Source: a virus
Reading direction: 5' to 3' (one strand)
IMG/VR virus record: IMGVR_UViG_3300048583_000100
Coordinates: 1-64,000 of that record
DNA length: 64,000 nt
In this document: in pieces, positions 1 to 64,000 of the stretch
Layout: every line of letters starts with the position of its first letter
How positions within the stretch are numbered: the first letter of the stretch is position 1
Notes under the pieces: model-generated
Databases searched by the model: none
The model's input: the letters and a program-made list of their open reading frames with translations, nothing else
Told to the model about the DNA's origin: nothing
Translations under genes and position numbers: made by a program

Positions 1-95
1 TTACCATCTTCGACAATGATCGACTCGATGCCGCCGATAGCGCAAGTGGAAAGGATGCTGCTGAGATTCGAGATGTCTTCGTTAGTGAGCTTCAT
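1..95 (-). CDS. 5' part of a gene running off the window, possibly a gp45-like sliding clamp
   Basis: ATG at 95 overlaps the upstream stop; reads MKLTNEDISNLSSILSTCAIGGIESIIVEDG; downstream of the DNA polymerase. Product call is weak. Confidence 0.3.
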   Translation of the reverse strand, partial: MKLTNEDISNLSSILSTCAIGGIESIIVEDG

Positions 96-328
96 TAGTT
101 TTGTCCGTTTGAGTTCTTTATGATGTTGATCATGTACGTAGCTTCTTCTTCTGGATGACCGGCCATGACAAGTAGCTGCATCATCTCCATCTCTATGAGT
201 TGACGTTCAGTGAACTCAACCCATTTGGAACCGTCAAACACCGAAATGGTTTTGCTCTTGAGGTCTATCCACGCATTACCAGCTACTGGATTTGGTGGTG
301 GTGATGTCGGGTATGTCAGTCTTTCCAT
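95..328 (-). CDS. small hypothetical protein with tail-fibre-like PxxGxxWxD...FDGxxW motif
   Basis: Start/stop overlaps with both neighbours; motif PVAGNAWID..SVFDGSKW. Confidence 0.6.
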   Translation of the reverse strand: MERLTYPTSPPPNPVAGNAWIDLKSKTISVFDGSKWVEFTERQLIEMEMMQLLVMAGHPEEEATYMINIIKNSNGQN

Positions 329-3033
329 CAGAATTCCAAAATGCTGTTAGTGAGTACCGACTGAGGCGAGGGAACATCCTTACCTAGCGCAGAGAAGATA
401 CCCGAAAGCTTGCTGTCGAACATTGAATCTTCGGTCTTCTTGACATCGACTGCAAAGTTCTCTTCGAACCACTTAGGGAAGCGAACCATTTCAGATGGGA
501 AAGCAATGGTCAAGAACTTGAACTGGTTTGGCTTGAGGTGGTAAATGAGAACCTTGTCGCCAGAGCGGATTGTCTTTGCGCCCTTCTCGAAGTGATCGAG
601 CAAGAAGTTGTAGTTGCAGGATGCGCGAGCATGTCCAGGAATGGTGAGCTTGTTACCTGACTCATTGCGTATCGTGCCAGGACGGAGATACTCCGCCGTG
701 TACTTGTCAAGGTTATTTACCTGCTTAGCAACCCCCAAAGAGAAGAGGTTGATCTTCTTCTTCAGGATTTCCCTGCGCTGTTCGTTGACGAACGTAGCAA
801 CAGTATCGTAATCTACGCCATCAAGAATCATGTCGACGGTAGACTTGAGGAACTTCTGAATGATCTTAGGGGTGTCGGCCTTCTTGATTTCCGATCCCTG
901 AGACTTCATCTTGTCGACGGCGAAACCTTCGAGGTCAACGACCTTGATCATGTACTTCTTCTTGGCCTGGAATAGACCGCGTACACCAACAATTTCACGA
1001 CCAGCTTCAATGAAGGTATCGAAGCCAGGCTGGCATAGGAAAGCTTCACGCATGAATTCTGGGAACGATGCGTTCACCGCTTCAGCTGCCTCGTCGGCAA
1101 TTTTGATTGCGCTTTCCTTGTCCGTTGCGCCAATGCACTTGTAGTAGCAGGAGTCAGTGTCGCCGTAGATGATAGCTTCAGATGCGCTCGTGTAGTTGTG
1201 AACTGGCTTGCCCTCTTCATCCGTCGTTGTCGTCTTAACGAGAGGAGTACGAATGCCAGTGAGCTTCTCTGCCATGGACTCGATCATGTGGGTCGTGATG
1301 CCGCGGCCGCTGGCAGTAACGGAAGCACCCATGCGCTCATCACCGAATCGGAATGCGACGTTGAGGAGTGCACCGTAAAGCGAGTTCATGGAGATTTTCT
1401 TGGTGAGCTGCAGAAGATCGTAATGGTCTTCGAGGACCTTGTACTCTGCCTTCTTGACCGGGTCTTTCTCATCCTTACCAAGTTTGGCGTACTTCTTCTT
1501 TTCGCCCTGAAGACGCTTACGCTCTGCATACCAGAAGCCGAGGATGTCAGCAACAACACCACGTGGACCAGACTGGTTGAAGACCGTTCCGTAGGCAGAC
1601 ACTGCCCACTTAGAAGCAAGCAGCAGTTCTTTCCATTCGGCAGCAGTGGTAACTTCCTGACTGCCATTGTCGAACATGAGGACATGTCGATTTTGGTTGC
1701 CTTCACGAATGTCAGCCCATGCTTTCTCACCGTTGGCAAACTGCCCAACGATCATTTCGGGTGACATGTTCAGAGAGCGAATGGTGTTCGGGTACAGGGA
1801 CTTGATGTCCACTGCTGCTACCCAATCATGCATGCCAATCCATGGCGTCATGACGATAGCACCCTCAACCTTATCGTGCTCCTTGATGTTCTTGTCGTGA
1901 ACGATCAGGCCAAGTTTGTTGTGTGCGTGGTTGGTAATACCGGTTTCTACGTACGAAACCGTGCCAAGCACGGCGTCAAACATTACCGTATTTTCATGGG
2001 CCATCTGATTTGCGAGGGCCATGAAGTTGAACTTGTCGTCTAGCTGAACAAGACCGTCGACGTCGCGGAAGTTGTATGCCGTGAACGTGGCGAAGTCATT
2101 GTTGTAGAGTTCTTCCAGAGTACCATCGTACTCAAGCTTACCAACGCCGACCTCTTCCTCGAGGATGTTGCCGAGAGAATAAGACGTGCGACCTTCGAAG
2201 GTGAACTTCTTGAAGAGGCGCATGTAGTCGAGGTGAGTACGACCAGTGAAGCGGTAGACTGGTTCCTCTGTACCGAAGCGTGAGACCATTTCCTTCTTAG
2301 GCAGTCTGACGCCGAGATGATCAAGCTTAGCAAGCATGCGCTCGCCACCAGCAAGTAGCAGGCGTTCGCAGATGTACGGGATGTCGTAAAATTCTGAGTT
2401 CCAGCCAGACAGAATGTCCGCATCGCCAACCCACTTGAGCATCAGAGTTAGTAGCTCTAGCTCGTCAGAGCAGATGGTGATTTCTGGAATGCGCTCTTCG
2501 CGAAGAAGCTTCTCGCTGATGAGCATGTCCATCTTGTCATAGAGGTCCTTCTTGGTGCCCTTCCAACCCTTAGGAGGAATGACCGCAGTGAGATACTTCT
2601 TAGACCAAGATTGGTAGACCGTGACCGCGTTGATCACAGCATAGGGATTTGTAGGACCAGCGAAACCGATTTTGCGCGAGTAGTCAACCTCGATGTCTAG
2701 GAAGGCCGTGTTGACAATCGGAGTCGGACGATCGTAGTAATAGTCCATGAGGACGCGCTTGAGCGGCGGAATATCCGACTCAAACTTTACTGGGAAATGA
2801 CGCTTGGCATACTCAAATGCTTCGCGCGAATCAAATTCTGCACGCACCAAACTATCGCCAAAGATAGAAGTGTAATCACCCTTCTCACCTTCTTCAGCGG
2901 GAACGTAGAAGTAGTACGGAGGATTGTAGCGCTTCCTGAAAAGCGAACCCTGCTTGTCGCGCTCGAGGACAATGATCTTGTCCGCGTCGTAATCAACCCA
3001 CGCTGCTACGTAATTTCTATCTTGATCTGTCAT
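328..3033 (-). CDS. family B DNA polymerase (T4 gp43-like)
   Basis: Exo motifs LDIEV, GWNSEFYD, YNFRDV; polymerase motifs DIKSLYP, KKISMNSLYG, YGDTDS. Confidence 0.97.
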   Translation of the reverse strand: MTDQDRNYVAAWVDYDADKIIVLERDKQGSLFRKRYNPPYYFYVPAEEGEKGDYTSIFGDSLVRAEFDSREAFEYAKRHFPVKFESDIPPLKRVLMDYYYDRPTPIVNTAFLDIEVDYSRKIGFAGPTNPYAVINAVTVYQSWSKKYLTAVIPPKGWKGTKKDLYDKMDMLISEKLLREERIPEITICSDELELLTLMLKWVGDADILSGWNSEFYDIPYICERLLLAGGERMLAKLDHLGVRLPKKEMVSRFGTEEPVYRFTGRTHLDYMRLFKKFTFEGRTSYSLGNILEEEVGVGKLEYDGTLEELYNNDFATFTAYNFRDVDGLVQLDDKFNFMALANQMAHENTVMFDAVLGTVSYVETGITNHAHNKLGLIVHDKNIKEHDKVEGAIVMTPWIGMHDWVAAVDIKSLYPNTIRSLNMSPEMIVGQFANGEKAWADIREGNQNRHVLMFDNGSQEVTTAAEWKELLLASKWAVSAYGTVFNQSGPRGVVADILGFWYAERKRLQGEKKKYAKLGKDEKDPVKKAEYKVLEDHYDLLQLTKKISMNSLYGALLNVAFRFGDERMGASVTASGRGITTHMIESMAEKLTGIRTPLVKTTTTDEEGKPVHNYTSASEAIIYGDTDSCYYKCIGATDKESAIKIADEAAEAVNASFPEFMREAFLCQPGFDTFIEAGREIVGVRGLFQAKKKYMIKVVDLEGFAVDKMKSQGSEIKKADTPKIIQKFLKSTVDMILDGVDYDTVATFVNEQRREILKKKINLFSLGVAKQVNNLDKYTAEYLRPGTIRNESGNKLTIPGHARASCNYNFLLDHFEKGAKTIRSGDKVLIYHLKPNQFKFLTIAFPSEMVRFPKWFEENFAVDVKKTEDSMFDSKLSGIFSALGKDVPSPQSVLTNSILEF

Positions 3034-3108
3034 TCAATTTCCTCGCTAAGCTGTGGGGATGGTATTTAACCATCCCCAATTCAGCATAAACCCAGATGGG
3101 AGCGGGGA

Positions 3109-3423
3109 TTACTCGTCCTTGCCAGCCTGCATGAGGGTGTCAAGAGCGCACTCAAGCTGCTCCAGCTCTTCACGCTTCTGTTCGAAGTTGTTGTTGAAGA
3201 ACAGTGAGACTAGGGTGTTGAACATCTTCGGCTGAATGTTGAGCTCTTCAACAGCAGAGTCGCGGAGACCCTTGATTGATTCGTTCTCATCGAGAATCTT
3301 GGTCTTGCAGCGGACCACTTCGTCGATGTAGGTCTGAAGCTTTGCGCGCTTCGCAGTCACACGGAGGATGTCGTTGATGTCGTCAAACGCCTTCGGTGCA
3401 GCCTTAGTCATGCCTTTTGCCAT
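3109..3423 (-). CDS. T4 DsbA-like double-stranded DNA-binding protein
   Basis: Helical pattern KLQTYIDEVV..IKGLRDSAVEELNIQPKMFNTLV; SD (TAGGAG) before ATG 3423; early promoter upstream. Confidence 0.65.
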   Translation of the reverse strand: MAKGMTKAAPKAFDDINDILRVTAKRAKLQTYIDEVVRCKTKILDENESIKGLRDSAVEELNIQPKMFNTLVSLFFNNNFEQKREELEQLECALDTLMQAGKDE

Positions 3424-3471
3424 GGTGAATCTCCTATCTGATGGGTGTATGATGTGATGTACTGAAGTTCT

Positions 3472-3501
3472 ATTGTACATCTTACGGTGACGCAAGTAAA
3501 C
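3472..3501 (-). promoter_or_regulatory. early-type promoter GTTTAC-N18-TACAAT
   Basis: Matches the motif recurring about 12 times in the window; T4 early -35 is GTTTAC. Confidence 0.7.
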
Positions 3502-3512
3502 GTTGTTCAGCC

Positions 3513-3923
3513 TTAAGCCTGAAACGCTACCTGGATTTCGTGGTCTGAAGTGATCTGACCTAGGACGTGGTACGTTAGCTGCGAGCTCTTGAGCTTTTCT
3601 GAATCAGCCACGTAGGCTCTTACGAGAGTGAATTTGTCCCAGGACGCCAAGTCGGCATGCTTCTTTCCTGAGTCATCCATCATTGGATTTGGCTTGCTCA
3701 CAATGACGTGACTCTTCTTTGCAGCCTTTGCTTCTGCGCGGGACAGGTAGGTCATGACTCCATTCAATCCTTCCTGGCACTCGGCGTAGGTATTGAAAGG
3801 CTTGGAGTAAATCACCATCTCCTCCAAGCGATCAAAAGTTTCGCCAAGTTTGGAGGACTTTAAGAAGCAGGCGCCCGTACCGATCCTTACTTCGTACTTG
3901 AATTTTACTAGCGAGTGTTCCAT
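3513..3923 (-). CDS. hypothetical protein, possible YegP/DUF1508-like motif
   Basis: VIYSKPFNTYAECQEGLNGV; coupled to upstream ORF. Confidence 0.6.
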   Translation of the reverse strand: MEHSLVKFKYEVRIGTGACFLKSSKLGETFDRLEEMVIYSKPFNTYAECQEGLNGVMTYLSRAEAKAAKKSHVIVSKPNPMMDDSGKKHADLASWDKFTLVRAYVADSEKLKSSQLTYHVLGQITSDHEIQVAFQA

Positions 3924-4459
3924 TAGTGCACTCTCGATGTCTTGTTCTCGCGATGATCAGCGAACATGTTCTTTCCGGCCGCATCCTCTATGCCCTTCTC
4001 TCGAACATAGAACGTAGGGTCAACGACTACACGACCGACGGTCTTAGCTTCACCCTTGGAAACAGTCCAACGGAAGGTAACGAAGTCGCCCGTCATGTCA
4101 AAGAACTGCGTTATGGCGGTTGGAAGCTGACCTTTTGCTTTATGTACTTCCTGGTTCTCTTCAATGAATTCGTCGATCGCAGCTTTTTCTTGTAGCTGCT
4201 CTTCCGTCAATTTGATCGGAGGTAGAGAAGGATAGAAGTCTGGATTGAAGTCACGTAGCTCTTCAGGCGAATCGCCCAACACGTCCTTGAAGTAGTCCAT
4301 TACGACAGCGAGCCCAGCGTGGGCTTCAAAATCAGTTGGATACGTTTCGGATGCTAGGACGATCTTTGAAATCCCGTTATCACCGGGGATTAGCGCCTTT
4401 ATGCTTTCGCCTTCAACCTCAACCAGATACATGCTTGGAAGAAGTTTATCTCGAATCAT
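3923..4459 (-). CDS. hypothetical protein, distant paralog of 3513-3923
   Basis: IVLASETYPTDFEAHAGLAVV; ATGA overlap with upstream gene. Confidence 0.6.
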   Translation of the reverse strand: MIRDKLLPSMYLVEVEGESIKALIPGDNGISKIVLASETYPTDFEAHAGLAVVMDYFKDVLGDSPEELRDFNPDFYPSLPPIKLTEEQLQEKAAIDEFIEENQEVHKAKGQLPTAITQFFDMTGDFVTFRWTVSKGEAKTVGRVVVDPTFYVREKGIEDAAGKNMFADHRENKTSRVH

Positions 4460-5607
4460 ACTGGTCCTATGATCTTATTTGCTTTGGGTTTGGTTTCAAG
4501 AGCTTCGCTTGCCGCACGATCGTTAGACGGGAAAGTGTCAACGACAATGTAGGAATTATCTGGAGCCGGTGACCCACCGCCAATCAACTGGAACGGTGGG
4601 CTGACATCTCCAATTGCGTCAGCGACTGCGTAGAGTTCGGTAAACGTTGTGGAAATTGAGCGCATCAAGAAACCATCAGCGAGTGGAGCGGCGTCAACGT
4701 ACAAGTTGAGGTACCTATCAGTGTTGTCATGTGGCGAGGATGACAAGAAGAATCGAACATCTTGGAAGCTATGAACTGTGGGAACAATTACGGCTGCAGT
4801 CTGAACGTTGATGATGCTGTCGAGCTGATACTGCGCTTCAGACGAGATGCTTCCCGTTGTGTTCGCTGTGAATAGCCACCATCTGCGGTCTGCAATGCCA
4901 GTGGTCTTGTCGTATTCCTGCAGCCAGCGAATGTTACCCCATGCACCACCGGAAATGGTAGATGTTGCGGCAGCATTCTTCGTTAGCGTGATGTCGACCA
5001 GAGTCGTAGGAGCAGAACCAAACACAGACACGGCGGTACGCACGCCAATTGCTAGAGGCGTGGTGAACGTGATGATGTTAGGAGTGGCGACATAGTCGAC
5101 ATCCTGGTTCTTGATGATGCCGTCTACGATTACCTGCACACGCCCAGCATCAATTGCCGTTTGATCGAAGCGAAGGTTCTTACCGTTGGAATCACGACCA
5201 GAGATTACGTTGTCTTGAATCTGCTGGACAAAAACGTACTCAGTAAATGGCACGTCGGCAGTCAAGCGCTGCTTCATCTGAAGACGGATGTCTTGAATGC
5301 CCGCAGCTTCGATGTCGCTGATGAGCAAGCCGAGAGTGATTGCGCCGCTCTCAGAGTTTGAGAGCTGCTCAAACTGCTGTGCTTGAGGCGCAGGCGCGAA
5401 GGACAATTTCTGTCCTCGCGCGTACCAATCGGTTAGTCCAGCTACAGGAGCGGTTGCTGTTGGAAGTAGGGCTTCACCGATTTTGTAAAGGGTACCGCTA
5501 CACCCCTTAGTGATGATGCATTGCGCTGGTAGAGCGCGCAGATTATCCTGCGCGATGTCTTTATTCCGGCGGCAGATCGAGCACTGGTACGTTACGTACG
5601 TCGTCAT
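4456..5607 (-). CDS. putative virion structural protein
   Basis: Thr/Ala/Gly-rich beta-type sequence, VIVDGIIKNQDVDY..ITFTTP motif, N-terminal Cys cluster. Confidence 0.55.
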   Translation of the reverse strand: MTTYVTYQCSICRRNKDIAQDNLRALPAQCIITKGCSGTLYKIGEALLPTATAPVAGLTDWYARGQKLSFAPAPQAQQFEQLSNSESGAITLGLLISDIEAAGIQDIRLQMKQRLTADVPFTEYVFVQQIQDNVISGRDSNGKNLRFDQTAIDAGRVQVIVDGIIKNQDVDYVATPNIITFTTPLAIGVRTAVSVFGSAPTTLVDITLTKNAAATSTISGGAWGNIRWLQEYDKTTGIADRRWWLFTANTTGSISSEAQYQLDSIINVQTAAVIVPTVHSFQDVRFFLSSSPHDNTDRYLNLYVDAAPLADGFLMRSISTTFTELYAVADAIGDVSPPFQLIGGGSPAPDNSYIVVDTFPSNDRAASEALETKPKANKIIGPV

Positions 5608-5860
5608 TTTGGGTCTTCTTCTTCACTCTGTAATTGCGCAGGACGAGTCCGACGTCAGTACACTGGTAGGCTTCACCATTCTGGTAGTTCGCAACAGACA
5701 CGCACTGCCCATCAGAATTGAAGTCGACTTCAGGGAGCTGAAGGTACTCGTTAATCCTGATATTTATGATGACGATGGCGGCTGCAACAACACCTGTCAG
5801 GACTGCCATGGTGAGCAGCTGGAAGGTGGTGACCTGAAAATACTTCTTGGTGAAAGTCAT
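5561..5860 (-). CDS. membrane-anchored hypothetical protein
   Basis: Hydrophobic segment LLTMAVLTGVVAAAIVII followed by a Cys-containing domain. Confidence 0.55.
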   Translation of the reverse strand: MTFTKKYFQVTTFQLLTMAVLTGVVAAAIVIINIRINEYLQLPEVDFNSDGQCVSVANYQNGEAYQCTDVGLVLRNYRVKKKTQNDDVRNVPVLDLPPE

Positions 5861-5864
5861 CGTG

Positions 5865-6056
5865 TTAGTCCTCTTTGGTTTGTACAACGAACAGCATTGA
5901 AGGGTCAACCCACTTCTTCCAATCGAAAGAGGGGTCAACGGGTTCGATTTCAACGAGTGTCAGCTTTCTGGTGTTGTTTGGGGTTGTGCGGATTTCGCGG
6001 ATGGCCTCGCGACCAGTCCGCTTCACCTCAGTCCCGTCGTAAACGTAGCTGGTCAT
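5865..6056 (-). CDS. hypothetical protein
   Basis: Operon-packed ORF. Confidence 0.6.
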   Translation of the reverse strand: MTSYVYDGTEVKRTGREAIREIRTTPNNTRKLTLVEIEPVDPSFDWKKWVDPSMLFVVQTKED

Positions 6057-6697
6057 CAGGCCGTCAAGCCAAGCTGCACGAGACCCTGAACGACCTGGCA
6101 GGTCTGGAGCGTCTGCTCAGCATCCTGGAGAGCATTGTGATCGCCTCGCTGCTCGAAGCCGATTTTGTCGAAGAGCAGATCGGACTTGTAGAGACCGAAG
6201 GTGATGAAGCCGAGTGCAGACGTGTCAAGCACGACGTGATGCAGCTGAATCTGCGTGAACTCTGGGTGCTTCTTCTCGACGCTGAATTCGAATTCGACGG
6301 AGGCGAGCAGCTGATCCGTGAAGCGAATGTCGAACCCTGGATTGTGACCGAGGAACATGACCTTCGACTCTGGGCCGAAGTACTTGAGGATGAGCTCGAG
6401 CAGATCGGTCGCAGCTTCTTCCTGCGTTACACCGTGCTCTTCGAGATGCTCGATGGTGAGACCGTGAACCTTCTGCGCACCCTCAGTCCATTCCCACTTG
6501 TCAGGGTTGAACTTGACTTCGCGATAAAGCTTCTCGACGGGCTCGAAGGTTGCGGTGTCGAAGACGATTGCACCGAAGGCAATGCCCTGGTACTTGATGG
6601 AGCTGTCTCCACCCCAAGTCGCACCACTAGTTTCCCAGTCGATGCAAAGACCGTATTTCTGCGGTGGCTGATAGGGCTTCTTTTTGTTGTCGCTCAT
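6056..6697 (-). CDS. DEDDh 3'-5' exonuclease (DnaQ/RNase T-like)
   Basis: IDWETSG, GHNPGFD, HNALQDA; ATGA overlap supports start 6697. Confidence 0.88.
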   Translation of the reverse strand: MSDNKKKPYQPPQKYGLCIDWETSGATWGGDSSIKYQGIAFGAIVFDTATFEPVEKLYREVKFNPDKWEWTEGAQKVHGLTIEHLEEHGVTQEEAATDLLELILKYFGPESKVMFLGHNPGFDIRFTDQLLASVEFEFSVEKKHPEFTQIQLHHVVLDTSALGFITFGLYKSDLLFDKIGFEQRGDHNALQDAEQTLQTCQVVQGLVQLGLTA

Positions 6698-7305
6698 GAG
6701 TTTTCCTTTTTGACAGGTGATTCTATCGGAGTCATAAAATTGATGGCTGCTTCGATTCGCTCGTCGGCATCTGTGCTCCAAAATGTGTACCTCGGGATTT
6801 TCTCTGACACGAGAAAATCCTCGATACCATATTCGACGTAGTCTCGACTTTCTCTATCGGCTCGGTTTGGCTCGGCGACAAATGGCACGTTGGGATGCTG
6901 TCTAACAAATAGCACGATATCGTATCGCTCTGCCCACAGTTTGCACTTGGCGTAATACTCGCGGGTACGTTCGTCGGTGAGCCAGTTTACGCCAAGGCGC
7001 TCGCACCACATGCGAGTATATGCCCATAGGTCTGCGGGCGAACGCTCGACCATCGTCAGGCGTTTTTCAAACTCGATGAGGTAGTCGCGGTTGTTGAGGG
7101 CTGCCAGAATAGTGTTCTGAAGAGCCCACATGTTCTCGACTGAGTCTTGTGCTCGAGCAAGCGTATCCCAACCGAGGGCGGCTTGAGCTTGACGGGAAAG
7201 CTGTGTACGATCAACGTTAAAGCCGGCAGCTTCGACGCCGTTTAGAATGGTGCTCTTTCCGGTACCATGAGTACCGGAAAGGCCGATGATGAACTTAGTT
7301 GTCAT
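6694..7305 (-). CDS. P-loop nucleotide kinase-like protein (AAA_28/NadR-type)
   Basis: GLSGTHGTGKST Walker A; ERSPADLWAY. Confidence 0.75.
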   Translation of the reverse strand: MTTKFIIGLSGTHGTGKSTILNGVEAAGFNVDRTQLSRQAQAALGWDTLARAQDSVENMWALQNTILAALNNRDYLIEFEKRLTMVERSPADLWAYTRMWCERLGVNWLTDERTREYYAKCKLWAERYDIVLFVRQHPNVPFVAEPNRADRESRDYVEYGIEDFLVSEKIPRYTFWSTDADERIEAAINFMTPIESPVKKENS

Positions 7306-7308
7306 GGA

Positions 7309-7806
7309 TTACGAAGCCAGCCTGCAAGCCTTGAGCAGCTTGATGAGCTCGTAGTCACGATGACCAGGAGTGTAGTGGAACGTCACGCCATTTTCGTGGG
7401 TGAACGTGTAGATGTCAGCGTCTGCCTTGCGAGACATTTCGCGGTCGTACTGGGCATTGAAGACGAAGTCAGGCAGAACAACACCAACACACGTCTGCAG
7501 ACCACCGAGAGCATCTTCGCTTTCGAAGAAGCGAGCAAACGGCCAATGACCATTGCGCTCCAACAGAGCAGTAGCATCCATGATGCCACGATGATTGCCA
7601 CCGTTCAGGCTGATGTAGGTCTTGTGCTTCTCGGCCCACTCGCGAACCAGCTTGGTCTGGGCGTCCGTGTAGAAGTCGGTCTGCAGCAAACGCGCAGTCA
7701 GATCGATTGACGCATGACCGGTCTGGATGCCCTGCTGAATCGAGCTCAGGTAGAAGTTGATGAAGCAGTAGAAGCGCAGCTCAGGGATACGGCCGAAGTC
7801 GGTCAT
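7309..7806 (-). CDS. PTH2-like peptidyl-tRNA hydrolase fold protein
   Basis: IQQGIQTGHA, WAEKHKTYISLNGG, FFESEDALGGLQTCVGVV; start moved to 7806 because ATG 7836 overlaps the -10 box. Confidence 0.6.
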   Translation of the reverse strand: MTDFGRIPELRFYCFINFYLSSIQQGIQTGHASIDLTARLLQTDFYTDAQTKLVREWAEKHKTYISLNGGNHRGIMDATALLERNGHWPFARFFESEDALGGLQTCVGVVLPDFVFNAQYDREMSRKADADIYTFTHENGVTFHYTPGHRDYELIKLLKACRLAS

Positions 7807-7834
7807 AGAAGGGTCCAATGTCAATTCAGAGTTC

Positions 7835-7864
7835 ATTATAGCACATGACCTGTCAAAAGTAAAC
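7835..7864 (-). promoter_or_regulatory. early-type promoter GTTTAC-N18-TATAAT
   Basis: Motif match in intergenic gap. Confidence 0.75.
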
Positions 7865-7875
7865 TGAAGGTCTAA

Positions 7876-9231
7876 TCAGGTACGACCGATCAGCATGTAC
7901 CGATCATACTGATTGAACTTCCTGGTGCCTTCGTACAACACCTCATTGAGGGACAGAATATTCCTAAGCTCCGAAGAATTGTCTACGTTCGAGATGTGGC
8001 CTTCGCCTTCGAGGTAGTTGTTGTTCTGTACTACGAGGAATCTACCAGAAGGAATCATCTTACACCATGCGCCAATATCTTCGATGTGCTCTGACGAAGT
8101 GTTGATGATGATGTCGTAATCAGAATAATCTACAGCAAACATGTCTGCGGTAACCGTCTTGAAAGCGAAATCGTAGTTAAGCTTCTCTGCAATTCGATTT
8201 GCGCGTTCGTCAAGGTCCAAGCTGGTTATTTCGAATGGAAGTTCCCAGCTGTTCATGAGGAGAGAAAGAGTTCCAATCCAGCCACCAACGATCAGCACTC
8301 TGAATTTGTGATCGGGAAGTGTCTGTACTTTGCCCTCATTGATCAATCGCTTGAGCTCTTCGATCACCCACAGCTTACTGAGTAGCTGACCATCAGAGAT
8401 GGCGTCGCGAAGTTCGGTAACTGGCAGTTGCGCAAGTACGAACGGGTCGTAAAGCGAAGATGCGATACGAGAGGTAAAGAAGAGCTCATGCTTCATTGGG
8501 TTATTCTCTGATGGAGTTGGATCAGTGTTGAAGTCAATTTCGGGATACGTCTCAGCAAATAGTCTGTTCAGAAGATCGTGATCGTTGATGAACATCAGTC
8601 CATCTTTACTGGCATTCTGCTGCTTAGCTTCATAGAGTCCTCTGCGGGCTCCAGCTTCTACATGAGCTCTGAATTCGCAGCGACGAAGAGGTTCAGCCCA
8701 TGCAGATAGACGGGAGCGAGCTTCGTCGACTTCTTTTTTGGGGATGTCAGTGTTTTGAGTTGTCACGTAAAGCTTTGCTGCTTCTCTGAAGGCACCACGA
8801 TATGCTCTAAACGGATCAGAGTTGAATTTCGTGACACACGCAATTTCAGGCATCAACTTAATGCCCTTGGCGAGAGTAGTTGAGAAGTCGAGCTGCGTAG
8901 TTACGTTCGCGAAGAACTTCTTACTAAAGAGCTTGACGCCGCCGTAACCGTAATCCATACCAATGGCAGGATTGAATGCGTTCCAGATGTGGACGTACTC
9001 TGCTTCGTGTTCAGTCGGCTTGTATTCGAATTTGAATGTGTCGAGTATTTCCGCATCAGCATCTACTACGTAGAAAAATGTAGTGGACGCTTTCTTTGCG
9101 GCATCGATGTGAGCATTCGCAATGCCCTTTACGCCATGAACGCGCTTTGCATGTGGGAATCTTTTGCGCAGGTTCTGCCAATTGCGATCAGCGTTTGGCT
9201 CGTCGTATGAGATGAAGATAATGTCGAGCAT
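7876..9231 (-). CDS. glycosyltransferase-like (GT-A) domain fused to class I SAM methyltransferase
   Basis: N-term FISYDEP..VVDAD..GAFRE similar to 19026-20003; C-term VLIVGGWIG, SLDLD, IIINTSSEH. Confidence 0.75.
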   Translation of the reverse strand: MLDIIFISYDEPNADRNWQNLRKRFPHAKRVHGVKGIANAHIDAAKKASTTFFYVVDADAEILDTFKFEYKPTEHEAEYVHIWNAFNPAIGMDYGYGGVKLFSKKFFANVTTQLDFSTTLAKGIKLMPEIACVTKFNSDPFRAYRGAFREAAKLYVTTQNTDIPKKEVDEARSRLSAWAEPLRRCEFRAHVEAGARRGLYEAKQQNASKDGLMFINDHDLLNRLFAETYPEIDFNTDPTPSENNPMKHELFFTSRIASSLYDPFVLAQLPVTELRDAISDGQLLSKLWVIEELKRLINEGKVQTLPDHKFRVLIVGGWIGTLSLLMNSWELPFEITSLDLDERANRIAEKLNYDFAFKTVTADMFAVDYSDYDIIINTSSEHIEDIGAWCKMIPSGRFLVVQNNNYLEGEGHISNVDNSSELRNILSLNEVLYEGTRKFNQYDRYMLIGRT

Positions 9232-9256
9232 GGGGTTGATCTGATAGGTGATGCAG

Positions 9257-9263
9257 TATTTAT
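9257..9263 (-). promoter_or_regulatory. T4 late-type promoter (ATAAATA)
   Basis: Intergenic, about 25 nt upstream of ATG 9231. Confidence 0.6.
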
Positions 9264-9276
9264 CTTCTCCGGAACA

Positions 9277-9303
9277 AGGAAAAGGACCTGTTGCCAGGTC
9301 CTT
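9277..9303 (-). terminator. intrinsic terminator
   Basis: 9-bp stem AAGGACCTG/CAGGTCCTT with GCAA loop and short U-tract on - strand. Confidence 0.7.
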
Positions 9304-9328
9304 AATCTAGGCTCGCCCTACGGGCCAA

Positions 9329-10423
9329 TCAATCTTTTTCCTTCGCGAGGAACGAGTTGCTGATGACTTTGAAGCTGAACTTGCCGTCCTTGCGCTTGAA
9401 CACCATGCCCTCGCGGACCGGGTGAGTCAAGCTTGGGCCCTCTGCAAATGCAAGCAGCTGATCGATGTTGGCAATGCCGAGATCGGACAACGTCACACCT
9501 GCGAAGTAGATGGGCACAGACTCGATGACGCCATTTTGGCAGATGACGTCGATCATGAGCATTACCTTCTCGCGCTCTGCTGGAGTGTAGTACTCGCCAG
9601 TGTCCAGGTTCTGCATGTCGAAGATGTAGAAGCGATGTGTCGCCAGCTTCTCACGGTTACCCTGGATACCCAGACCCATCAGCTCACCCTGAATTGCGAT
9701 GTTGCCGAAGGACGGGAGGATTTCAGCGAGCTTGCTGTCGAACAAGATTCGAATCATCGTGTTGCCCTGATTCTCGTCGTTGATCTTGTACTCGAGGTTG
9801 CGAGAGCACACGCCGATCTGGCCATCACGATGGTAGTAGGTCACGCTTGTGCCGTCGAGCTTGAGGCTGACCTCGTACTCAGACTCAGCATTCTCGACGA
9901 AGATTTCGTTGAGGATGTTCTGGCAACGCTCTTGATCGGTCTTCTTCATCCAGCCCGGGAAGAAGCCAAGCACCTGACCAGCGAGCTCTGCGGGAACCGG
10001 CGGGTCCCACTTGACGACGCCCAACAGCTCAGTAAGATCGTCGTCGATGTGGTGACAGGTAACCGAATTGCCGTTGGTGACAGTGAAGCTACCATCGGGG
10101 GCAATAAACCACTCAGCCGGAGGCGGGAGTGCAAGACCCTGACTGATCTGACCGCGCAGCTTGACAGTGCGCAGACGATGACCAACCACGCCATCGAAGG
10201 TGCGAGGCTGCTTGTCGACCAGGAACTGCCAGGCGGGGTTACCGCTCGGAAGGAAGCTGTCGATCTCGAAGTAGAGGCAGGGATCGCCAACCTTGAAGTC
10301 GCCCTTCTTGACAACGACTTTCCAGCCGTCGATCGTGGCGACCTCAATAACGTCGGCACCCTCAATCGGATTGAGGGCATTGATCGTGCGTAGGGTAACG
10401 AGTTTGCGCATCGTAGTGTTCAT
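9329..10423 (-). CDS. RNA ligase, DRB0094/Rnl5-type with N-terminal OB domain
   Basis: N-term PIEGADVIEVATIDGW..YFEIDSFLP; KLDGTS, QGEL, FYIFD, EGMVFK, SFKVISN. Confidence 0.9.
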   Translation of the reverse strand: MNTTMRKLVTLRTINALNPIEGADVIEVATIDGWKVVVKKGDFKVGDPCLYFEIDSFLPSGNPAWQFLVDKQPRTFDGVVGHRLRTVKLRGQISQGLALPPPAEWFIAPDGSFTVTNGNSVTCHHIDDDLTELLGVVKWDPPVPAELAGQVLGFFPGWMKKTDQERCQNILNEIFVENAESEYEVSLKLDGTSVTYYHRDGQIGVCSRNLEYKINDENQGNTMIRILFDSKLAEILPSFGNIAIQGELMGLGIQGNREKLATHRFYIFDMQNLDTGEYYTPAEREKVMLMIDVICQNGVIESVPIYFAGVTLSDLGIANIDQLLAFAEGPSLTHPVREGMVFKRKDGKFSFKVISNSFLAKEKD

Positions 10424-10472
10424 CCATTGTTATCAGAAGACCATTATATCACAGGTCGCTTCTGTTTAGAAC

Positions 10473-10760
10473 TCAAGATTTGAGATTGAGAGTGATGAGA
10501 CGGTGCTTAGGCGGAACAGCAAAATGGAGTGGTTCGAGCCCCTGCTGAATCCTAAACAGATGTTCCAATTGCTGAACAAGACGGGAGTATGTCGCCAATG
10601 CAGCCTCGTATTCCTCAATGAACTCTTCAGGAACTTCCATGGTCGGACTGCCACGAACCATGTCAGATAGAAACGAATGACGTTGATCAACCTCGAAAAT
10701 GTTAGGCCAGAAAGTCCGACATTCGTCGGTTTCAATTCTAACCGGAATCATCTTGCTCAT
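10473..10760 (-). CDS. hypothetical protein
   Basis: SD-preceded ATG ORF. Confidence 0.55.
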   Translation of the reverse strand: MSKMIPVRIETDECRTFWPNIFEVDQRHSFLSDMVRGSPTMEVPEEFIEEYEAALATYSRLVQQLEHLFRIQQGLEPLHFAVPPKHRLITLNLKS

Positions 10761-10769
10761 GTGTTGTCC

Positions 10770-11138
10770 TTAGTTGCGGCGCATACGCGCGACCTCAACA
10801 GCTTCTTCGCTGCTGAAGATTGGAACCATGTTCGACTTATGCATGGTAGCGATGCCTTTCAGCTTATCGCCAGTGTAGGTTGGAGAACTCTTCTTTGCTG
10901 TCGAGTCCTTACCACCAGTCGATTCGTGCGAAGGGTACTTGCTCGTGTCTTCTGCCCGGTATTTTGGAATGACGGCGAGCTTAGACGGCTTCGAATTGGT
11001 TGCACGCCTTCCAGGCGAAGCAAAGAGCGGACCCATTAGTTCCTGAAGCTCCTTCAGGTTCTTGCGTCCAGTCTCTGTGATCTGCTTCTGAAGAGCGGCT
11101 CGCTTCTTCTTGGACATCATTAGCACTTTGGTGGCCAT
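10770..11138 (-). CDS. conserved T4-like phage hypothetical protein (basic)
   Basis: C-terminal GIATMHKSNMVPIF..RMRR motif recalled from T4-like phages. Confidence 0.65.
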   Translation of the reverse strand: MATKVLMMSKKKRAALQKQITETGRKNLKELQELMGPLFASPGRRATNSKPSKLAVIPKYRAEDTSKYPSHESTGGKDSTAKKSSPTYTGDKLKGIATMHKSNMVPIFSSEEAVEVARMRRN

Positions 11139-11455
11139 CCCTCTCTATCCTCATCTATCCATTCGTTTCTATTGGGCCACGGAGCGCGCGCATTGTGAAC
11201 GACATCGAGCCAGTGAATGGTGACTTGACCATCCCAGAACTGGATTTCGTATTTGCGGCCTTCGAGAGAATTCTTTCTGATTGTTTGGAACGATCCGTAG
11301 GTAGTATTTTCGCCTTTACCTTTCAGACTCTGCCAGAGGAAAGCCGATTGATCATGCTTGCCGGGCCAAGGCACACGTTCCATGTGCTCATCGAATGCGC
11401 GCTGAAGAGCTTCTTCTGGGCTACGCTTCCAGGTATCGTAACGAAGCTCAGCCAT
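11120..11455 (-). CDS. hypothetical protein
   Basis: Overlapping operon ORF. Confidence 0.55.
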   Translation of the reverse strand: MAELRYDTWKRSPEEALQRAFDEHMERVPWPGKHDQSAFLWQSLKGKGENTTYGSFQTIRKNSLEGRKYEIQFWDGQVTIHWLDVVHNARAPWPNRNEWIDEDREGWPPKC

Positions 11456-11687
11456 CTTTGGGCTCCAGCGTACCGGAATACGATGAGTGGATTGCGCAAC
11501 CAGTTACACCGCATCCGCAGATGGCGATGTAGCGGTTGTTGGTGCGCTTCAGCTCACCGCGCTTTTCCTGAGAGTTGTAAACATCAGCATCGTGCTTGAT
11601 GGTACCCATGTCACCAGGGCCGAGGAAACGTCTGGTCGTCTTTGGACCACGAACTCGGCGCGTTGGGCGTGGTTCACGTCCGGCCAT
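11448..11687 (-). CDS. small basic Cys/His-containing protein
   Basis: SD GGAG; CGCGVTGCAIH. Confidence 0.55.
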   Translation of the reverse strand: MAGREPRPTRRVRGPKTTRRFLGPGDMGTIKHDADVYNSQEKRGELKRTNNRYIAICGCGVTGCAIHSSYSGTLEPKDG

Positions 11688-11828
11688 TTTCTTTACTCCT
11701 CAGCTTTTCATTGCCGATTTGGTGGTCCATCGTGGCTTCGCAGTAGCATGGAATGGATTCGAAGCCTGCGCTCCAAATGCGCCAGACATCATGCGTCGAG
11801 CGAACGTATTCAGCTGGCTTCTGGTCGC

Positions 11829-12206
11829 TCATCGTTCTTCCTCAAGCGCAAGTGCTCGAGCAGCAAGTGAGCGCTCGCGCATATTCTCGTACATGGTGTG
11901 GAAGCGCTTGCCGGATTCAATCCGCTTCTCTTCCTGTTCATGCTCGTAAGCAAGCTCGGTGGGAGTGAGGGGCACTGACTCCTCGAGATACAGATTGAGA
12001 ATGCCCTCACCATCCTCTTCAAGAGCCGTGACTTCGCAGCCAGCGGGGAACTTCTTGAGGATTTCGATAAGCGTATCAACACGCATGCTGCCGTGATGCC
12101 CACCAGAATTAAGCTTCAGGTTTGCTTCTGCTCGACGAGTCTTCGTGCCTTCCTGCACATCGATTTCCCACTTGTCGAATTTCAGTTTCGCTTTCATCGC
12201 CATCAT
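11829..12206 (-). CDS. hypothetical protein
   Basis: SD TAGGAG before ATG 12206. Confidence 0.55.
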   Translation of the reverse strand: MMAMKAKLKFDKWEIDVQEGTKTRRAEANLKLNSGGHHGSMRVDTLIEILKKFPAGCEVTALEEDGEGILNLYLEESVPLTPTELAYEHEQEEKRIESGKRFHTMYENMRERSLAARALALEEER

Positions 12207-12213
12207 CGTGCTC

Positions 12214-12477
12214 CTAGAGCTTGAGAGCTTTGGCAGTCTTGACGCCAAGCTCAGTAATGTAGACTTCCTCGGTAAATGCAAAGCCTTCCTCATCTTCGTC
12301 TTCTTCAGTGAAGACGAGCAGTCCTTTCTTTTCTAGCTTCTTGAACACTGCCATCCCTGGCACAATTTCTCCGAACACATCTCGACTGTTCTTGCTGTCA
12401 ATCTTGGTGACAAGAATCGAACCATGTCGATTGACATAGCGTAAAGCGTTGTATTCGGCTTCAGAGAGTTGCATCAC
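12214..12477 (-). CDS. hypothetical winged-helix-like protein
   Basis: LEKKGLL...YITELG pattern. Confidence 0.5.
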   Translation of the reverse strand: MMQLSEAEYNALRYVNRHGSILVTKIDSKNSRDVFGEIVPGMAVFKKLEKKGLLVFTEEDEDEEGFAFTEEVYITELGVKTAKALKL

Positions 12478-12746
12478 ACGCCAGCTTTTGCTCTGGCACG
12501 TCGAAGAGCCGCACCCTCACGCTTCGAAGGAAGGTGAGGACGCTTCGCAAGCTCTTGGCGAACCTGCGATTCGGTGGCATAGATGGGAACAGACTTGCCA
12601 CCTGCCACAGTACGATGCGCAACGAGAATTTGCTGTCGCTCACTGTCATCGCCGTAGTACAGCGGATGGTAAAACGGATGGAGCGCGTTAAGCAGCTCCT
12701 TCGTCGAGACATCTTCGATGCTCGCAGTTTCAGTTTTCGACTTCAT
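12474..12746 (-). CDS. hypothetical protein
   Basis: Overlapping operon ORF. Confidence 0.55.
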   Translation of the reverse strand: MKSKTETASIEDVSTKELLNALHPFYHPLYYGDDSERQQILVAHRTVAGGKSVPIYATESQVRQELAKRPHLPSKREGAALRRARAKAGV

Positions 12747-13905
12747 GACCGTTGACGTCCTTGAGGATGAGGGTACGGAGCGAGAACTCGGACTTCAAGA
12801 TGTTGCGCTCGAAGTACTCGAGATAGCGAGGCACCTTACCGTTGAACTTGTTCATGATCAGACCGCGCAGAGCATGCTCCTTGAACTTCTCGGCCATCTC
12901 ACGAGCCGTCAGACCAACCGACCCGTCAACTGCCGCCTCGACCTCATTGAACAGATCGCGGAAGAACTGCAGCACACGCTCTTCGATCTCGAGGACCTCG
13001 GTGATGTCAACACCCTTGCTCGAAAGCAAAGACTTGAAGTCATCCACCTGCTCGTTCATCACGAGCTCAGCGATGTCACGCTCACGGAGGAACGTCATGA
13101 CCTTGTGGCGAGCAAGGTACCATTCCGTCTTGACCTTGATCATCTCGCCGCTTTCGAGCTGTACGATCCAGCCCTCGACACCCTCGCGGGTAGCAGCGGC
13201 TTCGATCATCTTCTTGATGCTGAAGCGACGACGCGGGACGCTGTCCATCTCGTTGATTTCGACGGTCTCGAAGAACTCATCCACCTCGTCAACCAGAGGA
13301 ACGTTGTAGTAGGTCGACAGAACGTGGAGGTCCTGGAGGTTCATGTACTGACCCGTCACGTTGTCACGGACGTGCAGCAGAACCAGCGAAGGCTTGTCGT
13401 AGGCCAGCACGATACGGTCCTGAGGAGACGTCCACTCGAAGATGACAGTCTTGTACTTGAACTGTTCGTGGTTGAGCATCTTGCGAACATTGGAAGCTTC
13501 AACAGAGTCGCCAGCAAGCCACGTCTGGACAGACACAGCCACGTCAGAGTTGAAGGACTTCTTCGTCTTGATGCGGATCGTTCCGTTGTCGTTTACGGAA
13601 TGGATCATCGAACCATCGCGCTTGTCCATGACACGCACGACCTTCGACCAGTCGACAACGTGAGGCTGCGTCTCTTCACGCTCGCCAAGGTTGAAGAACT
13701 TGTGGAAAGGACGGCCGATCACAGCGCCAGTTTCCGCGCTGAAGACGATACCACGGCACTCACGTGCATGGTCGGAGTCGAAGGTGTTGGCACCGCCGAT
13801 CATGTAGCAGAATGAGATGGCGTTCGTGCAGATACGCGACTCGCGGATTTCTTCCTTGCCAGAAACAACGGCGCGGAGTTCATCGATGTGGTTGATCGTC
13901 AACAT
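12730..13905 (-). CDS. rnlA: T4 Rnl1/RnlA-type RNA ligase
   Basis: RECRGIVF, PFHKFFNLGE, KRDGSMI, FEWTSPQDRIVL, EGWIV, KVKTEWY. Confidence 0.9.
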   Translation of the reverse strand: MLTINHIDELRAVVSGKEEIRESRICTNAISFCYMIGGANTFDSDHARECRGIVFSAETGAVIGRPFHKFFNLGEREETQPHVVDWSKVVRVMDKRDGSMIHSVNDNGTIRIKTKKSFNSDVAVSVQTWLAGDSVEASNVRKMLNHEQFKYKTVIFEWTSPQDRIVLAYDKPSLVLLHVRDNVTGQYMNLQDLHVLSTYYNVPLVDEVDEFFETVEINEMDSVPRRRFSIKKMIEAAATREGVEGWIVQLESGEMIKVKTEWYLARHKVMTFLRERDIAELVMNEQVDDFKSLLSSKGVDITEVLEIEERVLQFFRDLFNEVEAAVDGSVGLTAREMAEKFKEHALRGLIMNKFNGKVPRYLEYFERNILKSEFSLRTLILKDVNGHEVEN

Positions 13906-13909
13906 TTTC

Positions 13910-14122
13910 TTAGGCTCTCTTCAGGTCTTCAATGTGGACATACCCGTTGACCTTGACGGTCGGATCGGAGATGCACTTGAGTTCGATGTGGTCGCCATGA
14001 TGAAGCTTGACGACCTGGAATTTGTGACCTTTGTAAGCGTCGTAGTATGGGGAGAAGGGCGGCTCGTAGACGCGCGAGCGGAAGAAGACTTCCATGCCGA
14101 TGCCGATGCCGATGCCGATCAC
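13910..14122 (-). CDS. hypothetical protein
   Basis: GTG start overlapping upstream stop; IGIGIGIG from a hexamer repeat. Confidence 0.55.
   Translation of the reverse strand: MIGIGIGIGMEVFFRSRVYEPPFSPYYDAYKGHKFQVVKLHHGDHIELKCISDPTVKVNGYVHIEDLKRA
14094..14119. repeat. (ATGCCG)4 microsatellite
   Basis: Read directly from the sequence. Confidence 0.9.
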
Positions 14123-14553
14123 GGGTTGATCGCCTTAGAGACGGCGTGGATGAAGCCGTTGAAGCCGATAATCCTGACATCGTCGATGGACAGATTCATG
14201 ACCTCTTCATCCTTGCTTTCGGGCAGGGTGCTGAGGGTTTCGATACGACGCCACCAATCGGAATCGGTGCGGCTATAAGCCCACCACTGTTCGGTCATGT
14301 GGGGCAGGGTGCCGTTGGCGTATTCTTCCTTCCACTTGGAAACGAGTTGCTCGACAGTCGGTACGTCGAGCTTCTTTGACCAGCCGAGACGACGGAAGAT
14401 GCAGCGATTTTCAGCGTTGGTTCGCTTGATGTGCTGTTCGGCGCGAACGGCCAACTCGTCGTAGATGCGTTCAAGGCGTGCCTGAAGATTGACTTTGGCA
14501 CATTCGCGAACGTGCTTGACTTTGACGGGGATGGTAGAAGCAGAGCTTTTCAT
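14119..14553 (-). CDS. hypothetical protein, paralog of 14615-15157
   Basis: Shared PVK..V N-term and LxxL..DxxVMxxSxxD..GF/Y C-term; own early promoter. Confidence 0.65.
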   Translation of the reverse strand: MKSSASTIPVKVKHVRECAKVNLQARLERIYDELAVRAEQHIKRTNAENRCIFRRLGWSKKLDVPTVEQLVSKWKEEYANGTLPHMTEQWWAYSRTDSDWWRRIETLSTLPESKDEEVMNLSIDDVRIIGFNGFIHAVSKAINP

Positions 14554-14578
14554 CAGAAGGTTCCTCAGCAGATGGTTA

Positions 14579-14608
14579 ATTCTAACCTGATCTCAATCAG
14601 AAGTAAAC
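14579..14608 (-). promoter_or_regulatory. early-type promoter GTTTAC-N18-TAGAAT
   Basis: Motif match in intergenic gap. Confidence 0.7.
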
Positions 14609-14614
14609 TGACGA

Positions 14615-15157
14615 TTAGACCTTCTGTTTACGCTCAGCCATGAACCGATCATAGCCGACGAACTCTGAGTCCTTCAGAGAAATGTACATGACCGAGTCGT
14701 CTCCATCTGCATGGAGATTAGCGAGCTGGGTCAGTCTCTGGTATCTGTCGGTATTGATGTGCATCCGCATGACACTCGAATCGTTCTCGATGTCCTTGTC
14801 GGGGTTGTCGTAGTCAGCGAAAATCTGACCAGTGTAATCGTAGCTCTTCATGAGCGAGTCCATATCTGGAATCTCGCGCTTCTTCTTGAAGTAATTGCGC
14901 ACGAGGAAGCTGCTATTGTACTTGTCCACTTCCTCGATCTGGCGCTGGGCCCAACCCTTGAACATTTCGCGCATGCGGTCGATGGTCTTGCGGGCATCTT
15001 GAAGAGCCTGGAATCGAATGTCAAAGATCGCCTTCGCAGCTGCAGCTTTGACATCTACGATTTTGACTGGCAGGAGCGTGCCACCACCCTCGACGACGAT
15101 AGTCTGTTCTCTGTCGAATGGGTGCACATGTCGCGGGTAGCTGTGAATCGAGATCAT
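14615..15157 (-). CDS. hypothetical protein, paralog of 14119-14553
   Basis: Shared motifs with 14119-14553. Confidence 0.65.
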   Translation of the reverse strand: MISIHSYPRHVHPFDREQTIVVEGGGTLLPVKIVDVKAAAAKAIFDIRFQALQDARKTIDRMREMFKGWAQRQIEEVDKYNSSFLVRNYFKKKREIPDMDSLMKSYDYTGQIFADYDNPDKDIENDSSVMRMHINTDRYQRLTQLANLHADGDDSVMYISLKDSEFVGYDRFMAERKQKV

Positions 15158-15158
15158 G

Positions 15159-15473
15159 TCAAGAAGCCCTCTTGTTGAGATGTGCGATGTACGAGTTCAT
15201 GAGGCCACGAATGTTTGCCGCGCCAACTGGATTCGCACTGTGAACGTAGAAGTCGGCAGGGAAGATGATGTCGGGATTGTCGAGGCTGTAGTCGATCATC
15301 CACCGAACGAAAGGAATTGCGGTGTCATCTCCACCAAGATCATGGTCGAAGCTGATGAAGTATGGGAAGCCGCGCGAGAAGACAACGCGGCGTGCTTCAG
15401 CCGAAGAACGAGCAATGACCCAATCGTTATCGATCGGGTCTCGCAGGTCATCGATGAAGAGCTTGTAGGTCAT
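15159..15473 (-). CDS. cyclic-phosphate-processing receiver domain protein (RNA repair)
   Basis: LFIDDLR, SFDHDLG, VHSANPVG motifs. Confidence 0.8.
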   Translation of the reverse strand: MTYKLFIDDLRDPIDNDWVIARSSAEARRVVFSRGFPYFISFDHDLGGDDTAIPFVRWMIDYSLDNPDIIFPADFYVHSANPVGAANIRGLMNSYIAHLNKRAS

Positions 15474-15479
15474 ACGAAA

Positions 15480-15509
15480 ATTATATCACGCATGCCACCG
15501 TAAGTAAAC
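15480..15509 (-). promoter_or_regulatory. early-type promoter GTTTAC-N18-TATAAT, leaderless geometry
   Basis: -10 box 6 nt before ATG 15473. Confidence 0.75.
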
Positions 15510-15511
15510 TA

Positions 15512-16954
15512 TCAGGTCTTGCTTCGCCAAACTGGATCTGCTAGCGGCTTCCAGGCCTGTTCACTGATTGCCTTACCCTGATTCCAGATAGCTTCTAGAG
15601 ATGGGAAGGTTTTGATGAAGTCTGTTCCGCGTCTCGTGTCCATCTCGGAGAAAACAGAATAAGTGTTGGCGAGCTGAGCAGTATCCTGTGGTGTCGAATT
15701 GATCCAATCTACCAGACGATTGATCTGATCGACCTCCTCAATGTACAAATTACCGTTGACGTCGTATCCGCCCTGAGTCATCTCCTTGACTACAGCGATC
15801 ATCTTGTCGGCAAATACCTTTCGCTGTACGTCGTCAAGCAGCGTAATCTGCTGATGAGAAGGCCAGCGCAAGTAATTGACACTCAACGTAATGCGTGAGC
15901 GAGCACGATTCACATCGTACTTCTTTCTCAATGCGCAGACGAATCGAATGAAGTCGTCGAATGATTCGGAAGATAGTAGATCAACCGTCGTCATCATGCC
16001 CAATGTGACATCACTTGGTGTGTTGTCTAGAAGGTACGAAATGTTCTGGACATACAAATCCCAATCCATACCGAAGCGACTGTACTCTGCCTGCTCGCGA
16101 ACTGATTCTGCTGACGTGAAGATGATGACGCCTTTACACTTTTCGCGGATGTCATTGATGCTCTCAACAAGCTTCTCAACGAGCTTATGTGGAATACCCA
16201 TGTTCGTGTTGACTTCAAGCTTGAGTTCCTTACGAGGATTCTCTTTGATGTAGTCAAACACTCTCCACGTATTCTTGGACAGCAGTGGTTCGCCACCGGT
16301 AATGCGGAAGGTGTGAAGCGCCTGATAGAGTTCAGGCCACCATTCCCAGAACTTGTCGATGTACGGGTTGACTTCTGTGTGGTGATACGCAAGCTTACCC
16401 TGACCGCGAAGCCAGTCTAGATCATGATGGTTGTCACCATTGGCCAGCTTGTAACCGCCATGCTTGACAATCTCTTCCATCCAACGGGATGAAACGTCTG
16501 GGGAGCAGTAGGTGCACTTGAAGTTGCAAGTGTTTTCGAAAGCTACTTCGAGGTAGACGGGGTTGATGTTCTGTCCCAGTCCTGAATCAACGGCATTGTC
16601 AAAGTTTTCCCAGAGGCCCATGCCTACGTTAGCAGACTTGTAGTGGCGATCAGAGAAGTGTTCCTCACCAAGGTTCTCAATGTTCCAGCAGTAGTCGCAC
16701 TCTTTCGTCTGTACACCATCTAGCATGTCTTGACGAGCTGCGATCTTGGTCGGCGTATTGTGAAGGGCGGTCGAAGACTTCTCTAGGTCCTCAAGCTTGA
16801 TCTTGTGGGGCACTGGGTGGTGGCACGAGTGCGTGAAGCCGTTATAGAGCGTAGTAGTTGACGTCAGCCACTTCGCAGTACAAAACGTAGGTGAGACGGC
16901 ATTTAGCTTCTCAACCTTGTCTTTCAGTCTGGAGATTCTATCTTCGTTTGACAT
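15512..16954 (-). CDS. radical SAM enzyme with N-terminal auxiliary Cys (twitch-like) domain
   Basis: CNFKCTYC, ITGGEPL, EVNTN; N-term FC..SCHH..CDYCW. Confidence 0.9.
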   Translation of the reverse strand: MSNEDRISRLKDKVEKLNAVSPTFCTAKWLTSTTTLYNGFTHSCHHPVPHKIKLEDLEKSSTALHNTPTKIAARQDMLDGVQTKECDYCWNIENLGEEHFSDRHYKSANVGMGLWENFDNAVDSGLGQNINPVYLEVAFENTCNFKCTYCSPDVSSRWMEEIVKHGGYKLANGDNHHDLDWLRGQGKLAYHHTEVNPYIDKFWEWWPELYQALHTFRITGGEPLLSKNTWRVFDYIKENPRKELKLEVNTNMGIPHKLVEKLVESINDIREKCKGVIIFTSAESVREQAEYSRFGMDWDLYVQNISYLLDNTPSDVTLGMMTTVDLLSSESFDDFIRFVCALRKKYDVNRARSRITLSVNYLRWPSHQQITLLDDVQRKVFADKMIAVVKEMTQGGYDVNGNLYIEEVDQINRLVDWINSTPQDTAQLANTYSVFSEMDTRRGTDFIKTFPSLEAIWNQGKAISEQAWKPLADPVWRSKT

Positions 16955-18465
16955 TAGAGTCCTCTAGCAAATATGTGATATCTGCTCTTGTTTGTTTTAC
17001 GCCACCACGAAGCAGAGTCTGCGAGGATAGCTGTGTAGAAATCTCGATTGTACTCGTCATCCAAGAAGAACTCGAAGGTATCTCTCTGAACAACTTCGGT
17101 GAAGATGATGTCGGTTGCTTCTTCGCTACCAAACGTAATGTCTTGAGTGACCATTGGTAGCATCGAATGTAAATCTTTGTCCTTGGTCGTTAGCGAAAGC
17201 GTTCGCAGTCTGGCAGGGAGCTTTCTGAAATACGACCACATGTCCTTCCCAAACATGAACCACATATCGTTCGAGCGATCATCTGCTGGGTTCTTGTTGA
17301 GCACAATACCCTCAAGAGGAATTTCGTAGAGCCAATGCTTAGCCCAGATGAAAACGTCTGGCCTGATAATCACGATGCGCTCGTAGTCTGAAGATGCAAA
17401 TAGGAAAGCCGCTCGCTCCCAGTGGCTCAACATGTATTCAACAGTATCCTGAAGCTTCGACTTCTTCTTCTTCATCTCACTCTTGAACTGTTCGAAGTTG
17501 TCAAGATGTACGTAGTCAGCTCTGACTATTCTAGCAAAGCGGTGGGCTTCAGGCGTGCCCCATGCAACGACAGCAACATCAGCATCGCCGAAAAGCGGTA
17601 GCGTAAGTAGGCCCGCGTGATAGTTTCTGATTTCACCCGAATAGATGACGAGAGTCTTGTTGCCTTTCTTTCTATTGAGACGCCCGGAACGATAGGTGAG
17701 CAGTGCTTCTTCGGTAATGTCATAGCTCCAAGATTGCACAGCGACCTTGTAGTTACCATGCTTCTTAGAAGTATTTACGATGTGCGCATCACGCCAATCA
17801 TCGTGCCGAGTATGGACATCCTGAATGCTCTTGATCTCCAGGTTGTTCGAAGGTCTAAAGAACGTGAGCGGTACATGCTCGAACATGAACTCAATGGGTA
17901 CTTGTGCGTAAGTGTTTACCTTGTTCGCCCACCATTTGTGCACGTCGCCCTGACGATTGGTCTGCCAATCATCGACTGAGATGTTTGAGAAGATTCTATC
18001 GAGGACTTCGAATGATGCAGCGAACATCGTATCAGCCTTGACATCATCGCGAGTGTTCCACATGATCTCAAGAACGTCTTCATCGTGCAGCGTCTGCTGT
18101 TTTGCCGTAGACTGCGGATCGATATAAAGGTCGGGTCGAACGACGATGATCTTCTTGTATCGCTTCCCACTAGCACGAATCATTTCCCAGCCAGCCAACC
18201 AGCGATGCACCATGTGATCGCTATATCTTTTGGTCGTAAAGCATTCTGCTGGCTCGATAAGAATGGTAGCGTTTGGTAGCAGCTTTCTAATGCGCTCTTC
18301 GGTTACGTCTTCCTGAATATCGATGCCGAGCAGATCGTTCTTGATTGAGACCTTATCCCACGTACTAACATAGACATCAACCGAATCGTTGATGAACTTC
18401 ATTGTCGGCAAGCACTGCTCTAGAAAGCGTAGCTCGCCTGAGATAAGAACGGCTTGACACTTCAT
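16954..18465 (-). CDS. tandem two-domain glycosyltransferase-like protein
   Basis: Internal duplication: ISGELR..VSTW..IVVRPD..D and YSGEIR..VVAW..VIIRPD..D. Confidence 0.6.
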   Translation of the reverse strand: MKCQAVLISGELRFLEQCLPTMKFINDSVDVYVSTWDKVSIKNDLLGIDIQEDVTEERIRKLLPNATILIEPAECFTTKRYSDHMVHRWLAGWEMIRASGKRYKKIIVVRPDLYIDPQSTAKQQTLHDEDVLEIMWNTRDDVKADTMFAASFEVLDRIFSNISVDDWQTNRQGDVHKWWANKVNTYAQVPIEFMFEHVPLTFFRPSNNLEIKSIQDVHTRHDDWRDAHIVNTSKKHGNYKVAVQSWSYDITEEALLTYRSGRLNRKKGNKTLVIYSGEIRNYHAGLLTLPLFGDADVAVVAWGTPEAHRFARIVRADYVHLDNFEQFKSEMKKKKSKLQDTVEYMLSHWERAAFLFASSDYERIVIIRPDVFIWAKHWLYEIPLEGIVLNKNPADDRSNDMWFMFGKDMWSYFRKLPARLRTLSLTTKDKDLHSMLPMVTQDITFGSEEATDIIFTEVVQRDTFEFFLDDEYNRDFYTAILADSASWWRKTNKSRYHIFARGL

Positions 18466-18468
18466 TCG

Positions 18469-19029
18469 TTAAAGCCAGACCCACGCTGCGCATTCTTCAA
18501 TGGTGACCATTCGAGGAGATACGCGCCCGCAGAATTCGTCTACCGCTTGGATGCAGCCTGGGAACATATCGAAGTAATCGTCGAACACGATGATGCCATC
18601 CTTAGCCATGAATCGATGCCACGTGTTAATGTCATCTCGAACAGCTTCATAGGTGTGAACGCAGTCGATAAAGAGCAGATCAATCTTCTTGGAGAAATTG
18701 AGGTACTCTACGTTGAGTGGCATGTAAGCACGAACAGTTTCAAGGTTCACCACTTCGCTCGTATTGCGCAGGAATTCCTGGTACGAGTATGGGCGGGATC
18801 GATCACCTAGGCAGGTGTCGGGAATCTCCTGCGGCTGATCCGGGAACATGTCAAAGCACGTCAGCTTGACATTATTCGGCTTGTTCATTCCCATCGCATA
18901 TGCGCTGCGACCACAGAAGCTGCCAACTTCAACGATCCATCCGTTGAACGGTACCTGGGCGGCAAGAATAGCCAGTCGTTCAAGCTTCTTCTCAGAGCTC
19001 CAACCGGGGATGTTTGTATTCAGCTTCAT
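18469..19029 (-). CDS. class I SAM methyltransferase (Methyltransf_24-like)
   Basis: VEVGSFCGRS, LLFIDCVHTYE, GIIVFDDY. Confidence 0.88.
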   Translation of the reverse strand: MKLNTNIPGWSSEKKLERLAILAAQVPFNGWIVEVGSFCGRSAYAMGMNKPNNVKLTCFDMFPDQPQEIPDTCLGDRSRPYSYQEFLRNTSEVVNLETVRAYMPLNVEYLNFSKKIDLLFIDCVHTYEAVRDDINTWHRFMAKDGIIVFDDYFDMFPGCIQAVDEFCGRVSPRMVTIEECAAWVWL

Positions 19030-20003
19030 TGATCAACCTCAATTTCGGTGGCAAGCGGATTCATCGTGCGCTTTGGTGGTTCGTAGACAGACTTGAAGAA
19101 GCGAGACTGCTCTTCATTGAAGTTGGCTATCGTCATACCCAGCTCTCTGTTGAGTGGAATGATTAGTTCGGCGCTCTCTTTACGAAGCTCGTTGTTGTTC
19201 CATCTTAGTTTGGTGCGGGGGCACCAATGCGTACACTCTATTTCTGGGAAGTCTGCAAAGCGCCAAATGATGTGATCATCCCAATACTTCTTAAACCACT
19301 CGTAGTCAGAAATTTGAGAGATGTCAAACGTCTTGTCGATGTTGGCCATATAGATACCGAGACGAGTACCGTAGATAGCCCAATCACCATTCTCTACGTC
19401 AGCCCCGATTGTTGCCCAGATAAGCAGACGACGGTAATTCTTTTCGTGCAGGTACTTGTTGATGACACCCTCACCAGCTTTGACACCACGATCCAGAGTC
19501 ATCTTGACACCTTCACGGAAGCCAGCTCTAAATGCTTGGAATGGAGAACCATTTGGGCACGTATCAGTGTAGACACCATTTAGCTGAACGTACTTGTCGT
19601 CCCAGCAGAAGTCGACCTTCTCTGCGTCATTTGTGGCATTCTCATGGGTGCGCATATTGAGAACGAATTCTTTCGTCCACAGCTTTGCCCCGCCGTTGCC
19701 ATAGCAAAGTCCATTGATGACATTGCGACCAGCCCAGCTGAGAGTCTTGTCGTGAAGCTTCTCTGGGATTTCGATCTGGAGATCGAAGAATTCAGGATAG
19801 ACGATGTTGTCACCGTCAATCGTGATAAAGCGTTCCGTTTCCGATTGTTCTGCACATGCCTTGTGGGCACTGTCGAAACCCTTGACGCCATCTACTCGCT
19901 TAGCCCATGGAGCTAGCTCTTGTATTTTGGCCCAATACTCTTCTTTCTGAGGTTCATCGTATGAGATGTAGAAGAGGTCAAACTCGGTGATTGCTTGCTT
20001 CAT
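19026..20003 (-). CDS. glycosyltransferase-like protein (GT-A fold)
   Basis: YISYDEP, TIDGDN (DxD), YGNGGAKLW, RAGFREGVK. Confidence 0.7.
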   Translation of the reverse strand: MKQAITEFDLFYISYDEPQKEEYWAKIQELAPWAKRVDGVKGFDSAHKACAEQSETERFITIDGDNIVYPEFFDLQIEIPEKLHDKTLSWAGRNVINGLCYGNGGAKLWTKEFVLNMRTHENATNDAEKVDFCWDDKYVQLNGVYTDTCPNGSPFQAFRAGFREGVKMTLDRGVKAGEGVINKYLHEKNYRRLLIWATIGADVENGDWAIYGTRLGIYMANIDKTFDISQISDYEWFKKYWDDHIIWRFADFPEIECTHWCPRTKLRWNNNELRKESAELIIPLNRELGMTIANFNEEQSRFFKSVYEPPKRTMNPLATEIEVDQ

Positions 20004-20649
20004 GACGTATGATGACCATTTTGATGTTTGATTTGGCAGTGTAGACAGAGGTGTCTTCTGCTTGAGGAAGATGTAGAACTAGCGGGTTAGGCCACTCACT
20101 TAGGCCATTTGCGGCAGTGATCTCGTTCATGATATTTACATCCAGCGAGAAAGCGCATTTCAGGAAGGTTGGGTTTCCCTCGGCGGTGAAGTACAGTTTA
20201 GCAGGTTCCTTCCACCTGCTGATCCGCTCTCCATTGAAATGAATCAACACTGCGTCAGGTACCTTACCAATCTCAACCCTGATGTCTACATTTTCAGAGT
20301 CTTCCTCGGGAACTTCCTGCATGACAAGACCTTCGACTCTTTCGTACTTTAGCTTCGATAGATCGCGGCTATCCATGAGGATGTATTCGTCACCCCGCTT
20401 GATAGCAAGCCATCGGCCTGGACGCTTCTTGCCGCTCGTGAAGTCTTCAGCTAGGTCTTTGTCGATTGGGATGCTGACCATATTCTCGCCCGCTTGTGGG
20501 CGACGAGAGATGCTCATGATGCGGCCGTGTCGCACGCCTACATGCGCGTAAAATTGGACTGGCTGGCGTTCTACTGGAAGAGTCACATTGATCTCATTCA
20601 CAGTCTGTGTGATGTCAATCTTGCCTAGAATACTGATCGGCGCACTCAT
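19978..20649 (-). CDS. hypothetical protein of the glycosylation cluster
   Basis: ATGA-coupled start at 20649. Confidence 0.6.
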   Translation of the reverse strand: MSAPISILGKIDITQTVNEINVTLPVERQPVQFYAHVGVRHGRIMSISRRPQAGENMVSIPIDKDLAEDFTSGKKRPGRWLAIKRGDEYILMDSRDLSKLKYERVEGLVMQEVPEEDSENVDIRVEIGKVPDAVLIHFNGERISRWKEPAKLYFTAEGNPTFLKCAFSLDVNIMNEITAANGLSEWPNPLVLHLPQAEDTSVYTAKSNIKMVIIRHEASNHRV

Positions 20650-21506
20650 ATGCCCAACTTCCTTTCCATAGTCGCGATCATCTTGTCTGTCACGAATTCT
20701 TTTACGTGATAGTGGAACGGTAGCGTCTGCTTGTAATTGCCTATCATGATCGAGCAATCGCGGCCGAAGTAACTGGGAATCATTTTCGTCCAATCTTCAA
20801 CCATAAACCGATTGTCTGTCCAGCCCTGTAGCTGACTCTTCATGTGCACAAAGGTTGGTAGGTTTAGATGAGGCGTACGATTGTGCTCTTCGTAATTCAG
20901 AATCTTGGCAGCGATTGCGAACACTACGTCAGTGGACACGATCTTAGGACGGTTGTCTGGCCCCAGGAACTCATAGAAGTATCGTTCCCAATTGTTGAAG
21001 ATGTCTTCTGCTAGTTGGAACAGTTCGTAGTTGACATCGTTCTTCTTGAAGTAGAACATCGCCGTGTAAACGTTTGGAAGTCCAGACTCTGTATACGTCT
21101 TGCGGTAGAAGTCGCTGGTGATCTTCTCACCTCTGTACGAGATGGGAGCAGTACAGAAGATACCATCACTGTAAGACATCGCGTCCCACCAAGCGCTAAC
21201 GTCAGAAGGAAAGAGCATGTCGGCATCAAGCTTAATGGTCTCTTCGTAAGGCGTCATGTAGATAGCCTTCCACTCATTCTCTAGCTTCCATGATGATTTC
21301 TCAGCATGATCTTTCCAGGGAATTTCGACGATCTCGTCAAACACTTTCTTGTACTTGGGGTTGACAGTCTTCAGCTCTTCACTAGTAACGCCGATAGAAA
21401 GCTTCGAAAACTCTTTTGGCTGAGAGATTTTCAGTGAGAGCGCAAGAGCGTACGCAAGCCGCTGGTAGGCCTGTCCTTGAGCAATAGTAAAGTACCCTCT
21501 GCTCAT
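20646..21506 (-). CDS. glycosyltransferase (GT8/mannosyltransferase-like)
   Basis: TPYEETIKLDADML, FYFKK, STDVVFAIA, FVHMK; start MSRG by ATGA overlap. Confidence 0.75.
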   Translation of the reverse strand: MSRGYFTIAQGQAYQRLAYALALSLKISQPKEFSKLSIGVTSEELKTVNPKYKKVFDEIVEIPWKDHAEKSSWKLENEWKAIYMTPYEETIKLDADMLFPSDVSAWWDAMSYSDGIFCTAPISYRGEKITSDFYRKTYTESGLPNVYTAMFYFKKNDVNYELFQLAEDIFNNWERYFYEFLGPDNRPKIVSTDVVFAIAAKILNYEEHNRTPHLNLPTFVHMKSQLQGWTDNRFMVEDWTKMIPSYFGRDCSIMIGNYKQTLPFHYHVKEFVTDKMIATMERKLGI

Positions 21507-22387
21507 GACAGAGTCTCCATGATAGCGTCCATGTTGTTCAACAGCGATAGCTTGTTCATGCAGTGCACGTTGACTCCGCTCAACCTTGTTACGTAGAACT
21601 TCCAAGTCTCGGCTGGATCGTTAGCGAATAGTGACAGATCGGTTGGAGAGTGGATTGCAAAGAACTGGTCAGTGTCGAGTGATGTCAGAATAGACGGGAT
21701 GGGGAGAGGTGACACTGAATCATTGCCATCTACGAAGCCGTTAAGGATGTGAATGGCTATTGAGAAGGCGTAATCGTTTCTGAAGAGCGTACCTGGAATT
21801 TCGTAGAGCATCACGTAGTACTGCCAGTTCTCTTTGATGAAGTCAACCAAATCGAATAGTAGCTTTGCCTTGTCACCCTTTCTAAAGTAGATGACGGTTG
21901 CCCAGTACATTCTGATGCCAAAGAGATTAAGCCTGAACTCGTGCCCCTGCATGGGAGTATGAAGTAGACTTGTGGCATCGCGATTGATCATCACCTCTTC
22001 ATCGTTACCCCAGACGGCATTGAGTGCGCCATTACATACGAGGTAATCGACGTCAATCAAGAGCGTCTCGTCAAATGGTGAGAGTGAATAGACGCTCGAC
22101 CGCGTTTCGTTCTTAAAGGTCGATTCGACTCCATGGTATTTGGTGTCGCGATAGACGCGAGAGTTTTCAAACCGCTGTTCGGTCTTTGGTAGCAGAATGA
22201 CTCGATCGATATTGTCAAGTTTCCACTTGTGCTTACCGAGCTGCGAGTTTCGGCTGTCTTCGTCAGTGATCAGCGCGATTGGAATTCCAGGCATATTCTT
22301 GCGGATGAACGCAGCTGCCATCACGGCAAGCTGAACATAGTCAACCTTGGAGTTGTTTACTCCGAAAAGAACGATACCTCTGGACAT
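21503..22387 (-). CDS. glycosyltransferase (GT8-like), paralog of 20646-21506
   Basis: SPFDETLLIDVDYL, IYFRK, RNDYAFSIA, VHCMNK. Confidence 0.75.
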   Translation of the reverse strand: MSRGIVLFGVNNSKVDYVQLAVMAAAFIRKNMPGIPIALITDEDSRNSQLGKHKWKLDNIDRVILLPKTEQRFENSRVYRDTKYHGVESTFKNETRSSVYSLSPFDETLLIDVDYLVCNGALNAVWGNDEEVMINRDATSLLHTPMQGHEFRLNLFGIRMYWATVIYFRKGDKAKLLFDLVDFIKENWQYYVMLYEIPGTLFRNDYAFSIAIHILNGFVDGNDSVSPLPIPSILTSLDTDQFFAIHSPTDLSLFANDPAETWKFYVTRLSGVNVHCMNKLSLLNNMDAIMETLS

Positions 22388-22770
22388 CAGCGTGCCCCTA
22401 CTACAGCCTTAGTGGTTCTCGCTTTGCCCAGAGTCTTTATCTGGATTGTGTAATCGTTGAGCGCCTCAGAATAGATATCGAGAATCTTCTGGTAGAACTC
22501 TGAAATGTCTTCGATCTGAATTGGATTCGCGTTCACGTCCAGAAGAGTCACAGACGTTTTGCCGCCTGTAACAAGAGCGGCAGCGAAAGAAATTAGAGCG
22601 GGATTGATCTGGAAAGTGCCGCCGGACGTGGCATACACTAGCGCATTCTCTAGCTTGAGCCGCGCATTCTGCTTTTGAATATTCAGGGTCGTGCGATAGT
22701 TGGCGTGTACCAACGCCTCTTCTAGACGCGTATCTATGGCAGCCTGAAGGTCATGATTCGGTTTCTGCAT
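22387..22770 (-). CDS. hypothetical protein heading the glycosylation operon
   Basis: Coupled to the next gene; late promoter upstream. Confidence 0.65.
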   Translation of the reverse strand: MQKPNHDLQAAIDTRLEEALVHANYRTTLNIQKQNARLKLENALVYATSGGTFQINPALISFAAALVTGGKTSVTLLDVNANPIQIEDISEFYQKILDIYSEALNDYTIQIKTLGKARTTKAVVGAR

Positions 22771-22787
22771 TATCTGATTCCATATGA

Positions 22788-22816
22788 AAGAGGAGCCGTT
22801 GTGAACGGCTCCTCTT
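22788..22816 (-). terminator. 13-bp stem-loop, terminator-like
   Basis: AAGAGGAGCCGTT-GTG-AACGGCTCCTCTT. Confidence 0.65.
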
Positions 22817-22822
22817 ATTTAT
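22816..22822 (-). promoter_or_regulatory. late-type promoter ATAAATA
   Basis: Abuts the stem-loop upstream of the GT operon. Confidence 0.55.
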
Positions 22823-22848
22823 CTAACCTGCAATCACGCTAGAATTGA

Positions 22849-24360
22849 TCAGGCTCCTGACTCTGTGAACGTACCGCTGTGGGCTACGACAGGTGCGGCG
22901 ATGCCTGGGCTGTTGCAGTTTTCAGCAGATGCGTAGTACACACCAATTTCAGAAGCAAGAGCGCCGTTAAGCTGAGTATCTGTCGTGTCATTTTGACCAG
23001 GTAGACCGGTGGTTACGTTCAACAGACGGTATTCAATTGCAAACGTTACACGATAGTTCAGACCAGAGACCGCCTTGCGAGCACGGATGATCATACCACC
23101 GTTAGTTGGCGTCGAGTAGACGAAAATGTTGCCCGGTGTATCAAGTACGTCGCGCTGGAAAATGGTCTGATACGTGCTGTTGAGATCGTAGTATCCCAAG
23201 TACTCGGTGCCACCATCAACTACGGGTAGGTACGTTGGGGTGAAGCTTGGCGAGCGGTATGCTGGCGTAGTCTTGACACCGTAGTAGTCAAAGCAGAAGC
23301 CAGAGAAGGCGTTGAGGAAGATTTCCCAATCCTGCTCCACATTAGAAGGTGAACCTTCCGAAGGTGTGAAGCTTGGTTCGAATTGAATCAGTCCACCAGC
23401 ATTGAAGAATGCTTCGGCGGCGGCCTCGTCTTCAAAGTCAACCGTCACTGTGTGGATGTATTCGTCAACAGCAGTTGGGATGTTTAGGTCGAAGCCAAGA
23501 GATGTGTCACGAACTGGGCCACCCTCATTGCTGTATTCCGACTGACCAGCGCCAAGAGAGAAGCGATGCAGCTCAAGTGCGTCAAGAGCAGCTTCAGTTG
23601 CCAAGTATGCATCAGTTAGAGCAGTAGTGCTAAGACCGCCGTAACCAGCAGCAATGTTTGCGATTGTGCCAGTACCAGAAACGAAGTTGTTGTACGCATT
23701 GGCAAGGGAATTGCCTGGGCTATTAGGCAGCCCATCGTTGACAAAGCCCACAAGCGAAGTTTCCGATTCGTCGAGACCTGTCTGGCGAAGAGCCTTACGT
23801 AGACGAGAGATAGCAATCGCCCAAGCATTGTTGTTGAACGTGCGTGGGAATACTTCGCCGCCTGGCAGATCTGCTTCACGAGCAATCGACGTCGAATCTA
23901 GTGCACCACTGGCATTATATGTTGGTACCCAGTCGGTTTGACCCCAACCCCAAACGGTGGTTGGTACTACGTCACCTGGTTCTGGACCATCAGGCGTACC
24001 AATAATGCGGTTGATTCGTGCAGCGAATCCGATTGGACCAACTGTTGGGCTGTAATCGCCCAGACCGAATGCAGCGTCAGCACAAACGTTCTTCCACTCA
24101 GTGCCATCCCAAATCTTCAGGCACTCGTCGGCAGTACTGTACCAAAGCTGACCAGTAGTCGGCGCTGGTGGCGAATCGAAGTACGCGAAGTTCTCAAGAA
24201 GCTTAAGGAAGTTTTCCTGCTGGAACAGACCATAGTTGTTAAGGCCCTTACCAGTCAGAACCAGTGAAGTAGAAGCAGCGTCAAATGTGCGCTCTGCTAC
24301 GGTGATAGCTGGCTTACCGCCTGGGCTGCCAGTGCTGGACCAATTTACGATGTAGCTCAT
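22849..24360 (-). CDS. virion structural protein (tail fibre/baseplate-like)
   Basis: N-term LTGKGLNNYG..ENFLKLLENFA..PTTGQLWY..IWDGTEW; FFNAGGLI; late motif at 24439-24445. Confidence 0.75.
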   Translation of the reverse strand: MSYIVNWSSTGSPGGKPAITVAERTFDAASTSLVLTGKGLNNYGLFQQENFLKLLENFAYFDSPPAPTTGQLWYSTADECLKIWDGTEWKNVCADAAFGLGDYSPTVGPIGFAARINRIIGTPDGPEPGDVVPTTVWGWGQTDWVPTYNASGALDSTSIAREADLPGGEVFPRTFNNNAWAIAISRLRKALRQTGLDESETSLVGFVNDGLPNSPGNSLANAYNNFVSGTGTIANIAAGYGGLSTTALTDAYLATEAALDALELHRFSLGAGQSEYSNEGGPVRDTSLGFDLNIPTAVDEYIHTVTVDFEDEAAAEAFFNAGGLIQFEPSFTPSEGSPSNVEQDWEIFLNAFSGFCFDYYGVKTTPAYRSPSFTPTYLPVVDGGTEYLGYYDLNSTYQTIFQRDVLDTPGNIFVYSTPTNGGMIIRARKAVSGLNYRVTFAIEYRLLNVTTGLPGQNDTTDTQLNGALASEIGVYYASAENCNSPGIAAPVVAHSGTFTESGA

Positions 24361-24518
24361 GTCGTCTCCAATGCGCCGGTTCACATGTAAGTTTTCTCAG
24401 CATGCCGGTATTGATTAGCTGAGGGTGATTATCCTGCGTATTTATTGGACAGCGAAAAAGCGCTGGGGCCGGCCCTCCTTTAGAACCGACCCCAGGTCTA
24501 TTGACGAAGTGCTTCCGC

Positions 24519-25316
24519 TTAGCGGTGAATCAGAGCCCGTGCTCCGTTCGTGCCATTGCGGTCAGCGTTGTGTGAAGCTGGACGTTCGTCTGGAGAGTCT
24601 AGCAGATTCAAAATCTTCTTGACCATTTCAGAGCGTACAACGTCTCTGTTTTGGAACTCGATAAAATTGATACTTGCGTCCCTCCCTGTTAGTTTGCGGA
24701 TTACGTATTCGAGACCATTTTCCCATGCGTTAGCATTGACACCCTTAGGTGCTTCAAGATCGCTCTGAGTAATGTCTCCGTTGATTGCAAAGATGCTATG
24801 GTAGCCCATGCGCGTTACAAACATCTTGACCTGGTCCACTGTGGCATTTTGAGCTTCATCTAGGATTACGAAGCATCTATTGAACGTACGTCCTCTCATG
24901 AAAGCCAGTGGTGCGATCTCAATCTTCCCCGACTCGAATAGACGTTTGGTTGCTGCGGGACCGATGTGGTCTTCGAGAGCATCCTTAAGAGGGAGTAGAT
25001 AGGGATCGAGTTTTTCTTCGAGAGTGCCCGGTAGGAATCCTAGGCTTTCGCCTGCTTCAACTACGGGTCTTGTTAGTACGATACGCTCGACTTCACCAGA
25101 GAGTAGCTTCTCAAGAGCTATGGAAGTGACGAGGTAAGTTTTTCCTGAGCCTGCAGGCCCAGCACAGATGGTCAATGGTACTTCACGTAGAGAATCGATG
25201 TACTGTTCTTGCGCGTAATTCTTTGGTTTGATCTGATGTTTGATCCTAACGGCCTGTCCCTGGTGTTCGCTGGGAACTGCTGCTGGTGGGTACTTATTCT
25301 TCTTTGCGCGAGGCAT
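24519..25316 (-). CDS. phoH: PhoH-family ATPase
   Basis: GPAGSGKT, LGFLPG, MRGRTF, ILDEAQN, GDITQSD. Confidence 0.95.
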   Translation of the reverse strand: MPRAKKNKYPPAAVPSEHQGQAVRIKHQIKPKNYAQEQYIDSLREVPLTICAGPAGSGKTYLVTSIALEKLLSGEVERIVLTRPVVEAGESLGFLPGTLEEKLDPYLLPLKDALEDHIGPAATKRLFESGKIEIAPLAFMRGRTFNRCFVILDEAQNATVDQVKMFVTRMGYHSIFAINGDITQSDLEAPKGVNANAWENGLEYVIRKLTGRDASINFIEFQNRDVVRSEMVKKILNLLDSPDERPASHNADRNGTNGARALIHR

Positions 25317-25413
25317 TTAGAATCCCCTTACGTGTTAGTTGCGGTTATGGGCCAGTCACCGGGCAAAATTCATCCGCGAGAGTTCTGCACTTCTCCTTTG
25401 TTGAGTGGTTGGG

Positions 25414-25809
25414 TTAGTCTTGCTTGCGAAGAACCCATCGCACCCACTCTACCGGATCTTGGTAGGGATGAGCACCGTATGGATTAGATTCGAAGTTCGC
25501 TGGGAACTGCAGGGAATCAAGCAGCCATGCTGAGATAGAGGTTGCCTCTTCGTCAGTTAGCTTCTTGACCGACTCAATCAGATCAGCGTTAGTCGCCATC
25601 TCATACGAGTTAAGTTCGCGAGGCCAGCGATATGGACCGCCACCCTTGAACATTTCGATCAAAGCCGCCATCATGAAATGCTGAACGGGATTCGTGACCT
25701 TGCCGTCGTTTAGGACCTGCTGGAGGGTCATCGTAATGTGAATAGGGATGACGCCTTCTGTGAGGTCGTAATCACCAGCTTTCACGTTCTTGATTTCGTT
25801 GAGTTTCAT
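25414..25809 (-). CDS. putative head-internal protein
   Basis: MKLNEI..LTE-G N-terminus; TATAAATA upstream. Confidence 0.6.
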   Translation of the reverse strand: MKLNEIKNVKAGDYDLTEGVIPIHITMTLQQVLNDGKVTNPVQHFMMAALIEMFKGGGPYRWPRELNSYEMATNADLIESVKKLTDEEATSISAWLLDSLQFPANFESNPYGAHPYQDPVEWVRWVLRKQD

Positions 25810-25852
25810 TGTTGATTCCCTGGGGTTGAATGGTGCTTGTTAAGCACGATGG

Positions 25853-25932
25853 TATTTATAGCGGGCTGCTGGAGTTCATCAGTAAAGAGTCAAGAACTTC
25901 TTGTCGACCCAGGCTCCGTCTGATCATAAATA
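25853..25932. promoter_or_regulatory. divergent late-type promoters (TATAAATA on -, ATAAATA on +)
   Basis: 25853-25860 and 25926-25932, at a strand switch. Confidence 0.65.
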
Positions 25933-25963
25933 CTCGTACTCCTGAACACTTCGGAATCCTATC

Positions 25964-26239
25964 ATGACAGACCAGAACAGAGAACCAATCCCACCACCCG
26001 ATCGTTGGATTGGTCATGGTGCCACTGAGCTAAATCGTAAGGCAGCTGCTGAATGGCAGATGCAATCTGGAGATGGTACCATCAAAAAGATGTCACTATA
26101 CCACCGTGGGTCTGAACGACCTATGCTAGTCACTCTCGCCGGTAAGGTTCATTTCCTTACGCGCTGGGATCAACTCAAATACGCTTTTGGTTTCGAGTCG
26201 CTAGAGTCTCTAAACGAAAAGTACTCCAAGCTACCTTAA
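25964..26239 (+). CDS. hypothetical protein
   Basis: Follows + strand late motif. Confidence 0.55.
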   Translation: MTDQNREPIPPPDRWIGHGATELNRKAAAEWQMQSGDGTIKKMSLYHRGSERPMLVTLAGKVHFLTRWDQLKYAFGFESLESLNEKYSKLP

Positions 26240-26250
26240 AGGACCCAACC

Positions 26251-26679
26251 ATGAAGCTATCTCAAGTCAAGCAGCTGCCAATTCTAAAGGAAGGAATGCC
26301 TTCTTCAATTGATACCTTCGCGCTCGTTAACAGCAAGATGATCAATCGCCTCGCTCAAGATATCGCGGATTACGGGTTTCCAGCAGAATTTGAACTCACG
26401 CTAATCACAAAAGACAAAACCAGAATTGCCGTAAACTTCGCCCTAGAGAAGAAAACGATCAATGATGAAGCGTCCTACCACACCATTACGTTTGAGTATC
26501 AGCGCGATGCTGCGTCTGATAAGAAAATTGCAGCCTACCTTAAGACCCTAGAGAATGCAAAAGACGATCCAGAAGGCGAAAAGTACGACGCTGCGCAGGA
26601 AGAATTGAGCGTTGATAGCATCTACGTCTCTATTGATCTTCGCAAAGAAATTGAGAAGGTCTGGGGCTCTACACAGTAA
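26251..26679 (+). CDS. putative head-internal protein
   Basis: MKLSQV..ILKE-G; SD AAGGA. Confidence 0.6.
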   Translation: MKLSQVKQLPILKEGMPSSIDTFALVNSKMINRLAQDIADYGFPAEFELTLITKDKTRIAVNFALEKKTINDEASYHTITFEYQRDAASDKKIAAYLKTLENAKDDPEGEKYDAAQEELSVDSIYVSIDLRKEIEKVWGSTQ

Positions 26680-26744
26680 CAAATCCAGGAGGATAACGAA
26701 ATGAACTCGCTAAACGCAAGAGGCTTGGTAAGAACTTCCTGAAG

Positions 26745-27068
26745 ATGGTTCCCATCTATCGTGTCTTCGCTCGTGATTTTGAATCGAGCTTAGATTTCAG
26801 CGAAGATATGCTGTACGAGATGTACGAGTACGAATCACGCGGAAGCGGAACGTGCTCACAGAAGAACGGTTATTTCCATGGCAAGAAATGGATGGACGTT
26901 ACCGTAGCAATGTGGGTTGAAGACCTTCGATTGGGAAATCTTTTCTCATTCGAGCTTTACGAAGACGACAAGTTCCCAGGATGGTGGCTTGATCGAGTCC
27001 TCGCAAATGTCTGGCCCATCACAAAAGAAAGGGCTCTAATCCTAGAGCCCTCATTACATAAGGAGTAA
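26745..27068 (+). CDS. hypothetical protein (start may be frameshifted)
   Basis: Strong SD+ATG at 26701 is out of frame with this ORF. Confidence 0.55.
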   Translation: MVPIYRVFARDFESSLDFSEDMLYEMYEYESRGSGTCSQKNGYFHGKKWMDVTVAMWVEDLRLGNLFSFELYEDDKFPGWWLDRVLANVWPITKERALILEPSLHKE

Positions 27069-27071
27069 AGC

Positions 27072-27299
27072 ATGGAGAAGCAAAAAATTCCAGGCCGAAA
27101 CGAGTGGTACGAATTAACGATTAGCCAGCTGTATGAAACCAAATCTCAGCTGACGACACTCTACTACAACATGCGTGGTGCTGGTGCATCATACGCAAGT
27201 CAGTACCTTGGCTTTATCAACGAGGTTGACGCTTTGATCCAGCGGCGGGAGTTCGAGGCTTTGCAAGCCGAGGCTGCCGAACAGGCGAACGGGCAGTAG
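27072..27299 (+). CDS. hypothetical protein
   Basis: SD AAGGAG; convergent overlap with ClpP. Confidence 0.55.
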   Translation: MEKQKIPGRNEWYELTISQLYETKSQLTTLYYNMRGAGASYASQYLGFINEVDALIQRREFEALQAEAAEQANGQ

Positions 27300-27915
27300 T
27301 AGAGAAATCTACGTTGAAGTCCGGAAGCTCATCAACGATTTGATCGCAGATTCCAAACTTCTTACACTCAGATGGCGTCAGGTATCTATCTGACGCCCCA
27401 AAAAGAATATCATCAATCTGCTTCTCGGTCATAGTAGTATGACGCTTGAAGTGTTGTAGGGTCTGGTGTCTGAGGTACTCATTGGCCTTATGATCTTGAA
27501 TGAGCTCATGATACTTACCATGAGTACCACCTGAGAACTGGTGAGCCATGACGAGTGTGTTCTTGGTTAGAATTCTGCGGCCCTTGGTACCAGCGGCAAA
27601 GATGTAGACGCCCATAGACATTACGCTGCCGAGGCCAACGGTCTTGATTGGCAGCTTGCAAATTTCCATGAGGTCAATTAGAGCGAAGCCATCATAAGCG
27701 TGTCCACCACACGTATTGATGAAGAAGGTTAGTTCCTTGTTGCGAAAGAGCTGACTAGCTTTGAGGAGAAATATGCTTGCTTCCTTGGTCGTCTCTTCAT
27801 CAACATCGCCGAAGAGAACGTGCGCACCTAGAGATTCGATAGAGATGTCGTTAAAGTCAATACGCGTTCCATCGGACGCGGCTTCAATGCCGTAAGATTT
27901 CATATCATGTCCCAT
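27217..27915 (-). CDS. clpP: ClpP-like protease subunit
   Basis: FINTCGG, GSVMSMG (Ser), MAHQ (His), DRYLTPSEC..GICDQI (Asp). Confidence 0.88.
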   Translation of the reverse strand: MGHDMKSYGIEAASDGTRIDFNDISIESLGAHVLFGDVDEETTKEASIFLLKASQLFRNKELTFFINTCGGHAYDGFALIDLMEICKLPIKTVGLGSVMSMGVYIFAAGTKGRRILTKNTLVMAHQFSGGTHGKYHELIQDHKANEYLRHQTLQHFKRHTTMTEKQIDDILFGASDRYLTPSECKKFGICDQIVDELPDFNVDFSTTARSPVRQPRLAKPRTPAAGSKRQPR

Positions 27916-28032
27916 TTTGGTGGATGCCTGTCCTTCCTAGCTTTAGCGGGGATCGGATCTTCGATTCCGATGTGATGAGATGGTCAAGGGTATTTAGGAC
28001 AGCGACTCATCCAGGCCCGGTACCAGGATATG

Positions 28033-28056
28033 AAAAAGCCGGCGATTCGCCGGCTT
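28033..28056 (-). terminator. intrinsic terminator
   Basis: AAGCCGGCG/CGCCGGCTT stem plus U-tract on - strand. Confidence 0.7.
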
Positions 28057-28080
28057 GATCAGGTTGAGTGTGAAGTATCG

Positions 28081-28572
28081 TTACTGGATGATATTCCCAT
28101 CCTCATCTCGTTCGATACCAAAGCGGCGATCAGGGTTCATGAGGTTGACGTTCTGATCGAAGGCGAATCGGCAGAAGACGTACATGATGTAGACGCCCAG
28201 GCCATGCGTGAAGATGAAGTGGAACTTGAAGTGTAGGAAGAAAATCTGCAAGTACCACACGATGAACTGCGCGAGCGCTACGTAGGGATAGAGGAGATAC
28301 CAACCGAGTGCCGAAGGCCCGTTGGGTGAGCGACTGTCGATGAACGCTTCGTACCCATCAGTGAGGTTGGCGTCGAGATCGATTCGCTTGAAGTAGTCGT
28401 AGTCGCCGAAAATCGGTATCAGACCGAGACCCACGACCATGCAGAGGGTTGCGACGAATGCGCCCACGACGACCGTCAGTGTGATCCATTTCGCGTAGTA
28501 TTCGTTGAAGAAGATACGCAGACCCCAATAGAGGGTAATGTAGAGAGCACCGGCGAGTATCAGCAAAGTCAT
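28081..28572 (-). CDS. multi-pass membrane protein (early)
   Basis: 3-4 hydrophobic segments; own promoter and terminator. Confidence 0.7.
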   Translation of the reverse strand: MTLLILAGALYITLYWGLRIFFNEYYAKWITLTVVVGAFVATLCMVVGLGLIPIFGDYDYFKRIDLDANLTDGYEAFIDSRSPNGPSALGWYLLYPYVALAQFIVWYLQIFFLHFKFHFIFTHGLGVYIMYVFCRFAFDQNVNLMNPDRRFGIERDEDGNIIQ

Positions 28573-28602
28573 CAGAAGGCCTAGTCAGGTTAACGTAAGA
28601 CC

Positions 28603-28632
28603 ATTATATCCTGCTTCTAATCAGAAGTAAAC
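28603..28632 (-). promoter_or_regulatory. early-type promoter GTTTAC-N18-TATAAT
   Basis: Motif match. Confidence 0.75.
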
Positions 28633-28687
28633 TGAAAGGCGCGAAGTTTGAAGGACTTAAGCAGTAGACCGCACTGGTAGTTCGAGG

Positions 28688-28717
28688 CAAAATAAAGGCC
28701 ACCGAAGCAGCCTTTAA
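28688..28717 (-). terminator. terminator with UUCG loop
   Basis: - strand AAAGGCTGC-TTCG-GTGGCCTTT-ATTTT. Confidence 0.6.
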
Positions 28718-28718
28718 T

Positions 28719-28934
28719 CTATTTGAGAAGTGCGATGATTAAAAGTGGAACAGATATCGCCGCCCATATGAGTAGTCCGATGCAGGCCCTTCGCAGTTTC
28801 AAGATCGCCGTGATCGTAGGCAGTGCAAAATTCTCAAGCGCAACCAAACGCTCGTCAATGGGGTCGATGACCTCATCTTCAAACTGTTCGAATTCTTCCC
28901 TTGAGACTACTTCCTGATTGAGAAGCTTCATCAA
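28719..28934 (-). CDS. small membrane protein
   Basis: C-terminal transmembrane helix. Confidence 0.6.
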   Translation of the reverse strand: MMKLLNQEVVSREEFEQFEDEVIDPIDERLVALENFALPTITAILKLRRACIGLLIWAAISVPLLIIALLK

Positions 28935-29128
28935 AGATTCTCGTCTAGTTCGTCGTCAAGAAGCTGCTCTTCCATTTCGAGCAGGTAACGTTTGAAGCTG
29001 ATACGCGAGTGGCGCTTCGCATCGACATCCTCAGAGTAGCCCTTGCGATGGTGCTTTCTCTTATCGATGGTGCGTGGCTTATGGTGCGCGGTTTCGACTT
29101 CAACTTCGAATTCTGGAATCTTGGACAT
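28931..29128 (-). CDS. small charged late protein
   Basis: SD GGAG; ATAAATA at 29156-29162. Confidence 0.6.
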   Translation of the reverse strand: MSKIPEFEVEVETAHHKPRTIDKRKHHRKGYSEDVDAKRHSRISFKRYLLEMEEQLLDDELDENL

Positions 29129-29172
29129 TGCTCCAATCCTCTATCTTGACAAACGTATTTATGAGTGGCAGG

Positions 29173-30306
29173 TTAGCCAACGGTACCTTTCATGACTGTA
29201 AGCTGAATCTGCGTGGGTTTGGCAGAACCTTTTCCTCGTGGGTTTCGGGCTTCAAGCTTAAACTTCATGAAGTCTGATTGCAGGTAAATGTTGATCTGCT
29301 TTCTATTCTTTGAAGGATAGCGAATTTCAGTTACTCTCAACCCGCCAAGAATGACATTGTCGACATACTGTCTGTCAATCTTGATGGCATAGAAGCCACC
29401 TCTCTTCTCGCGCAGGTAATAGTAGTTGGCGCCCCACATCTGCTGCATGATTCTGAAAATAGGGTGATCGTTATCAACAGAGACGCTCCGCGTTTCAATG
29501 TCATTCCATTCCACTTCAGTTTGATCTTTGGCAGCTCGTAGACCCTCTTCAATCTTTTCTGGGCTTAGACCAAATGGTTCAAGCCACGTGCGCCACTCAT
29601 TAGAGCGAGTGTTGACAGAGAGGTCGTCGTTGAACGCTTTCGAGATACCGAACTGTGCGACAGTTCCACCCAATGCATTCTTAACCGACACGTACTTCTT
29701 ACCGCCGACCTTAAGGTGAACCACAATGTCTGCGATGATCTCGCCGGTCTCTTCAGGAGTCAGATTGCCGCTACGCTGAGTCGATCCGCTGCGAGGTGAG
29801 ACTGATACGATGTTGTCGAGCTCGAATAGAGGATCGACTTCTTCTAGAGCCGAGAAAGCAGCTCGAGCCTGATCACCGTCTTCTGCTCCCGACCCAGTAG
29901 CAACGAGGTTGTCCATCTTCAGCAGAAGTTCTTTCTCAAAGCTCTCGCCAGAGTTACCACCAAGAGCGGCAACTACGTCATAGTCGATACCATTGACAGT
30001 GAACGACACAGACGAGTACTTGCCGGAGTTAACAGAGCGATCGTTGATCTGAACATTTGAGATGCCGAGATGCCCACTCTTTGCATTGCGAAGATACTTT
30101 TCAATCTGCAAGAGTAGATCGGCAAGAGGAATGGAACCCTTCACAGTAGGCTTGACACGAATTTGGTAGAACGCCGTTGATCCGTAATTCTGACCGCGAT
30201 TGTTTCTCATCTCGTCAACTGGCAGCCCTGCAAGAATATGCTGGACGAGTGTATCTGCGGTCTGAAGAACTTCTTTTCCAGCTCGCTCGTTTAGTTGTGA
30301 CTTCAC
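29173..30306 (-). CDS. putative PD-(D/E)xK nuclease-like head protein
   Basis: GESFEKEL..IADIV..YVSVK; N-term MKSQLNE. Confidence 0.55.
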   Translation of the reverse strand: MKSQLNERAGKEVLQTADTLVQHILAGLPVDEMRNNRGQNYGSTAFYQIRVKPTVKGSIPLADLLLQIEKYLRNAKSGHLGISNVQINDRSVNSGKYSSVSFTVNGIDYDVVAALGGNSGESFEKELLLKMDNLVATGSGAEDGDQARAAFSALEEVDPLFELDNIVSVSPRSGSTQRSGNLTPEETGEIIADIVVHLKVGGKKYVSVKNALGGTVAQFGISKAFNDDLSVNTRSNEWRTWLEPFGLSPEKIEEGLRAAKDQTEVEWNDIETRSVSVDNDHPIFRIMQQMWGANYYYLREKRGGFYAIKIDRQYVDNVILGGLRVTEIRYPSKNRKQINIYLQSDFMKFKLEARNPRGKGSAKPTQIQLTVMKGTVG

Positions 30307-31982
30307 TTCAGGTTTCCTAGAGCTTCATGCATGCTGTTTAGTTCCTTCAGCATGTCAAAATTGCGGTAAGCTTTGCGCATAAGAGTGATCATCAGCTTGA
30401 TAGCTTCGAGTCTATTTTCTGGCTTAGATACATTGAGACGCTTGAAGAATGCGTCTAGCGTGGCATTGATGACAGGCTCTTGCTTAGCTGCACCAAGAGT
30501 CGACAGACGTCCCTTGGGCAACTCAACGCCAAGAATAGTAGCAAGCTGTTCAAACGAGCGTGCAGTTTCCTTATCGTCTATCTTACCACGAGTCAAAAGA
30601 TCGCGTTCGATAAAGCGAAGGTCAACCGGATTGATCGTCGTACGGTAGTCTTCTCCGCTCATCTCATGCTTAGCAACCGTACCAACGGAGTTGTCCTTGG
30701 TAATGAACTTGGAATGCTTGTGAGTCTGGCGGAAACGCTTGACGATTTTGCTGAGAGTAGAAATCTTCTGACGAGCTTCAGGCTTACCGACATACCCTTC
30801 AGCAGATAGATCGGTCTCACCGAGGTCGTGCATTGTCTCTTTGTAAAGCTTGGACATCTGATCAAACGATGCGCCGACTTGCTTTGACAGACCATCGCTC
30901 ACAAGCTTCTTGAAGAGTTCTTCTTTCTTCATGAGCGCAACGGCTGAATGAGACCAGTGATTGCCAGCAGATTCCATGTCAACATACGGCACTGTAATGC
31001 TTTCGAGCTGATCAACGATCTTCGAAATTGCATCTTCACCCTTGGTGCTAGCTGCAGCAGTGGGATCGACTTCGCCTTGAGTGTTGTACTTCTTAGAGAT
31101 GCGACAAGTGTACGTGCCAGGCTTCAAAATCATCTCAGCTTCGTCACCGTGGTTCTGTCCCGAAGCGGTCCGGTACTTACGCACGTCTAGCAGAATGTCT
31201 TCAGGGTCAGCAAGAGTAGAGATGATGAAGCCTAGAGCTCCGTCAATTGCTTTGCCAGAACGCTGACGATCGAACCACTGCATCATGGCTCCAGTATGGG
31301 ACGATGCTGGACCGAATTTAGCAAACTGTTCTGCGACAGACTTTTCGGTGGTCCAAGAAGAATATCGATCCCATTCGAGATCAACGATTCGAGTGCCTTC
31401 GCGAATAGCTTCGAGGAACTTCAGACCATTACCCTTCTCAAGAGTACCGTCATAACGTTCACGCTCCTCTAGAGAGCTCTCGGAGAACAACAGACCGCGA
31501 TAGAGAAGAGTCGGCTTGCTTGGGCGAATCCCATCAACCGAACCGATTTCTCTAGCTACCCATCCCTTGAGGTCATGGCGATAGCCGTTCGTGTTTACGA
31601 AGTCGTCAATATCTTTGCGAGCATCACGCGAGAGGGTACCTTTGGATACACTCGTATGTTCCTTGAACAGGTTGCTGACGAAGTCTTTTAGCTTGTCGAA
31701 TTCGCGAGCAGTCAGATCTGGCCCACGAAGCTTACGAAGCCCCGAGAGCGTAGCCAGATCGATGTCTTTGACGTAGTCACGTGTCTTGACGAAAGCTTTT
31801 ACGCTCTCGTTGTTGAGGAGCCAGTATTTGACAGTAGCCAGAAAAGCTTCTGGATCTGTAACGTCCGCAAGAGTTGAAGCCTGTTTGAATAGGGGATCAA
31901 TTCGCTTATCCTTCTTCATTGACTTCTTTAGGTCAACGAGATTGAGTGTGCTTGCTTCTTGAAGTAGACGGATAAGCTGCAT
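30303..31982 (-). CDS. ADP-ribosyltransferase (R-S-E class, Alt-like), putatively packaged
   Basis: LLYRGL, YSSWTT, DEAEMIL; MQLIRLLQE-A; late motif 32017-32023. Confidence 0.7.
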   Translation of the reverse strand: MQLIRLLQEASTLNLVDLKKSMKKDKRIDPLFKQASTLADVTDPEAFLATVKYWLLNNESVKAFVKTRDYVKDIDLATLSGLRKLRGPDLTAREFDKLKDFVSNLFKEHTSVSKGTLSRDARKDIDDFVNTNGYRHDLKGWVAREIGSVDGIRPSKPTLLYRGLLFSESSLEERERYDGTLEKGNGLKFLEAIREGTRIVDLEWDRYSSWTTEKSVAEQFAKFGPASSHTGAMMQWFDRQRSGKAIDGALGFIISTLADPEDILLDVRKYRTASGQNHGDEAEMILKPGTYTCRISKKYNTQGEVDPTAAASTKGEDAISKIVDQLESITVPYVDMESAGNHWSHSAVALMKKEELFKKLVSDGLSKQVGASFDQMSKLYKETMHDLGETDLSAEGYVGKPEARQKISTLSKIVKRFRQTHKHSKFITKDNSVGTVAKHEMSGEDYRTTINPVDLRFIERDLLTRGKIDDKETARSFEQLATILGVELPKGRLSTLGAAKQEPVINATLDAFFKRLNVSKPENRLEAIKLMITLMRKAYRNFDMLKELNSMHEALGNLK

Positions 31983-32039
31983 TTTGGGAGCTCTTACAGT
32001 AGGGCTTGAGATGCTCTATTTATCGCCCGTCGTACCAGC

Positions 32040-32492
32040 TTACTCGTAAATCCAGAGGGTTCGGGCTACGTCGGGATATGGTTCGAATGCCGTGTCGATG
32101 ATCTCGGAGATGACTGCCCAATTACCGCCACCTAGTCCTGCACCGATCATTGGATAATGCACCTCGATATCTAGCTGGCTAGCTGCTTCGGCGATCGCAA
32201 TGAACGTCTGCTGAATTGCGGGGTAGCTGACGTACTTGACTTTGTCGCGACCATAATGCCACTGCGTGATTGCATTGGCGATTACCAGAGTGTCCGTGAT
32301 CTCCGAAAGAACAACCTGACCTAGCTCAAGTCCGCCCTGAGTGTATGCGTCTGCATAATCGGCGAAGGCTTTGGGATACTTGGCTCTAACCGCTTTAGCA
32401 AGACCACTACCCATTACGCCCTGGGCATTGCACCCATGGACGATGATTCCATTTGTTGCATCGAGGACGTCCCCGAATTTAATCCGCTTCAT
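32040..32492 (-). CDS. macrodomain ADP-ribose hydrolase
   Basis: GDVLDA, HGCNAQGVMGSGLA, PMIGAGLGGG. Confidence 0.9.
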   Translation of the reverse strand: MKRIKFGDVLDATNGIIVHGCNAQGVMGSGLAKAVRAKYPKAFADYADAYTQGGLELGQVVLSEITDTLVIANAITQWHYGRDKVKYVSYPAIQQTFIAIAEAASQLDIEVHYPMIGAGLGGGNWAVISEIIDTAFEPYPDVARTLWIYE

Positions 32493-32896
32493 AAAGTTCT
32501 ACCGCTGAGGAAGCAGCCAGCTTCACCTTCTCAAAAGTGGAACGAGCTGAGATGTTGCAAATTAGGATTTCGAGAATTTGCTTCCCGAGTTCTGAAGGAA
32601 GAGCCATCTCTTCATTGAGAACGAATCGAATGAGCTGCTCGATAAGAGGTTCATCTGTGAGCGAGATGGTGCCGAAGGGAACAATCCCAGCGGCATGGCG
32701 CTCTCTTAGAGTCTTAACGGACTGCTTGGCAGAAAAAGTTGCTGTCTCCGGGCAGATGTACACCCAAAAATCGTAAGTCTTCTCTGCGCGCGGATGAAGT
32801 AGGAATGAAACTCCGCCCATCGGGTTAGGGATGAGCGTAGAGTTCCTGCGGTCAAACCAAGTAGAACGCAGGTGTCTGAAGATTTCAGTCTCCACC
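32479..32896 (-). CDS. hypothetical protein (start uncertain)
   Basis: Frame open; likely GTG start near the upstream stop. Confidence 0.5.
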
Positions 32897-33463
32897 GCCA
32901 CCGCCTCCACCACTGTCCGAAGATGAGCAGCTTGAAGAGCTATCGGAGTACGATGAGCTATACGACGAAGAACAGCTGCTAGCAGCCCAGTCAGTTGGGA
33001 CGTATGGAGGATAGACCGGCAGGATAGGCGTGACAGGCGTATCCACTGAGCGGGTGCCATAGCGATCGAAGCTTGGCGTTTCATCGCGCGGCAGCGGTCG
33101 TGCTGCAATCTTGGGAGCCGTCTGCGCTTCAATGACATTCTGAAGCTCAGTCATTGGATCGTAGCAGAGTGATTCGACCGCCACGAAGTAGTTGAGATTC
33201 TTCTTGACGTCTAGCAGATCAGCATCGTTCACGAAGAGCTCAGTGATCTTGGATACCGTACCAACCCAGATGATTCGTACGTCCTGAACGACGATGAGTC
33301 CGCCTTCCGGCGTAACGAGCATTGTCAATTCACCCGCATTGAACTCTTCGGTCAAGTCTTGATTCAACAGAAGAGCCCATTCAACGAGCTTCTTTGGGAT
33401 GGTACCGATCATCATCTTCGAGAATGAATCAGTGACCTCGTACAGCGGCGGCTTAATTTTCAT
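32885..33463 (-). CDS. hypothetical protein with Ser/Gly low-complexity tail
   Basis: SSCSSSYSSS..GGGGGGGD. Confidence 0.65.
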   Translation of the reverse strand: MKIKPPLYEVTDSFSKMMIGTIPKKLVEWALLLNQDLTEEFNAGELTMLVTPEGGLIVVQDVRIIWVGTVSKITELFVNDADLLDVKKNLNYFVAVESLCYDPMTELQNVIEAQTAPKIAARPLPRDETPSFDRYGTRSVDTPVTPILPVYPPYVPTDWAASSCSSSYSSSYSDSSSSCSSSDSGGGGGGGD

Positions 33464-33471
33464 GTTTGTCC

Positions 33472-34446
33472 TTAGACTGCCATTGGGGCTTTGATTGCCG
33501 GGTGAGAGTGATAGCCGACGATCTCGATATCAGCCATCGTGAATGAATCAATGTTGGTGATATCGGGGTTTAGACGAATGTCTGGAAGCGGGAATGGTTC
33601 ACGCGTCAATTGCTCATTCACCTGATCGAAATGGTTCTTGTAGATGTGCGCATCACCAATCGTGATGATGAGCTCGCCTACTTCGTAGCCAGTTACCTGG
33701 GCTAGCATGTGAGTGAGAAGCGCGTAAGACGCAATGTTAAACGGCAGACCGAGGAACAGATCGTTCGAGCGAATGTAGACTTGGCAGCTTAGTTCATTGT
33801 GCTTCTGGTTAACGAAGAACTGACAGAACATGTGGCATGGCGGCAACGCCATCTGATCAATTTCGCCGACGTTGTAAGCAGTCAACAGCATTCTGCGATC
33901 GGTGGGATTGGTCTTGAGCGACTTGACGATATTGGCAAGCTGGTCTGTCGTAGAGACACCAACCTTGGCATCGAAGAGCGTCATGCCCTGTCCTTCGCCA
34001 TGACTGACCGCATCCTTCACGCTCTTGATGGTGTGCGTACGCCAGTGTCTCCACTGAACGCCGTAGACTCGTCCAAGATCGCCTTCGAATTTGGCCTTCG
34101 GCTTCCAGTACGGAGCCTCTGCGTTTGCAGTCCAGATGGTGGTGCGAGAGGGGTCTCGAGTGCCGTACGTAATCTCGGCGAGACGACGTTCATCTCCACT
34201 ACCTTCTACGAACCAGAGCAATTCGCCAGCGATGGGCGTGAAGAACGTTTTCTTCGTAGTGAGAAGAGGAAACCCGTCCTTAAGATGATGGCGAAGCTGA
34301 CGACCAAAGAGAGCTACCGTACCTACGCCAGTGCGATCAACTCGTTCGTCGCCGTCGGTCATGACGTCTTTCATTAGCTCAAGATACTGTACGTCGATAT
34401 TTCCTGCGTCCATGTTTGCTCTTCGTGATGTGATGGGGAGATTCAT
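33472..34446 (-). CDS. thyA: thymidylate synthase
   Basis: DRTGVGT, PLLTTK, YGVQWR, LPPCH, RSNDLFLGLPFN, HIYKNH. Confidence 0.97.
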   Translation of the reverse strand: MNLPITSRRANMDAGNIDVQYLELMKDVMTDGDERVDRTGVGTVALFGRQLRHHLKDGFPLLTTKKTFFTPIAGELLWFVEGSGDERRLAEITYGTRDPSRTTIWTANAEAPYWKPKAKFEGDLGRVYGVQWRHWRTHTIKSVKDAVSHGEGQGMTLFDAKVGVSTTDQLANIVKSLKTNPTDRRMLLTAYNVGEIDQMALPPCHMFCQFFVNQKHNELSCQVYIRSNDLFLGLPFNIASYALLTHMLAQVTGYEVGELIITIGDAHIYKNHFDQVNEQLTREPFPLPDIRLNPDITNIDSFTMADIEIVGYHSHPAIKAPMAV

Positions 34447-34466
34447 GTGATGAATCTTACCGGTAT

Positions 34467-35018
34467 TTATTCGAGCTCGTTGTTCAGAAGTTTGGCACTT
34501 CGTAGCTCTTTCAGGATGGCCGTTACTGCTTCGACGGTTGACGTAAGATGAAAGTTGGGTTCATGACCTGATCCCGTATCACGATTTCCAGCAACGTTCA
34601 AGACCTCTACGCAGTTGTCTTTGATGAATGCGACTGCAACTTCAACCTCTCGTTCGATGTCCTTAACAGGAAGACGAATGAGATGAACCGGCTTTGAGTG
34701 CTTTCTGCACAGCCGAATTGTCAGTGCAGTACCACCCGAGTTTGGGTTCGATGCTAGCACGAGCGTAGCATCCGAATCGCAGATGTTCTTCTCAGTGCGA
34801 GGTGGATACATCGGGCTGAAATGTTCTACCAATCCGAATGTCGCGAGTTCTGGCGCTGGACCATACCAAGTCCTCCATCCCTTAGGAGCAGTTCCGCCGG
34901 TGGGGATGCCGCACGCTTTTGCTGCTTCCAGACCACCTCGATCAACGCCGCACTGACCACCGCTTATTACCTTGCGAAGGCCTGGGTAATCCATGATGAG
35001 GAAGTTAGGTGGCGTCAT
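34467..35018 (-). CDS. SLOG-fold (MoCo-carrier/YpsA-like) nucleotide-binding protein
   Basis: ISGGQCGVDRGGL, RTEKNICDSDATL, LNVAGNR. Confidence 0.8.
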   Translation of the reverse strand: MTPPNFLIMDYPGLRKVISGGQCGVDRGGLEAAKACGIPTGGTAPKGWRTWYGPAPELATFGLVEHFSPMYPPRTEKNICDSDATLVLASNPNSGGTALTIRLCRKHSKPVHLIRLPVKDIEREVEVAVAFIKDNCVEVLNVAGNRDTGSGHEPNFHLTSTVEAVTAILKELRSAKLLNNELE

Positions 35019-36006
35019 TCTCGGGTTCTGCTTCTGAGTCGGGCTTTGCAAAGTCTTCGGGTTTCAGAGTGATGCCAAATGCGGCAGTTAGCTCCTTAAT
35101 CAGAACAGTCAGCAGCATCTGTGCATCTTTGGCTGGCAGGTGCTCTGCCCAGTTTTTGTGAACAGCTTCTTGGAAATCCAGGATGCTCTTGAGATCGTAT
35201 TCGGCGATGCGCTTGATCTCGGGGATGACCCGAAGCAAGCAGTGACCGCGCATAAAGCGCGTTGCATCTTTCCAGTATCCCTTATCCTTGACCTTGAGCA
35301 GCGTATTCGCTTTAGTGCCGGGCGGGATGTAGACCTTGACAGTCGTTCCATCGACCATCTGCGCTTCGGCATACCCGCCGGTAATCAAAAGGAAAGGAGA
35401 CACGTTAAACTGCATCGTAAGATTGCCGATGTCAGACGGAGTAGTCTTGCCCCAATCGACCACCATTCCCTCTGGCGCCACGATCCGAACGTGAATCATG
35501 TACGTGAAGCCGTTCTCTTTGATGATCTCAACGACTTGATTGTCGAGAGCCCCCGAAGGTACCTTTACATTGCGAACACCGAGCCCGTCAATGTTGATCT
35601 TCTTACGGATACCACCAAAGGCTTCGTCGATCGCACAGTTAAACTGGACGACTCGAGGCTGCGGAGTTTCGTAGGATTTGTAATACGCGTTCTCTTTGTC
35701 TTTCTTGGCCTTAGCTTCGGCTCGTGCCCAAGCATCGTCCCCATACCCGCTTTTGAAGGCGTTCTTAAAGACGTCATTGAACGCATCTTCAAAGCCACCG
35801 TAGCTGGAGCCGGTTCGGGCGTATGGACTGACTTTCTCTGGCGACTGAAGAGTTTCATATGCTTCGCCGACTCGCTTGAAGTCTTCTTCCTTGCCGCCTC
35901 TGTCGGGGTGAGTCTGCATTGCCTTGCGACGATAAGCAGCCTTGATGGCGTCCTTATCTGCTCCGGCTTCGAGGCCTAGAATCCTACGTGCTTCAGCGTG
36001 ATTCAT
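35005..36006 (-). CDS. DnaJ-family co-chaperone (no Zn finger)
   Basis: J-domain with HPD; C-terminal VKVPSG and IPPGT..KGY repeats. Confidence 0.85.
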   Translation of the reverse strand: MNHAEARRILGLEAGADKDAIKAAYRRKAMQTHPDRGGKEEDFKRVGEAYETLQSPEKVSPYARTGSSYGGFEDAFNDVFKNAFKSGYGDDAWARAEAKAKKDKENAYYKSYETPQPRVVQFNCAIDEAFGGIRKKINIDGLGVRNVKVPSGALDNQVVEIIKENGFTYMIHVRIVAPEGMVVDWGKTTPSDIGNLTMQFNVSPFLLITGGYAEAQMVDGTTVKVYIPPGTKANTLLKVKDKGYWKDATRFMRGHCLLRVIPEIKRIAEYDLKSILDFQEAVHKNWAEHLPAKDAQMLLTVLIKELTAAFGITLKPEDFAKPDSEAEPENDAT

Positions 36007-36007
36007 T

Positions 36008-36508
36008 TCAGTTGATCAGTGAGTAGGTGTTTAGGAAGAGAGCACGACGGACAATCCACTGGTCGCTGTGATCGTCGATCTGGCGGCAGATGTAGTCGCC
36101 GAGGTCGCCATGTTGTATGCACTTGCCGAGACCAACGTCTTCGCCCCAACGAGCATAGATGGCAATGGAGTCACCGAATGGAACGCTGAAGAGCTCAGAC
36201 GAAATCTCAAGGCTCTCAACAGAATTCTCCTGCTTCGGGAAGCAGATCATCCAGCCATCCGGATCAAAGCCAATCACGTCGTACTTATTCAGTAGACGTG
36301 CTGGCGTCTGTGGCCACACGTCGTCAGCTTCACCAATGCAGAACATCATGTCAGGAGACACGGCTTCTCGAGCCTCGAGAGTATCAAGCAGGAACTTGTG
36401 CATGACGGTCTGATCTGCGAAAATGCTGCTCATTGGCTTGGCGCGAATAGGCTTGATCTTCTTGGCAAGCTTCCACGGGCCAAGCGTTTCGGTGTTGACC
36501 ATGATCAT
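36008..36508 (-). CDS. PGDYG-like hypothetical protein
   Basis: TLEA..CIGEADDVWP and GDLGDYI..QWIV..FLNTY. Confidence 0.55.
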   Translation of the reverse strand: MIMVNTETLGPWKLAKKIKPIRAKPMSSIFADQTVMHKFLLDTLEAREAVSPDMMFCIGEADDVWPQTPARLLNKYDVIGFDPDGWMICFPKQENSVESLEISSELFSVPFGDSIAIYARWGEDVGLGKCIQHGDLGDYICRQIDDHSDQWIVRRALFLNTYSLIN

Positions 36509-37044
36509 CGCGACTTCTCCCGGAGGCGTTCGATCTGAAGATCACGTAGCAGCTTCTGCGCATCTGTCATGCCAGCAGTTTCGAGCTTTTCCTGCTTGAG
36601 CTTGTCGATCAGTTCCCTAACAGTCATGTTCTCTTCGAGCGCGAACTTCTCGATCTGCTTAGCGATAGACTCCAGGAACGACGCGATGACGAGTGTCACA
36701 ACGATCTGCACGAGATAAAGTGCGAGCGTTACGAATGCTCCCCAGTAGGCGAGCGCACTGATAATGCCGAGCCATGTGGTATAGATGAAGGCCTTTCTCC
36801 AGAACGGCTGCGTCTTGTAGCGATAGATTGCTTCAATTATCCCGATGTCTGATGTCAGATCACCGCTGCCCTTCTTTGCAATCACCAAGGCAACCACAAC
36901 CATGGCGAGACCTACGACAACGGTAATGAAGACGCTGAGCGCACCGATGAAGAACAGAAAAGCTGTGTGCTGCGTCAGATAGTAGCCGAGAGTCAGCCCA
37001 GGAAACAGAACATAGCCGAGTACATTTTGCCAAAGCTTGCTCAT
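36505..37044 (-). CDS. membrane protein
   Basis: About four hydrophobic helices. Confidence 0.65.
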   Translation of the reverse strand: MSKLWQNVLGYVLFPGLTLGYYLTQHTAFLFFIGALSVFITVVVGLAMVVVALVIAKKGSGDLTSDIGIIEAIYRYKTQPFWRKAFIYTTWLGIISALAYWGAFVTLALYLVQIVVTLVIASFLESIAKQIEKFALEENMTVRELIDKLKQEKLETAGMTDAQKLLRDLQIERLREKSR

Positions 37045-37340
37045 CGCTCGTCATCCTTTAGAGAAGTTGCCATCCAAGAGAATCCATGGCCGAACGTAAG
37101 GCCAAAGATAGTTACCGAGCTTACCGTATGCCAGTCATACTCGGTGCAGCAGTAATCGAAAAGCTTTTTCGTGCGGCCAACCGCAATGAACGCGAACCAT
37201 TCATCAACGGATTCCCATGGGGCATTGTCGAAATGCTCATTCTCGTATGCGCAGTACTTGGTCTTATAGGTGAAGTACACCCCACGATTGTACGTGTAGA
37301 GCCGCTTAGGCCTGTCGAGTTTTACGGGGGTGAAATTCAT
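37041..37340 (-). CDS. hypothetical protein
   Basis: Operon-packed ORF. Confidence 0.55.
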   Translation of the reverse strand: MNFTPVKLDRPKRLYTYNRGVYFTYKTKYCAYENEHFDNAPWESVDEWFAFIAVGRTKKLFDYCCTEYDWHTVSSVTIFGLTFGHGFSWMATSLKDDER

Positions 37341-37341
37341 G

Positions 37342-37527
37342 TTAGTCCTGGTAGAGCTTCAGTGCTGAGAAGGTGCCGAATGGTGGCTTGAATTTGTAAA
37401 GCTTATCGAATGCGACATCTGCATGAGCTCGCGTTTTAAACTCCAGGGTCTTCATTGTCGCCGCCCGGCCACCACCATCTTCATTGGCGTAGCCACCAAA
37501 GGTAAGCACTATCAGAATCTGGTACAT
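37342..37527 (-). CDS. hypothetical protein
   Basis: SD GGAG. Confidence 0.55.
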   Translation of the reverse strand: MYQILIVLTFGGYANEDGGGRAATMKTLEFKTRAHADVAFDKLYKFKPPFGTFSALKLYQD

Positions 37528-37547
37528 GCGTGTTCTCCGAACTTGGG

Positions 37548-38942
37548 TTAGGCGGTGAAGGTGAAGGCCTTCAGCTCACGGCGGTACATCTCATTCGCAG
37601 TGTCAGCCTTGAGGACAGCAAGCGCCTTCTTGTCCTCGGCGATCTCGGCCTTGAGCTCTTCGATCTTGTCCTTGGTCAGATTCCAAATCGGCATCTGCAG
37701 CAGGCGGTCGTAGTCGACGAAGTCGTTCTTGAGAAGCAGAGTGACGAGGTCGTCCTTCTTCTTGTTCTTGAACGCATCGACATTGGCCAGATAGAACAGG
37801 ATGAAGCGAAGCTTCTCACTCAGCCAGCGGATGCGTTCACTGACATCTGCGATCATCTTCTGACGGCGATCTTCGTAGCGAGCCAGACGCCAGGCGGTGA
37901 ATCGTTCGATGACAGCTTCGGCCGACGTAAAGCGCTTGATGATGCCGTCGGTATCCCAGAGCGTGAAGTTCTCGGTATCGCGCGAGATGAGCTTAAACTT
38001 CTTGTAGAGCTCGTCAGTGTCAAGAGCCGAAGTCGAGCGAGGCACCTTGACGATGAACTCAAAGCTGTGCTCCGTCGGGTTGCCTTCGTAATCGGAGATG
38101 ACGCCGGCGTCCTCGAGCTTATTGAGCGTCTTCTTGTAGTCGTCGAGATACGTACCGATAGGGAACTCGGTGATCTTGATGGTGGTCGAGTTAACAACCT
38201 CGAGCTTGCCAGTGATGACAACCTGTCCAGTCTCAGCATTGCGCTCAATGGTACCGGCGAAGTTGTTGTACCAGGGAATCAGCGCGCCTTCCTTGAGCTT
38301 CTTGCCATCGAGGACCTTGATGATCGTGTCGCGAATCTGAGTAGGATGATAGGCCATGATGTTGCAAGCGTGGCCCGTACCGGTACCCTGAGCGCCATTG
38401 ATGAGCATCAGCGGGAGGATCGGCATGTAGGTGCGAGGCTCGATCTTGTCGCCATCGTTTTCCAGATGATCGAGGATGTCGTCATCAGCCTTCGGGAAGA
38501 GGGCTCGGAAATACGGAGAGAGCTTCGTCTCGATGTATCGAGCAGCAGCGGGGTCGGCCGACAGACGAGAACCGAACTGACCTTCCGGCAGGAAGACGTT
38601 CATGTTGTTGGAGCCTGCGTAGTTGTTCGCAAGACCAACAATGGTCGACTGCATGGAGCCGATACCGTGGTGGTAGTCGGTCTCAGATGCGACGAAAGCT
38701 GCGAGACGTTCGACAGAGAGAAGGCCACCATTTTCACCGCGACGAAGCGTGCCACAGATTGCCTTACGCTGTGAAGGCTTGAGGCCGTCAGTCAGCAGAG
38801 GAATCGAGCGGACGTTGTCGTAAAGGGAGAATTCCTTGAACGCCGAGCCGATGAAATGGCGGGTTCGAATGACACGAATGGATTTGGAAGCCGTCTTCGT
38901 AGGAGTCATCTTGGGTTCTGCTTTCTTGATAATGCGAGACAT
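37548..38942 (-). CDS. type II topoisomerase DNA-cleavage subunit (T4 gp52-like)
   Basis: DGLKPSQRK, YHHG, GQFGSR, AAARYI (catalytic Tyr). Confidence 0.96.
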   Translation of the reverse strand: MSRIIKKAEPKMTPTKTASKSIRVIRTRHFIGSAFKEFSLYDNVRSIPLLTDGLKPSQRKAICGTLRRGENGGLLSVERLAAFVASETDYHHGIGSMQSTIVGLANNYAGSNNMNVFLPEGQFGSRLSADPAAARYIETKLSPYFRALFPKADDDILDHLENDGDKIEPRTYMPILPLMLINGAQGTGTGHACNIMAYHPTQIRDTIIKVLDGKKLKEGALIPWYNNFAGTIERNAETGQVVITGKLEVVNSTTIKITEFPIGTYLDDYKKTLNKLEDAGVISDYEGNPTEHSFEFIVKVPRSTSALDTDELYKKFKLISRDTENFTLWDTDGIIKRFTSAEAVIERFTAWRLARYEDRRQKMIADVSERIRWLSEKLRFILFYLANVDAFKNKKKDDLVTLLLKNDFVDYDRLLQMPIWNLTKDKIEELKAEIAEDKKALAVLKADTANEMYRRELKAFTFTA

Positions 38943-38947
38943 GTAGT

Positions 38948-38977
38948 ATTGTATCCTGTTTTTGATTGGACGTAAAC
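38948..38977 (-). promoter_or_regulatory. early-type promoter GTTTAC-N18-TACAAT, leaderless geometry
   Basis: -10 box 5 nt before ATG 38942, no SD. Confidence 0.7.
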
Positions 38978-38981
38978 TGAA

Positions 38982-39188
38982 TCAGATTTTGATCAGGTTA
39001 CTCTGCCTGACGGCGTAAGTTTTGTTCTCGTCAGAGCACAGCATGACGAGAATCTTACCGCCTCTGGTCCTCTTGATTATCTGGCACTCCGCGCCGATGA
39101 ATGGACGAGAGTCGGCGTCAAAGTACAAATCGCCGCGGCTGTCGACAGTCACCCGGTCACCGGGCTCGAACTCTCCCGTCCTCATCAA
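38982..39188 (-). CDS. small SH3/KOW-like hypothetical protein
   Basis: FEPGDRVTV; between the topoisomerase genes. Confidence 0.5.
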   Translation of the reverse strand: MMRTGEFEPGDRVTVDSRGDLYFDADSRPFIGAECQIIKRTRGGKILVMLCSDENKTYAVRQSNLIKI

Positions 39189-41170
39189 GCGGCCTCAACG
39201 ATGAAGTCTTCGAAGTTATCTGCCGGAGTTTCCAACCAGACCTTACGGTCATCGGCACGTTCGCCATTGAATGCGAGGTCGAGGGCATTCTTGTCATCGC
39301 CATCTTCCATCGATACATTGAACAGGTAAGTGTCGAGGTTCTGCAGGTACGGCTTGAAGTCAGGAGTCTTGGTCGTGCCGAGACCCTTGAAGTAGCGGTG
39401 ATTCCAACCACGCAGCTTCTTACCGTCGCTGTTAGCCCACAGCTTGAACTCGCGCTCAGTAAAGAACTCGTGAACGATCTTGTCCTTCACAAACACCTTG
39501 ACGACCGGAGTGCGGAGGATATGGATGAAGCCAAGCTGGAACAGCTCAGGCCAGAAGTGGTCGAAGAGGTTCATGAGCAGGCCGGCAATGTGTGCGCCGT
39601 CAACGTCAGCGTCAGTTGCGAAAGCAACCTTGCCGAAACGCAGCTCCTTGAGCGACTTAACAGGCACACCAATCTGCAGGCCGATGATCGTCAGAATCTT
39701 CTGGATTTCGTTCGGCTCAGTTTTCTTGCCGTCCTTCTCGCGATCCTTCTTCTTATCGAGGCCGAGAACTCGTGCGATTTCCTTCTCGCGGACATTTAGC
39801 GGCTTGCCCTTCAGAGGGAAGGTGCCGATAAACTGGCGATCAGTCGCAGCTGCGAAGAGACTCTTGGAAGCGGAGTCACCCTCAGCCAGGAAGAGAACGC
39901 ACTTGTGGCGATCGACCTTCTCAGTTGCGTCGTTGAACTTCTCAACACGCTTCGGGTTCGCCTTGTCAACGTCCTTGTTGAGCTTACGAACATCCTTCAT
40001 CTGCTCCTGGAGAGCCTTGGCTTCCGCCCAGTCCAGAATCGACTGGATGATAGACGACTTGATGATCTTGTTGATCATCTTGTCAGGCACGGCCCACGAA
40101 GTCTTGTAGTCCTTGACTTCAGTGATGAGGTCTTCCTTGGTCTGCGAGGAGTAGCGAGGGTTGACGATCTGTGCGTCAATGAAGAGCGTCATGTGCTGAC
40201 GCAGCTCCGACGGCTTGATCTCGACCTTGTGCTTCTTCTTGATGTGGGCGCGAACAGCTTCCCAAATCTGCATGCCTGCATAGAGGATATGCGTGCCACC
40301 GGTCTTCGTGTGGGTACCGTTGACGAAGGAGATGTGCTGGAAGCCGTCTTCGCTGTGAGCGATACCGACCTTCCAGTGTTCCGTCTCGTCATAGGCGTAG
40401 TCACCTTCACCAACGAACATCTCGATGTAGTCCTTGAACGAACGCGTCATCACGCGAACTCCGTTGAAGTAGACCTTGAGGTGCGTGTTGACGGCAGCTA
40501 CCTGATAGACACGCGCGAGCAGCATCGCCATGTTGTCATCGTCGATGCCCTTCAGGCCAAGCTTCTCGAAGTCTGGGTAGTACGTGATTCGAGTGTAGCC
40601 CTTCGCGCCTTCTGCCGGAGTAACCTTGGCAGGCTTGCGGTCTTGCGAATGATCTTCGAAGACCATCTTGAACTTGTTCTTCGTGTCGCACGTCTCGATG
40701 ACGAACTTGTGCGAGAAGATGTTGGTCAGAGCTGCACCTTCACCGTTCTGGCCAGTGAGCATTGCCTGATCATCGTCGTCGAAGTTTGAGCCAGCGCGGA
40801 GCTCGAAGATCATCTCCGGAATCCACTGATTGTATTCCTTGTGCTTGATGACCGGAATACCGCCGTTGTCGAAGACGCTGATTTCACCCTTCGCCTGGTC
40901 GATCTCAACACGAATGGTATCGAGGCCCTTACCTTCAGGACGCTTCGAATGGTCAGACGAGTTGGAGATGACTTCGTCGAACAGCTTGAGGAAGCCGGGG
41001 TTGTACGTAATTGGACGGCGGACCATCTTGACGTCAGTCGCAGACTTCACGTCAGGGATAAACTCGTCAGAGGTGTGAGGAGTAATGGAGCCAATGTATC
41101 GGCCTGGACGAAGGAGGACGTGCTCGACCTCGTTAAGCTTCTTGTATTTCTGTTCGATCGACTTTGACAT
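39185..41170 (-). CDS. type II topoisomerase ATPase/TOPRIM subunit (gp39+gp60 fused)
   Basis: EHVLLRPGRYIG, GQNGEG, EGDSA, PLKGK, DADVDG, FKGLGT. Confidence 0.96.
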   Translation of the reverse strand: MSKSIEQKYKKLNEVEHVLLRPGRYIGSITPHTSDEFIPDVKSATDVKMVRRPITYNPGFLKLFDEVISNSSDHSKRPEGKGLDTIRVEIDQAKGEISVFDNGGIPVIKHKEYNQWIPEMIFELRAGSNFDDDDQAMLTGQNGEGAALTNIFSHKFVIETCDTKNKFKMVFEDHSQDRKPAKVTPAEGAKGYTRITYYPDFEKLGLKGIDDDNMAMLLARVYQVAAVNTHLKVYFNGVRVMTRSFKDYIEMFVGEGDYAYDETEHWKVGIAHSEDGFQHISFVNGTHTKTGGTHILYAGMQIWEAVRAHIKKKHKVEIKPSELRQHMTLFIDAQIVNPRYSSQTKEDLITEVKDYKTSWAVPDKMINKIIKSSIIQSILDWAEAKALQEQMKDVRKLNKDVDKANPKRVEKFNDATEKVDRHKCVLFLAEGDSASKSLFAAATDRQFIGTFPLKGKPLNVREKEIARVLGLDKKKDREKDGKKTEPNEIQKILTIIGLQIGVPVKSLKELRFGKVAFATDADVDGAHIAGLLMNLFDHFWPELFQLGFIHILRTPVVKVFVKDKIVHEFFTEREFKLWANSDGKKLRGWNHRYFKGLGTTKTPDFKPYLQNLDTYLFNVSMEDGDDKNALDLAFNGERADDRKVWLETPADNFEDFIVEAA

Positions 41171-41209
41171 GAATGGGTTCCGATAGGAGTTGTGCTGCGT
41201 AGTGAGTCT

Positions 41210-41239
41210 ATTGTATCATGCCGTGAACCTGGCGTAAAC
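41210..41239 (-). promoter_or_regulatory. early-type promoter GTTTAC-N18-TACAAT
   Basis: Motif match. Confidence 0.7.
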
Positions 41240-41241
41240 TG

Positions 41242-41715
41242 TCAGAACGCCAGGACACCGCTCTGCTCGTCCTTTAGCTGCTTTCGCAGTTTCATCAGAC
41301 GGCTGCAGAATTCTGTTTTGGTGAGAACGGTCTCTGATTGCTTCGAGCGGCCAATCGAATGCTGAAGAACCGCATCGCCAGTGGCTAGCAACGCTTTCCT
41401 GAAGCCCTCGTTCCCGTCGCACATTGCCTTGTAAGCCCGATCAAGAAGTTCCTGATAGGCTTCAGACTTGCGTGGGTACTCGACACCGTTCCAGTGAAGG
41501 ACCTGTCGCTCCTGCCAGTTCTTCATCTTGCCACGCTTCTTGGCATTGAAGCCGACGAGCTTGCATACTTCGACTTGGATGTGTACCTTTTCGAACTTGA
41601 AAGATTGTAGAAGGCCCTCAAAACTGGCACACTGCACCCCATCGAAAATAAATGGGTGCGGTGCGAAATTCGAGAGAGCTGCTGCGGGGTAACCACAGCC
41701 AGATTTGATGTCCAT
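41242..41715 (-). CDS. NADAR-family protein (T4 gp30.3-like)
   Basis: ALSNFAPHPFIFDG..SFEGLLQSFKF..FRKALLAT..TVLT. Confidence 0.8.
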   Translation of the reverse strand: MDIKSGCGYPAAALSNFAPHPFIFDGVQCASFEGLLQSFKFEKVHIQVEVCKLVGFNAKKRGKMKNWQERQVLHWNGVEYPRKSEAYQELLDRAYKAMCDGNEGFRKALLATGDAVLQHSIGRSKQSETVLTKTEFCSRLMKLRKQLKDEQSGVLAF

Positions 41716-42066
41716 GTTCAGTCCTTTAGCATCAAGAATTGATCAGGCATGTTCCAAGAAACCGGCCAATCGTCACCATCTTCAAGAGAGACGCCCGTAG
41801 GGTCTCGCCCGGTTTCTGGCATTTGGATTTCCATGTCGCCATAATTCTCTTTAGCGGATTCCAGCATCGCAATCAGTAGGGAGATTTTCACGTCGGGTCC
41901 TTCGCGTTTCGGTATTCGATCATCTGCTCTTCAGTAAAGAGCGGTTGGATTTCAGCTGCGTTGTAACCCTTCTCCCACGACAACTCTTGTAGATAGCTGT
42001 CTCCGCGTCGACCTAGATCAGCGACGTAGACGTTGATGAACGCTCTTGGCTTAGGAAGGTCGCTCA

Positions 42067-42573
42067 TCAGATGCTACTCACAAGTTTAAGCGGCTCAACA
42101 CTGAATTCCGTATCCGAGCTGTAACCATACCCGAAGGTGTTTGGGTTTTCGCTGAAACCGAGAAGCTCTAGCTCTTCTTCAGTGGCGCCAGCAGCAATAG
42201 CATTTTGACGAGCATGCGCCACCGCCGCGTACAACATAGCAGTCTGTCGAGTGCGGTTGCGCTCGCTAATCGGCACCATCTTCTTTCGCCATTCTTCCAT
42301 GCGTCGCTGATAGTCAGCGTTGAGTTCCTTAGTTGGCTTGGCTGGACCTTTTGGAGCTGGCTCCACTTGCTCCAAGCCAGATACTTCGGTACGAAGGAAT
42401 GCCCAGCGAGCCTCACTTGCCTGCTTGTCCAGTTCAGAGAGACGGACATGCATCTCGCTTCGACGGATGACTTCGAGGTCAGCTTCTTCCCGAGTAGCGA
42501 ATGCACAAACGTTGCTGCGCCACGCATCATCGTACGAGCCACCACTTGCTACAACGATAAAGATGTCAGACAC
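42067..42573 (-). CDS. hypothetical protein
   Basis: GTG start overlapping the upstream gene end. Confidence 0.55.
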   Translation of the reverse strand: MSDIFIVVASGGSYDDAWRSNVCAFATREEADLEVIRRSEMHVRLSELDKQASEARWAFLRTEVSGLEQVEPAPKGPAKPTKELNADYQRRMEEWRKKMVPISERNRTRQTAMLYAAVAHARQNAIAAGATEEELELLGFSENPNTFGYGYSSDTEFSVEPLKLVSSI

Positions 42574-42814
42574 GCGCCTTCTCCGGAATGATCTTCTCGT
42601 ACACGTGAACCGTGCTGGAGACGTTGATCTTGTTTGAGTCTTCGCCATGACGACCCTGTTCCCAGTTGGCAGTTACCTGATCTCTCCAGGTATGACGATA
42701 GCCAGGCCGGATGCTGATGGCGATGCTGTTGAATTCATACTTTTTAGCCAGCTCTGCACACTCTCGAGCATAGGCAATGAAGTCTTCTGGGATGTTGTGC
42801 TTGATGTCGCTCAC
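42566..42814 (-). CDS. hypothetical protein
   Basis: GTGA coupling. Confidence 0.55.
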   Translation of the reverse strand: MSDIKHNIPEDFIAYARECAELAKKYEFNSIAISIRPGYRHTWRDQVTANWEQGRHGEDSNKINVSSTVHVYEKIIPEKARV

Positions 42815-43359
42815 GAAATCTCTCCTCGAGTTCCGTTGATCACGGCGTCGACCATGATGTCAGCTTCGTCACCGATGAGAGTGCGGTTACCGACATACTT
42901 GCCGCCTTCGTACAGGGTAATGCTTACGGCGGGCCGACCATCGCTCATGAGACCGCCAGTGCGAACGCAATTCCAGCGACGCTGATCCTTAAGCAGTGCG
43001 GGAATTTGACCAGCAAGAATCTCCGCGTTGGTGGAAAGCTTATTGGCCGTCTCAATAAGCAGAGCGCAACTGGCAGATGCAGCTTCCAGTTCTGCTTTGA
43101 GTCGGGTAATCTCGTGGTTAAGCGTCGTCGCTGCATTGTTCCAGTGCGCGTTGACATCTCGCGCCATCTTGGTCAGCTCTTCATGGAGATACGGGCTGTC
43201 GGGAATAGCAAGACGATCGCCAGTCGGATCGCAGATTCGGAAGGTGCTTCCACCGCCCTTAGTCTGTACTTCCCAACCGCCGGGTAGCGGAATGTATTCG
43301 CGAAGCATGTGCTTGTCCACGTCGATCGGTTCTACCTTGAGAGCCTTATCCAGTTCCAT
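42811..43359 (-). CDS. hypothetical protein
   Basis: Operon-packed ORF. Confidence 0.6.
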   Translation of the reverse strand: MELDKALKVEPIDVDKHMLREYIPLPGGWEVQTKGGGSTFRICDPTGDRLAIPDSPYLHEELTKMARDVNAHWNNAATTLNHEITRLKAELEAASASCALLIETANKLSTNAEILAGQIPALLKDQRRWNCVRTGGLMSDGRPAVSITLYEGGKYVGNRTLIGDEADIMVDAVINGTRGEIS

Positions 43360-43361
43360 GT

Positions 43362-43739
43362 TTAGAGTTCCTCATCTGATGCGTATTTGGTAACTTCTGC
43401 TGCCATCCTTTTGACATATCCGTTCGCGCGGACCACTCTTTCCTCAGCATACTCATAAGCCTTTAGCACTACTTTGGCCGGAGGAGTCACACCACGGTGA
43501 ATGGTAAGGTTTGCGGATTCAGCGAACTGCATCCACGACTCGAAGCGATCGACGATCCAATCGCGAAGCTCTTCCTGATTGGTCATGTCAGGAGCAAAGT
43601 GATAGTGCGGAGTGTACATGCCACCGCCACCCCTGCCCCAGGAATAGTACGCGATCCATCCGGTTGCATTGGTTTCTTCGTCCGCAGTAGGACGTTTGGC
43701 GTCGTCGTAATCGACACCTTCTCGTTCAGACCAGCCCAT
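43362..43739 (-). CDS. hypothetical protein
   Basis: Operon-packed ORF. Confidence 0.6.
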   Translation of the reverse strand: MGWSEREGVDYDDAKRPTADEETNATGWIAYYSWGRGGGGMYTPHYHFAPDMTNQEELRDWIVDRFESWMQFAESANLTIHRGVTPPAKVVLKAYEYAEERVVRANGYVKRMAAEVTKYASDEEL

Positions 43740-43742
43740 AAA

Positions 43743-44198
43743 TCACCTGCTATACGGAGAGTTATCGTCCAGCATATCCTGCTGGCGCTTGTTCATGAGG
43801 AACTTACGGATGCCGTGAGCATCAGCAAGTGCATTGTGCGGCTGTTCAGAAGGAGCATCGTCACGCACGATTTCGAAAGTGATCGGCGGCGTATCGATGC
43901 GCGCACCTGGACCGATGATTAGCGACTGGCAGAAGTACGCAACATCATCCGGCCAATCAGCGATGATGTGAACACTGTTGAACTGCGCGAGATACATTTG
44001 CAGCTTGGAGCAAAACGCATTGCGACCGATCGGGCTCTTACCCAGAATAGGAAGAACGTTGTCAGCGACCCAAGGGTCAATTGCCATGTGGCTGAACGGA
44101 AGGACTTCGTAGAATTCCTTGCCGTCTTCGGACACGCACGCAAGAGAGATGAGCTCGCCCTGATAGCTGTTGAATTCACAGTCGAGGTAAATGTTCAT
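43743..44198 (-). CDS. DEDD 3'-5' exoribonuclease-like protein
   Basis: YLDCEF, ADWPDD, PHNALADA. Confidence 0.8.
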   Translation of the reverse strand: MNIYLDCEFNSYQGELISLACVSEDGKEFYEVLPFSHMAIDPWVADNVLPILGKSPIGRNAFCSKLQMYLAQFNSVHIIADWPDDVAYFCQSLIIGPGARIDTPPITFEIVRDDAPSEQPHNALADAHGIRKFLMNKRQQDMLDDNSPYSR

Positions 44199-44364
44199 TC
44201 TACGATCTCCCAGAAATGCAGCTCACCAAAGAACAGCATTGCACTACCATGATCTGCCGAATAAATCCAGCCGTTTCGATCCTGCTTGAGGGTGAATGTT
44301 CCCCAATCGGGGTTGTTCCGATTCCTGATCTTCAGCCCGACCTTGGCATTGTCCTTAGACAGAA

Positions 44365-44838
44365 TCATGTCGTTTCCTTCGGAGTAATGAGAGCGGTCAG
44401 CTCCATGTAGAACTGGAAGTAACGCTGCATTCGGATGTTGTCTTTGTCGGACAAACCCTTGAGGCGGCGGATGTCCGTGTTGTGGCGAAGGTCAGCGATC
44501 TTGACGCGGATGGAATCGCGGTTCGACTTGACTCGGTCCTTGTACTCTTCGTACGTCTCACCAGGTACCTTCGTCATGCAGCGGATGCCTTCGATGATTC
44601 GCTCGGTGAAGCCCGCCTCGCGGAGCTCCTTGTACGTGACGTTGCAGTCCTCGATGATGTCATGGCCGAGAGCGATACAGCGGAGCTCTTCATCGGCATT
44701 CTCGAGGAGGTACATCACTGCGATCGGATGCAGAATGTACGGGCTGCCACCCTTGTCGAACTGGTGGGCGTGCTTGTTCGTGGCAAGCAGCAGCATCTTG
44801 TTGAGCAGCTCGCCTTTCTTGAAAGTCTGGGTAGTCAT
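44365..44838 (-). CDS. stand-alone HD-domain (p)ppGpp hydrolase-like protein (Mesh1/SAH type)
   Basis: HAHQFDKGGSPYILHP, GHDIIED, VKIADLRHN. Confidence 0.82.
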   Translation of the reverse strand: MTTQTFKKGELLNKMLLLATNKHAHQFDKGGSPYILHPIAVMYLLENADEELRCIALGHDIIEDCNVTYKELREAGFTERIIEGIRCMTKVPGETYEEYKDRVKSNRDSIRVKIADLRHNTDIRRLKGLSDKDNIRMQRYFQFYMELTALITPKETT

Positions 44839-44861
44839 ATCGGTTCTCCGAAAGTCAATTT

Positions 44862-44905
44862 ATTGTATCACAGGGCAGGTCTTCCGTAAACTGAAGCCAT
44901 AAATA
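44862..44905. promoter_or_regulatory. back-to-back early promoter (-, 44862-44891) and late promoter (+, 44899-44905)
   Basis: GTTTAC-N18-TACAAT on - and ATAAATA on +. Confidence 0.7.
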
Positions 44906-44927
44906 TCGTAGACCCAGGAGGAACACC

Positions 44928-45326
44928 ATGACCATTCTTCAAGATTTGCTGACTCTTCGCGAAGCAGAAGACCTCAACCCAGACGTGCCAAAGGCAGTTA
45001 ACGCTATCAAGCGCAAACTGAAGGAACCGTTCGGTAGAGAGCAGGTTAAGATTACGCTGACTCCGTCAGGTAACAAGATTGTCATCCTCCTCGAATTCAA
45101 CCGCACGCTGACTGAAAAGGAATTCGACTACGCTGTCGATGACCTCAAGGACGCAATCGAAAAGGCCGACGAGTCTGGTCGATGGGAATTCAAGGACACT
45201 GGATCGTACTTCGCTGATCCAGCTGCTCTCATGCCCAAGCGTGGCGTGATGATGGATCAAGGTGCGTTGCTTTGCGATATCGAATACACCGTTACCGTCC
45301 CAAATACGATTCGCAAGAAGCGCTAA
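44928..45326 (+). CDS. putative head-internal protein
   Basis: SD AGGAGG; MTILQDLLTLRE-A. Confidence 0.6.
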   Translation: MTILQDLLTLREAEDLNPDVPKAVNAIKRKLKEPFGREQVKITLTPSGNKIVILLEFNRTLTEKEFDYAVDDLKDAIEKADESGRWEFKDTGSYFADPAALMPKRGVMMDQGALLCDIEYTVTVPNTIRKKR

Positions 45327-45362
45327 CGCGCAGCTATAGTCCTTCAAACTTCGGCGCCCAAA

Positions 45363-46376
45363 ATGTTTACCTTCAAACAGTTCATCAGCGAGTCTACACT
45401 CCACGTGTTTGACATCGACGACACCCTATTCAAGACGTCTGCTAAGGTAGTCGTTAAGAAGGGCGGCAAAATCGTTCGCTCGCTGTCTTCGTCTGAATAC
45501 AACAAGGACAAGCTGAAGGACGGAGAAGTCTACGACTTCGATGAGTTCCGTTCTGCTAGGAAGTTCAAGGACGAGTCAGAGCCAATGCAGGACATGCTCG
45601 ATACCGTCAATCGTATCCACAACAAGATCAAGATGAACCTTACTCCTGGTTCCAAGATCATCATGAACACCGCTCGTAGCGATTTCGATGAGCGTGATAC
45701 GTTCCTTGGTAAGTTCAGAGATCACAAAGTGGACATCGACGATATCCACGTTCATCGTGCTGGCAATGTCAAGGGCGATCAACCTACTGCAGCCAAGAAG
45801 CTCGTATTCATCCGTGGCTACTTGAAGTCTGGCAAGTACAGCAACGTCATGATGTACGATGACAGCGAAAAGAATCTAGACCATTTCCTCGGTCTTCGCG
45901 AAGAGTTCCCAGACGTAAAATTCCACGCCTACCTTGTCAAGCACACCGGTAAGCTAGTGCAGTACAACTCAGCTGAGAAGGTTACCGAGGATGATGCCGA
46001 GCTGAAAGAAAAGTATCAGCGTTGGAAGAAGCTCGTCAACATGCCATCGCCTACACTCCAGAAGTTCATTGACTCGGACACTGGCAAAGATGCCGGCCTG
46101 TCTAGACAGGAAGCTTCGTCTTTGGGGATTAAGAGTGGGCGCGATTCAGCCCGTGCTATCCTAAGAATGCGCGCAAAGCCATTCTCCGAGTGGACAGCAG
46201 ATGACATCAAGTGGATGAATCGCCAAATCTCATTCGTAAGTCGAATGACTGGCAACCAAGGCCCGATGTTCCAGATGAAAGATGGAAAGAAGGTTCCTAC
46301 TCGTAAGCTTACGAGTCTCTGGATTTGGGGTAACGTGCCAGCGGGTCATTCACCTGGCACGTACCGCATCTTTTAA
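45363..46376 (+). CDS. HAD phosphatase fused to a DUF3140-like domain, with capsid-targeting-like N-terminus
   Basis: MFTFKQFISE; FDIDDTL, NTAR, YDDSEKNL; C-term LVNM..SGRDSARAI..WTADD..SLWIWG. Confidence 0.7.
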   Translation: MFTFKQFISESTLHVFDIDDTLFKTSAKVVVKKGGKIVRSLSSSEYNKDKLKDGEVYDFDEFRSARKFKDESEPMQDMLDTVNRIHNKIKMNLTPGSKIIMNTARSDFDERDTFLGKFRDHKVDIDDIHVHRAGNVKGDQPTAAKKLVFIRGYLKSGKYSNVMMYDDSEKNLDHFLGLREEFPDVKFHAYLVKHTGKLVQYNSAEKVTEDDAELKEKYQRWKKLVNMPSPTLQKFIDSDTGKDAGLSRQEASSLGIKSGRDSARAILRMRAKPFSEWTADDIKWMNRQISFVSRMTGNQGPMFQMKDGKKVPTRKLTSLWIWGNVPAGHSPGTYRIF

Positions 46377-46921
46377 CGCTCTCGATCCCGCGCGTCATAC
46401 GGCGGGACTGCGTTCAACTTCGACTTGATACTTTCCCAGCTGACTGGGGTGTATCCATGTGCGTCGACACCAACGTCATATCGACGATTGGTACCGTCAT
46501 TGGCGATCTTCCCGTGAACATGGCCGTGAAGCATCATCGAACCGTGAAAGGCCTTCTCCCAGCTCAGCAGCGGGTAGTGGCACATGTTGACCAGATGCCC
46601 ATCAAAGGTTTCGCGATGAAGGTCTGGCACCAAGCGATGGAACTTCCGCTGCATGGCTTCCGAGTATCGAATGCGCTTGTCATGGTTGCCGAGAAGCAGA
46701 ATGATCTTGCCCTGAAGTCGGCGCAGAATCTGAATTGCTCGCTGCTCGGGGCAGAAGAAGATGTCGCCAAGCACCCACACTTCGTCTCCGTCTTGAACGA
46801 CAGAATTCCAGTTGGCGATCAGCGTCTCATCCATCTCTTCGGCATTTGCGAAGGGACGAGAGCAGTACTTGATGATGTTTTCGTGCCCGAAATGCGGGTC
46901 ACTTGTAAAGAACCTGTTCAT
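46373..46921 (-). CDS. calcineurin-like metallophosphoesterase
   Basis: SDPHFGH, LGD, GNHD, HYP, HGHVH. Confidence 0.9.
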   Translation of the reverse strand: MNRFFTSDPHFGHENIIKYCSRPFANAEEMDETLIANWNSVVQDGDEVWVLGDIFFCPEQRAIQILRRLQGKIILLLGNHDKRIRYSEAMQRKFHRLVPDLHRETFDGHLVNMCHYPLLSWEKAFHGSMMLHGHVHGKIANDGTNRRYDVGVDAHGYTPVSWESIKSKLNAVPPYDARDRER

Positions 46922-47064
46922 CAGCTATTCCTGAACCACGCTCGGACGTTGCTGAACAGATTGTACTTGACGATGTCGTGCCAGGCAACTACGCCAATGC
47001 AAACGACGATCGAGAACAGCCCATACCCAACGATGGCGTACATTGCAGCTTCTTCATTACTCAT
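46921..47064 (-). CDS. small membrane protein (47 aa, not in ORF track)
   Basis: MSNEEAAMYAIVGYGLFSIVVCIGVVAW...; SD TAGGAG; early promoter 47090-47119. Confidence 0.55.
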   Translation of the reverse strand: MSNEEAAMYAIVGYGLFSIVVCIGVVAWHDIVKYNLFSNVRAWFRNS

Positions 47065-47121
47065 CTGATTTCTCCTAATCACTTAGGTCATTATACACCA
47101 CGGTGAATCAGACGTACACTG

Positions 47122-47616
47122 TCAACCTGCGAGTCGCTCCATGTCTCCGAGTTCAAGAAGCTGCTTGATGTAGAGACAGGCGTCCATCACTGCGCCCTCA
47201 CCACCCTTGTTAGGTGTCACGAAATTTGCAGCCTTGATAGCTTCAATTCGCGCATTCGCGGGTGCGATACCAATTGCGCAAGTCTTGATGCATGGCGCAT
47301 CGTAGTAGCCGTCGCCCATGAAAATGGTTTCGCGTGGATTCATCTGATGAATGAATTCAAGTCTGTCTTCTTCGGGTATAAACGTCAGCTCATATCCCAT
47401 GTCTGCACAAATTCTGCGATGTGTAATCTCGTAGCCTCTCTTATCGGCAGAGATAAACTGAATTCGAAGACGATTGCGAAGCATCTTCAATCCATCTGCA
47501 TCATGCGGGCCAAACACCTTCGCTAGCTTGCCAGCAGCAGTGTAAATGAACTGCCCGTTAGTCATGACACCATCGACATCAAGGATGAAGTTTTTCAGAT
47601 CTGCGGTTCTAAACAT
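47122..47616 (-). CDS. KdsC/YrbI-like HAD sugar-phosphate phosphatase
   Basis: LDVDGVMTNG, FGPHDADG, MGDGYYD, GGEGAV. Confidence 0.85.
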   Translation of the reverse strand: MFRTADLKNFILDVDGVMTNGQFIYTAAGKLAKVFGPHDADGLKMLRNRLRIQFISADKRGYEITHRRICADMGYELTFIPEEDRLEFIHQMNPRETIFMGDGYYDAPCIKTCAIGIAPANARIEAIKAANFVTPNKGGEGAVMDACLYIKQLLELGDMERLAG

Positions 47617-49126
47617 TGGTGTTGACCTTGTGGTTGAGTCGTTCGAGAGCCAGACAGAATAGTAGCTTATCGAGTGGAGCATTGTGGAGAGGAGCCATGT
47701 TCAGGAAAATCAGCGTGACCATATCGTCAATGATCGGGCTTGGGAGCATGTGCTTGAATTTTTCGCGGAAGGCAATGAACTCTGGACGGCTTTCGAATCC
47801 AAACGAGCACGAGTCTCCGTCTTCAGACACCCAGAATTTGTGTTCGCGAATGTAATCGTAGTTGACTATCATGCCACCTACCAGCTTCGCAGCATCATAA
47901 TAGAGATCGCCGACTTTGATCTGCCCACCGAAATCCTGTCTCCAGTCGATGAGCGTAAACTTCTCACCATCGTAGATGACGTTGTCGAACTGAAGATCAC
48001 CATGGAAGAACACCGAACGAGTCTTCAGATCGGTGTTGAGCATTGCATTCCAATCGATGTGATGCTGAATGCCATTGTCGATGTCGACTTTTAGCACTCG
48101 CCCGTTGATGATCTTTGGATTGAATGTCGGGTACTTGTCTCGGAAAACCTGTAGACGACGCATCGTCTTGTCGTAGTAGAATTTGCGGCACAGCTCAGGA
48201 GTAAGCGTCTTGCTCTCATCCATCTGCCATACTTCGAATGCCATCCACTCCAAGAATTTCGTAAAGGTTTCGGCAGTTAGCGACTTGTAGAGCACATCAC
48301 CTGGCACAAAGTGATACGAGTACCATGGCCCACGGTGTTCAATGATCTTTGGAAAGAGATGCTCTCTGCCTTCGATTCGAGCAAGACGATTCATCGTGTT
48401 AGCTGGATTGCGGAACCACTTGATGACTCGATTGTTGACGATGTAGAGGAACTCGTCTGACTTGCTGTTGTCAAATGGTGAAGTCTCCTTAGAAAACTTC
48501 TCATAGCGCTCGTAGGTGCCAAGATCAACCCAAGGAAGCTCGATTGAATGTACCTCATTAGCAGTCCAACCGCTGGCGAGCTCGATACCGTTCAGACCGT
48601 TCCAAAAATGCTTTGTGTCCTTGATGTAGAAAACACCAGAGACAGCAATTCCAGAATCGAAATGCTGCTTGTCAACCACCGTGTCGATGCGCGTACCGTC
48701 TAGAGCTACGTTGCAGTACGCAGGAGAATCCATTGGATCAATGCGAGCAGTCGCTACATAGTTCTTATCTTCGGGAATGTCATTGAGCCCCTCGTAGTAT
48801 CCATCACAAGCGATCAGATAGAAGGGCCCGTCGATATGCGCACCTGCGGCGAGCAATGATTGGGCTGGACCAGCACCCGGCCCATCAAAGTTTTCGACGT
48901 ACGAGTAAAGGAAATTCCGTTCTGGGTGGGCGAGCGATAGATAGTCGCGAACTTGGTCGTGCTTGTACCCCACAGCAACCACGAACTTCGTGTCTTGGGG
49001 AAATTGCTCGATGATGTGCGAAATGATTGCCTTGCCTCGAATGGGAAGCAGCGTCTTGTTGATGACGGTACTGTACTTTCCCATTCGCGATCCCGTTCCT
49101 GCTGTGAGGAGGACCACTGTTTTCAT
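47609..49126 (-). CDS. sugar-phosphate nucleotidyltransferase fused to APH/choline-kinase-like domain
   Basis: LTAGTGSRM..NKTLLP, WVDLGT; HGDLQFDNV, LIDWR, YYDAAKL. Confidence 0.85.
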   Translation of the reverse strand: MKTVVLLTAGTGSRMGKYSTVINKTLLPIRGKAIISHIIEQFPQDTKFVVAVGYKHDQVRDYLSLAHPERNFLYSYVENFDGPGAGPAQSLLAAGAHIDGPFYLIACDGYYEGLNDIPEDKNYVATARIDPMDSPAYCNVALDGTRIDTVVDKQHFDSGIAVSGVFYIKDTKHFWNGLNGIELASGWTANEVHSIELPWVDLGTYERYEKFSKETSPFDNSKSDEFLYIVNNRVIKWFRNPANTMNRLARIEGREHLFPKIIEHRGPWYSYHFVPGDVLYKSLTAETFTKFLEWMAFEVWQMDESKTLTPELCRKFYYDKTMRRLQVFRDKYPTFNPKIINGRVLKVDIDNGIQHHIDWNAMLNTDLKTRSVFFHGDLQFDNVIYDGEKFTLIDWRQDFGGQIKVGDLYYDAAKLVGGMIVNYDYIREHKFWVSEDGDSCSFGFESRPEFIAFREKFKHMLPSPIIDDMVTLIFLNMAPLHNAPLDKLLFCLALERLNHKVNTNV

Positions 49127-49193
49127 TTGATGACCTGATAAGATGCCCATGGTATGCAAGTATTTACCTCAAGCTCTACCAGACCCCGCGCAC

Positions 49194-49222
49194 AAAAAAG
49201 CCTGAGCTTCGGACTCAGGCTT
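49194..49222 (-). terminator. intrinsic terminator
   Basis: AAGCCTGAG/CTCAGGCTT stem with U6 on - strand. Confidence 0.8.
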
Positions 49223-49258
49223 CCTCGTGATGGTGCCTACTCCATCTAGCGCAGAGGG

Positions 49259-49639
49259 TTACAGGGCTTCAGCGATCTTGGCAGCCAGCTTGGCCTGGTC
49301 CTTGAAGTTGGAAGCACCCGGGATGCCGTAGGCTTCGCCAGTCAGCACCAGCTTCGGCAGGTTGCGCGGGGACAGGGCGGGACCGTTGCCGGCCTTCACG
49401 CTCGCCAGCCAGACCGGACCGAACTTGAAGCCACGGGGACCAGCAGTGCGGACGGCGCCAGCCTTGCGGACGCGGAGAGCGGCAGCCGACTTCGGCTTGG
49501 ACTTCGCCTTGGTGCCGAGATCGGCAGCCTTGATCGCAGCTTCCGCTTTGGCCTTGTTGTCGAAGCCCTTGCGGAGCGGCAGACCAGCCAGCTTGGCGAG
49601 GACGTTGTAACGGGTGACCAGATCATTCATCGTGCTCAT
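49259..49639 (-). CDS. basic Ala/Lys-rich protein, paralog of 50598-51068
   Basis: SD AAGGAG; FKFGPVWLASV motif. Confidence 0.7.
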   Translation of the reverse strand: MSTMNDLVTRYNVLAKLAGLPLRKGFDNKAKAEAAIKAADLGTKAKSKPKSAAALRVRKAGAVRTAGPRGFKFGPVWLASVKAGNGPALSPRNLPKLVLTGEAYGIPGASNFKDQAKLAAKIAEAL

Positions 49640-49667
49640 TTGAAACTCCTTCATCAGTGGGATTGGT

Positions 49668-49919
49668 TTATGAGAGAACAGTACCGCAACATCTGCAGAC
49701 ACGTGGAGCGGGTATTACGACGGGACGGACAGCATGATTGAGGCTGGTGATTCGGAACCAGCGGGTTCCAAGATGTTTCTGGCGCTTTTTGACTTCCACC
49801 ATCGCCACGGCCTTGAGGTTGTCAACCATGACGACTTCGCCGGTGTGACCCATCAGACCTTCACCTTGGCTGACAATCTGGACGAAGTCACCGATTCGAA
49901 TGGGCTCTTGTGCGTTCAT
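49668..49919 (-). CDS. KOW-like small protein
   Basis: IRIGDFVQIV..GHTGEV. Confidence 0.5.
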   Translation of the reverse strand: MNAQEPIRIGDFVQIVSQGEGLMGHTGEVVMVDNLKAVAMVEVKKRQKHLGTRWFRITSLNHAVRPVVIPAPRVCRCCGTVLS

Positions 49920-50245
49920 TCCAGCCCCAGCAACTTCCGATCTTCAGCAGTCAGCTTGGCAAGGGCAGCTCGACGGGCTTGACTCTCTATGCCATTCCAG
50001 AACTGCTCCGCGGTCTGGTAGATGTGGAGGTTGATCTCTGCGACGGCGCTGTGCTCGCTGCCGGGGCGGTGGATACCTTGGACGCAGTAGCGTGCGAATC
50101 GCGGATCATCAACGACCTTGAGCGCCTCTTCCTTGGAGTTCATGTATGCCATGGTCACCATCGGCCCACGACCTTCATTGGTGTCAGCGTTGCGATTGAT
50201 GGAGAACACTTTGATCGGATTGGTCATGTCAGTAGCCTCGTTCAT
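49916..50245 (-). CDS. hypothetical protein
   Basis: DTNEGRG; C-term ALAKLTAEDRKLLGL common in phage early proteins. Confidence 0.6.
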   Translation of the reverse strand: MNEATDMTNPIKVFSINRNADTNEGRGPMVTMAYMNSKEEALKVVDDPRFARYCVQGIHRPGSEHSAVAEINLHIYQTAEQFWNGIESQARRAALAKLTAEDRKLLGLE

Positions 50246-50532
50246 GCGTAGAGCCAGCCATCTTTCTGTGCACCTTCGATGGCGTCCTTGATGTTCTTGC
50301 CGTAGCTCGACCAGAAACCGAGACCGTTGGCATACCAAACCACGATCTGGTTGGGAGCTTGTCGGTGGCCCTTGCCGAGATACATGAACGTCTTGCCTTC
50401 TTCGCCGAAGTTCTTGACCACGTAGAACGTTTCGAAGTCAGCCACGTGGTCCATTCCCTTGGGAAGGTCCGACTTGTAGATGCTTCGTACGAAGAGGGTG
50501 TGGCCCGAAGCTACGCTGATGGTCTTTTTCAC
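50242..50532 (-). CDS. hypothetical protein
   Basis: SD AAGGAG with GTG start. Confidence 0.55.
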   Translation of the reverse strand: MKKTISVASGHTLFVRSIYKSDLPKGMDHVADFETFYVVKNFGEEGKTFMYLGKGHRQAPNQIVVWYANGLGFWSSYGKNIKDAIEGAQKDGWLYA

Positions 50533-50597
50533 GAGAGGCTCCTTAAAGATGTCCAGGCCGGTCTTTCGACCTGGACACAATCGCTGCGGGGAGAAGA

Positions 50598-51068
50598 TCA
50601 GAAGGTGGCAGCGATCTTGCTGCAGAGGTCCTTGATGTCCAGCTTCTCAGGAGCCTTGATGCCGGCCAGGAGGGCCTGGTGGTTGAGCTTCTCGCGGTTG
50701 GCTTCGGCGGTAGCGATGCCCTTACCCTTGGTCACCGAGGCGTTCCAGATGGGACCGAAGGAGAAGCGGACGCCGTTGGCGGCAGCAACCTTGATGCGGA
50801 CACCCTTGGGGCTGGACTTGATCTTGAGCTTCTTCTCGGCGGCAGGAGCGGCCATGTCGGCGACCAGCGCGGTGAGGGGAGCATCACCTTCAGCTTCGAC
50901 CATCGCAGCAGCTTCCTTGACCATGCGGACGAACTGCATGTTGTCCAGGGAGACCACGAAGTTGTTCACGAGCGGGAACTTCTGGGCAATCCGACGGAGC
51001 TTGTCCATCGCGATCGGATTGGATTCGTCCAGGGCAAGACCGGTGATTTTCGAGATTTCCTTGATCAT
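50598..51068 (-). CDS. basic Ala/Lys-rich protein, first full gene after repeat array 1
   Basis: SD AAGGA; FSFGPIWNASV motif. Confidence 0.7.
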   Translation of the reverse strand: MIKEISKITGLALDESNPIAMDKLRRIAQKFPLVNNFVVSLDNMQFVRMVKEAAAMVEAEGDAPLTALVADMAAPAAEKKLKIKSSPKGVRIKVAAANGVRFSFGPIWNASVTKGKGIATAEANREKLNHQALLAGIKAPEKLDIKDLCSKIAATF

Positions 51069-51130
51069 CTGAGTATTTCCTTCGTCAGTAGTAGGGTTGA
51101 TCAGATTTCGTTTCGTCCGATCATGTAGCT

Positions 51131-51159
51131 ATTATACACTAACCTGCGGAGATGTACAC
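51131..51159 (-). promoter_or_regulatory. variant early promoter GTGTAC-N17-TATAAT
   Basis: Directly downstream of array 1. Confidence 0.75.
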
Positions 51160-51183
51160 AGTTTTGTTCGGTTATTTTCACTT

Positions 51184-51331
51184 CTAAGTGATTGATCCGT
51201 ATAGGCTTTCTGGAGCGTATCCCTAAGTGATTGATCCGTAAAGGAAACTATTTTCAGTTAGTTTCACTCCCTAAGTGATTGATCCGTATAGGCTTTCTGG
51301 AGTGCTTCCCTAAGTGATTGATCCGTATAGG
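51184..51331. repeat. array 1: four copies of CTAAGTGATTGATCCGTAWAGG
   Basis: Copies start at 51184, 51223, 51271, 51310 (87-bp higher-order unit). Confidence 0.95.
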
Positions 51332-51410
51332 CTTTCTGTAGGCTAGAAACCGTGACCCCAGAGGTCCCCTGGGTCTGGGTGCACCCAGAGAACCTATGTG
51401 ATAGTCTATC

Positions 51411-51785
51411 TTAGGGTTCTACAACCGTGCACCCAGAGGGGAGTCCGAGACCGAAGCTGTCAGGTCCTAGGATTTCGTATCCGCGGACAGGAGCCGCAGC
51501 GGTCCTGAGCAGCTGGTATCCAAGGATGAGCTCGGCGTCTAGAAGACCCTGCCCAATCTGCTCGAGGTATTTCTGGTTGCCCTCGCGAGCAACGATGATC
51601 TTGTTGCTGTGAGCATGGTCGCTCTTGGCAATCTGGATGTCGCCACCTTGGTGCTCGATCATCAGAATGTAGAGCTCTTCAACGTGTACGGTCATGTCGG
51701 GTCCTTTCATCATTGCGCCACAGTTAGCACAGGGGCCGCGGTGACGGATTATGTTTCCACAGCCAGGGCATCCAGGCTCGCTCAT
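51411..51785 (-). CDS. hypothetical protein with N-terminal CxxC..CxxC
   Basis: ATGA coupling. Confidence 0.5.
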   Translation of the reverse strand: MSEPGCPGCGNIIRHRGPCANCGAMMKGPDMTVHVEELYILMIEHQGGDIQIAKSDHAHSNKIIVAREGNQKYLEQIGQGLLDAELILGYQLLRTAAAPVRGYEILGPDSFGLGLPSGCTVVEP

Positions 51786-52129
51786 ATAGATAGCTCGTAG
51801 TTGGGGTTGCCGAGGTTTTCCAGAGCAGCCTTCCGTTCCTTCTTGGTCCACCTTCTGCCCCAGGCATTCCAGTACGTGCCGAAATGCGGGTTGTACTTTG
51901 CAGCCCACCGCTTAAGGACGCGTAGGGAGTCCATTCGAACGTATCGACCCTTTCGAATGGTGCCCTTGTAGTCAGAGAGCACGAGCTCATCCGGCTGGTA
52001 GACACTCACGTGAGAGCCGCCACAGACAACAACGAGGCGACCATCAGGAAGGATGCGCCAGATTCGGCCGTAAAGAATCCAGCCGTCAGCTTGCTCCTTC
52101 TTGGAGAAGACGATGTCGTTACGCTTCAT
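51782..52129 (-). CDS. hypothetical protein
   Basis: SD GGAG. Confidence 0.6.
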   Translation of the reverse strand: MKRNDIVFSKKEQADGWILYGRIWRILPDGRLVVVCGGSHVSVYQPDELVLSDYKGTIRKGRYVRMDSLRVLKRWAAKYNPHFGTYWNAWGRRWTKKERKAALENLGNPNYELSI

Positions 52130-52230
52130 CTTGCTCCTCCATGATGCGTTCGATGTCGAGCTTGAGAATCACGAACTCGCCACCCAGAATGGGGTCTGGA
52201 ACCAGCTTGACTGGGATGCCGTTGACTGTC

Positions 52231-52491
52231 TCAAACTGCTTCATCGGCCCGCTCGCCCTTGACATGCCATGAGATATAGAAGCGATCCAGTTGATAGCTG
52301 CCCGGCTTCTTTCTGAATTTGAAATTGCCCTTGACGAGGACTTGCTCGATGGCATCGGCGAAATACTTCTCAACGTCGAATACCAGGCTGAGCTTGCCGT
52401 CCTCTGCTAGCCTCTTGATAGCCTTTACCAGACTATTCGTCTTCGCCTGTACGGCTATTGCATGTGCGGTTGCGGAGTCGATGGTGCCCAT
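52231..52491 (-). CDS. hypothetical protein
   Basis: Similar to 52494-52751. Confidence 0.55.
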   Translation of the reverse strand: MGTIDSATAHAIAVQAKTNSLVKAIKRLAEDGKLSLVFDVEKYFADAIEQVLVKGNFKFRKKPGSYQLDRFYISWHVKGERADEAV

Positions 52492-52493
52492 GT

Positions 52494-52751
52494 TTATTCC
52501 TTTTCACTGAAGGAGAAGTCGATGGTATATTCCACGACCCTTGGAGCCTTTTCTGCTACCGTGTACTTGTAGCCGTTTTGACTTAAAGTTTGCGAGATGA
52601 TTTCCCGGAATGCTTCGGTTGTTTCAAACACTGCATAGAGGAAACCTTTCTGCGCACTTTCGTCAATTGCCGTCTTTAATCGTTCGATGTGTGACCACTG
52701 GGCCATAGCGTATGCATCTCTTGCCTGGCGAAATGCTTGGTTCATGTTCAT
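52494..52751 (-). CDS. hypothetical protein
   Basis: Similar to 52231-52491. Confidence 0.55.
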   Translation of the reverse strand: MNMNQAFRQARDAYAMAQWSHIERLKTAIDESAQKGFLYAVFETTEAFREIISQTLSQNGYKYTVAEKAPRVVEYTIDFSFSEKE

Positions 52752-52754
52752 TCC

Positions 52755-53174
52755 TTATGGCGCGAGGTTGTCGTTCCTGAAGCGGGCCTTCTCGACGAAC
52801 TCGGACGGTACTTCGAGGACCGCATTTTCGTACTTGTAGACCCGCAGATGTTCCGGCGGTCCGCCAAAGCCCCAGCCCATGTCGTCATCGGAGCTCTGGA
52901 TGGTGTCGTACTGATTCGTGCGACGCTTGAGCGTCACGTTCAGCACCCAGACTTCACTGTCGCCAGTGCTGCGAATCGGGGTAACCTTCTCGAGCTCCCA
53001 GCCGTCCTTGCGAAGGTACTTGCCAGTCAGCTCTTGCGTCTGGCTCCACCACGCGGTGCCGAGAACGTAGACTTGTGAGCCGAAGCGCAGCTTGAGCTCT
53101 TCGATCAGCATCTGGTAGCTTCCCCAGTTGGTGCTGAGAGCGCATGCGTACATCTTACCACGCGACATATTCAT
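52755..53174 (-). CDS. hypothetical protein
   Basis: SD AGGAG. Confidence 0.6.
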   Translation of the reverse strand: MNMSRGKMYACALSTNWGSYQMLIEELKLRFGSQVYVLGTAWWSQTQELTGKYLRKDGWELEKVTPIRSTGDSEVWVLNVTLKRRTNQYDTIQSSDDDMGWGFGGPPEHLRVYKYENAVLEVPSEFVEKARFRNDNLAP

Positions 53175-53331
53175 GACTGCGACTCCTGCTCCAGTTCGCG
53201 CTGGTGAATCATGGCGGCCATCTTGAGGACGGTCTGCTCAGTGATGTAGAGCTCCTTGCCATTGGGAGCCTTGAGAAGGAAAGCGCCGCCGATGTCAGTG
53301 ATCTTCAGCTGGTCGGGAACTCGTTCAGTGT

Positions 53332-53586
53332 TCATGCGACCTCCAACTTCAGGGGCGGCATCGCTGCAGCCTGGACATTCAGTGCGTGAGCGAGAGCATT
53401 GGCCCGCTCACGCTGCTTGTCTTGCGAGTACAGACCCACCGGGAATGCGGCGACCATGCGATCCTTCGGAACGGTGTCGCCGTCATGGTCACATCGACGA
53501 GCAACGGAGAACTCGACGGGTGCTCTGGCACTGCTCCAACCGGTGTAGCCAGTGCGAGTATACACGATGTACTCTTCCATGTTCAT
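53332..53586 (-). CDS. hypothetical protein
   Basis: SD AAGGAG. Confidence 0.6.
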   Translation of the reverse strand: MNMEEYIVYTRTGYTGWSSARAPVEFSVARRCDHDGDTVPKDRMVAAFPVGLYSQDKQRERANALAHALNVQAAAMPPLKLEVA

Positions 53587-53609
53587 TGTCCGAACTCCTT
53601 GAGGTTGGG

Positions 53610-54584
53610 TCAGATGGCCGTCAGCAGGTATTCGGCTCGGCGCTTCCAGTCACCGCCTCGGGCAGAGACCTTGGTGACCGCGATGAGGGTGCGGAGGCTG
53701 AGCTCCTTGGCCTGGTCCTTGAGCTCCTCGAGGAAGGTCAGAGCTTCACGCTTCACCTTCGGCTCGTACTCGGGCAGGAAGTCGTCCTGCAGGATGATCG
53801 CTTCCATGCGCTCGATCTTCTGAGCAGTGTTCATGGAGAGGTCGACGCAGATGGCGCGGGACCGGACGGCCTGGTCGATCTTGAAGATGGGGAGGTTCGA
53901 GATGAAGATCACGCCGCCTTCGAACTGGAAGGAGCGGGGCAGATCGTCGTCACCGAAACCTTCGGCGTTCCAGGAGATGATGCGCTTGTCGTAGGAATCG
54001 AGGGCGCCCTTGAGAAGGTTCAGAGCAACCGGATCGCGGAGGATCGAGTCACAGTCGTCGAAGACGATCGTGCGGTAGCGATTCTCGAAGAGGGTGCGGT
54101 AGAGACCCTTGGCCGTCGAGTAGCCCTTGACGACGCTGTAGAGATTGCGCTGCTTCGAGCGGGGCAGTTCCTCGCCGATGCCGGCGGATTCCATGAACTC
54201 CGACATGTCCTTCATGCCTGCGCTGCGGAGCGCCTTGTTCACGGTGTGGGTCTTGCCGAGGCCGCCTTCACCAGTCACGAGGAGGGAAGCACTCGTGCGA
54301 TCAGCGACCATGTTCACGAAGTCGGTCAGGAAGTCGAAGCGTTCGTTGATGCCGAAGCGTTCGACCTTTTCGAGCTTTCCGGTGGAGACGTCGAGCTGAG
54401 TCTCGCCGACTTCCTTCACCTTGGTAACGCCAGCATCTGCAGCTTTGCGGCACCGGCCGCTCGTGATCATGTTGATCACGTAGTCTTTGTTCGGAGAAGC
54501 TGCGAGGACCTTGCCTGCGTACATGGCGGTCCACTTGTTCGACCGCGTGTCCAGGGAGAGGAGGGCAACATTCGACATATTCAT
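53610..54584 (-). CDS. AAA+-like P-loop ATPase, first gene after repeat array 2
   Basis: GEGGLGKT, IVFDDCD, IFISN, AVRSR (Arg finger), LSLR. Confidence 0.85.
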   Translation of the reverse strand: MNMSNVALLSLDTRSNKWTAMYAGKVLAASPNKDYVINMITSGRCRKAADAGVTKVKEVGETQLDVSTGKLEKVERFGINERFDFLTDFVNMVADRTSASLLVTGEGGLGKTHTVNKALRSAGMKDMSEFMESAGIGEELPRSKQRNLYSVVKGYSTAKGLYRTLFENRYRTIVFDDCDSILRDPVALNLLKGALDSYDKRIISWNAEGFGDDDLPRSFQFEGGVIFISNLPIFKIDQAVRSRAICVDLSMNTAQKIERMEAIILQDDFLPEYEPKVKREALTFLEELKDQAKELSLRTLIAVTKVSARGGDWKRRAEYLLTAI

Positions 54585-54624
54585 CGTGCTCCAGAAAGGA
54601 ATTCGTTATTCAATCTACTGGACT

Positions 54625-54654
54625 ATTCTATCAAGTCCTGAGGAGAATGTACAC
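54625..54654 (-). promoter_or_regulatory. variant early promoter GTGTAC-N18-TAGAAT
   Basis: Directly downstream of array 2. Confidence 0.75.
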
Positions 54655-54674
54655 AGTTCCGGAGATTTATTTAA

Positions 54675-54830
54675 CCTATACGGATCAATCACTTAGGGAC
54701 TGTCTCCGGAGATACCTATACGGATCAATCACTTAGAGCCTGAAATCTTATTCCTTTACGGATCAATCACTTAGGGACTGTCTCCAGAAAAGGTAACGGA
54801 ATCAATCACTTAGGGCATGATTGATTCCGT
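54675..54830. repeat. array 2: four copies of the ATCAATCACTTAG core plus a terminal 13-bp inverted repeat
   Basis: Cores end at 54696, 54736, 54774, 54813; inverted repeat 54796-54808/54818-54830. Confidence 0.95.
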
Positions 54831-54851
54831 CTATTCCTTATCTATAGGGGC

Positions 54852-55178
54852 TTACGGACTGACGGGTTTCGATTCCTCGAAATCGCGAACCACGGACTTG
54901 GCATCGAACTCAATGCTCTCAACCCGGATCGTTCCCTCTTTAGCATAGCGAACCATTTTTCCGCTCTTGTCCCAGACGACCGTAAAGCGTGGGTCATTGT
55001 CAGTAGCGAACCAGCATCCCGTCTCCACGGTCTTTGCGTCAGCAACCAAATCAGGAACATCTACGACCAGCTCGGCGTAGTATCCCTCTTGGCATTCGCC
55101 AACGGTGTCGTGAAGCCGAACTTCACCACCCTGGGCTGCCTTTGACATAATTACTGCAGCGAGCATCAGGCTCAACAT
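54852..55178 (-). CDS. secreted/periplasmic hypothetical protein
   Basis: Signal-peptide-like MLSLMLAAVIMSKAAQG; SD GAGGAG. Confidence 0.55.
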   Translation of the reverse strand: MLSLMLAAVIMSKAAQGGEVRLHDTVGECQEGYYAELVVDVPDLVADAKTVETGCWFATDNDPRFTVVWDKSGKMVRYAKEGTIRVESIEFDAKSVVRDFEESKPVSP

Positions 55179-55191
55179 TTTGAATCTCCTC

Positions 55192-55629
55192 TTATTTTTG
55201 GGGCGGTATGTATGCCAGTGGTTTGTCGTCGTACTCATCTCCGAGAGACGCATTTTCCCAGTGCACGCAGATTAGACCCTGTCGTTCAAGTGAAGCGGTC
55301 GCGACGAGCGACATGAATTTTGAAAGGTACCGATTCAGCTCCTCATGACTCGAGCAGACGCAGCCTTCGGCTCGCGTAAGCATCTCAGTCAGCAGGACCA
55401 TCTGATAGGCAGCTTTATGCTTGTCCTCACTGCCTACATTGACAGTATTTACATAATCGCAGAGCTGGGCTAGATCAGCGTTTGACAGCATCTCGAAGAA
55501 GCCCTTCATCGTGATGTACTGCTGGTCCTTCAGCTTCAGAGCCAAAATGCGAGTCAGTGGCAGCAGGTCCTTGTTGGCAGCGATCTTGTCGTACTGTATG
55601 ACGAGCCCTTTCGGGTAAACACGATCCAT
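55192..55629 (-). CDS. hypothetical protein
   Basis: SD AAGGAG. Confidence 0.6.
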   Translation of the reverse strand: MDRVYPKGLVIQYDKIAANKDLLPLTRILALKLKDQQYITMKGFFEMLSNADLAQLCDYVNTVNVGSEDKHKAAYQMVLLTEMLTRAEGCVCSSHEELNRYLSKFMSLVATASLERQGLICVHWENASLGDEYDDKPLAYIPPQK

Positions 55630-55639
55630 GAAAGCTCCT

Positions 55640-55948
55640 TTAGTTGTCGATTTCGAGGAACTGCTCCGCAGCTTCGAAAGTAAAGTGGCGCACGCGTCGT
55701 TCAGTCACCCTTTCATTTCCACCATTGAAGAACACGGTGCGTCGAACGGTACCACGAATCTTGCGGGCGGACCAGTCGACGCAAATCTTTTCCAGGGGAC
55801 CAGCATGGTACATGATGCCGAAGCCTGTGGTGGCAGCAAGGTCTTCCTTCGTAGGATTGAAGATGTAACGTCGCTCTCCACCATCCAAGCAAAGCTCCAG
55901 ATGCTGAACGACGGTGAATCGCGGACAAAGCGGCTCTTGGAACTTCAT
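55640..55948 (-). CDS. hypothetical protein
   Basis: Operon-packed ORF. Confidence 0.55.
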   Translation of the reverse strand: MKFQEPLCPRFTVVQHLELCLDGGERRYIFNPTKEDLAATTGFGIMYHAGPLEKICVDWSARKIRGTVRRTVFFNGGNERVTERRVRHFTFEAAEQFLEIDN

Positions 55949-55949
55949 C

Positions 55950-56174
55950 TTACACCTCGTACTCGCGGAACTTCATCCACCAGAACTTGTTGGTGTTGAA
56001 GAAGTCGATGGCTTCATGGTGCTGATTCTTGATCTTGATCAGCATCGTGCCCTTCGTCAGGGAGAATCGACGAGCATTGGACGCATGTATCGCTGCGGAC
56101 TGCAGCGCCTCGTCTAGCGACTGAAGACGCTGAATAAATTTGGTCGAAGAGAGCCAGCGCTGAAAAATGTTCAT
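55950..56174 (-). CDS. hypothetical protein
   Basis: ATGA coupling. Confidence 0.55.
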   Translation of the reverse strand: MNIFQRWLSSTKFIQRLQSLDEALQSAAIHASNARRFSLTKGTMLIKIKNQHHEAIDFFNTNKFWWMKFREYEV

Positions 56175-56386
56175 GCTTTATCTCCGCGTACCCACTTCAG
56201 CATCTTGCTGCTGTACGGCTTGATGGCTCGCTCGGCCCATTCATCGCCCAGCAGAATGATCTCAGCGAAATTCTTGAGCAACCACAGAATGCCCGCAAAG
56301 ATCAACATGAGTAGTGCGACGGGCAGCAAAACCCACCAACGCCAGTTAAGGATGGTAAGCTGAAGAATGGATTTTTGGGTGCTCAT
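56171..56386 (-). CDS. small membrane protein
   Basis: TM segment WWVLLPVALLMLIFAGILWLL; ATGA coupling. Confidence 0.55.
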   Translation of the reverse strand: MSTQKSILQLTILNWRWWVLLPVALLMLIFAGILWLLKNFAEIILLGDEWAERAIKPYSSKMLKWVRGDKA

Positions 56387-56625
56387 GCGAAGATTTCCTC
56401 TTGGGCCAGTACACATTGACCGCACTCGACGATCGAGTCGTCTTCCTCGAAAGTAAAGGCGAGGTGACCGGGCAGATGCGGATGACCGACGATGCTGTAC
56501 GTGGTGTTGATTCGAAGACCAGACTTGAACGGCTTCGGAGCCTTGCCACCAGTGCGACGCTTGACCACTCGCTTTCCGAGCATGTCGATGAGGGTGTCTA
56601 CGTCGTACTGTTGAAGAGTGTCCAT
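56383..56625 (-). CDS. hypothetical protein
   Basis: KPFKSGLRINT..HP..AFTFEEDDSIVEC. Confidence 0.6.
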   Translation of the reverse strand: MDTLQQYDVDTLIDMLGKRVVKRRTGGKAPKPFKSGLRINTTYSIVGHPHLPGHLAFTFEEDDSIVECGQCVLAQEEIFA

Positions 56626-56633
56626 GTCCTGCC

Positions 56634-56807
56634 TCAGTCGTCGTTATCGTTGGACCAGCGAGACGGCTTCTGACGCTTGCGGTCAGTCTCTTCAACGGGT
56701 GGCGCGTGCTTTTCGCGGCGCTTGTCTCGCAGCTCTTTGTCTTTCGACTTCTTGCTGCGGAACTCGTTGTAGTCTTCGTCATCGAAATCGCGGAAGCGGG
56801 TGCCCAT
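56634..56807 (-). CDS. small highly charged protein
   Basis: SD AAGGA; MGTRFRDFDDEDY. Confidence 0.5.
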   Translation of the reverse strand: MGTRFRDFDDEDYNEFRSKKSKDKELRDKRREKHAPPVEETDRKRQKPSRWSNDNDD

Positions 56808-56963
56808 TTTCTTGTCCTTGGTGCGGGTTGGTGTTACTCGGAAATTTGAATCCAGCCCCACTCAGTTGCTTTGGGGTCTGGGTTGCAGTTGAAGTCCTTG
56901 AACATCTTACGGGCCGTAGCTCGGTCCAATCCTTGGACTTCACGCCGAGGTTCACTTTCGAAC

Positions 56964-57203
56964 TCAACGTAGAACGTATACTTGGCGGTGTGCATAGGTG
57001 GTGATCGCCATCTGCTTGTTGTGGGCACGAGCGTAGCCAGGCATTGCCTTCTCGACCTTCTTGAAGTACTTGCGGTCGAAAACGTAACGCTGACCGTGGA
57101 AGGTATTGAACACGAACTCAGCGATGAAGGGAACGCCGAGTTCCTTCAGAACGGCCGGGACGTCGTAGCGCTTGGGAAGAGAGAAGCCGAATTCGTTCAT
57201 CAT
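56964..57203 (-). CDS. hypothetical protein
   Basis: ATG just after the GIY-YIG stop. Confidence 0.5.
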   Translation of the reverse strand: MMNEFGFSLPKRYDVPAVLKELGVPFIAEFVFNTFHGQRYVFDRKYFKKVEKAMPGYARAHNKQMAITTYAHRQVYVLR

Positions 57204-57210
57204 GAGATAT

Positions 57211-57543
57211 TTACACCGAGTTGAGGGTGAACTGACCAGACTTGCGGAGAGCCGTTTCGGCGGCGTGGGCATCAGCCTTACCACGAACGAACTGCAGAAT
57301 TTCTGGAACGAAGGCATCGGGACCGTGCTTGCGAATGGACTTGCAGAGGTTCCACTGCTTACCCTGGTTCTTGGCTCGACCGACGTGGCGGCTGAAGCGA
57401 GCTGCGAGGGTTTCCTTTCCGCTGCGATCCACACAGACCGCGATGCCGACATACTGCTCGTCGGTCTTGATGTTCGTGATCACGTACACGATGTGCTTGC
57501 GGTCTGAACGACGCTTGCGCTTGGTAAGTTTGTTCTTGATCAT
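57211..57543 (-). CDS. minimal GIY-YIG nuclease-domain protein, first gene after repeat array 3
   Basis: HIVYVITN..YVGI..RFSRH..AETAL..LN. Confidence 0.7.
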   Translation of the reverse strand: MIKNKLTKRKRRSDRKHIVYVITNIKTDEQYVGIAVCVDRSGKETLAARFSRHVGRAKNQGKQWNLCKSIRKHGPDAFVPEILQFVRGKADAHAAETALRKSGQFTLNSV

Positions 57544-57549
57544 GTGACT

Positions 57550-57578
57550 ATTCTATCACAACCTGAGCAAATGTACAC
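57550..57578 (-). promoter_or_regulatory. variant early promoter GTGTAC-N17-TAGAAT, leaderless geometry
   Basis: -10 box 6 nt before ATG 57543. Confidence 0.75.
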
Positions 57579-57598
57579 AGTCCCGTGAAAATAGTTTT

Positions 57599-57730
57599 GC
57601 TATACGGATCAATCACTTAGGGATCATCAAACCGAAAGCCTTTAGAAATCAATCACTTAGATAGCGAAAATAGTTTTCGTATACGGATCAATCACTTAGG
57701 GACTTATCTATACGGATCAATCACTTAGGG
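57599..57730. repeat. array 3: four copies of the ATCAATCACTTAG core
   Basis: Cores end at 57620, 57660, 57699, 57728. Confidence 0.95.
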
Positions 57731-57745
57731 CAGTGCTATTCCTTA

Positions 57746-58768
57746 TTATAGCAGCTTGGCGATCTCGGCTGACTTAGCTCGTAGCATGTCCTGGGTCTCG
57801 GCTGCTTTCTGCTTGGCTCGGTCGGTCTGGGCCTTGTCAAATTTGCTGCTCTTGGCCAAGTCCTCATTCTTCTTGATGTACGTTTCGCGGACCTTGGAAA
57901 GGAAATCCTCTTGCGAAGAGATGTGCTTGAGCAGTCCCTTACTGTACATGTCGTTGAGTGCGAAGGATTCTCCAAGACCCTTGATTGCTGATGCGAGATC
58001 GGCAATCTTGATTTCGGATTTCGTAATACCCGGGTGCGCTGCTAGACCCTTGCTGATCTTGACCTTACCTTCTCCATCTCTTTCGTGGAAAGCTTTCAGG
58101 ATATCAGTTGCGAAGGTGTCGATGCTTGTAGACAGGGTGCGAAGTTTGTCGGCCTTTAAGGTGCGGAAGCTCACCACTTCACCGCCCTTCTCTTTCATCT
58201 GTACACCCGAGTCGCCAATGCTGAGATTGAGAACTTCTGCGAGTGATGAGTAAAGGAAGCCGATGAGTGCACCCTTGACACCGTGTTCAGGAGTCATGCG
58301 ATGCGAAGTCCAATCTTCGAGGTCAGTGAATGACTTGACGAGATCGATCTGAACAGCCTGATCACCGACCTGGAATACAAGAGCCGCACCCTTGAAGGAT
58401 GTGCCAGCAGCCAGATATGAAAGATCGTTGTCGTCTATGTACTCGTCAAGCTCTTCACGATAGAGACGCCAGTTGTCTGAGCCTTTCATTCCCTCAATAC
58501 GAGGAACGATGAACATCACATCGATGTCACCGTACTCTTTGTCTGGGTTAGACTTGAGATCGCGTTCGATGTATGCAGAGGAACCGACTGGCTTACCAAA
58601 TGCGACAGGCGCAAGGTTCTTCTTTGCAAGATGAGCATTGAAGTCCTTCTCGAATCTAGGAAGCAGTGCGAGTGCCTTCTTAGCAAGAGCCGGAGTCAGA
58701 ATAACGTCTTGCGTAAGGGTGCTAGACCAGCCACCCTCAGCTAGGAACTCTTTGAATGATCGCTTCAC
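57746..58768 (-). CDS. Pol-beta-superfamily nucleotidyltransferase with capsid-targeting-like N-terminus
   Basis: MKRSFKEFLAE-G; VGSS..YGDIDV..QIDL. Confidence 0.7.
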   Translation of the reverse strand: MKRSFKEFLAEGGWSSTLTQDVILTPALAKKALALLPRFEKDFNAHLAKKNLAPVAFGKPVGSSAYIERDLKSNPDKEYGDIDVMFIVPRIEGMKGSDNWRLYREELDEYIDDNDLSYLAAGTSFKGAALVFQVGDQAVQIDLVKSFTDLEDWTSHRMTPEHGVKGALIGFLYSSLAEVLNLSIGDSGVQMKEKGGEVVSFRTLKADKLRTLSTSIDTFATDILKAFHERDGEGKVKISKGLAAHPGITKSEIKIADLASAIKGLGESFALNDMYSKGLLKHISSQEDFLSKVRETYIKKNEDLAKSSKFDKAQTDRAKQKAAETQDMLRAKSAEIAKLL

Positions 58769-59583
58769 GTTACATACCTAAAATTCGGAGAGCGAGAACC
58801 ATTCCTGCCCGTACCTAAACTATTTACGAGGTGCTTTACCGATTCGAAGATAGTGACACCGTCTACAGTGCAAGCCCTTTTGTTCTTTGACATATCCTTT
58901 GACTTGCGCATGTTCTGCTTTGCTTCTTCAGAATGCTTCTTACCAAGTCGGACCTGTCGAATTGATTCTTTGTGAGCCGTAGAAAATGTCGGTAAGACTT
59001 TCGACTTTCCTTTTGTGGCTTTTGAAATATTGTGACGTGTTTCGGGAGTTCTGGTTTGTCCAGTGCCACCCTCAGAAATCTTCTTCTTGTGTTCTTCAGT
59101 TAGCACTTTACCCGTCAGCGCATTTCGAATTTTTTCACGAGCTTCAGGGGTATGCGTAGTCCAGGTTTTTGCTCTAGAAGCGGCTATCTTGTCGTACCAC
59201 TCTTTTGTGCGAACATATTTCTTGGACGCTGCTGAAAGCTTTGCACTTGTTTCTGCTTTTGTCGGTGGGCGATCATAGTAGCCTTCTCCACCGGGCCCAC
59301 AATTCATGCAAGCGGGATCTTTTCTAAGCTCAACAGTAATGAGCTCTTTTTCTTTATCTGATGCTTCTTGTCGAGAAGAAAATTCGAATAGCACCTGAGA
59401 TACATGCCTGTCTTTACCGTATTTTCTGATGGACTTTCTCAGTCGCATACCGCTGCCCAAATAACCATCATTCAAGTTATCAGTGCTGTGCATCCCGATA
59501 TAAAAGGCACCTGTTTCAATGCAAACTGTCTTATAGACAATATGGTGCTTTCTATTTGACGCTCTAACGTACTTCTTTTCCAT
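58765..59583 (-). mobile_element. Seg-like GIY-YIG homing endonuclease with NUMOD3-like repeats
   Basis: IVYKTV..FYIGMHST..YLGSG; HTPEAREKI, LTEEHKKKIS, HSEEAKQNM repeats; AT-richer than neighbours; TATAAATA 59610-59617. Confidence 0.85.
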
Positions 59584-59635
59584 TTGATACTCTCAAGGCT
59601 AGCTGAGAATATTTATAGAAATCGGCAAAATCAGG

Positions 59636-61123
59636 TCATGCATACAACTCCACGAGTTTTTCCCAATTTGGAGCTCCTGATGCAGCAAGGTTAAGAGCAC
59701 GTACGAGCTTACGAAGGGATACGTCACCCTTACGCTTAGAGGTCTTGACGACCTTCAGAACATTCTCACGCTCATCCTTCGAAAGGGTCATGTCGCCTTC
59801 GAGACGGATGTCATGCAGGATTCTTTCCATGTGCTCGAACATTTCGTCGTCGGTTGGATCGACGTTGATGACGAATGCACGGGTACGAAGAGCTCCGTCT
59901 GGGTCAAGCTTCGAAAGCGGAAGGTTCGAGATGAAGATGATGCGACCCTTAAAGTCGAAGTACTTAGGAGCCATGGTGGCATCGTCTTCGTACTGCTCTG
60001 GGTCTTCACTCTCTGGGTCGAAGATGAACGAGGAGCGCTTGTTCCAAACCATTTTACGGCTCTTCTTAGTGTCGGTGGCAGCCTTGATGAGGTTGCGAGC
60101 GTCGACGTCAGCAAGAGCTCCGTCCGAGTCATCGAACAGAATGATGTCGTTGCGGTGGTGATAGAGCAGCGTGTAGACACCTGCAGCAGAAGCCGAACCG
60201 GTGTTCTTGAAGTAGCCATCGCCGTCAGTAAGACCATTAGCCTCGAGCACACGCTCAACAGTCTGAGTCTTACCAGTACCACCCTTACCAGCTACGAAGA
60301 GAGCGTTAAACGATCCCTTGATGACAGCTTGGACAAGACCCGCAAGGTGATCTAGGGTCTCGAGATATGGAGTGCGCTCGGCACCAGCCTTATCCTTACC
60401 TTCGATCTCCTCTTCCTGAGAAGACTTGAAGTAGGTTTCCTTTGTGCCACCAGCAGTCACCTCGACAACGCCAGCCTTAGAAAGGATAGAGTCCTTGAGT
60501 GACTCGATCTTTGCATCAGGGTCCAGCGTGACTCGCTTACCGTTGATGCCGAACTGTTCCTTGAACTTGTCGTAGATGGTATCGAAGACACCGGCATGGA
60601 CGATGTGGTAACGACCGATGAAGTCAGAACGAGTCATCGACTTGCCGCTCTTCAGCTGGCCGAGGAAGTCAACGAGTGCAGTTTCAGCTGTAAAGTCGTC
60701 GCGCTTTGCTTCAGTGACGATCGACTCATTCATGGCCTCTGTAGCAGAGACTGGGAATGCGAACTCCTTACCAACAGATGGGTTCTCAAGCTTCGAAACT
60801 ACGAGTGGTAGAATCTGTACGAGGGAGACGCCCTTAGAACGAATGGAGTAGTTTGGATCGTGCGACTTACCGGTGAAAATGTCGATCGATGCAAGCGAAC
60901 CTGGTTTTCCGACTGCACCTTCGCTCGCCCAATTGAATCGAACGCAGCGAGTTGAACCCGACTGAACGTAGCGAACACCGTAGCCGCTACCTTCAGAGTT
61001 CTTGAAGTGTTCGATGCCTGGGATTCGGATGAACTTGACACCCAACTTCTTCTCAATGTACGAGATCATGGTTGGAAGAGCTAGACCGGTGGCCTTAGCT
61101 TCGTGCAGCTGACTTAGTTTCAT
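59636..61123 (-). CDS. AAA+-like ATPase with N-terminal extension, paralog of 53610-54584, putatively packaged
   Basis: MKLSQLHE-A; GKGGTGKT, ILFDDSD, IIFISN, ALRTR, VSLR; late motif 61159-61165. Confidence 0.82.
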   Translation of the reverse strand: MKLSQLHEAKATGLALPTMISYIEKKLGVKFIRIPGIEHFKNSEGSGYGVRYVQSGSTRCVRFNWASEGAVGKPGSLASIDIFTGKSHDPNYSIRSKGVSLVQILPLVVSKLENPSVGKEFAFPVSATEAMNESIVTEAKRDDFTAETALVDFLGQLKSGKSMTRSDFIGRYHIVHAGVFDTIYDKFKEQFGINGKRVTLDPDAKIESLKDSILSKAGVVEVTAGGTKETYFKSSQEEEIEGKDKAGAERTPYLETLDHLAGLVQAVIKGSFNALFVAGKGGTGKTQTVERVLEANGLTDGDGYFKNTGSASAAGVYTLLYHHRNDIILFDDSDGALADVDARNLIKAATDTKKSRKMVWNKRSSFIFDPESEDPEQYEDDATMAPKYFDFKGRIIFISNLPLSKLDPDGALRTRAFVINVDPTDDEMFEHMERILHDIRLEGDMTLSKDERENVLKVVKTSKRKGDVSLRKLVRALNLAASGAPNWEKLVELYA

Positions 61124-61179
61124 TTGGGAGCCTAGTTAAAGTGGTGAATACTCGAGTCTATTTATCGTTCCACCAACAG

Positions 61180-61203
61180 AAAAGGGAGCCGAAGCTCCCT
61201 TTT
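61180..61203. terminator. intrinsic terminator with cUUCGg loop, potentially bidirectional
   Basis: AAAAGGGAGC-CGAA-GCTCCCTTTT. Confidence 0.85.
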
Positions 61204-61223
61204 CTTTCTTGCTGCTTCCTGGC

Positions 61224-61523
61224 TTAAGCAGCGCGACGCTTCTCAAAGAGCTCTGCGACGGCGTTCAGGCCTTCACGGTACGTCTGGTTAGGGGTTTCAC
61301 CCTCAACGCGACGAGCAACGAATTCGTTGCTGAGCACTGCACCCGTAGCAGTCACTGCGTAGGTAGGAGTGATGGTCTTGCGACCTGCGCGAATCTTGCC
61401 TGCGAAGGCGAGGGTGCCGTTCGAAAGCTGACGATCAGTCGAAACCATCTTGAGGCCCGAGTTGATGAGGTTCTGGAACTGCTTGCTGCGCTGAACTGCT
61501 GCGAGGGTCTTGGCGATTGACAT
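61224..61523 (-). CDS. small basic hypothetical protein
   Basis: SD GGAG; followed by terminator. Confidence 0.6.
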   Translation of the reverse strand: MSIAKTLAAVQRSKQFQNLINSGLKMVSTDRQLSNGTLAFAGKIRAGRKTITPTYAVTATGAVLSNEFVARRVEGETPNQTYREGLNAVAELFEKRRAA

Positions 61524-61599
61524 TGGTGATTCTCCTATGGTCTTATACATCAAAATTCAGGAAGACGGTGCTTCCCGTCTGAGACATCGTTGCCTCAAA

Positions 61600-62100
61600 T
61601 TAGTTTTCGCTTTCCTTGAAGGTCAGCTGTGGACAAATCTTTTCATGCTTGGCCTTGAACCATTCTGTGATGATGTTCGGTTCTTTCTTTGGCTTCTCGC
61701 CGTACCGATACATGTCCCATGCTTCTATGCCATGTTCGGCAATGTACTTGTCCCTGAATCGCTGCTGTAGCTTTTCTTTAGCGGCAAAGTAACCCGCGCA
61801 CACAGCAAGGATAGCCACCGCTGCGGTAACACTAGTTGGGATGATGACCCAAAGAGCAAGACCAGGCATACCCGCTTGTCCAATATGGAACATCGCATCA
61901 AACCCAAGTGTCCACCAAATCGCAGCGGCCAAGATAAGACCTGTGGTGTAAAAGGCTAGTGCCATAAACAGCGCTACAAATTTGAATAGTCCCCAGATAA
62001 TCTGGCGAACGTAGGGGCAGAGATTCGTGCTGACATCATGTCGGTTAATGCCGAATTTAGCAAATCGATAGTGCCACGACTTGGTCGATAGCGTAATCAT
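61600..62100 (-). CDS. membrane protein
   Basis: Two TM segments; SWHYR..NLCPY..KAKHEKICP. Confidence 0.65.
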   Translation of the reverse strand: MITLSTKSWHYRFAKFGINRHDVSTNLCPYVRQIIWGLFKFVALFMALAFYTTGLILAAAIWWTLGFDAMFHIGQAGMPGLALWVIIPTSVTAAVAILAVCAGYFAAKEKLQQRFRDKYIAEHGIEAWDMYRYGEKPKKEPNIITEWFKAKHEKICPQLTFKESEN

Positions 62101-62561
62101 CAGAGCTTCCTAAGTAGCCCAATGTTGTCAAGGTGAGATGGTGCTGTCCAGCCTTCCGGCTTGATGAGGTCTGGGAGACCGAGTGGGTTAGGACGCGAAG
62201 CCTTGATACCCGGTTCCTTCTGCATGTTGGCATCCAGTACGCGAGTCCAAGCCTTGTGGGCGTCTACCTTGAATGCATCGAGAGTACCGATGGCAACAAC
62301 ACAGAGGTCAATCATTGCATCGACGATTTCGTCTGCGTATTCGATCTTGGCATTTTCCTGGAGAGCACCTTCATCAGCCTCGAGCGCTTCGAAAGCAGAG
62401 CGAGCTTCGTTCAGTTCTTCCTGAAGGAAGTCGAGACGGAATTTTAGGAAGGTGAGCAACTTGTCGCGCGGTAGGGTTTCGATTACTTCGCGCACCTTGA
62501 ACTTGGTGTGCATGGTGTGGATGTCGTTGTCCCAATGGGACTTGTTCACTTCAAGATTCAT
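62100..62561 (-). CDS. MazG-like/PRA-PH nucleotide pyrophosphohydrolase
   Basis: FLQEELNE, EIVDAMID, VLDANMQK, KPEGWTAP. Confidence 0.85.
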   Translation of the reverse strand: MNLEVNKSHWDNDIHTMHTKFKVREVIETLPRDKLLTFLKFRLDFLQEELNEARSAFEALEADEGALQENAKIEYADEIVDAMIDLCVVAIGTLDAFKVDAHKAWTRVLDANMQKEPGIKASRPNPLGLPDLIKPEGWTAPSHLDNIGLLRKL

Positions 62562-62613
62562 TATGGTCTCTGATTGGTTGATGTTGCTACGGTAGTATTT
62601 ACGCTTGGAAGAA

Positions 62614-63267
62614 TCACGAATGGTTCAGTTGTGAATCACGGGCTAGCTTGCCAACTGCTTCCATGATCAGGAAGACGTTGCGTTCGGGATGATCAGTACC
62701 GTCGAGCACCAGGTTCCAATTGTGAAGAGTCTTCCAATCGCGTTCGGTGGTCAGCATTGTGATCAGGCGTGTCACGTGGGTGTTCATGGCCTTGAGCAAG
62801 TCTTCTTCATTCAGAGGCCCAACTCGGTCGCAAATAACCATGACATCGTCCGTCAGCCTCTTACGCATCCTCTGAATGCGAAGCTCTTCAGGCGCATCGA
62901 CGTAACAGTTCAGATGCAGCGCACCAACTTCAAGAGCAGGTGCTACGTAGTGATTGATGCCGCTTGGTTCGACGATCAAGAATGCAACGCCTTTTGCGAG
63001 CTTACCATGGAACTCTTCTTTGGAAACGCCGTAGCGATAACCATTGTAGGTCATGAGCTCAGCGAATCCATCGCGAGCTTCGATTGCGCGAGACTCTTCT
63101 TCTGTGATGAAGAAGTAATCGACACCTTCTACTTCGCCTTTACGGGCTGGGCGAGTCGTAGTTGAGATGAGGCAAGGTAGACGCTCAATATCTCTGATGT
63201 GGTTCAGTAGATAGCTCTTTCCCGAATTGGACGGAGCTGTAAGTGTTACGAGGATTGGCTTAGCCAT
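62614..63267 (-). CDS. gmk: guanylate kinase-like protein
   Basis: APSNSGKS, STTTRPARKGEVEGVDYFF, YNGYRYG. Confidence 0.85.
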   Translation of the reverse strand: MAKPILVTLTAPSNSGKSYLLNHIRDIERLPCLISTTTRPARKGEVEGVDYFFITEEESRAIEARDGFAELMTYNGYRYGVSKEEFHGKLAKGVAFLIVEPSGINHYVAPALEVGALHLNCYVDAPEELRIQRMRKRLTDDVMVICDRVGPLNEEDLLKAMNTHVTRLITMLTTERDWKTLHNWNLVLDGTDHPERNVFLIMEAVGKLARDSQLNHS

Positions 63268-64000
63268 TTCTGCTTTAGCTCCATTTGAATGTGAGCAACT
63301 TCCTCGGGAGTGTTGAAGGAGAGAGTTGGGTAATCGGTCTGATACACCGTCACAGGCTGATCAGTGTTGTAGAGATGATGGAACACGTAGAGCATTGAGA
63401 GCTCTCCGCCTTGCGTGATGTAGCGACCATTCTTCCAGAACGCATTGTGAAGATCATAAAGAGCTTCATGCAGTATGGACTTCTTGAATCGGAATACTGA
63501 CTGATCATGCAGGCCGCTAGAATGATTCTCACCATACTTTGAAAAATCGGCAGACATACATTCCATATCTTCGTCAACCAAAAGAGTCACATACGGGTTC
63601 GGTTTAAGAACTGCCGGCACTACACCCGAATGCCAATACATGGGATGCGACAGCAGTTCATCGATGATTTCGGGATTAGAGAAGAACACATCACCCCAAG
63701 CAATCACGATGTCATCGCTGACTTCGATTTTCTGAGCGTGGGCATCAACAAGTCCCCAAAGAACCGCATGACCATCGCCGAGCCCAGAAGAGATTGGCAC
63801 GTTATGAACGTTGTTCAGAAGCTCTGGATACTTCGCCTTGGTCTCTGCGAAGTATGCTGACCACTGGTCCTGAATGTCTTTGTTAGTGACGATGACAACC
63901 TTGTCGAATTTGGAACCAAGCTGTTGAAGAGTCGTAGTAAGGCAGGGCTCGTCCGTGATTGGTACGAGCGCCTTAGGAACGTTGACCTTCATTCGCGACC
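63246..64000 (-). CDS. sugar-phosphate nucleotidyltransferase (5' end outside window)
   Basis: RMKVNVPKALVP, GLGDGHAV, IAWGD, SFNTPEE. Confidence 0.8.
   Translation of the reverse strand, partial: SRMKVNVPKALVPITDEPCLTTTLQQLGSKFDKVVIVTNKDIQDQWSAYFAETKAKYPELLNNVHNVPISSGLGDGHAVLWGLVDAHAQKIEVSDDIVIAWGDVFFSNPEIIDELLSHPMYWHSGVVPAVLKPNPYVTLLVDEDMECMSADFSKYGENHSSGLHDQSVFRFKKSILHEALYDLHNAFWKNGRYITQGGELSMLYVFHHLYNTDQPVTVYQTDYPTLSFNTPEEVAHIQMELKQKWLSQSS

Follow-up and report, generated by a model that had tools for sequence, protein, structure and literature searches.

In phage T4, the capsid targeting sequence is MKTYQEFIAE (PMC8442874), and the ADP-ribosyltransferase (ART) Alt is packaged and injected, its propeptide being removed by gp21 (PMC9026906, PMC9958956). 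The head proteins of phiKZ, 201phi2-1 and SPN3US depend on propeptides, and gp21-related proteases cut at (S/A/G)-x-E or A-x-E in these phages (PMC5694885). ART, Macro, NADAR and Nudix proteins of myoviruses have been predicted to be packaged in virions (Iyer et al. 2022, PMC9503650).

The stretch analyzed here (the window, 64,000 nucleotides) is part of a 97-kb fragment from an uncultured virus (contig G000, CheckV completeness 27%), with T4-type genes for DNA polymerase, topoisomerase II, RNA ligase and PhoH. Four large relatives have DNA polymerases 62-70% identical to that of the contig; three of the four are complete, with genomes of 343-368 kb and terminal repeats. The contig thus belongs to an uncultured jumbo phage of the T4 superfamily with a genome of about 360 kb. 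A leader of 7-18 residues stands at the start of at least 15 proteins encoded on the contig, which are otherwise unrelated and include several enzymes; eight of their genes are in the window and seven beyond it. Since genes were called naively as longest open reading frames, genome-wide counts are approximate. Each complete relative holds 16-19 strict leader matches. Cross-validation on the T4 internal proteins, the junctions in three protein families, the protease of the relatives and the leaders on head-module proteins of relative G001 together strongly support a reading in which these late genes bear leaders for T4-type capsid targeting and gp21 cleavage. The eight open reading frames and N-termini named in a preliminary description were all confirmed; the starts at 30306 and 58768 are GTG, the M given there being a read-through of V. 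They are as follows, with arrows marking the predicted cut:

25414-25809, minus strand: 131-aa protein, 18-aa leader MKLNEIKNVKAGDYDLTE↓GVIP
26251-26679, plus strand: 142-aa protein, 14-aa leader MKLSQVKQLPILKE↓GMPS, second gene behind the ATAAATA at 25926-25932
29173-30306, minus strand: 377-aa protein, possible restriction-endonuclease-like nuclease, short leader (GTG)KSQLNE↓RAG
30303-31982, minus strand: 559-aa predicted ADP-ribosyltransferase-fold protein, 9-aa leader MQLIRLLQE↓AS
44928-45326, plus strand: 132-aa protein, 12-aa leader MTILQDLLTLRE↓AE
45363-46376, plus strand: 337-aa predicted HAD-type phosphatase/DUF3140 fusion, 10-aa leader MFTFKQFISE↓S of T4 internal-protein type
57746-58768, minus strand: 340-aa predicted Pol-beta-fold nucleotidyltransferase (NTase), 11-aa leader (GTG)KRSFKEFLAE↓GGW
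59636-61123, minus strand: 495-aa putative P-loop (AAA-like) ATPase with an extra N-terminal domain, 8-aa leader MKLSQLHE↓AK

The leaders take two forms, the T4 internal-protein type x-T/S-F-K-Q/E-F-L/I-x-E and a second type, MK(L/V)-x-(E/Q/D)-L-(L/F)-E, and both swap within one protein family, that of the NTase. Weak or atypical examples are MKSQLNE↓R at 30306 and MKLSEVSG... at 74553, the latter without a clear Glu site. Leucine (CTC, CTA, CTT, CTG) and serine (TCT, AGT, TCA) codons differ among leaders, and therefore it is the peptide, not the DNA, that is conserved.

A shared ending in [L/I]-x-E had been proposed for these genes. As a loose motif, this did not stand: [LIV]xE occurred in the first 22 residues of 39 of the contig's 151 open reading frames, compared with 30 expected, which is not above chance (20 compared with 10.4 expected when followed by a small residue). 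True leaders, in contrast, were far above chance in a two-anchor scoring matrix, which we trained on 76 leaders of out-of-window homologues from other metagenomes. Among the same 151 N-termini, seven scored higher than 99.9% of internal control windows, where 0.15 would be expected, and 12 scored higher than 99%, where 1.5 would be expected. Each of the 12 is a leader candidate, and seven of the eight genes listed above are among them; the leader of the eighth, 44928, is backed by homologues rather than by the matrix. Across 967 T4 start sites, the same matrix ranked IPIII first, IPII second and IPI fourth. A T4-derived expression, [FY][KQ][EQTD]F[ILV][AST]E, which was composed after the sequences had been seen (a problem of which the matrix test is free), matched three times in six frames of the whole 97-kb contig, always 2-4 residues past the start codon of open reading frames of at least 290 aa; in G001, all four of its six-frame matches were N-terminal.

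Three cargo families revealed a variable leader that ends in [L/I]-x-E directly before a conserved mature start. In the NTase family, P1 is Glu in 82 of 83 homologues, P2 is any residue, and P3 is Leu in 64, Ile in 16, Val in 2 and Met in 1 (Leu or Ile in 80 of 83). Its leader is 8-13 residues long in 80 of 83, the distance from start to junction ranging from 7 to 41 residues; in four homologues Met directly follows the Glu (E-M-GGW), and in two MGGW is itself the N-terminus. In the 377-aa family, the junction reads E↓[RK]-A-P in 53 of 74 homologues, the leader is mostly 8-12 residues long, and P3 is Leu (37), Ile (10) or Val (4) in 51 of 51. Among 70 ART homologues, E9 is invariant, L7 is present in 69, and A10 and S11 in 65; residues 13-27, just past the leader, are likewise conserved, so that a conserved N-terminus is not in itself proof of a removable peptide in this family. 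The first ten residues were predicted to be unstructured or unpacked in both the NTase (pLDDT 37) and the ART (pLDDT 56), which, like the E-M-GGW and MGGW homologues of the NTase, points to a detachable leader.

The preliminary description had placed each of the eight genes behind a TAAATA late motif, directly or within an operon, and this was borne out. The heptamer ATAAATA occurs 12 times in the window, compared with 2.3 expected, a count reached in 0 of 100 shuffles, and 11 of the 12 copies are followed by a same-strand start at a distance of 18-55 nt. The motif is associated with 8 of 15 leader genes and 12 of 136 others (Fisher p = 8e-5), and orthologues in the relatives retain both leader and motif. 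The copies heading the eight genes are:

25853-25859, minus strand: ATAAATA late-promoter-like motif, 44 nt upstream of gene 25414-25809
25926-25932, plus strand: ATAAATA motif, heads the pair 25964-26239 and 26251-26679
32017-32023, minus strand: ATAAATA motif, 35 nt upstream of the ART gene, heads the ART and 377-aa pair
44899-44905, plus strand: ATAAATA motif, 23 nt upstream of 44928, heads the pair 44928 and 45363
58821-58826, minus strand: TAAATA rather than the complete heptamer, 53 nt upstream of the NTase start
61159-61165, minus strand: ATAAATA motif, 36 nt upstream of the ATPase gene

The TAAATA nearest to 58768 sits within the 3' end of a homing-endonuclease gene, ahead of which a full ATAAATA is found at 59610-59616.

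The head module and protease are not on the contig, which represents 27% of the genome, and for these genes the argument draws on the relatives. Each of the four relatives searched gave a Peptidase_S77 (T4 gp21) match above the Pfam cut-off, and three of them also have a gp55-like late sigma factor. In G001, the one relative whose head module was inspected in detail, portal, protease and major capsid protein lie among leader-bearing genes. The N-termini there include MELLQELL, MKLEQLRKLSGLAE↓A, MKIKELVE↓K, MQLLRELHAINE↓A and MRFKEFITE↓G, the last on a basic protein of 146 aa, and the protease itself begins MKQQILIE↓H.

Regarding the cargo, the ART, NTase and HAD/DUF3140 assignments of the preliminary description were upheld, its AAA ATPase is plausible, and its nuclease is only a lead. 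The modeled fold and the invariant R / S-S / E-x-E signature support the 559-aa protein as an ART: R162-G163, S208-S209-W210 and E281-x-E283 are invariant or nearly so across the 70 homologues, and the best 13 VIA-align matches of the AF2 model (pLDDT 89.8) are all ARTs, including C3bot2, Vis, VIP2, C2-I and ExoS (Z 6.0-6.8, 101-141 residues aligned). ART, Macro and NUDIX genes are all on the contig, the Macro protein without a leader. The ART is conserved as a pair with the leader-bearing 377-aa protein, whose gene start overlaps the ART gene stop. In the latter, E124, D193, S207 and K209 are invariant; the nearest named Atlas clusters are the HaeIII, MspI and HinP1I endonucleases (0.89-0.90), and a PDB sequence search gave no match. 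A PD-(D/E)xK nuclease is here suggested by a language-model match.

Similarly, the predicted fold and invariant GS / DxD / D residues (G62, S63, D81, D83 and D142) support the 340-aa protein, for which 91 homologues were found, as an NTase; its AF2 model has a pLDDT of 93 (below 50 at residues 1-12), with Foldseek matches to Pol beta, Pol X, Pol lambda and CD-NTases (E about 1e-4, probability 1.00). The HAD/DUF3140 fusion is supported by Pfam DUF3140 at residues 221-302 (37.1 bits, cut-off 25), PHROG 415 “polynucleotide kinase” at residues 9-175 (E 1.3e-7) and HAD motif I, DIDDT, at residues 17-21. Its leader has a matrix score of 19.1, and the G001 orthologue (208 aa, leader MKLHEV...) is without DUF3140. 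Walker A (GKGGTGKT) and Walker B (IILFDDSD) motifs and a Pfam AAA_16 match under the cut-off (E 6.4e-5) make a P-loop/AAA ATPase plausible for the 495-aa protein, which also matches PHROG 1250 (E 1e-32); its orthologues begin MKLLNLFE↓RD (G001) and MKLQDLFE↓AR (G003), each with ATAAATA upstream. The predicted cargo further includes a second, paralogous Pol-beta-fold NTase, a NUDIX hydrolase and several small proteins.

Three leader genes in the window have no assigned function. The 131-aa product had no match in Pfam, PHROG or Atlas; its orthologues in G001 and G002 keep both L-x-E↓GVIP and the upstream ATAAATA, and its leader scored 8.4 in the matrix. That of the 142-aa protein scored 6.8, both being above the 99th percentile, and the G001 orthologue starts MSRSLLKIINE↓SITG. 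For the 132-aa protein, four representatives were found, with N-termini MIILQDLLSLTE↓AA, MKLDEMKLLE↓AAE, VSLKSFIAE↓SE and MKLFEV....

We give a probability of roughly 75% to T4-type capsid targeting, gp21-type cleavage and injection of the leader-bearing enzymes as the whole explanation. Beyond the observed N-terminal leader, cut-site motif, promoter motif and protease of the relatives, we infer the following steps by analogy. Leader genes would be transcribed late, with the head genes, from gp55-type ATAAATA promoters, and the leader would dock each protein on the prohead scaffolding core. A gp21-type prohead protease would then cleave behind [L/I]-x-Glu and free the mature protein inside the shell, where it would be retained in the DNA-filled head. 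Ejection with the DNA would allow it to act in the host before any phage gene expression, as for T4 Alt and the internal proteins. The payload would comprise the ART paired with the possible restriction-like nuclease, two NTases, the HAD/DUF3140 fusion, the NUDIX hydrolase, the P-loop ATPase and small proteins; the virus would probably bring these ready-made enzymes into the cell along with its DNA.

It is unlikely that the leaders reach the prohead core and are cleaved but the cargo is not an injected arsenal, working instead in the prohead or head (assembly, DNA condensation, modification, protection), being degraded, or remaining in the capsid. Several T4 gp21 substrates are scaffold parts that get destroyed (PMC9958956); gp22, gp67 and gp68 are degraded in this way, and therefore the leader alone does not demonstrate ejection. 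Many leader genes of G001 are in the head module, some of them K/E-rich and scaffold-like. However, the cargo proteins (ART, NTases, HAD, NUDIX, ATPase) appear to be folded enzymes, each with one site near the N-terminus, a pattern that fits T4 Alt and the internal proteins but not the multiply cut scaffold proteins. The leader genes are also dispersed across the genome and differ between relatives, like T4 internal-protein genes, and Alt, a 682-aa ART, is injected (PMC9026906).

Less probable still is a shared N-terminus unrelated to the capsid, either an amphipathic helix that serves some other purpose (localization to a membrane or compartment, oligomerization, regulated degradation) or a by-product of translation-start selection on late mRNAs. 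MK... starts are favored for translation across many genomes, and CCCAA just ahead of the ATG in four leader genes suggests that the similarity may be partly at the mRNA level. Yet conservation holds for the amino acids despite differing codons, the Glu is fixed at the junction though its distance from the start varies, and the junction motif is the specificity of the protease family that the lineage encodes; moreover, the matrix recovers T4's experimentally proven capsid targeting sequences, and head-module proteins of G001 carry the leader. Finally, that [L/I]xE is so low in information that eight matches among some 100 genes are meaningless agrees with the loose-motif count but is refuted by the six-frame scans, in which the T4-type heptad was solely N-terminal, by the junction statistics of the three families (51-83 informative homologues in each) and by the position-specific matrix test.

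The proposed injection of leader-bearing enzymes has its closest parallel in the T4 internal proteins, which share an N-terminal leader of about ten residues with the pattern T-F/Y-K/Q-E/Q-F-I/L-x-E, an [L/I]-x-Glu end, late genes and a lineage with a gp21-type protease, and which a matrix from the present leaders picks out. T4, however, tags three internal proteins plus Alt, compared with at least 15 genes in 97 kb here, where large enzymes and small basic proteins alike bear the tag, either leader type can stand in for the other inside single families, and the system is known from sequence alone. Alt and the present ART are alike in fold, in the R / S / ExE signature and in a short leader ending in [L/I]-x-E (MELITELFDE in Alt), but sequence comparison linked the present protein neither to Alt (hhalign probability 0.6%) nor to a Pfam ART family. 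Unlike Alt, it is 559 aa long, has large helical domains at its N- and C-termini, is paired with the 377-aa leader protein and adjoins the Macro-domain gene. PhiKZ, 201phi2-1 and SPN3US are likewise giant phages with many head-loaded proteins, inferred ejection proteins and a homologous protease cutting after Glu, but their propeptides mostly exceed 100 residues and have a small P3, whereas those here share the short length of the T4 propeptides and have Leu or Ile at P3. Iyer et al. 2022 similarly predicted delivery of ARTs and Nudix enzymes from phage heads, on the basis of MuF/portal-domain fusions and gene neighborhood (PMC9503650), whereas here the prediction is based on a putatively cleavable targeting leader.

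Eight otherwise unrelated late genes of the window had been proposed to begin with a short N-terminal leader that ends in [L/I]-x-E and recalls the T4 capsid targeting sequence (CTS). All eight open reading frames and their N-termini were confirmed, two of them with a GTG start (arrows in peptides mark predicted cuts).

Leader genes of the window
start 25809 (25414 gene), small leader protein
start 26251, small leader protein
29173-30306, minus strand, 377-aa protein, possible nuclease
30303-31982, minus strand, 559-aa putative ADP-ribosyltransferase (ART)
start 44928, 132-aa leader protein
45363-46376, HAD phosphatase/DUF3140 protein
57746-58768, 340-aa predicted nucleotidyltransferase (NTase)
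59636-61123, P-loop ATPase candidate

Seven more leader genes were detected outside the window on the 97,427-bp contig that holds it.

Leader genes elsewhere on the contig (contig coordinates)
73250-74359, minus strand, 369 aa, MKLRELFE↓S
74356-74553
74554-75435, second NTase, a paralogue of the first (hhalign 95.6%)
91498-92031
92187-92642, NUDIX hydrolase
92648-93094
94920-95318

The 369-aa protein has an acidic stretch straight after its leader, and its match to PHROG 12810 (E 7.7e-8) begins at the first residue. As a second ART it was rejected, being unrelated to the ART family (hhalign probability 0.6%).

The strongest evidence for the leaders is provided by the junctions in homologous proteins. 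Among 91 metagenomic relatives of the NTase, the mature part opens with an invariant GGW, and the leader ahead of it varies in both sequence and length (8-13 residues in 80/83, maximum 41). The residue before GGW is Glu in 82/83; P3 is Leu in 64, Ile in 16, Val in 2 and Met in 1 (n = 83), i.e., Leu/Ile in 80/83, and P2 is occupied by 16 different residues. T4 cuts show the same [L/I]-x-Glu in the T4 sequence, namely IAE-10 in the internal proteins, LRE-10 in gp24 and LIE-9 in gp21, whose propeptide lengths are published (PMC9026906, PMC9958956). Leaders of the TFKQFLxE and MKLxxLxE types share one position within the NTase family. Four members read E-M-GGW, with Met kept after Glu, and two start with MGGW, as would be expected if a leader had been added ahead of an older start.

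Similar junctions recur in the other families. Glu9 of the ART family is invariant (70/70), one of only 19 invariant columns, and is flanked by Leu7 in 69/70 and by Ala10 and Ser11 in 65/70. The 377-aa family shows [L/I/V]-x-E↓[R/K]-A-P in 53/74 members, with leaders of 7-17 residues and L/I/V at P3 in 51/51, which rescues the weakest of the proposed leaders, MKSQLNE. The four representatives of the 132-aa family carry differing leaders, of both types. In three complete relatives of the contig, orthologues keep the junctions L-x-E↓GVIP (25414 gene), [V/I/L]-x-E↓[R/K]AGFIPY (NUDIX hydrolase) and FL(A/T)E↓G (second NTase). At the level of sequence, these proteins have a putative propeptide ending in the gp21 cut motif [L/I]-x-Glu. 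The leader is also the least confident part of the AlphaFold models of the NTase and the ART: mean pLDDT over the first ten residues is 37 and 56, respectively, and values of at least 85 are reached from residue 21 and residue 11.

The loose leader definition of the preliminary description did not survive a count, being at or near chance with or without a small residue after Glu. [LIV]xE within 22 residues of the start occurs in 39/151 ORFs vs 30 expected from internal windows, and in 20 ORFs vs 10.4 expected when a small residue follows. We therefore dropped it in favor of position-specific tests. The motif [FY][KQ][EQTD]F[ILV][AST]E, generalized from the T4 CTS MKTYQEFIAE (PMC8442874) alone and scanned in six frames, gave three matches on the contig and four in G001, a large uncultured relative; all seven lie 2-5 residues past the start of a long ORF. 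A two-anchor scoring matrix was trained on 76 distinct leaders, all from out-of-window homologues of one family. Measured against internal controls, 7/151 N-termini of the contig lay beyond the 99.9th percentile, where 0.15 would be expected, and 12/151 beyond the 99th, where 1.5 would be; each of these 12 is a leader candidate, and seven of the eight proposed genes are among them. Applied to 100 kb of the T4 genome, the matrix ranked IPIII first, IPII second and IPI fourth of 967 candidate starts, indicating that the metagenomic leader and the experimentally defined T4 signal are the same kind of sequence. The contig thus has short putative N-terminal propeptides resembling MKTYQEFIAE or the Alt/gp24 leaders. 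With a strict threshold, 16-19 leader ORFs were counted per complete relative, spread across the genome. Synonymous codons, e.g., for Leu and Ser, vary from leader to leader, and hence the leaders are conserved as peptides rather than as DNA.

Further candidates came up in cultured phages. Third in the T4 ranking, amid the known internal proteins, is an in-frame internal start within the annotated uvsW (T4 coordinate 114210, plus strand), which would yield a 76-aa product beginning MLLEFKQFLYE↓AS. T4 gp2 (MAIFQIINE↓STP) scored 11.1, slightly below threshold. In Xanthomonas phage X1 the matrix showed no enrichment. Two small proteins in its tail/head gene region nevertheless start close to the T4 MKTYQEFIAE, with MTFEDFLYE↓A (X1 45202-45666) and MTFDEYLAE↓Q (X1 48831-49076), so that an internal-protein-type leader also exists in this cultured 200-kb phage.

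ATAAATA is the core of the gp55-type T4 late promoter TATAAATA. It occurs 12 times in the window vs 2.3 expected, a count reached by no shuffle, and 11 of the 12 copies lie 18-55 nt upstream of a start on the same strand. The suggested correlation between leader and late motif was borne out: ATAAATA stands directly upstream of 8/15 leader genes vs 12/136 other ORFs (p = 8e-5), and the remaining leader genes are mostly second genes of units headed by ATAAATA. Motif-level evidence of this kind would fit late expression of the leader genes from gp55-type promoters. As a separate observation, four leader genes have CCCAA right before the start codon in place of a clear Shine-Dalgarno sequence.

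CCCAA start contexts
26239-26250, GGACCCAACC
31983-31996, GCTCCCAAA
45349-45362, GCGCCCAAA
61124-61135, GCTCCCAA

CCCAA precedes the start in only 1 of ~95 other ORFs of at least 80 aa; a special start context, or what is left of a common 5' cassette, may lie behind it.

The window covers the first 64 kb of the contig, which is viral and 27% complete by CheckV, implying a genome of ~360 kb. The contig encodes a T4-type DNA polymerase, topoisomerase II subunits, RNA ligase, PhoH and thymidylate synthase. Its nearest cultured phages, Xanthomonas phages X1, BUDD and XacN1, are distant, and X1, with a polymerase only 27% identical, was discarded as a usable relative. A DNA search of region 44000-51900 against cultured phages returned only trivial 58-bp matches, and neither the ART nor the NTase had a tblastn match among 50,697 phage records. 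Uncultured relatives are closer (polymerase identity 62-70%), and for three the genome is complete, 343-368 kb in size and bearing terminal repeats.

The head module is missing from the contig, and a Peptidase_S77 search of this 27% of the genome gave no match. A Peptidase_S77 (T4 gp21) match above the Pfam cut-off was obtained in each of the four large relatives searched (E 1e-24 to 3e-26), and three of the four have a gp55-like late sigma factor. In G001 the portal, protease and gp23-type major capsid protein genes follow a T4-like order, and genes between and beside them encode the same kind of leader. The G001 protease itself, encoded at G001 105054-105668, starts with MKQQILIE↓H, and T4 gp21 with MNEPQLLIE↓T.

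Leaders in the head region of G001
MELLQELL...
MKLEQLRKLSGLAE↓A
MKIKELVE↓K
MQLLRELHAINE↓A
MKFKEFLTE↓K
MRFKEFITE↓G, small basic protein like the T4 internal proteins

The window also encodes a ClpP-family protease (Pfam CLP_protease, E 1.4e-30), with a TAAATA motif 76 nt upstream and two leader genes close by; as head protease it was rejected, since it belongs to a different family from the gp21 type.
27217-27915, minus strand, ClpP-family protease

The best reading of the leader genes is T4's own pathway. Their products would be synthesized late, dock through the leader on the scaffolding core, be cut after [L/I]-x-Glu by a gp21-type protease, remain in the filled head as mature proteins and finally be ejected with the DNA into the host. 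Sequence signals of the first three steps are present; the steps themselves and all later ones we infer, ejection by analogy with T4 Alt and the internal proteins (PMC9026906). A second explanation, that the proteins are packaged but not injected, keeps some weight, since T4 gp22, gp67 and gp68 are destroyed and a leader is hence no guarantee of ejection. A common N-terminal domain passed on by duplication fails to account for the pattern: when the 15 leader proteins were compared with one another by BLAST, paralogy was seen only between the two NTases, plus the leaders themselves.

Several of the enzyme assignments proposed for the putative cargo were supported. The nucleotidyltransferase call gained support from a predicted Pol-beta-type fold: Foldseek matched the NTase to Pol beta, Pol X, Pol lambda and the CD-NTases CdnC and CdnE (E 1e-4 to 1e-3, probability 1.00), and the signature G[GS] ... 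D-x-D ... D is conserved, with G62, S63, D81, D83 and D142 invariant in 77 sequences. No Pfam family matched the NTase. Between its gene and a full ATAAATA (59610-59616) lies a homing-endonuclease-like gene (Pfam NUMOD3), whose product begins MEKKYVRASNRKHHIVYK... and whose stop overlaps the GTG start of the NTase.
58765-59583, minus strand, homing-endonuclease-like gene

The HAD phosphatase/DUF3140 fusion was likewise upheld, by motif I (DxDx(T/V)), present as DIDDT at residues 17-21, by a match to PHROG 415 (E 1.3e-7, residues 9-175) and by a C-terminal DUF3140 above the Pfam cut-off; DUF2608 fell below its cut-off. The P-loop ATPase candidate has the Walker A motif GKGGTGKT and the Walker B motif IILFDDSD, and matches PHROG 1250, a family of unknown function (E 1e-32); its Pfam AAA_16 score of 24 bits is below the cut-off of 32.6. 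Pfam and PHROG assigned no function to the small proteins 25414, 26251 and 44928, and an Atlas search was uninformative for 25414. PDB searches with single sequences and profiles of the ART, both NTases, the 377-aa protein and the ATPase gave nothing significant, and PADLOC matched none of ten leader proteins.

The ADP-ribosyltransferase call was corroborated by fold and motifs. For the AF2 model (pLDDT 89.8), the 13 best VIA-align rows all place residues ~116-307 on ARTs, over 101-141 aligned residues with rmsd 3.1-4.1; Z is 6.0-6.8, a moderate value for a tool that sets 'clear' at 8. VIA-align was needed for this assignment because Foldseek on the whole 559-aa model returned only weak rows. 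For the putative catalytic Arg, Ser-x-Ser and Glu-x-Glu motifs, the 70 homologues share Y161-R162-G163, S208-S209-W210 and E281-x-E283, each position being invariant or conserved to at least 90%. The Pfam ART models matched none of the 70 family members, and hhalign against T4 Alt gave a probability of 0.6%, on which grounds Alt orthology was rejected; we therefore class the protein by its ART fold and leave it outside the Alt family.

The ART gene overlaps that of the 377-aa protein by 4 nt (29173-31982, minus strand), and homologues of the two occur on same-sized contigs (e.g., 4852, 17223, 25850, 285248, 290571 and 338660 bp), which suggests that they travel as a conserved two-gene module, with a leader on both products. 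The 377-aa protein may be a restriction-type nuclease, which we regard as a lead. Its Atlas language-model neighbours include the HaeIII, MspI and HinP1I clusters, at scores (0.89-0.90) below the tool's reliable level, and the invariant E124 and D193 ... S207-x-K209 of its family can be set beside the PD-(D/E)xK signature D ... (D/E/S/N/Q)-x-K. Pfam, PDB and PADLOC searches gave no match for this protein.

A leaderless Macro-domain protein (Pfam PF01661, 33.7 bits) is encoded directly upstream of the ART gene and its late promoter. By analogy with ART/hydrolase toxin-immunity pairs, it might reverse ADP-ribosylation in the producing cell. G001 has a Macro orthologue and lacks the ART.
32040-32492, minus strand, Macro-domain protein

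Phage proteins injected with the DNA act before phage genes are expressed, so that the course of the first minutes, and with it escape from host defence, is decided by them; they are normally found only through mass spectrometry of cultured phages. Here, a leader validated on the proven cases of T4 singles out what is probably the head cargo of an uncultured phage of 360 kb, including an ART family recognized by no sequence library. To our knowledge, Pol-beta-fold nucleotidyltransferases, a HAD phosphatase, a P-loop ATPase and a possible nuclease are classes not known to be packaged in T4. If the leader rule holds, injected proteomes become readable from metagenomes, and anti-defence or takeover functions may be sought among the cargo families. 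T4-based delivery vectors could also use the leaders as packaging tags.

A bolder and rather doubtful idea is that the leader is a freely exchangeable 'address label', by which nearly any enzyme could be recruited to the head and cargo swapped quickly. The result would be a first-strike kit acting before transcription: the ART and a restriction-like nuclease that spares the phage's own modified DNA, together with Pol-beta-fold NTases, NUDIX hydrolase and HAD phosphatase, which would act on the nucleotide signals of host defence by destroying or mimicking them. In that case, detecting leaders would allow the injected proteome of any uncultured T4-superfamily phage to be read in a general way from sequence alone.

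That T4-like phages load varied proteins through a capsid targeting sequence is already in the literature (PMC3012670, PMC9026906), and for ARTs and Nudix enzymes, packaging has been predicted on the basis of domain fusions and gene neighbourhood (PMC9503650). Our literature search found no paper surveying such leaders in uncultured jumbo phages; this analysis contributes a list of the cargo, junction statistics for individual families and a cross-validation against T4. Compared with the R-S-E clade of ARTs (C3/VIP2/Alt type), the ART agrees in fold and motifs, and its sequence lies outside the described families compared (Pfam, T4 Alt). The modelled enzyme may be likened to T4 Alt in its putative action, while standing outside the Alt family.

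Follow-up and report, generated by a model that had tools for sequence, protein, structure and literature searches.

The genome of an uncultured giant T4-like phage, represented by a 97-kb record, carries three arrays of four repeats beside early promoters with a weak −35 element. The repeats have a regular two-part anatomy, are conserved, are widely distributed in viral and bacterial contigs, and are linked to promoters. With moderate confidence, and going by sequence, we interpret the arrays as sites for host IHF that would act as architectural upstream elements for these promoters, the effect presumably being activation or insulation.

The window (the whole 64-kb stretch of DNA that was analyzed) holds 12 exact copies of ATCAATCACTTAG, in the three four-copy arrays reported in a preliminary description of this DNA: array 1 at 51184–51331 (minus strand; cores at 51184, 51223, 51271, and 51310, in four units with a ~24-nt repeat), array 2 at 54675–54813 (plus strand; cores at 54684, 54724, 54762, and 54801), and array 3 at 57599–57728 (plus strand; cores at 57608, 57648, 57687, and 57716). 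If up to two mismatches are allowed, the window contains 14 matches versus 1.6 expected, and none of 100 shuffles contained as many. There are no copies of ATCAATCACTTAG in the remaining 33 kb of the record. The orientation of array 1 had to be corrected: it is inverted relative to arrays 2 and 3, and all three promoters are on the minus strand. Array 1 is therefore inverted relative to its own promoter (P1), with the motif pointing to P1; the motif points away from P2 and P3 in the other two arrays. Start-to-start spacing is 39, 48, and 39 bp in array 1, 40, 38, and 39 bp in array 2, and 40, 39, and 29 bp in array 3, so that seven of the nine intervals have the 38- to 40-bp spacing first described as typical.

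Each ~39-bp unit consists of an A-rich tract at −15 to −11 (AGAAA or AAATA in the window units), CC, a TA-rich stretch, the ATCAA-TCAC-TTA core, and then GGG. The core unit is 24 nt long, but the 15-nt “spacers” between units are conserved too. A CTCCAGAAAG-like and a GAAAATAGTTTT-like spacer, each a conserved type, follow one another in alternation, which implies a higher-order unit of ~78 bp. The motif also happens to carry stop codons in all three frames, a feature not conserved in relatives.

All 12 copies fit ATCAA-N4-TTR. As had been noted, the W position is A in two copies (54800 and 57647) and G in the other ten; it is A in the copies of relatives. The A/T tract said to end 8 bp before the core was recovered as the A-rich −15 to −11 tract of the window units, whose end lies 8 nt before the W position; the lambda H′ site has the same arrangement. 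H′, a strong two-part site for IHF, and the IHF-assisted sigma70 promoters lambda pL and Mu Pe likewise combine a WATCAA-N4-TTR core with an A-tract about one helical turn upstream, and at pL and Pe the site lies upstream of an early promoter of the host RNA polymerase, as here, with an apparent dependence on helix face. The arrays differ from these cases in having four full sites at 38–40 bp instead of one or two, in an orientation that can flip, in a nearly invariant N4 block (T-N-A-C), and in their presence in a giant T4-like phage that is lytic and whose DNA probably contains glucosyl-hmC.

The three promoters are P1 (51131–51159, minus strand; GTGTAC-N17-TATAAT), which drives an operon led by a 156-aa ORF (50598–51068), P2 (54625–54654, minus strand; GTGTAC-N18-TAGAAT), which drives an AAA+ ATPase gene (53610–54584, minus strand; phrog_1250, similar to T4 NrdC.10) that is the first gene behind array 2, and P3 (57550–57578, minus strand; GTGTAC-N17-TAGAAT), whose −10 element ends 6 nt from the ATG of a 110-aa GIY-YIG gene (57211–57543). 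A “variant” early promoter had been proposed for each array; one is indeed present at all three, although its GTgTAC −35 element (mostly with N17, as in two of the three array-linked promoters of the window) is only one base different from the GTTTAC-N18 early promoter of this phage. The distance from promoter to array, first given as about 20–25 bp, is 24 bp for array 1 (from GTGTAC to the first 12-bp core). For arrays 2 and 3, 30 bp separate the TGTACA hexamer from the first 12-bp core, and the 23-mer unit begins after ~21 bp. Taking this phage together with a sister contig, arrays lie beside five of eight GTGTAC promoters and none of 24 GTTTAC promoters, a ratio that does not represent five independent events because the array modules are paralogous. 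The suggested co-location with GTGTAC promoters is thus real but incomplete, as three promoters of this class lack arrays; one GTGTAC-N18 promoter without an array, the fourth of its class in the window, is at 47119. Furthermore, a hairpin and a promoter are all that the orthologous gaps of closer relatives contain, which means that these promoters as such do not require an array.

The link to promoters extends well beyond this phage. Tandem ATCAAT-N-ACTTA pairs are present in viruses (IMG/VR) and in bacteria, with at least 120 contigs in each case and less than one hit expected by chance, and versions with two to five copies are common in uncultured phages. Averaged over 114 independent viral pairs, AT content is 73%–88% at −15 to −11, CC stands at −8/−7, −6 to −1 is AT-rich, and C or G is found at +12. 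A relative with only 40% AAA identity still carries, upstream of the AAA+ gene, two copies of an identical 17-mer. In the viral contigs, 53 strong promoters are directed away from the arrays and 10 toward them. For the antisense orientation, the distance to the −35 element clusters at 19–20, 28–31, 40–44, and 50–54 bp (38 dissimilar sequence clusters), i.e., it rises in steps of ~10 bp, and arrays 2 and 3, at 30 bp, fall in this series. These observations favor an enhancer among the three functions originally put forward.

The motif is stricter than the textbook IHF consensus: within the N4 block, T, A, and C hardly vary, so that the true binder may be some other protein whose specificity overlaps that of IHF. 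We consider it unlikely that the sites bind another sequence-specific protein (an early phage protein or a conserved host nucleoid protein) and that the arrays serve as an operator or enhancer. Conservation does exceed the known requirements of IHF: all 20 copies in the array-bearing contigs G000 and G001 have the same TCAC block, ~85% of the sites partnered with a canonical one retain A and C at N3 and N4, and in another contig, G003, the excess over chance is almost entirely in T-G/A-AC variants. In vivo IHF logos from E. coli differ at N1, with G/C at the first N (PMC8407004), and related lineages use a different upstream box, a phased GTTAC, at the same promoters. On the other hand, no protein family is common to the array-bearing viral loci (any one family occurs in at most 13 of 120), which fits a host factor better than a phage protein. 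A search of five phage records, one of which is 83% complete, detected no HU/IHF gene (PF00216), and this too suggests that the factor comes from the host. Among the ~30 ORFs neighboring the arrays, Pfam and PHROG scans identified only the AAA+ ATPase, GIY-YIG and NUMOD3 endonucleases, a UvrD-like helicase, and a nucleotidyltransferase-kinase, with no DNA-binding candidate, and the operons adjoining the arrays encode no DNA-binding domain detectable by these scans. Finally, the two-part A-tract layout matches IHF, and a phage binder cannot explain why the motif occurs on chromosomes at DnaA-box clusters, tRNA ends, and a MITE.

In bacteria, the motif occurs 58 times versus 14 for a reversed control in five proteobacterial genomes. 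At 12 Cellvibrionales loci, a motif pair lies ~100 bp from a trio of perfect DnaA boxes, other pairs adjoin the ends of tRNA genes, and a Thiotrichaceae MITE holds two sites. As sequence contexts, these are typical for IHF. The Cellvibrionales pairs, next to a DARS-like DnaA-box trio, resemble E. coli DARS2, which has two IHF sites (IBS1-2; PMC4245941). The phage arrays share with DARS2, datA, and oriC the tandem 13-mer IHF consensus sites as architectural elements (PMC4245941), but they have no DnaA boxes, and their association is with promoters instead of DnaA cycling. The MITE likens the arrays to bacterial repeats that carry IHF sites: BIME-1/RIP (E. coli) and Correia elements (Neisseria) are also short, dispersed intergenic repeats around an IHF site, although they are chromosomal, mobile or REP-associated, and form no promoter-linked four-site arrays. 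Overall, the proposal that the repeats are IHF sites is strengthened by the full two-part layout, by the IHF-type bacterial contexts, and by the occurrence in unrelated phages without a common protein, and weakened by an N4 block stricter than the consensus.

We read each array as four full sites of high quality for a DNA bender of the IHF type, most probably the host's own IHF. The footprint of IHF is 34–35 bp, and because the ~39-bp unit is about one such footprint, up to four dimers could bind adjacently, side by side. Sharp bending of the DNA beside RNA polymerase might then raise or time promoter activity, and occupancy of the gap after the preceding operon may insulate the promoter from read-through. 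The targets would be an early subclass of host-sigma70 promoters with a weakened −35 element (GTgTAC), mostly with a 17-nt spacer. Contiguous wrapping, as originally envisaged, is possible for eight of the nine intervals (38–48 bp), but the 29-bp interval is under the footprint. This interval, and the 25- to 29-bp periods of many arrays in other phages, are too tight for simultaneous canonical IHF binding. IHF binds in the minor groove, and on that basis we assume that it can bind DNA that probably carries glucosyl-hmC.

IHF sites are also common components of replication origins, and an iteron-like origin had been proposed. Such arrays would be origin elements in the style of T4 (a promoter with repeats), plasmids, or lambda, with the AAA+ ATPase as initiator or loader, a reading that we consider very unlikely. 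Lambda ori does have four direct repeats, the same AAA+ gene is found just downstream from array 2 and its counterparts (its homolog is preceded by tandem sites in 15 of 16 related viral loci), and one array in G001 precedes a UvrD-like helicase gene. However, neither DnaA boxes nor an AT-rich unwinding element was found near any array (the lowest 40-bp GC is 27%–30%, in a window inside the repeats), and cumulative GC skew, proposed as a check, shows no turn. There are at least five arrays in 148 kb and at least 17 motif-bearing promoters in G003, and the repeat period ranges from 25 to 67 bp in other phages. The alignment-based model of the AAA+ protein (pLDDT 84) resembles generic AAA+ and NorQ/MoxR folds rather than initiators and shows no DNA-binding domain (a single-sequence model, with pLDDT 42, was of no use). 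The origin proposal is not supported.

The arrays could instead be mainly recombination substrates, that is, PeSL-like promoter cassettes for gene shuffling with no dedicated binder. The ~200-bp array-plus-promoter modules are the sole DNA shared by G000 and G001 and are placed between small, variable early genes. PeSLs of T4-type phages are likewise dispersed, repeated early-promoter cassettes between small early genes and the only DNA homology between distant genome regions, and the orthologous gaps of relatives hold PeSL-like hairpin-plus-promoter cassettes (PMC2839356, PMC4122927). A PeSL, however, is one stem-loop directly upstream of a sigma70-like promoter, whereas the arrays are direct repeats of a protein site, with a hairpin at array 2 only; arrays 1 and 3 fold like shuffles. 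Within the modules the site units alone are conserved and the spacers diverge, and the 12-mer is kept across lineages with 30%–40% protein identity and also in bacteria. This pattern points to selection on a binding site rather than on the length of homology, and we consider a primarily recombinational role very unlikely.

The hairpin of array 2 (54795–54831, minus strand) forms because a partial, inverted 13th copy (the fifth of this array, at 54816–54831) pairs over 15 bp with copy 4; it is followed by a T-rich tail and looks like a terminator for the upstream operon (stop codon at 54852). It accounts for the fold signal of array 2 (z −2.3 to −3.1); with both strands folded, z is ~0 for arrays 1 and 3. 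This argues against an RNA function of the arrays, whether as a CRISPR-repeat mimic or as a small RNA released by processing, which the regular repeat-spacer layout might suggest, as might the relative L110, in which a long hairpin behind a promoter has two copies in its loop. CRISPR arrays are transcribed in a fixed direction and have 28- to 37-nt repeats with variable spacers, plus a hairpin or cas context. Here, the core unit measures 24 nt, conservation extends to the 15-nt “spacers,” sites are found in both orientations with respect to transcription, there is no RNA structure, and Rfam and tRNA scans of the region gave no match. The related idea of a decoy that withholds IHF from CRISPR adaptation is numerically implausible, because 12–20 sites per genome are few compared with the thousands of IHF dimers in a cell. 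We judge an RNA or decoy role to be extremely unlikely.

Three other candidates were rejected. A 3.3-kb segment with the AAA+ gene is flanked by arrays 1 and 2 in inverted orientation, as it might be by transposon ends, but there is no transposase, relatives are syntenic, and array 3 is oriented like array 2. The TTAGGGA at the core end recalls a T7-like promoter, but the register does not fit and the orientation would yield antisense RNAs. Dam/GATC control is contradicted by relatives, in which AATC replaces GATC. A likeness to the anti-Shine-Dalgarno sequence was also noted, but relatives do not conserve it.

The array-bearing clade is known from metagenomes only. Isolate phages gave no match to the region (megablast) or to a 340-aa neighbor (tblastn), and Proteobacteria are the hosts of all the nearest isolates. 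Weighing against the IHF reading, isolates akin to array-bearing contigs do not have the motif (RsoM2USA, Atu_ph07, Phosso, XbC2, HTVC027P, and one Vibrio giant phage). Full-text literature yielded only chance matches to the 12-mers. In the literature searched, the claim that the layout is undescribed stands, but it needs qualification in that shorter rows are common in uncultured phages and bacteria.

A more speculative reading, which we consider unlikely, is that close-packed rows of four (elsewhere five) sites form a defined multi-dimer bending body, a regulatory device peculiar to giant T4-like phages that is both insulator and enhancer, or that the conserved T-N-AC extension marks an undescribed IHF-like bender. 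In the former case, glucosyl-hmC DNA, unreadable to most host regulators, would still be controlled via a host protein that binds the minor groove; in the latter, many phages would exploit an IHF-like DNA-bending protein common to many bacteria.

The two-part site (A-tract, CC, TA-rich stretch, ATCAAT-N-ACTTA) occurs in tandem in hundreds of phage and bacterial contigs, helix-phased upstream of promoters. It offers a testable motif for annotating regulatory regions of phage dark matter and for inferring IHF in hosts. If rows of IHF sites do act beside weak-(−35) promoters, the early program of these phages would be partly tied to a host architectural protein. IHF levels follow growth phase, and the phage would thus have a built-in sensor of host state. 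It would also mean that a phage with heavily modified cytosines can still make use of a DNA-binding protein of its host.

The three intergenic arrays of an IHF-type element are a real feature of this phage. Exact copies of ATCAATCACTTAG number 12 in the window, which bears out the preliminary count of three arrays of four, and there are only two unrelated 2-mismatch matches besides; these 14 matches (two mismatches or fewer) compare with a chance expectation of ~1.6, and no shuffle attains 14. Across the other 33 kb of the 97-kb record there are no copies (the window covers its initial 64 kb, and the completeness estimate of the record is 27%). Arrays 2 (54675-54813; four copies, 40/38/39 bp start to start) and 3 (57599-57728; four copies, 40/39/29 bp) are on the plus strand. 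The genes and promoters of the region are all on the minus strand, as is array 1 (51184-51331; four copies, 39/48/39 bp), which, unlike the other two, is thus inverted relative to P1, the early promoter next to it. A partial, inverted fifth copy of the array 2 element (54816-54831) pairs with copy 4 to form a hairpin of 15 bp, followed by a T-rich tail, the sole RNA-like structure among the three arrays. The "spacers" between copies are of two conserved kinds that alternate, and the true repeat is therefore a dimer of ~78 bp. The copies and positions first described hold, and the strand of array 1, the fifth copy and the alternating spacers had been overlooked. Directly upstream of array 1, the stretch 51335-51480 contains a GTGCACCCAGAG-like word three times, together with nested inverted repeats. 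As minus-strand RNA it has a predicted folding energy of -54.5 kcal/mol (z -1.8); it is not covered by any convincing ORF, and no family match was found for it.

When all 27 copies from the window phage, the related contig G001, G002 and three metagenomic relatives are aligned, the conserved block of the unit spans ~31 bp. Counting from the A of ATCAA, it comprises an A-rich stretch (-15 to -11) followed by G, CC and TATA, a short variable segment, the 12-mer core and GGGA. In the lambda site H', an A-tract at -15 to -10 is followed by WATCAA-N4-TTR, and the window unit likewise has its A-tract just upstream of such a core. Judged by sequence, the unit has the bipartite organisation of strong IHF sites. 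The array period (38-40 bp) is slightly above one 34-bp IHF footprint (consensus and footprint quoted in PMC4245941).

Proteins encoded by the record include a family-B DNA polymerase and both subunits of topoisomerase II, along with a T4 beta-glucosyltransferase-family protein and two members of the thymidylate-synthase family. Its closest isolates are Ralstonia phage RsoM2USA (polymerase identity 45%) and giant phages of Xanthomonas and Stenotrophomonas; all of them infect Proteobacteria, and no isolate closely matches the record in DNA sequence. Early promoters of the standard class read GTTTAC-N18-TAYAAT, on the minus strand in every case, and the promoters next to arrays 1, 2 and 3 (P1, P2 and P3) have GTgTAC with N17, N18 and N17, respectively. 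The reported association of arrays with a variant promoter stands, but GTgTAC is a one-base variant of the GTTTAC class, not a separate promoter kind. G001, a 51-kb contig from a different sample, has the same promoters and two further four-copy arrays; it has no protein in common with the window record and may be another part of the same genome or of a sister genome. Over both records, an array is present at five of eight GTGTAC promoters versus none of 24 GTTTAC promoters, confirming the suspected co-location, although these are not five independent events because the modules are paralogous.

Some other details of these promoters and their genes deserve mention. GTTTAC-N18 promoters at 3501, 7864, 14608, 28632 and elsewhere (minus strand) have a short dyad around the -35 (TCAG-TTTACTT-CTGA), possibly an operator or a PeSL-like stem. 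At 57543-57555, the -10 of P3 ends 6 nt ahead of the ATG of a GIY-YIG gene that lacks a Shine-Dalgarno sequence; its mRNA may be leaderless. This GIY-YIG-only ORF of 110 aa overlaps a 162-aa ORF in a different frame (56964-57543), which could mean that an endonuclease has been split or frameshifted. Two genes upstream is a full homing endonuclease (phrog_314, NUMOD3; 58765-59583).

A scan of the full record and its relatives, as the preliminary description proposed, found the motif in G001, in G003 and in a freshwater-sediment relative. G003 (293 kb, 83% complete, ~40% identity in proteins shared with the window phage) has 14 exact copies of AATCAATGACTTA and ~15 with one change, nearly always within the four bases between ATCAA and TTA (the N4 block). 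All are upstream of conserved TTGACC early promoters, either single or paired 56 bp apart. A conserved upstream module of ~200 bp is repeated at least eight times in G003 (56845, 79616, 123473, 161440, 269191 and others); in order, it has a pair of sites (56 bp apart), a GGTTTTTAGCGGCGTTTTT-like segment and the early promoter. In the sediment relative, the identical 17-mer occurs twice, 37 bp apart, upstream of a GTGTAC promoter and the same AAA+ ATPase gene that is first behind array 2 (AAA+ identity just 40%). In a relative of G003 (L110/L134), a sigma70-type promoter is followed by a hairpin with a 22-bp stem and a T-run; the motif is present twice in the hairpin loop, with degenerate copies forming the arms, and the element may be a small RNA or an array variant prone to cruciform formation.

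Searching IMG/VR and a bacterial genome collection for two ATCAAT-N-ACTTA cores 18-48 bp apart gave at least 120 matches in each, for a chance expectation below one. Among the viral loci listed are both giant T4-like phages and relatives of Pelagibacter podophages; any single protein family is present in at most 13 of these 120 loci, and none is common to all. On average, the members of the 114 non-identical viral pairs listed resemble each other at the site alone, and their profile (A-tract -15 to -11, CC -8/-7, AT-rich -6 to -1, core, C/G at +12) matches that of the window unit.

Position relative to promoters is also constrained. Among 148 distinct viral arrays, strong sigma70-type promoters within 150 bp are directed away in 53 cases and towards the array in 10, and both motif orientations are seen. 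In the antisense orientation (that of arrays 2 and 3; 38 clusters after merging similar sequences), the gap from core to -35 is 19-20 bp (15 clusters), 28-31 bp (eight), 40-44 bp (six) or 50-54 bp (three), a step of ~10 bp that fits a bend obliged to face one way. The gap is 30 bp at arrays 2 and 3 and at the G001 array of the same orientation; sense arrays show comparable steps (~5, 15 and 27 bp). The core promoter does not include the arrays. In closer relatives (AAA identity 69-74%), the orthologous gaps have just a terminator-like hairpin and a promoter, and in a sister lineage (L048:7030-7080; L070:1850-1910, 7080-7140) GTGTAC promoters have three to four GTTAC boxes, ~10-12 bp apart, in place of the upstream IHF-type sites. 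As an upstream module, the arrays are thus optional and specific to certain lineages.

In bacteria, the motif occurs in settings with a known role for IHF. Several pairs adjoin tRNA gene 3' ends, placed like the arms of prophage attachment sites. A MITE-like element carrying two sites is present in >20 copies in one Thiotrichaceae MAG (L283, L284, L293 and >20 others; ~105 bp, terminal inverted repeats, sites 33 bp apart). The genomes of five cultured proteobacteria have 58 occurrences of the 12-mer versus 14 of the reversed control. In twelve Cellvibrionales/Porticoccaceae genomes, a site pair lies at a fixed spot ~100 bp from a perfect DnaA-box trio, a layout resembling E. coli DARS2, the activity of which requires two adjacent IHF sites (PMC4245941). 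This conserved intergenic locus (L287:2800-3200, L351:300-600 and 10 more) has the trio as forward, reverse and reverse-like, the two sites 30 bp apart, one further DnaA box, and no gidA, mioC or dnaA in its flanks; it resembles a DnaA-reactivating site of the DARS2 type, here outside enterics. No HU/IHF-family protein was found in five phage records, near-complete G003 among them. Given viral loci without a common family, IHF-typical bacterial contexts and phages without HU/IHF, a conserved host protein, particularly IHF, is the most economical candidate for the binder. That a different protein binds the sites is a serious alternative: the constraint on the N4 block (T-N-A-C) is far above the textbook IHF consensus, E. 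coli in-vivo IHF logos favour G/C at its first position (PMC8407004), and the motif is wholly absent from several isolates related to array-bearing contigs.

Tandem sites precede the AAA+ ATPase homologue in 15 of 16 related loci, as might be expected if the arrays were replication origin elements. The iteron-like origin first suggested is nevertheless disfavoured: DnaA boxes and an AT-rich unwinding stretch are both absent from the arrays, there are more arrays than origins would call for, and the cumulative skew, the check suggested for origin activity, shows no turn. The ATPase itself is modelled (pLDDT 84) as a generic AAA+ fold, nearest NorQ/MoxR, with no DNA-binding domain. An RNA element is unlikely because arrays are found in either orientation, show no folding and have no Rfam match. 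The suggested role as a sink for host IHF has no support, and the site count is small.

IHF-assisted phage promoters are known. Repeated early-promoter cassettes (PeSL; PMC2839356, PMC4122927) and tandem IHF sites (DARS2; PMC4245941) have also been described. In the literature searched, we found no description of four-site rows beside early promoters, in agreement with the preliminary claim that no described phage system has such a layout, or of the extended motif (ATCAAT-N-ACTTA type).

We propose that host IHF, the putative binder, would fill the units and bend each by ~160-180 degrees. The promoter-proximal dimer, on a fixed face ~20 or 30 bp from the -35, would fold upstream DNA onto RNA polymerase, compensating for the weakened -35. 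The outer dimers would compact the ~150-bp gap, and might also stop or reduce transcription running in from the preceding operon; relatives have a hairpin terminator closing this gap in place of the predicted IHF rows. IHF reads DNA chiefly via the minor groove, and for this reason could be one of the few host proteins able to recognise its sites on glucosyl-hmC DNA.
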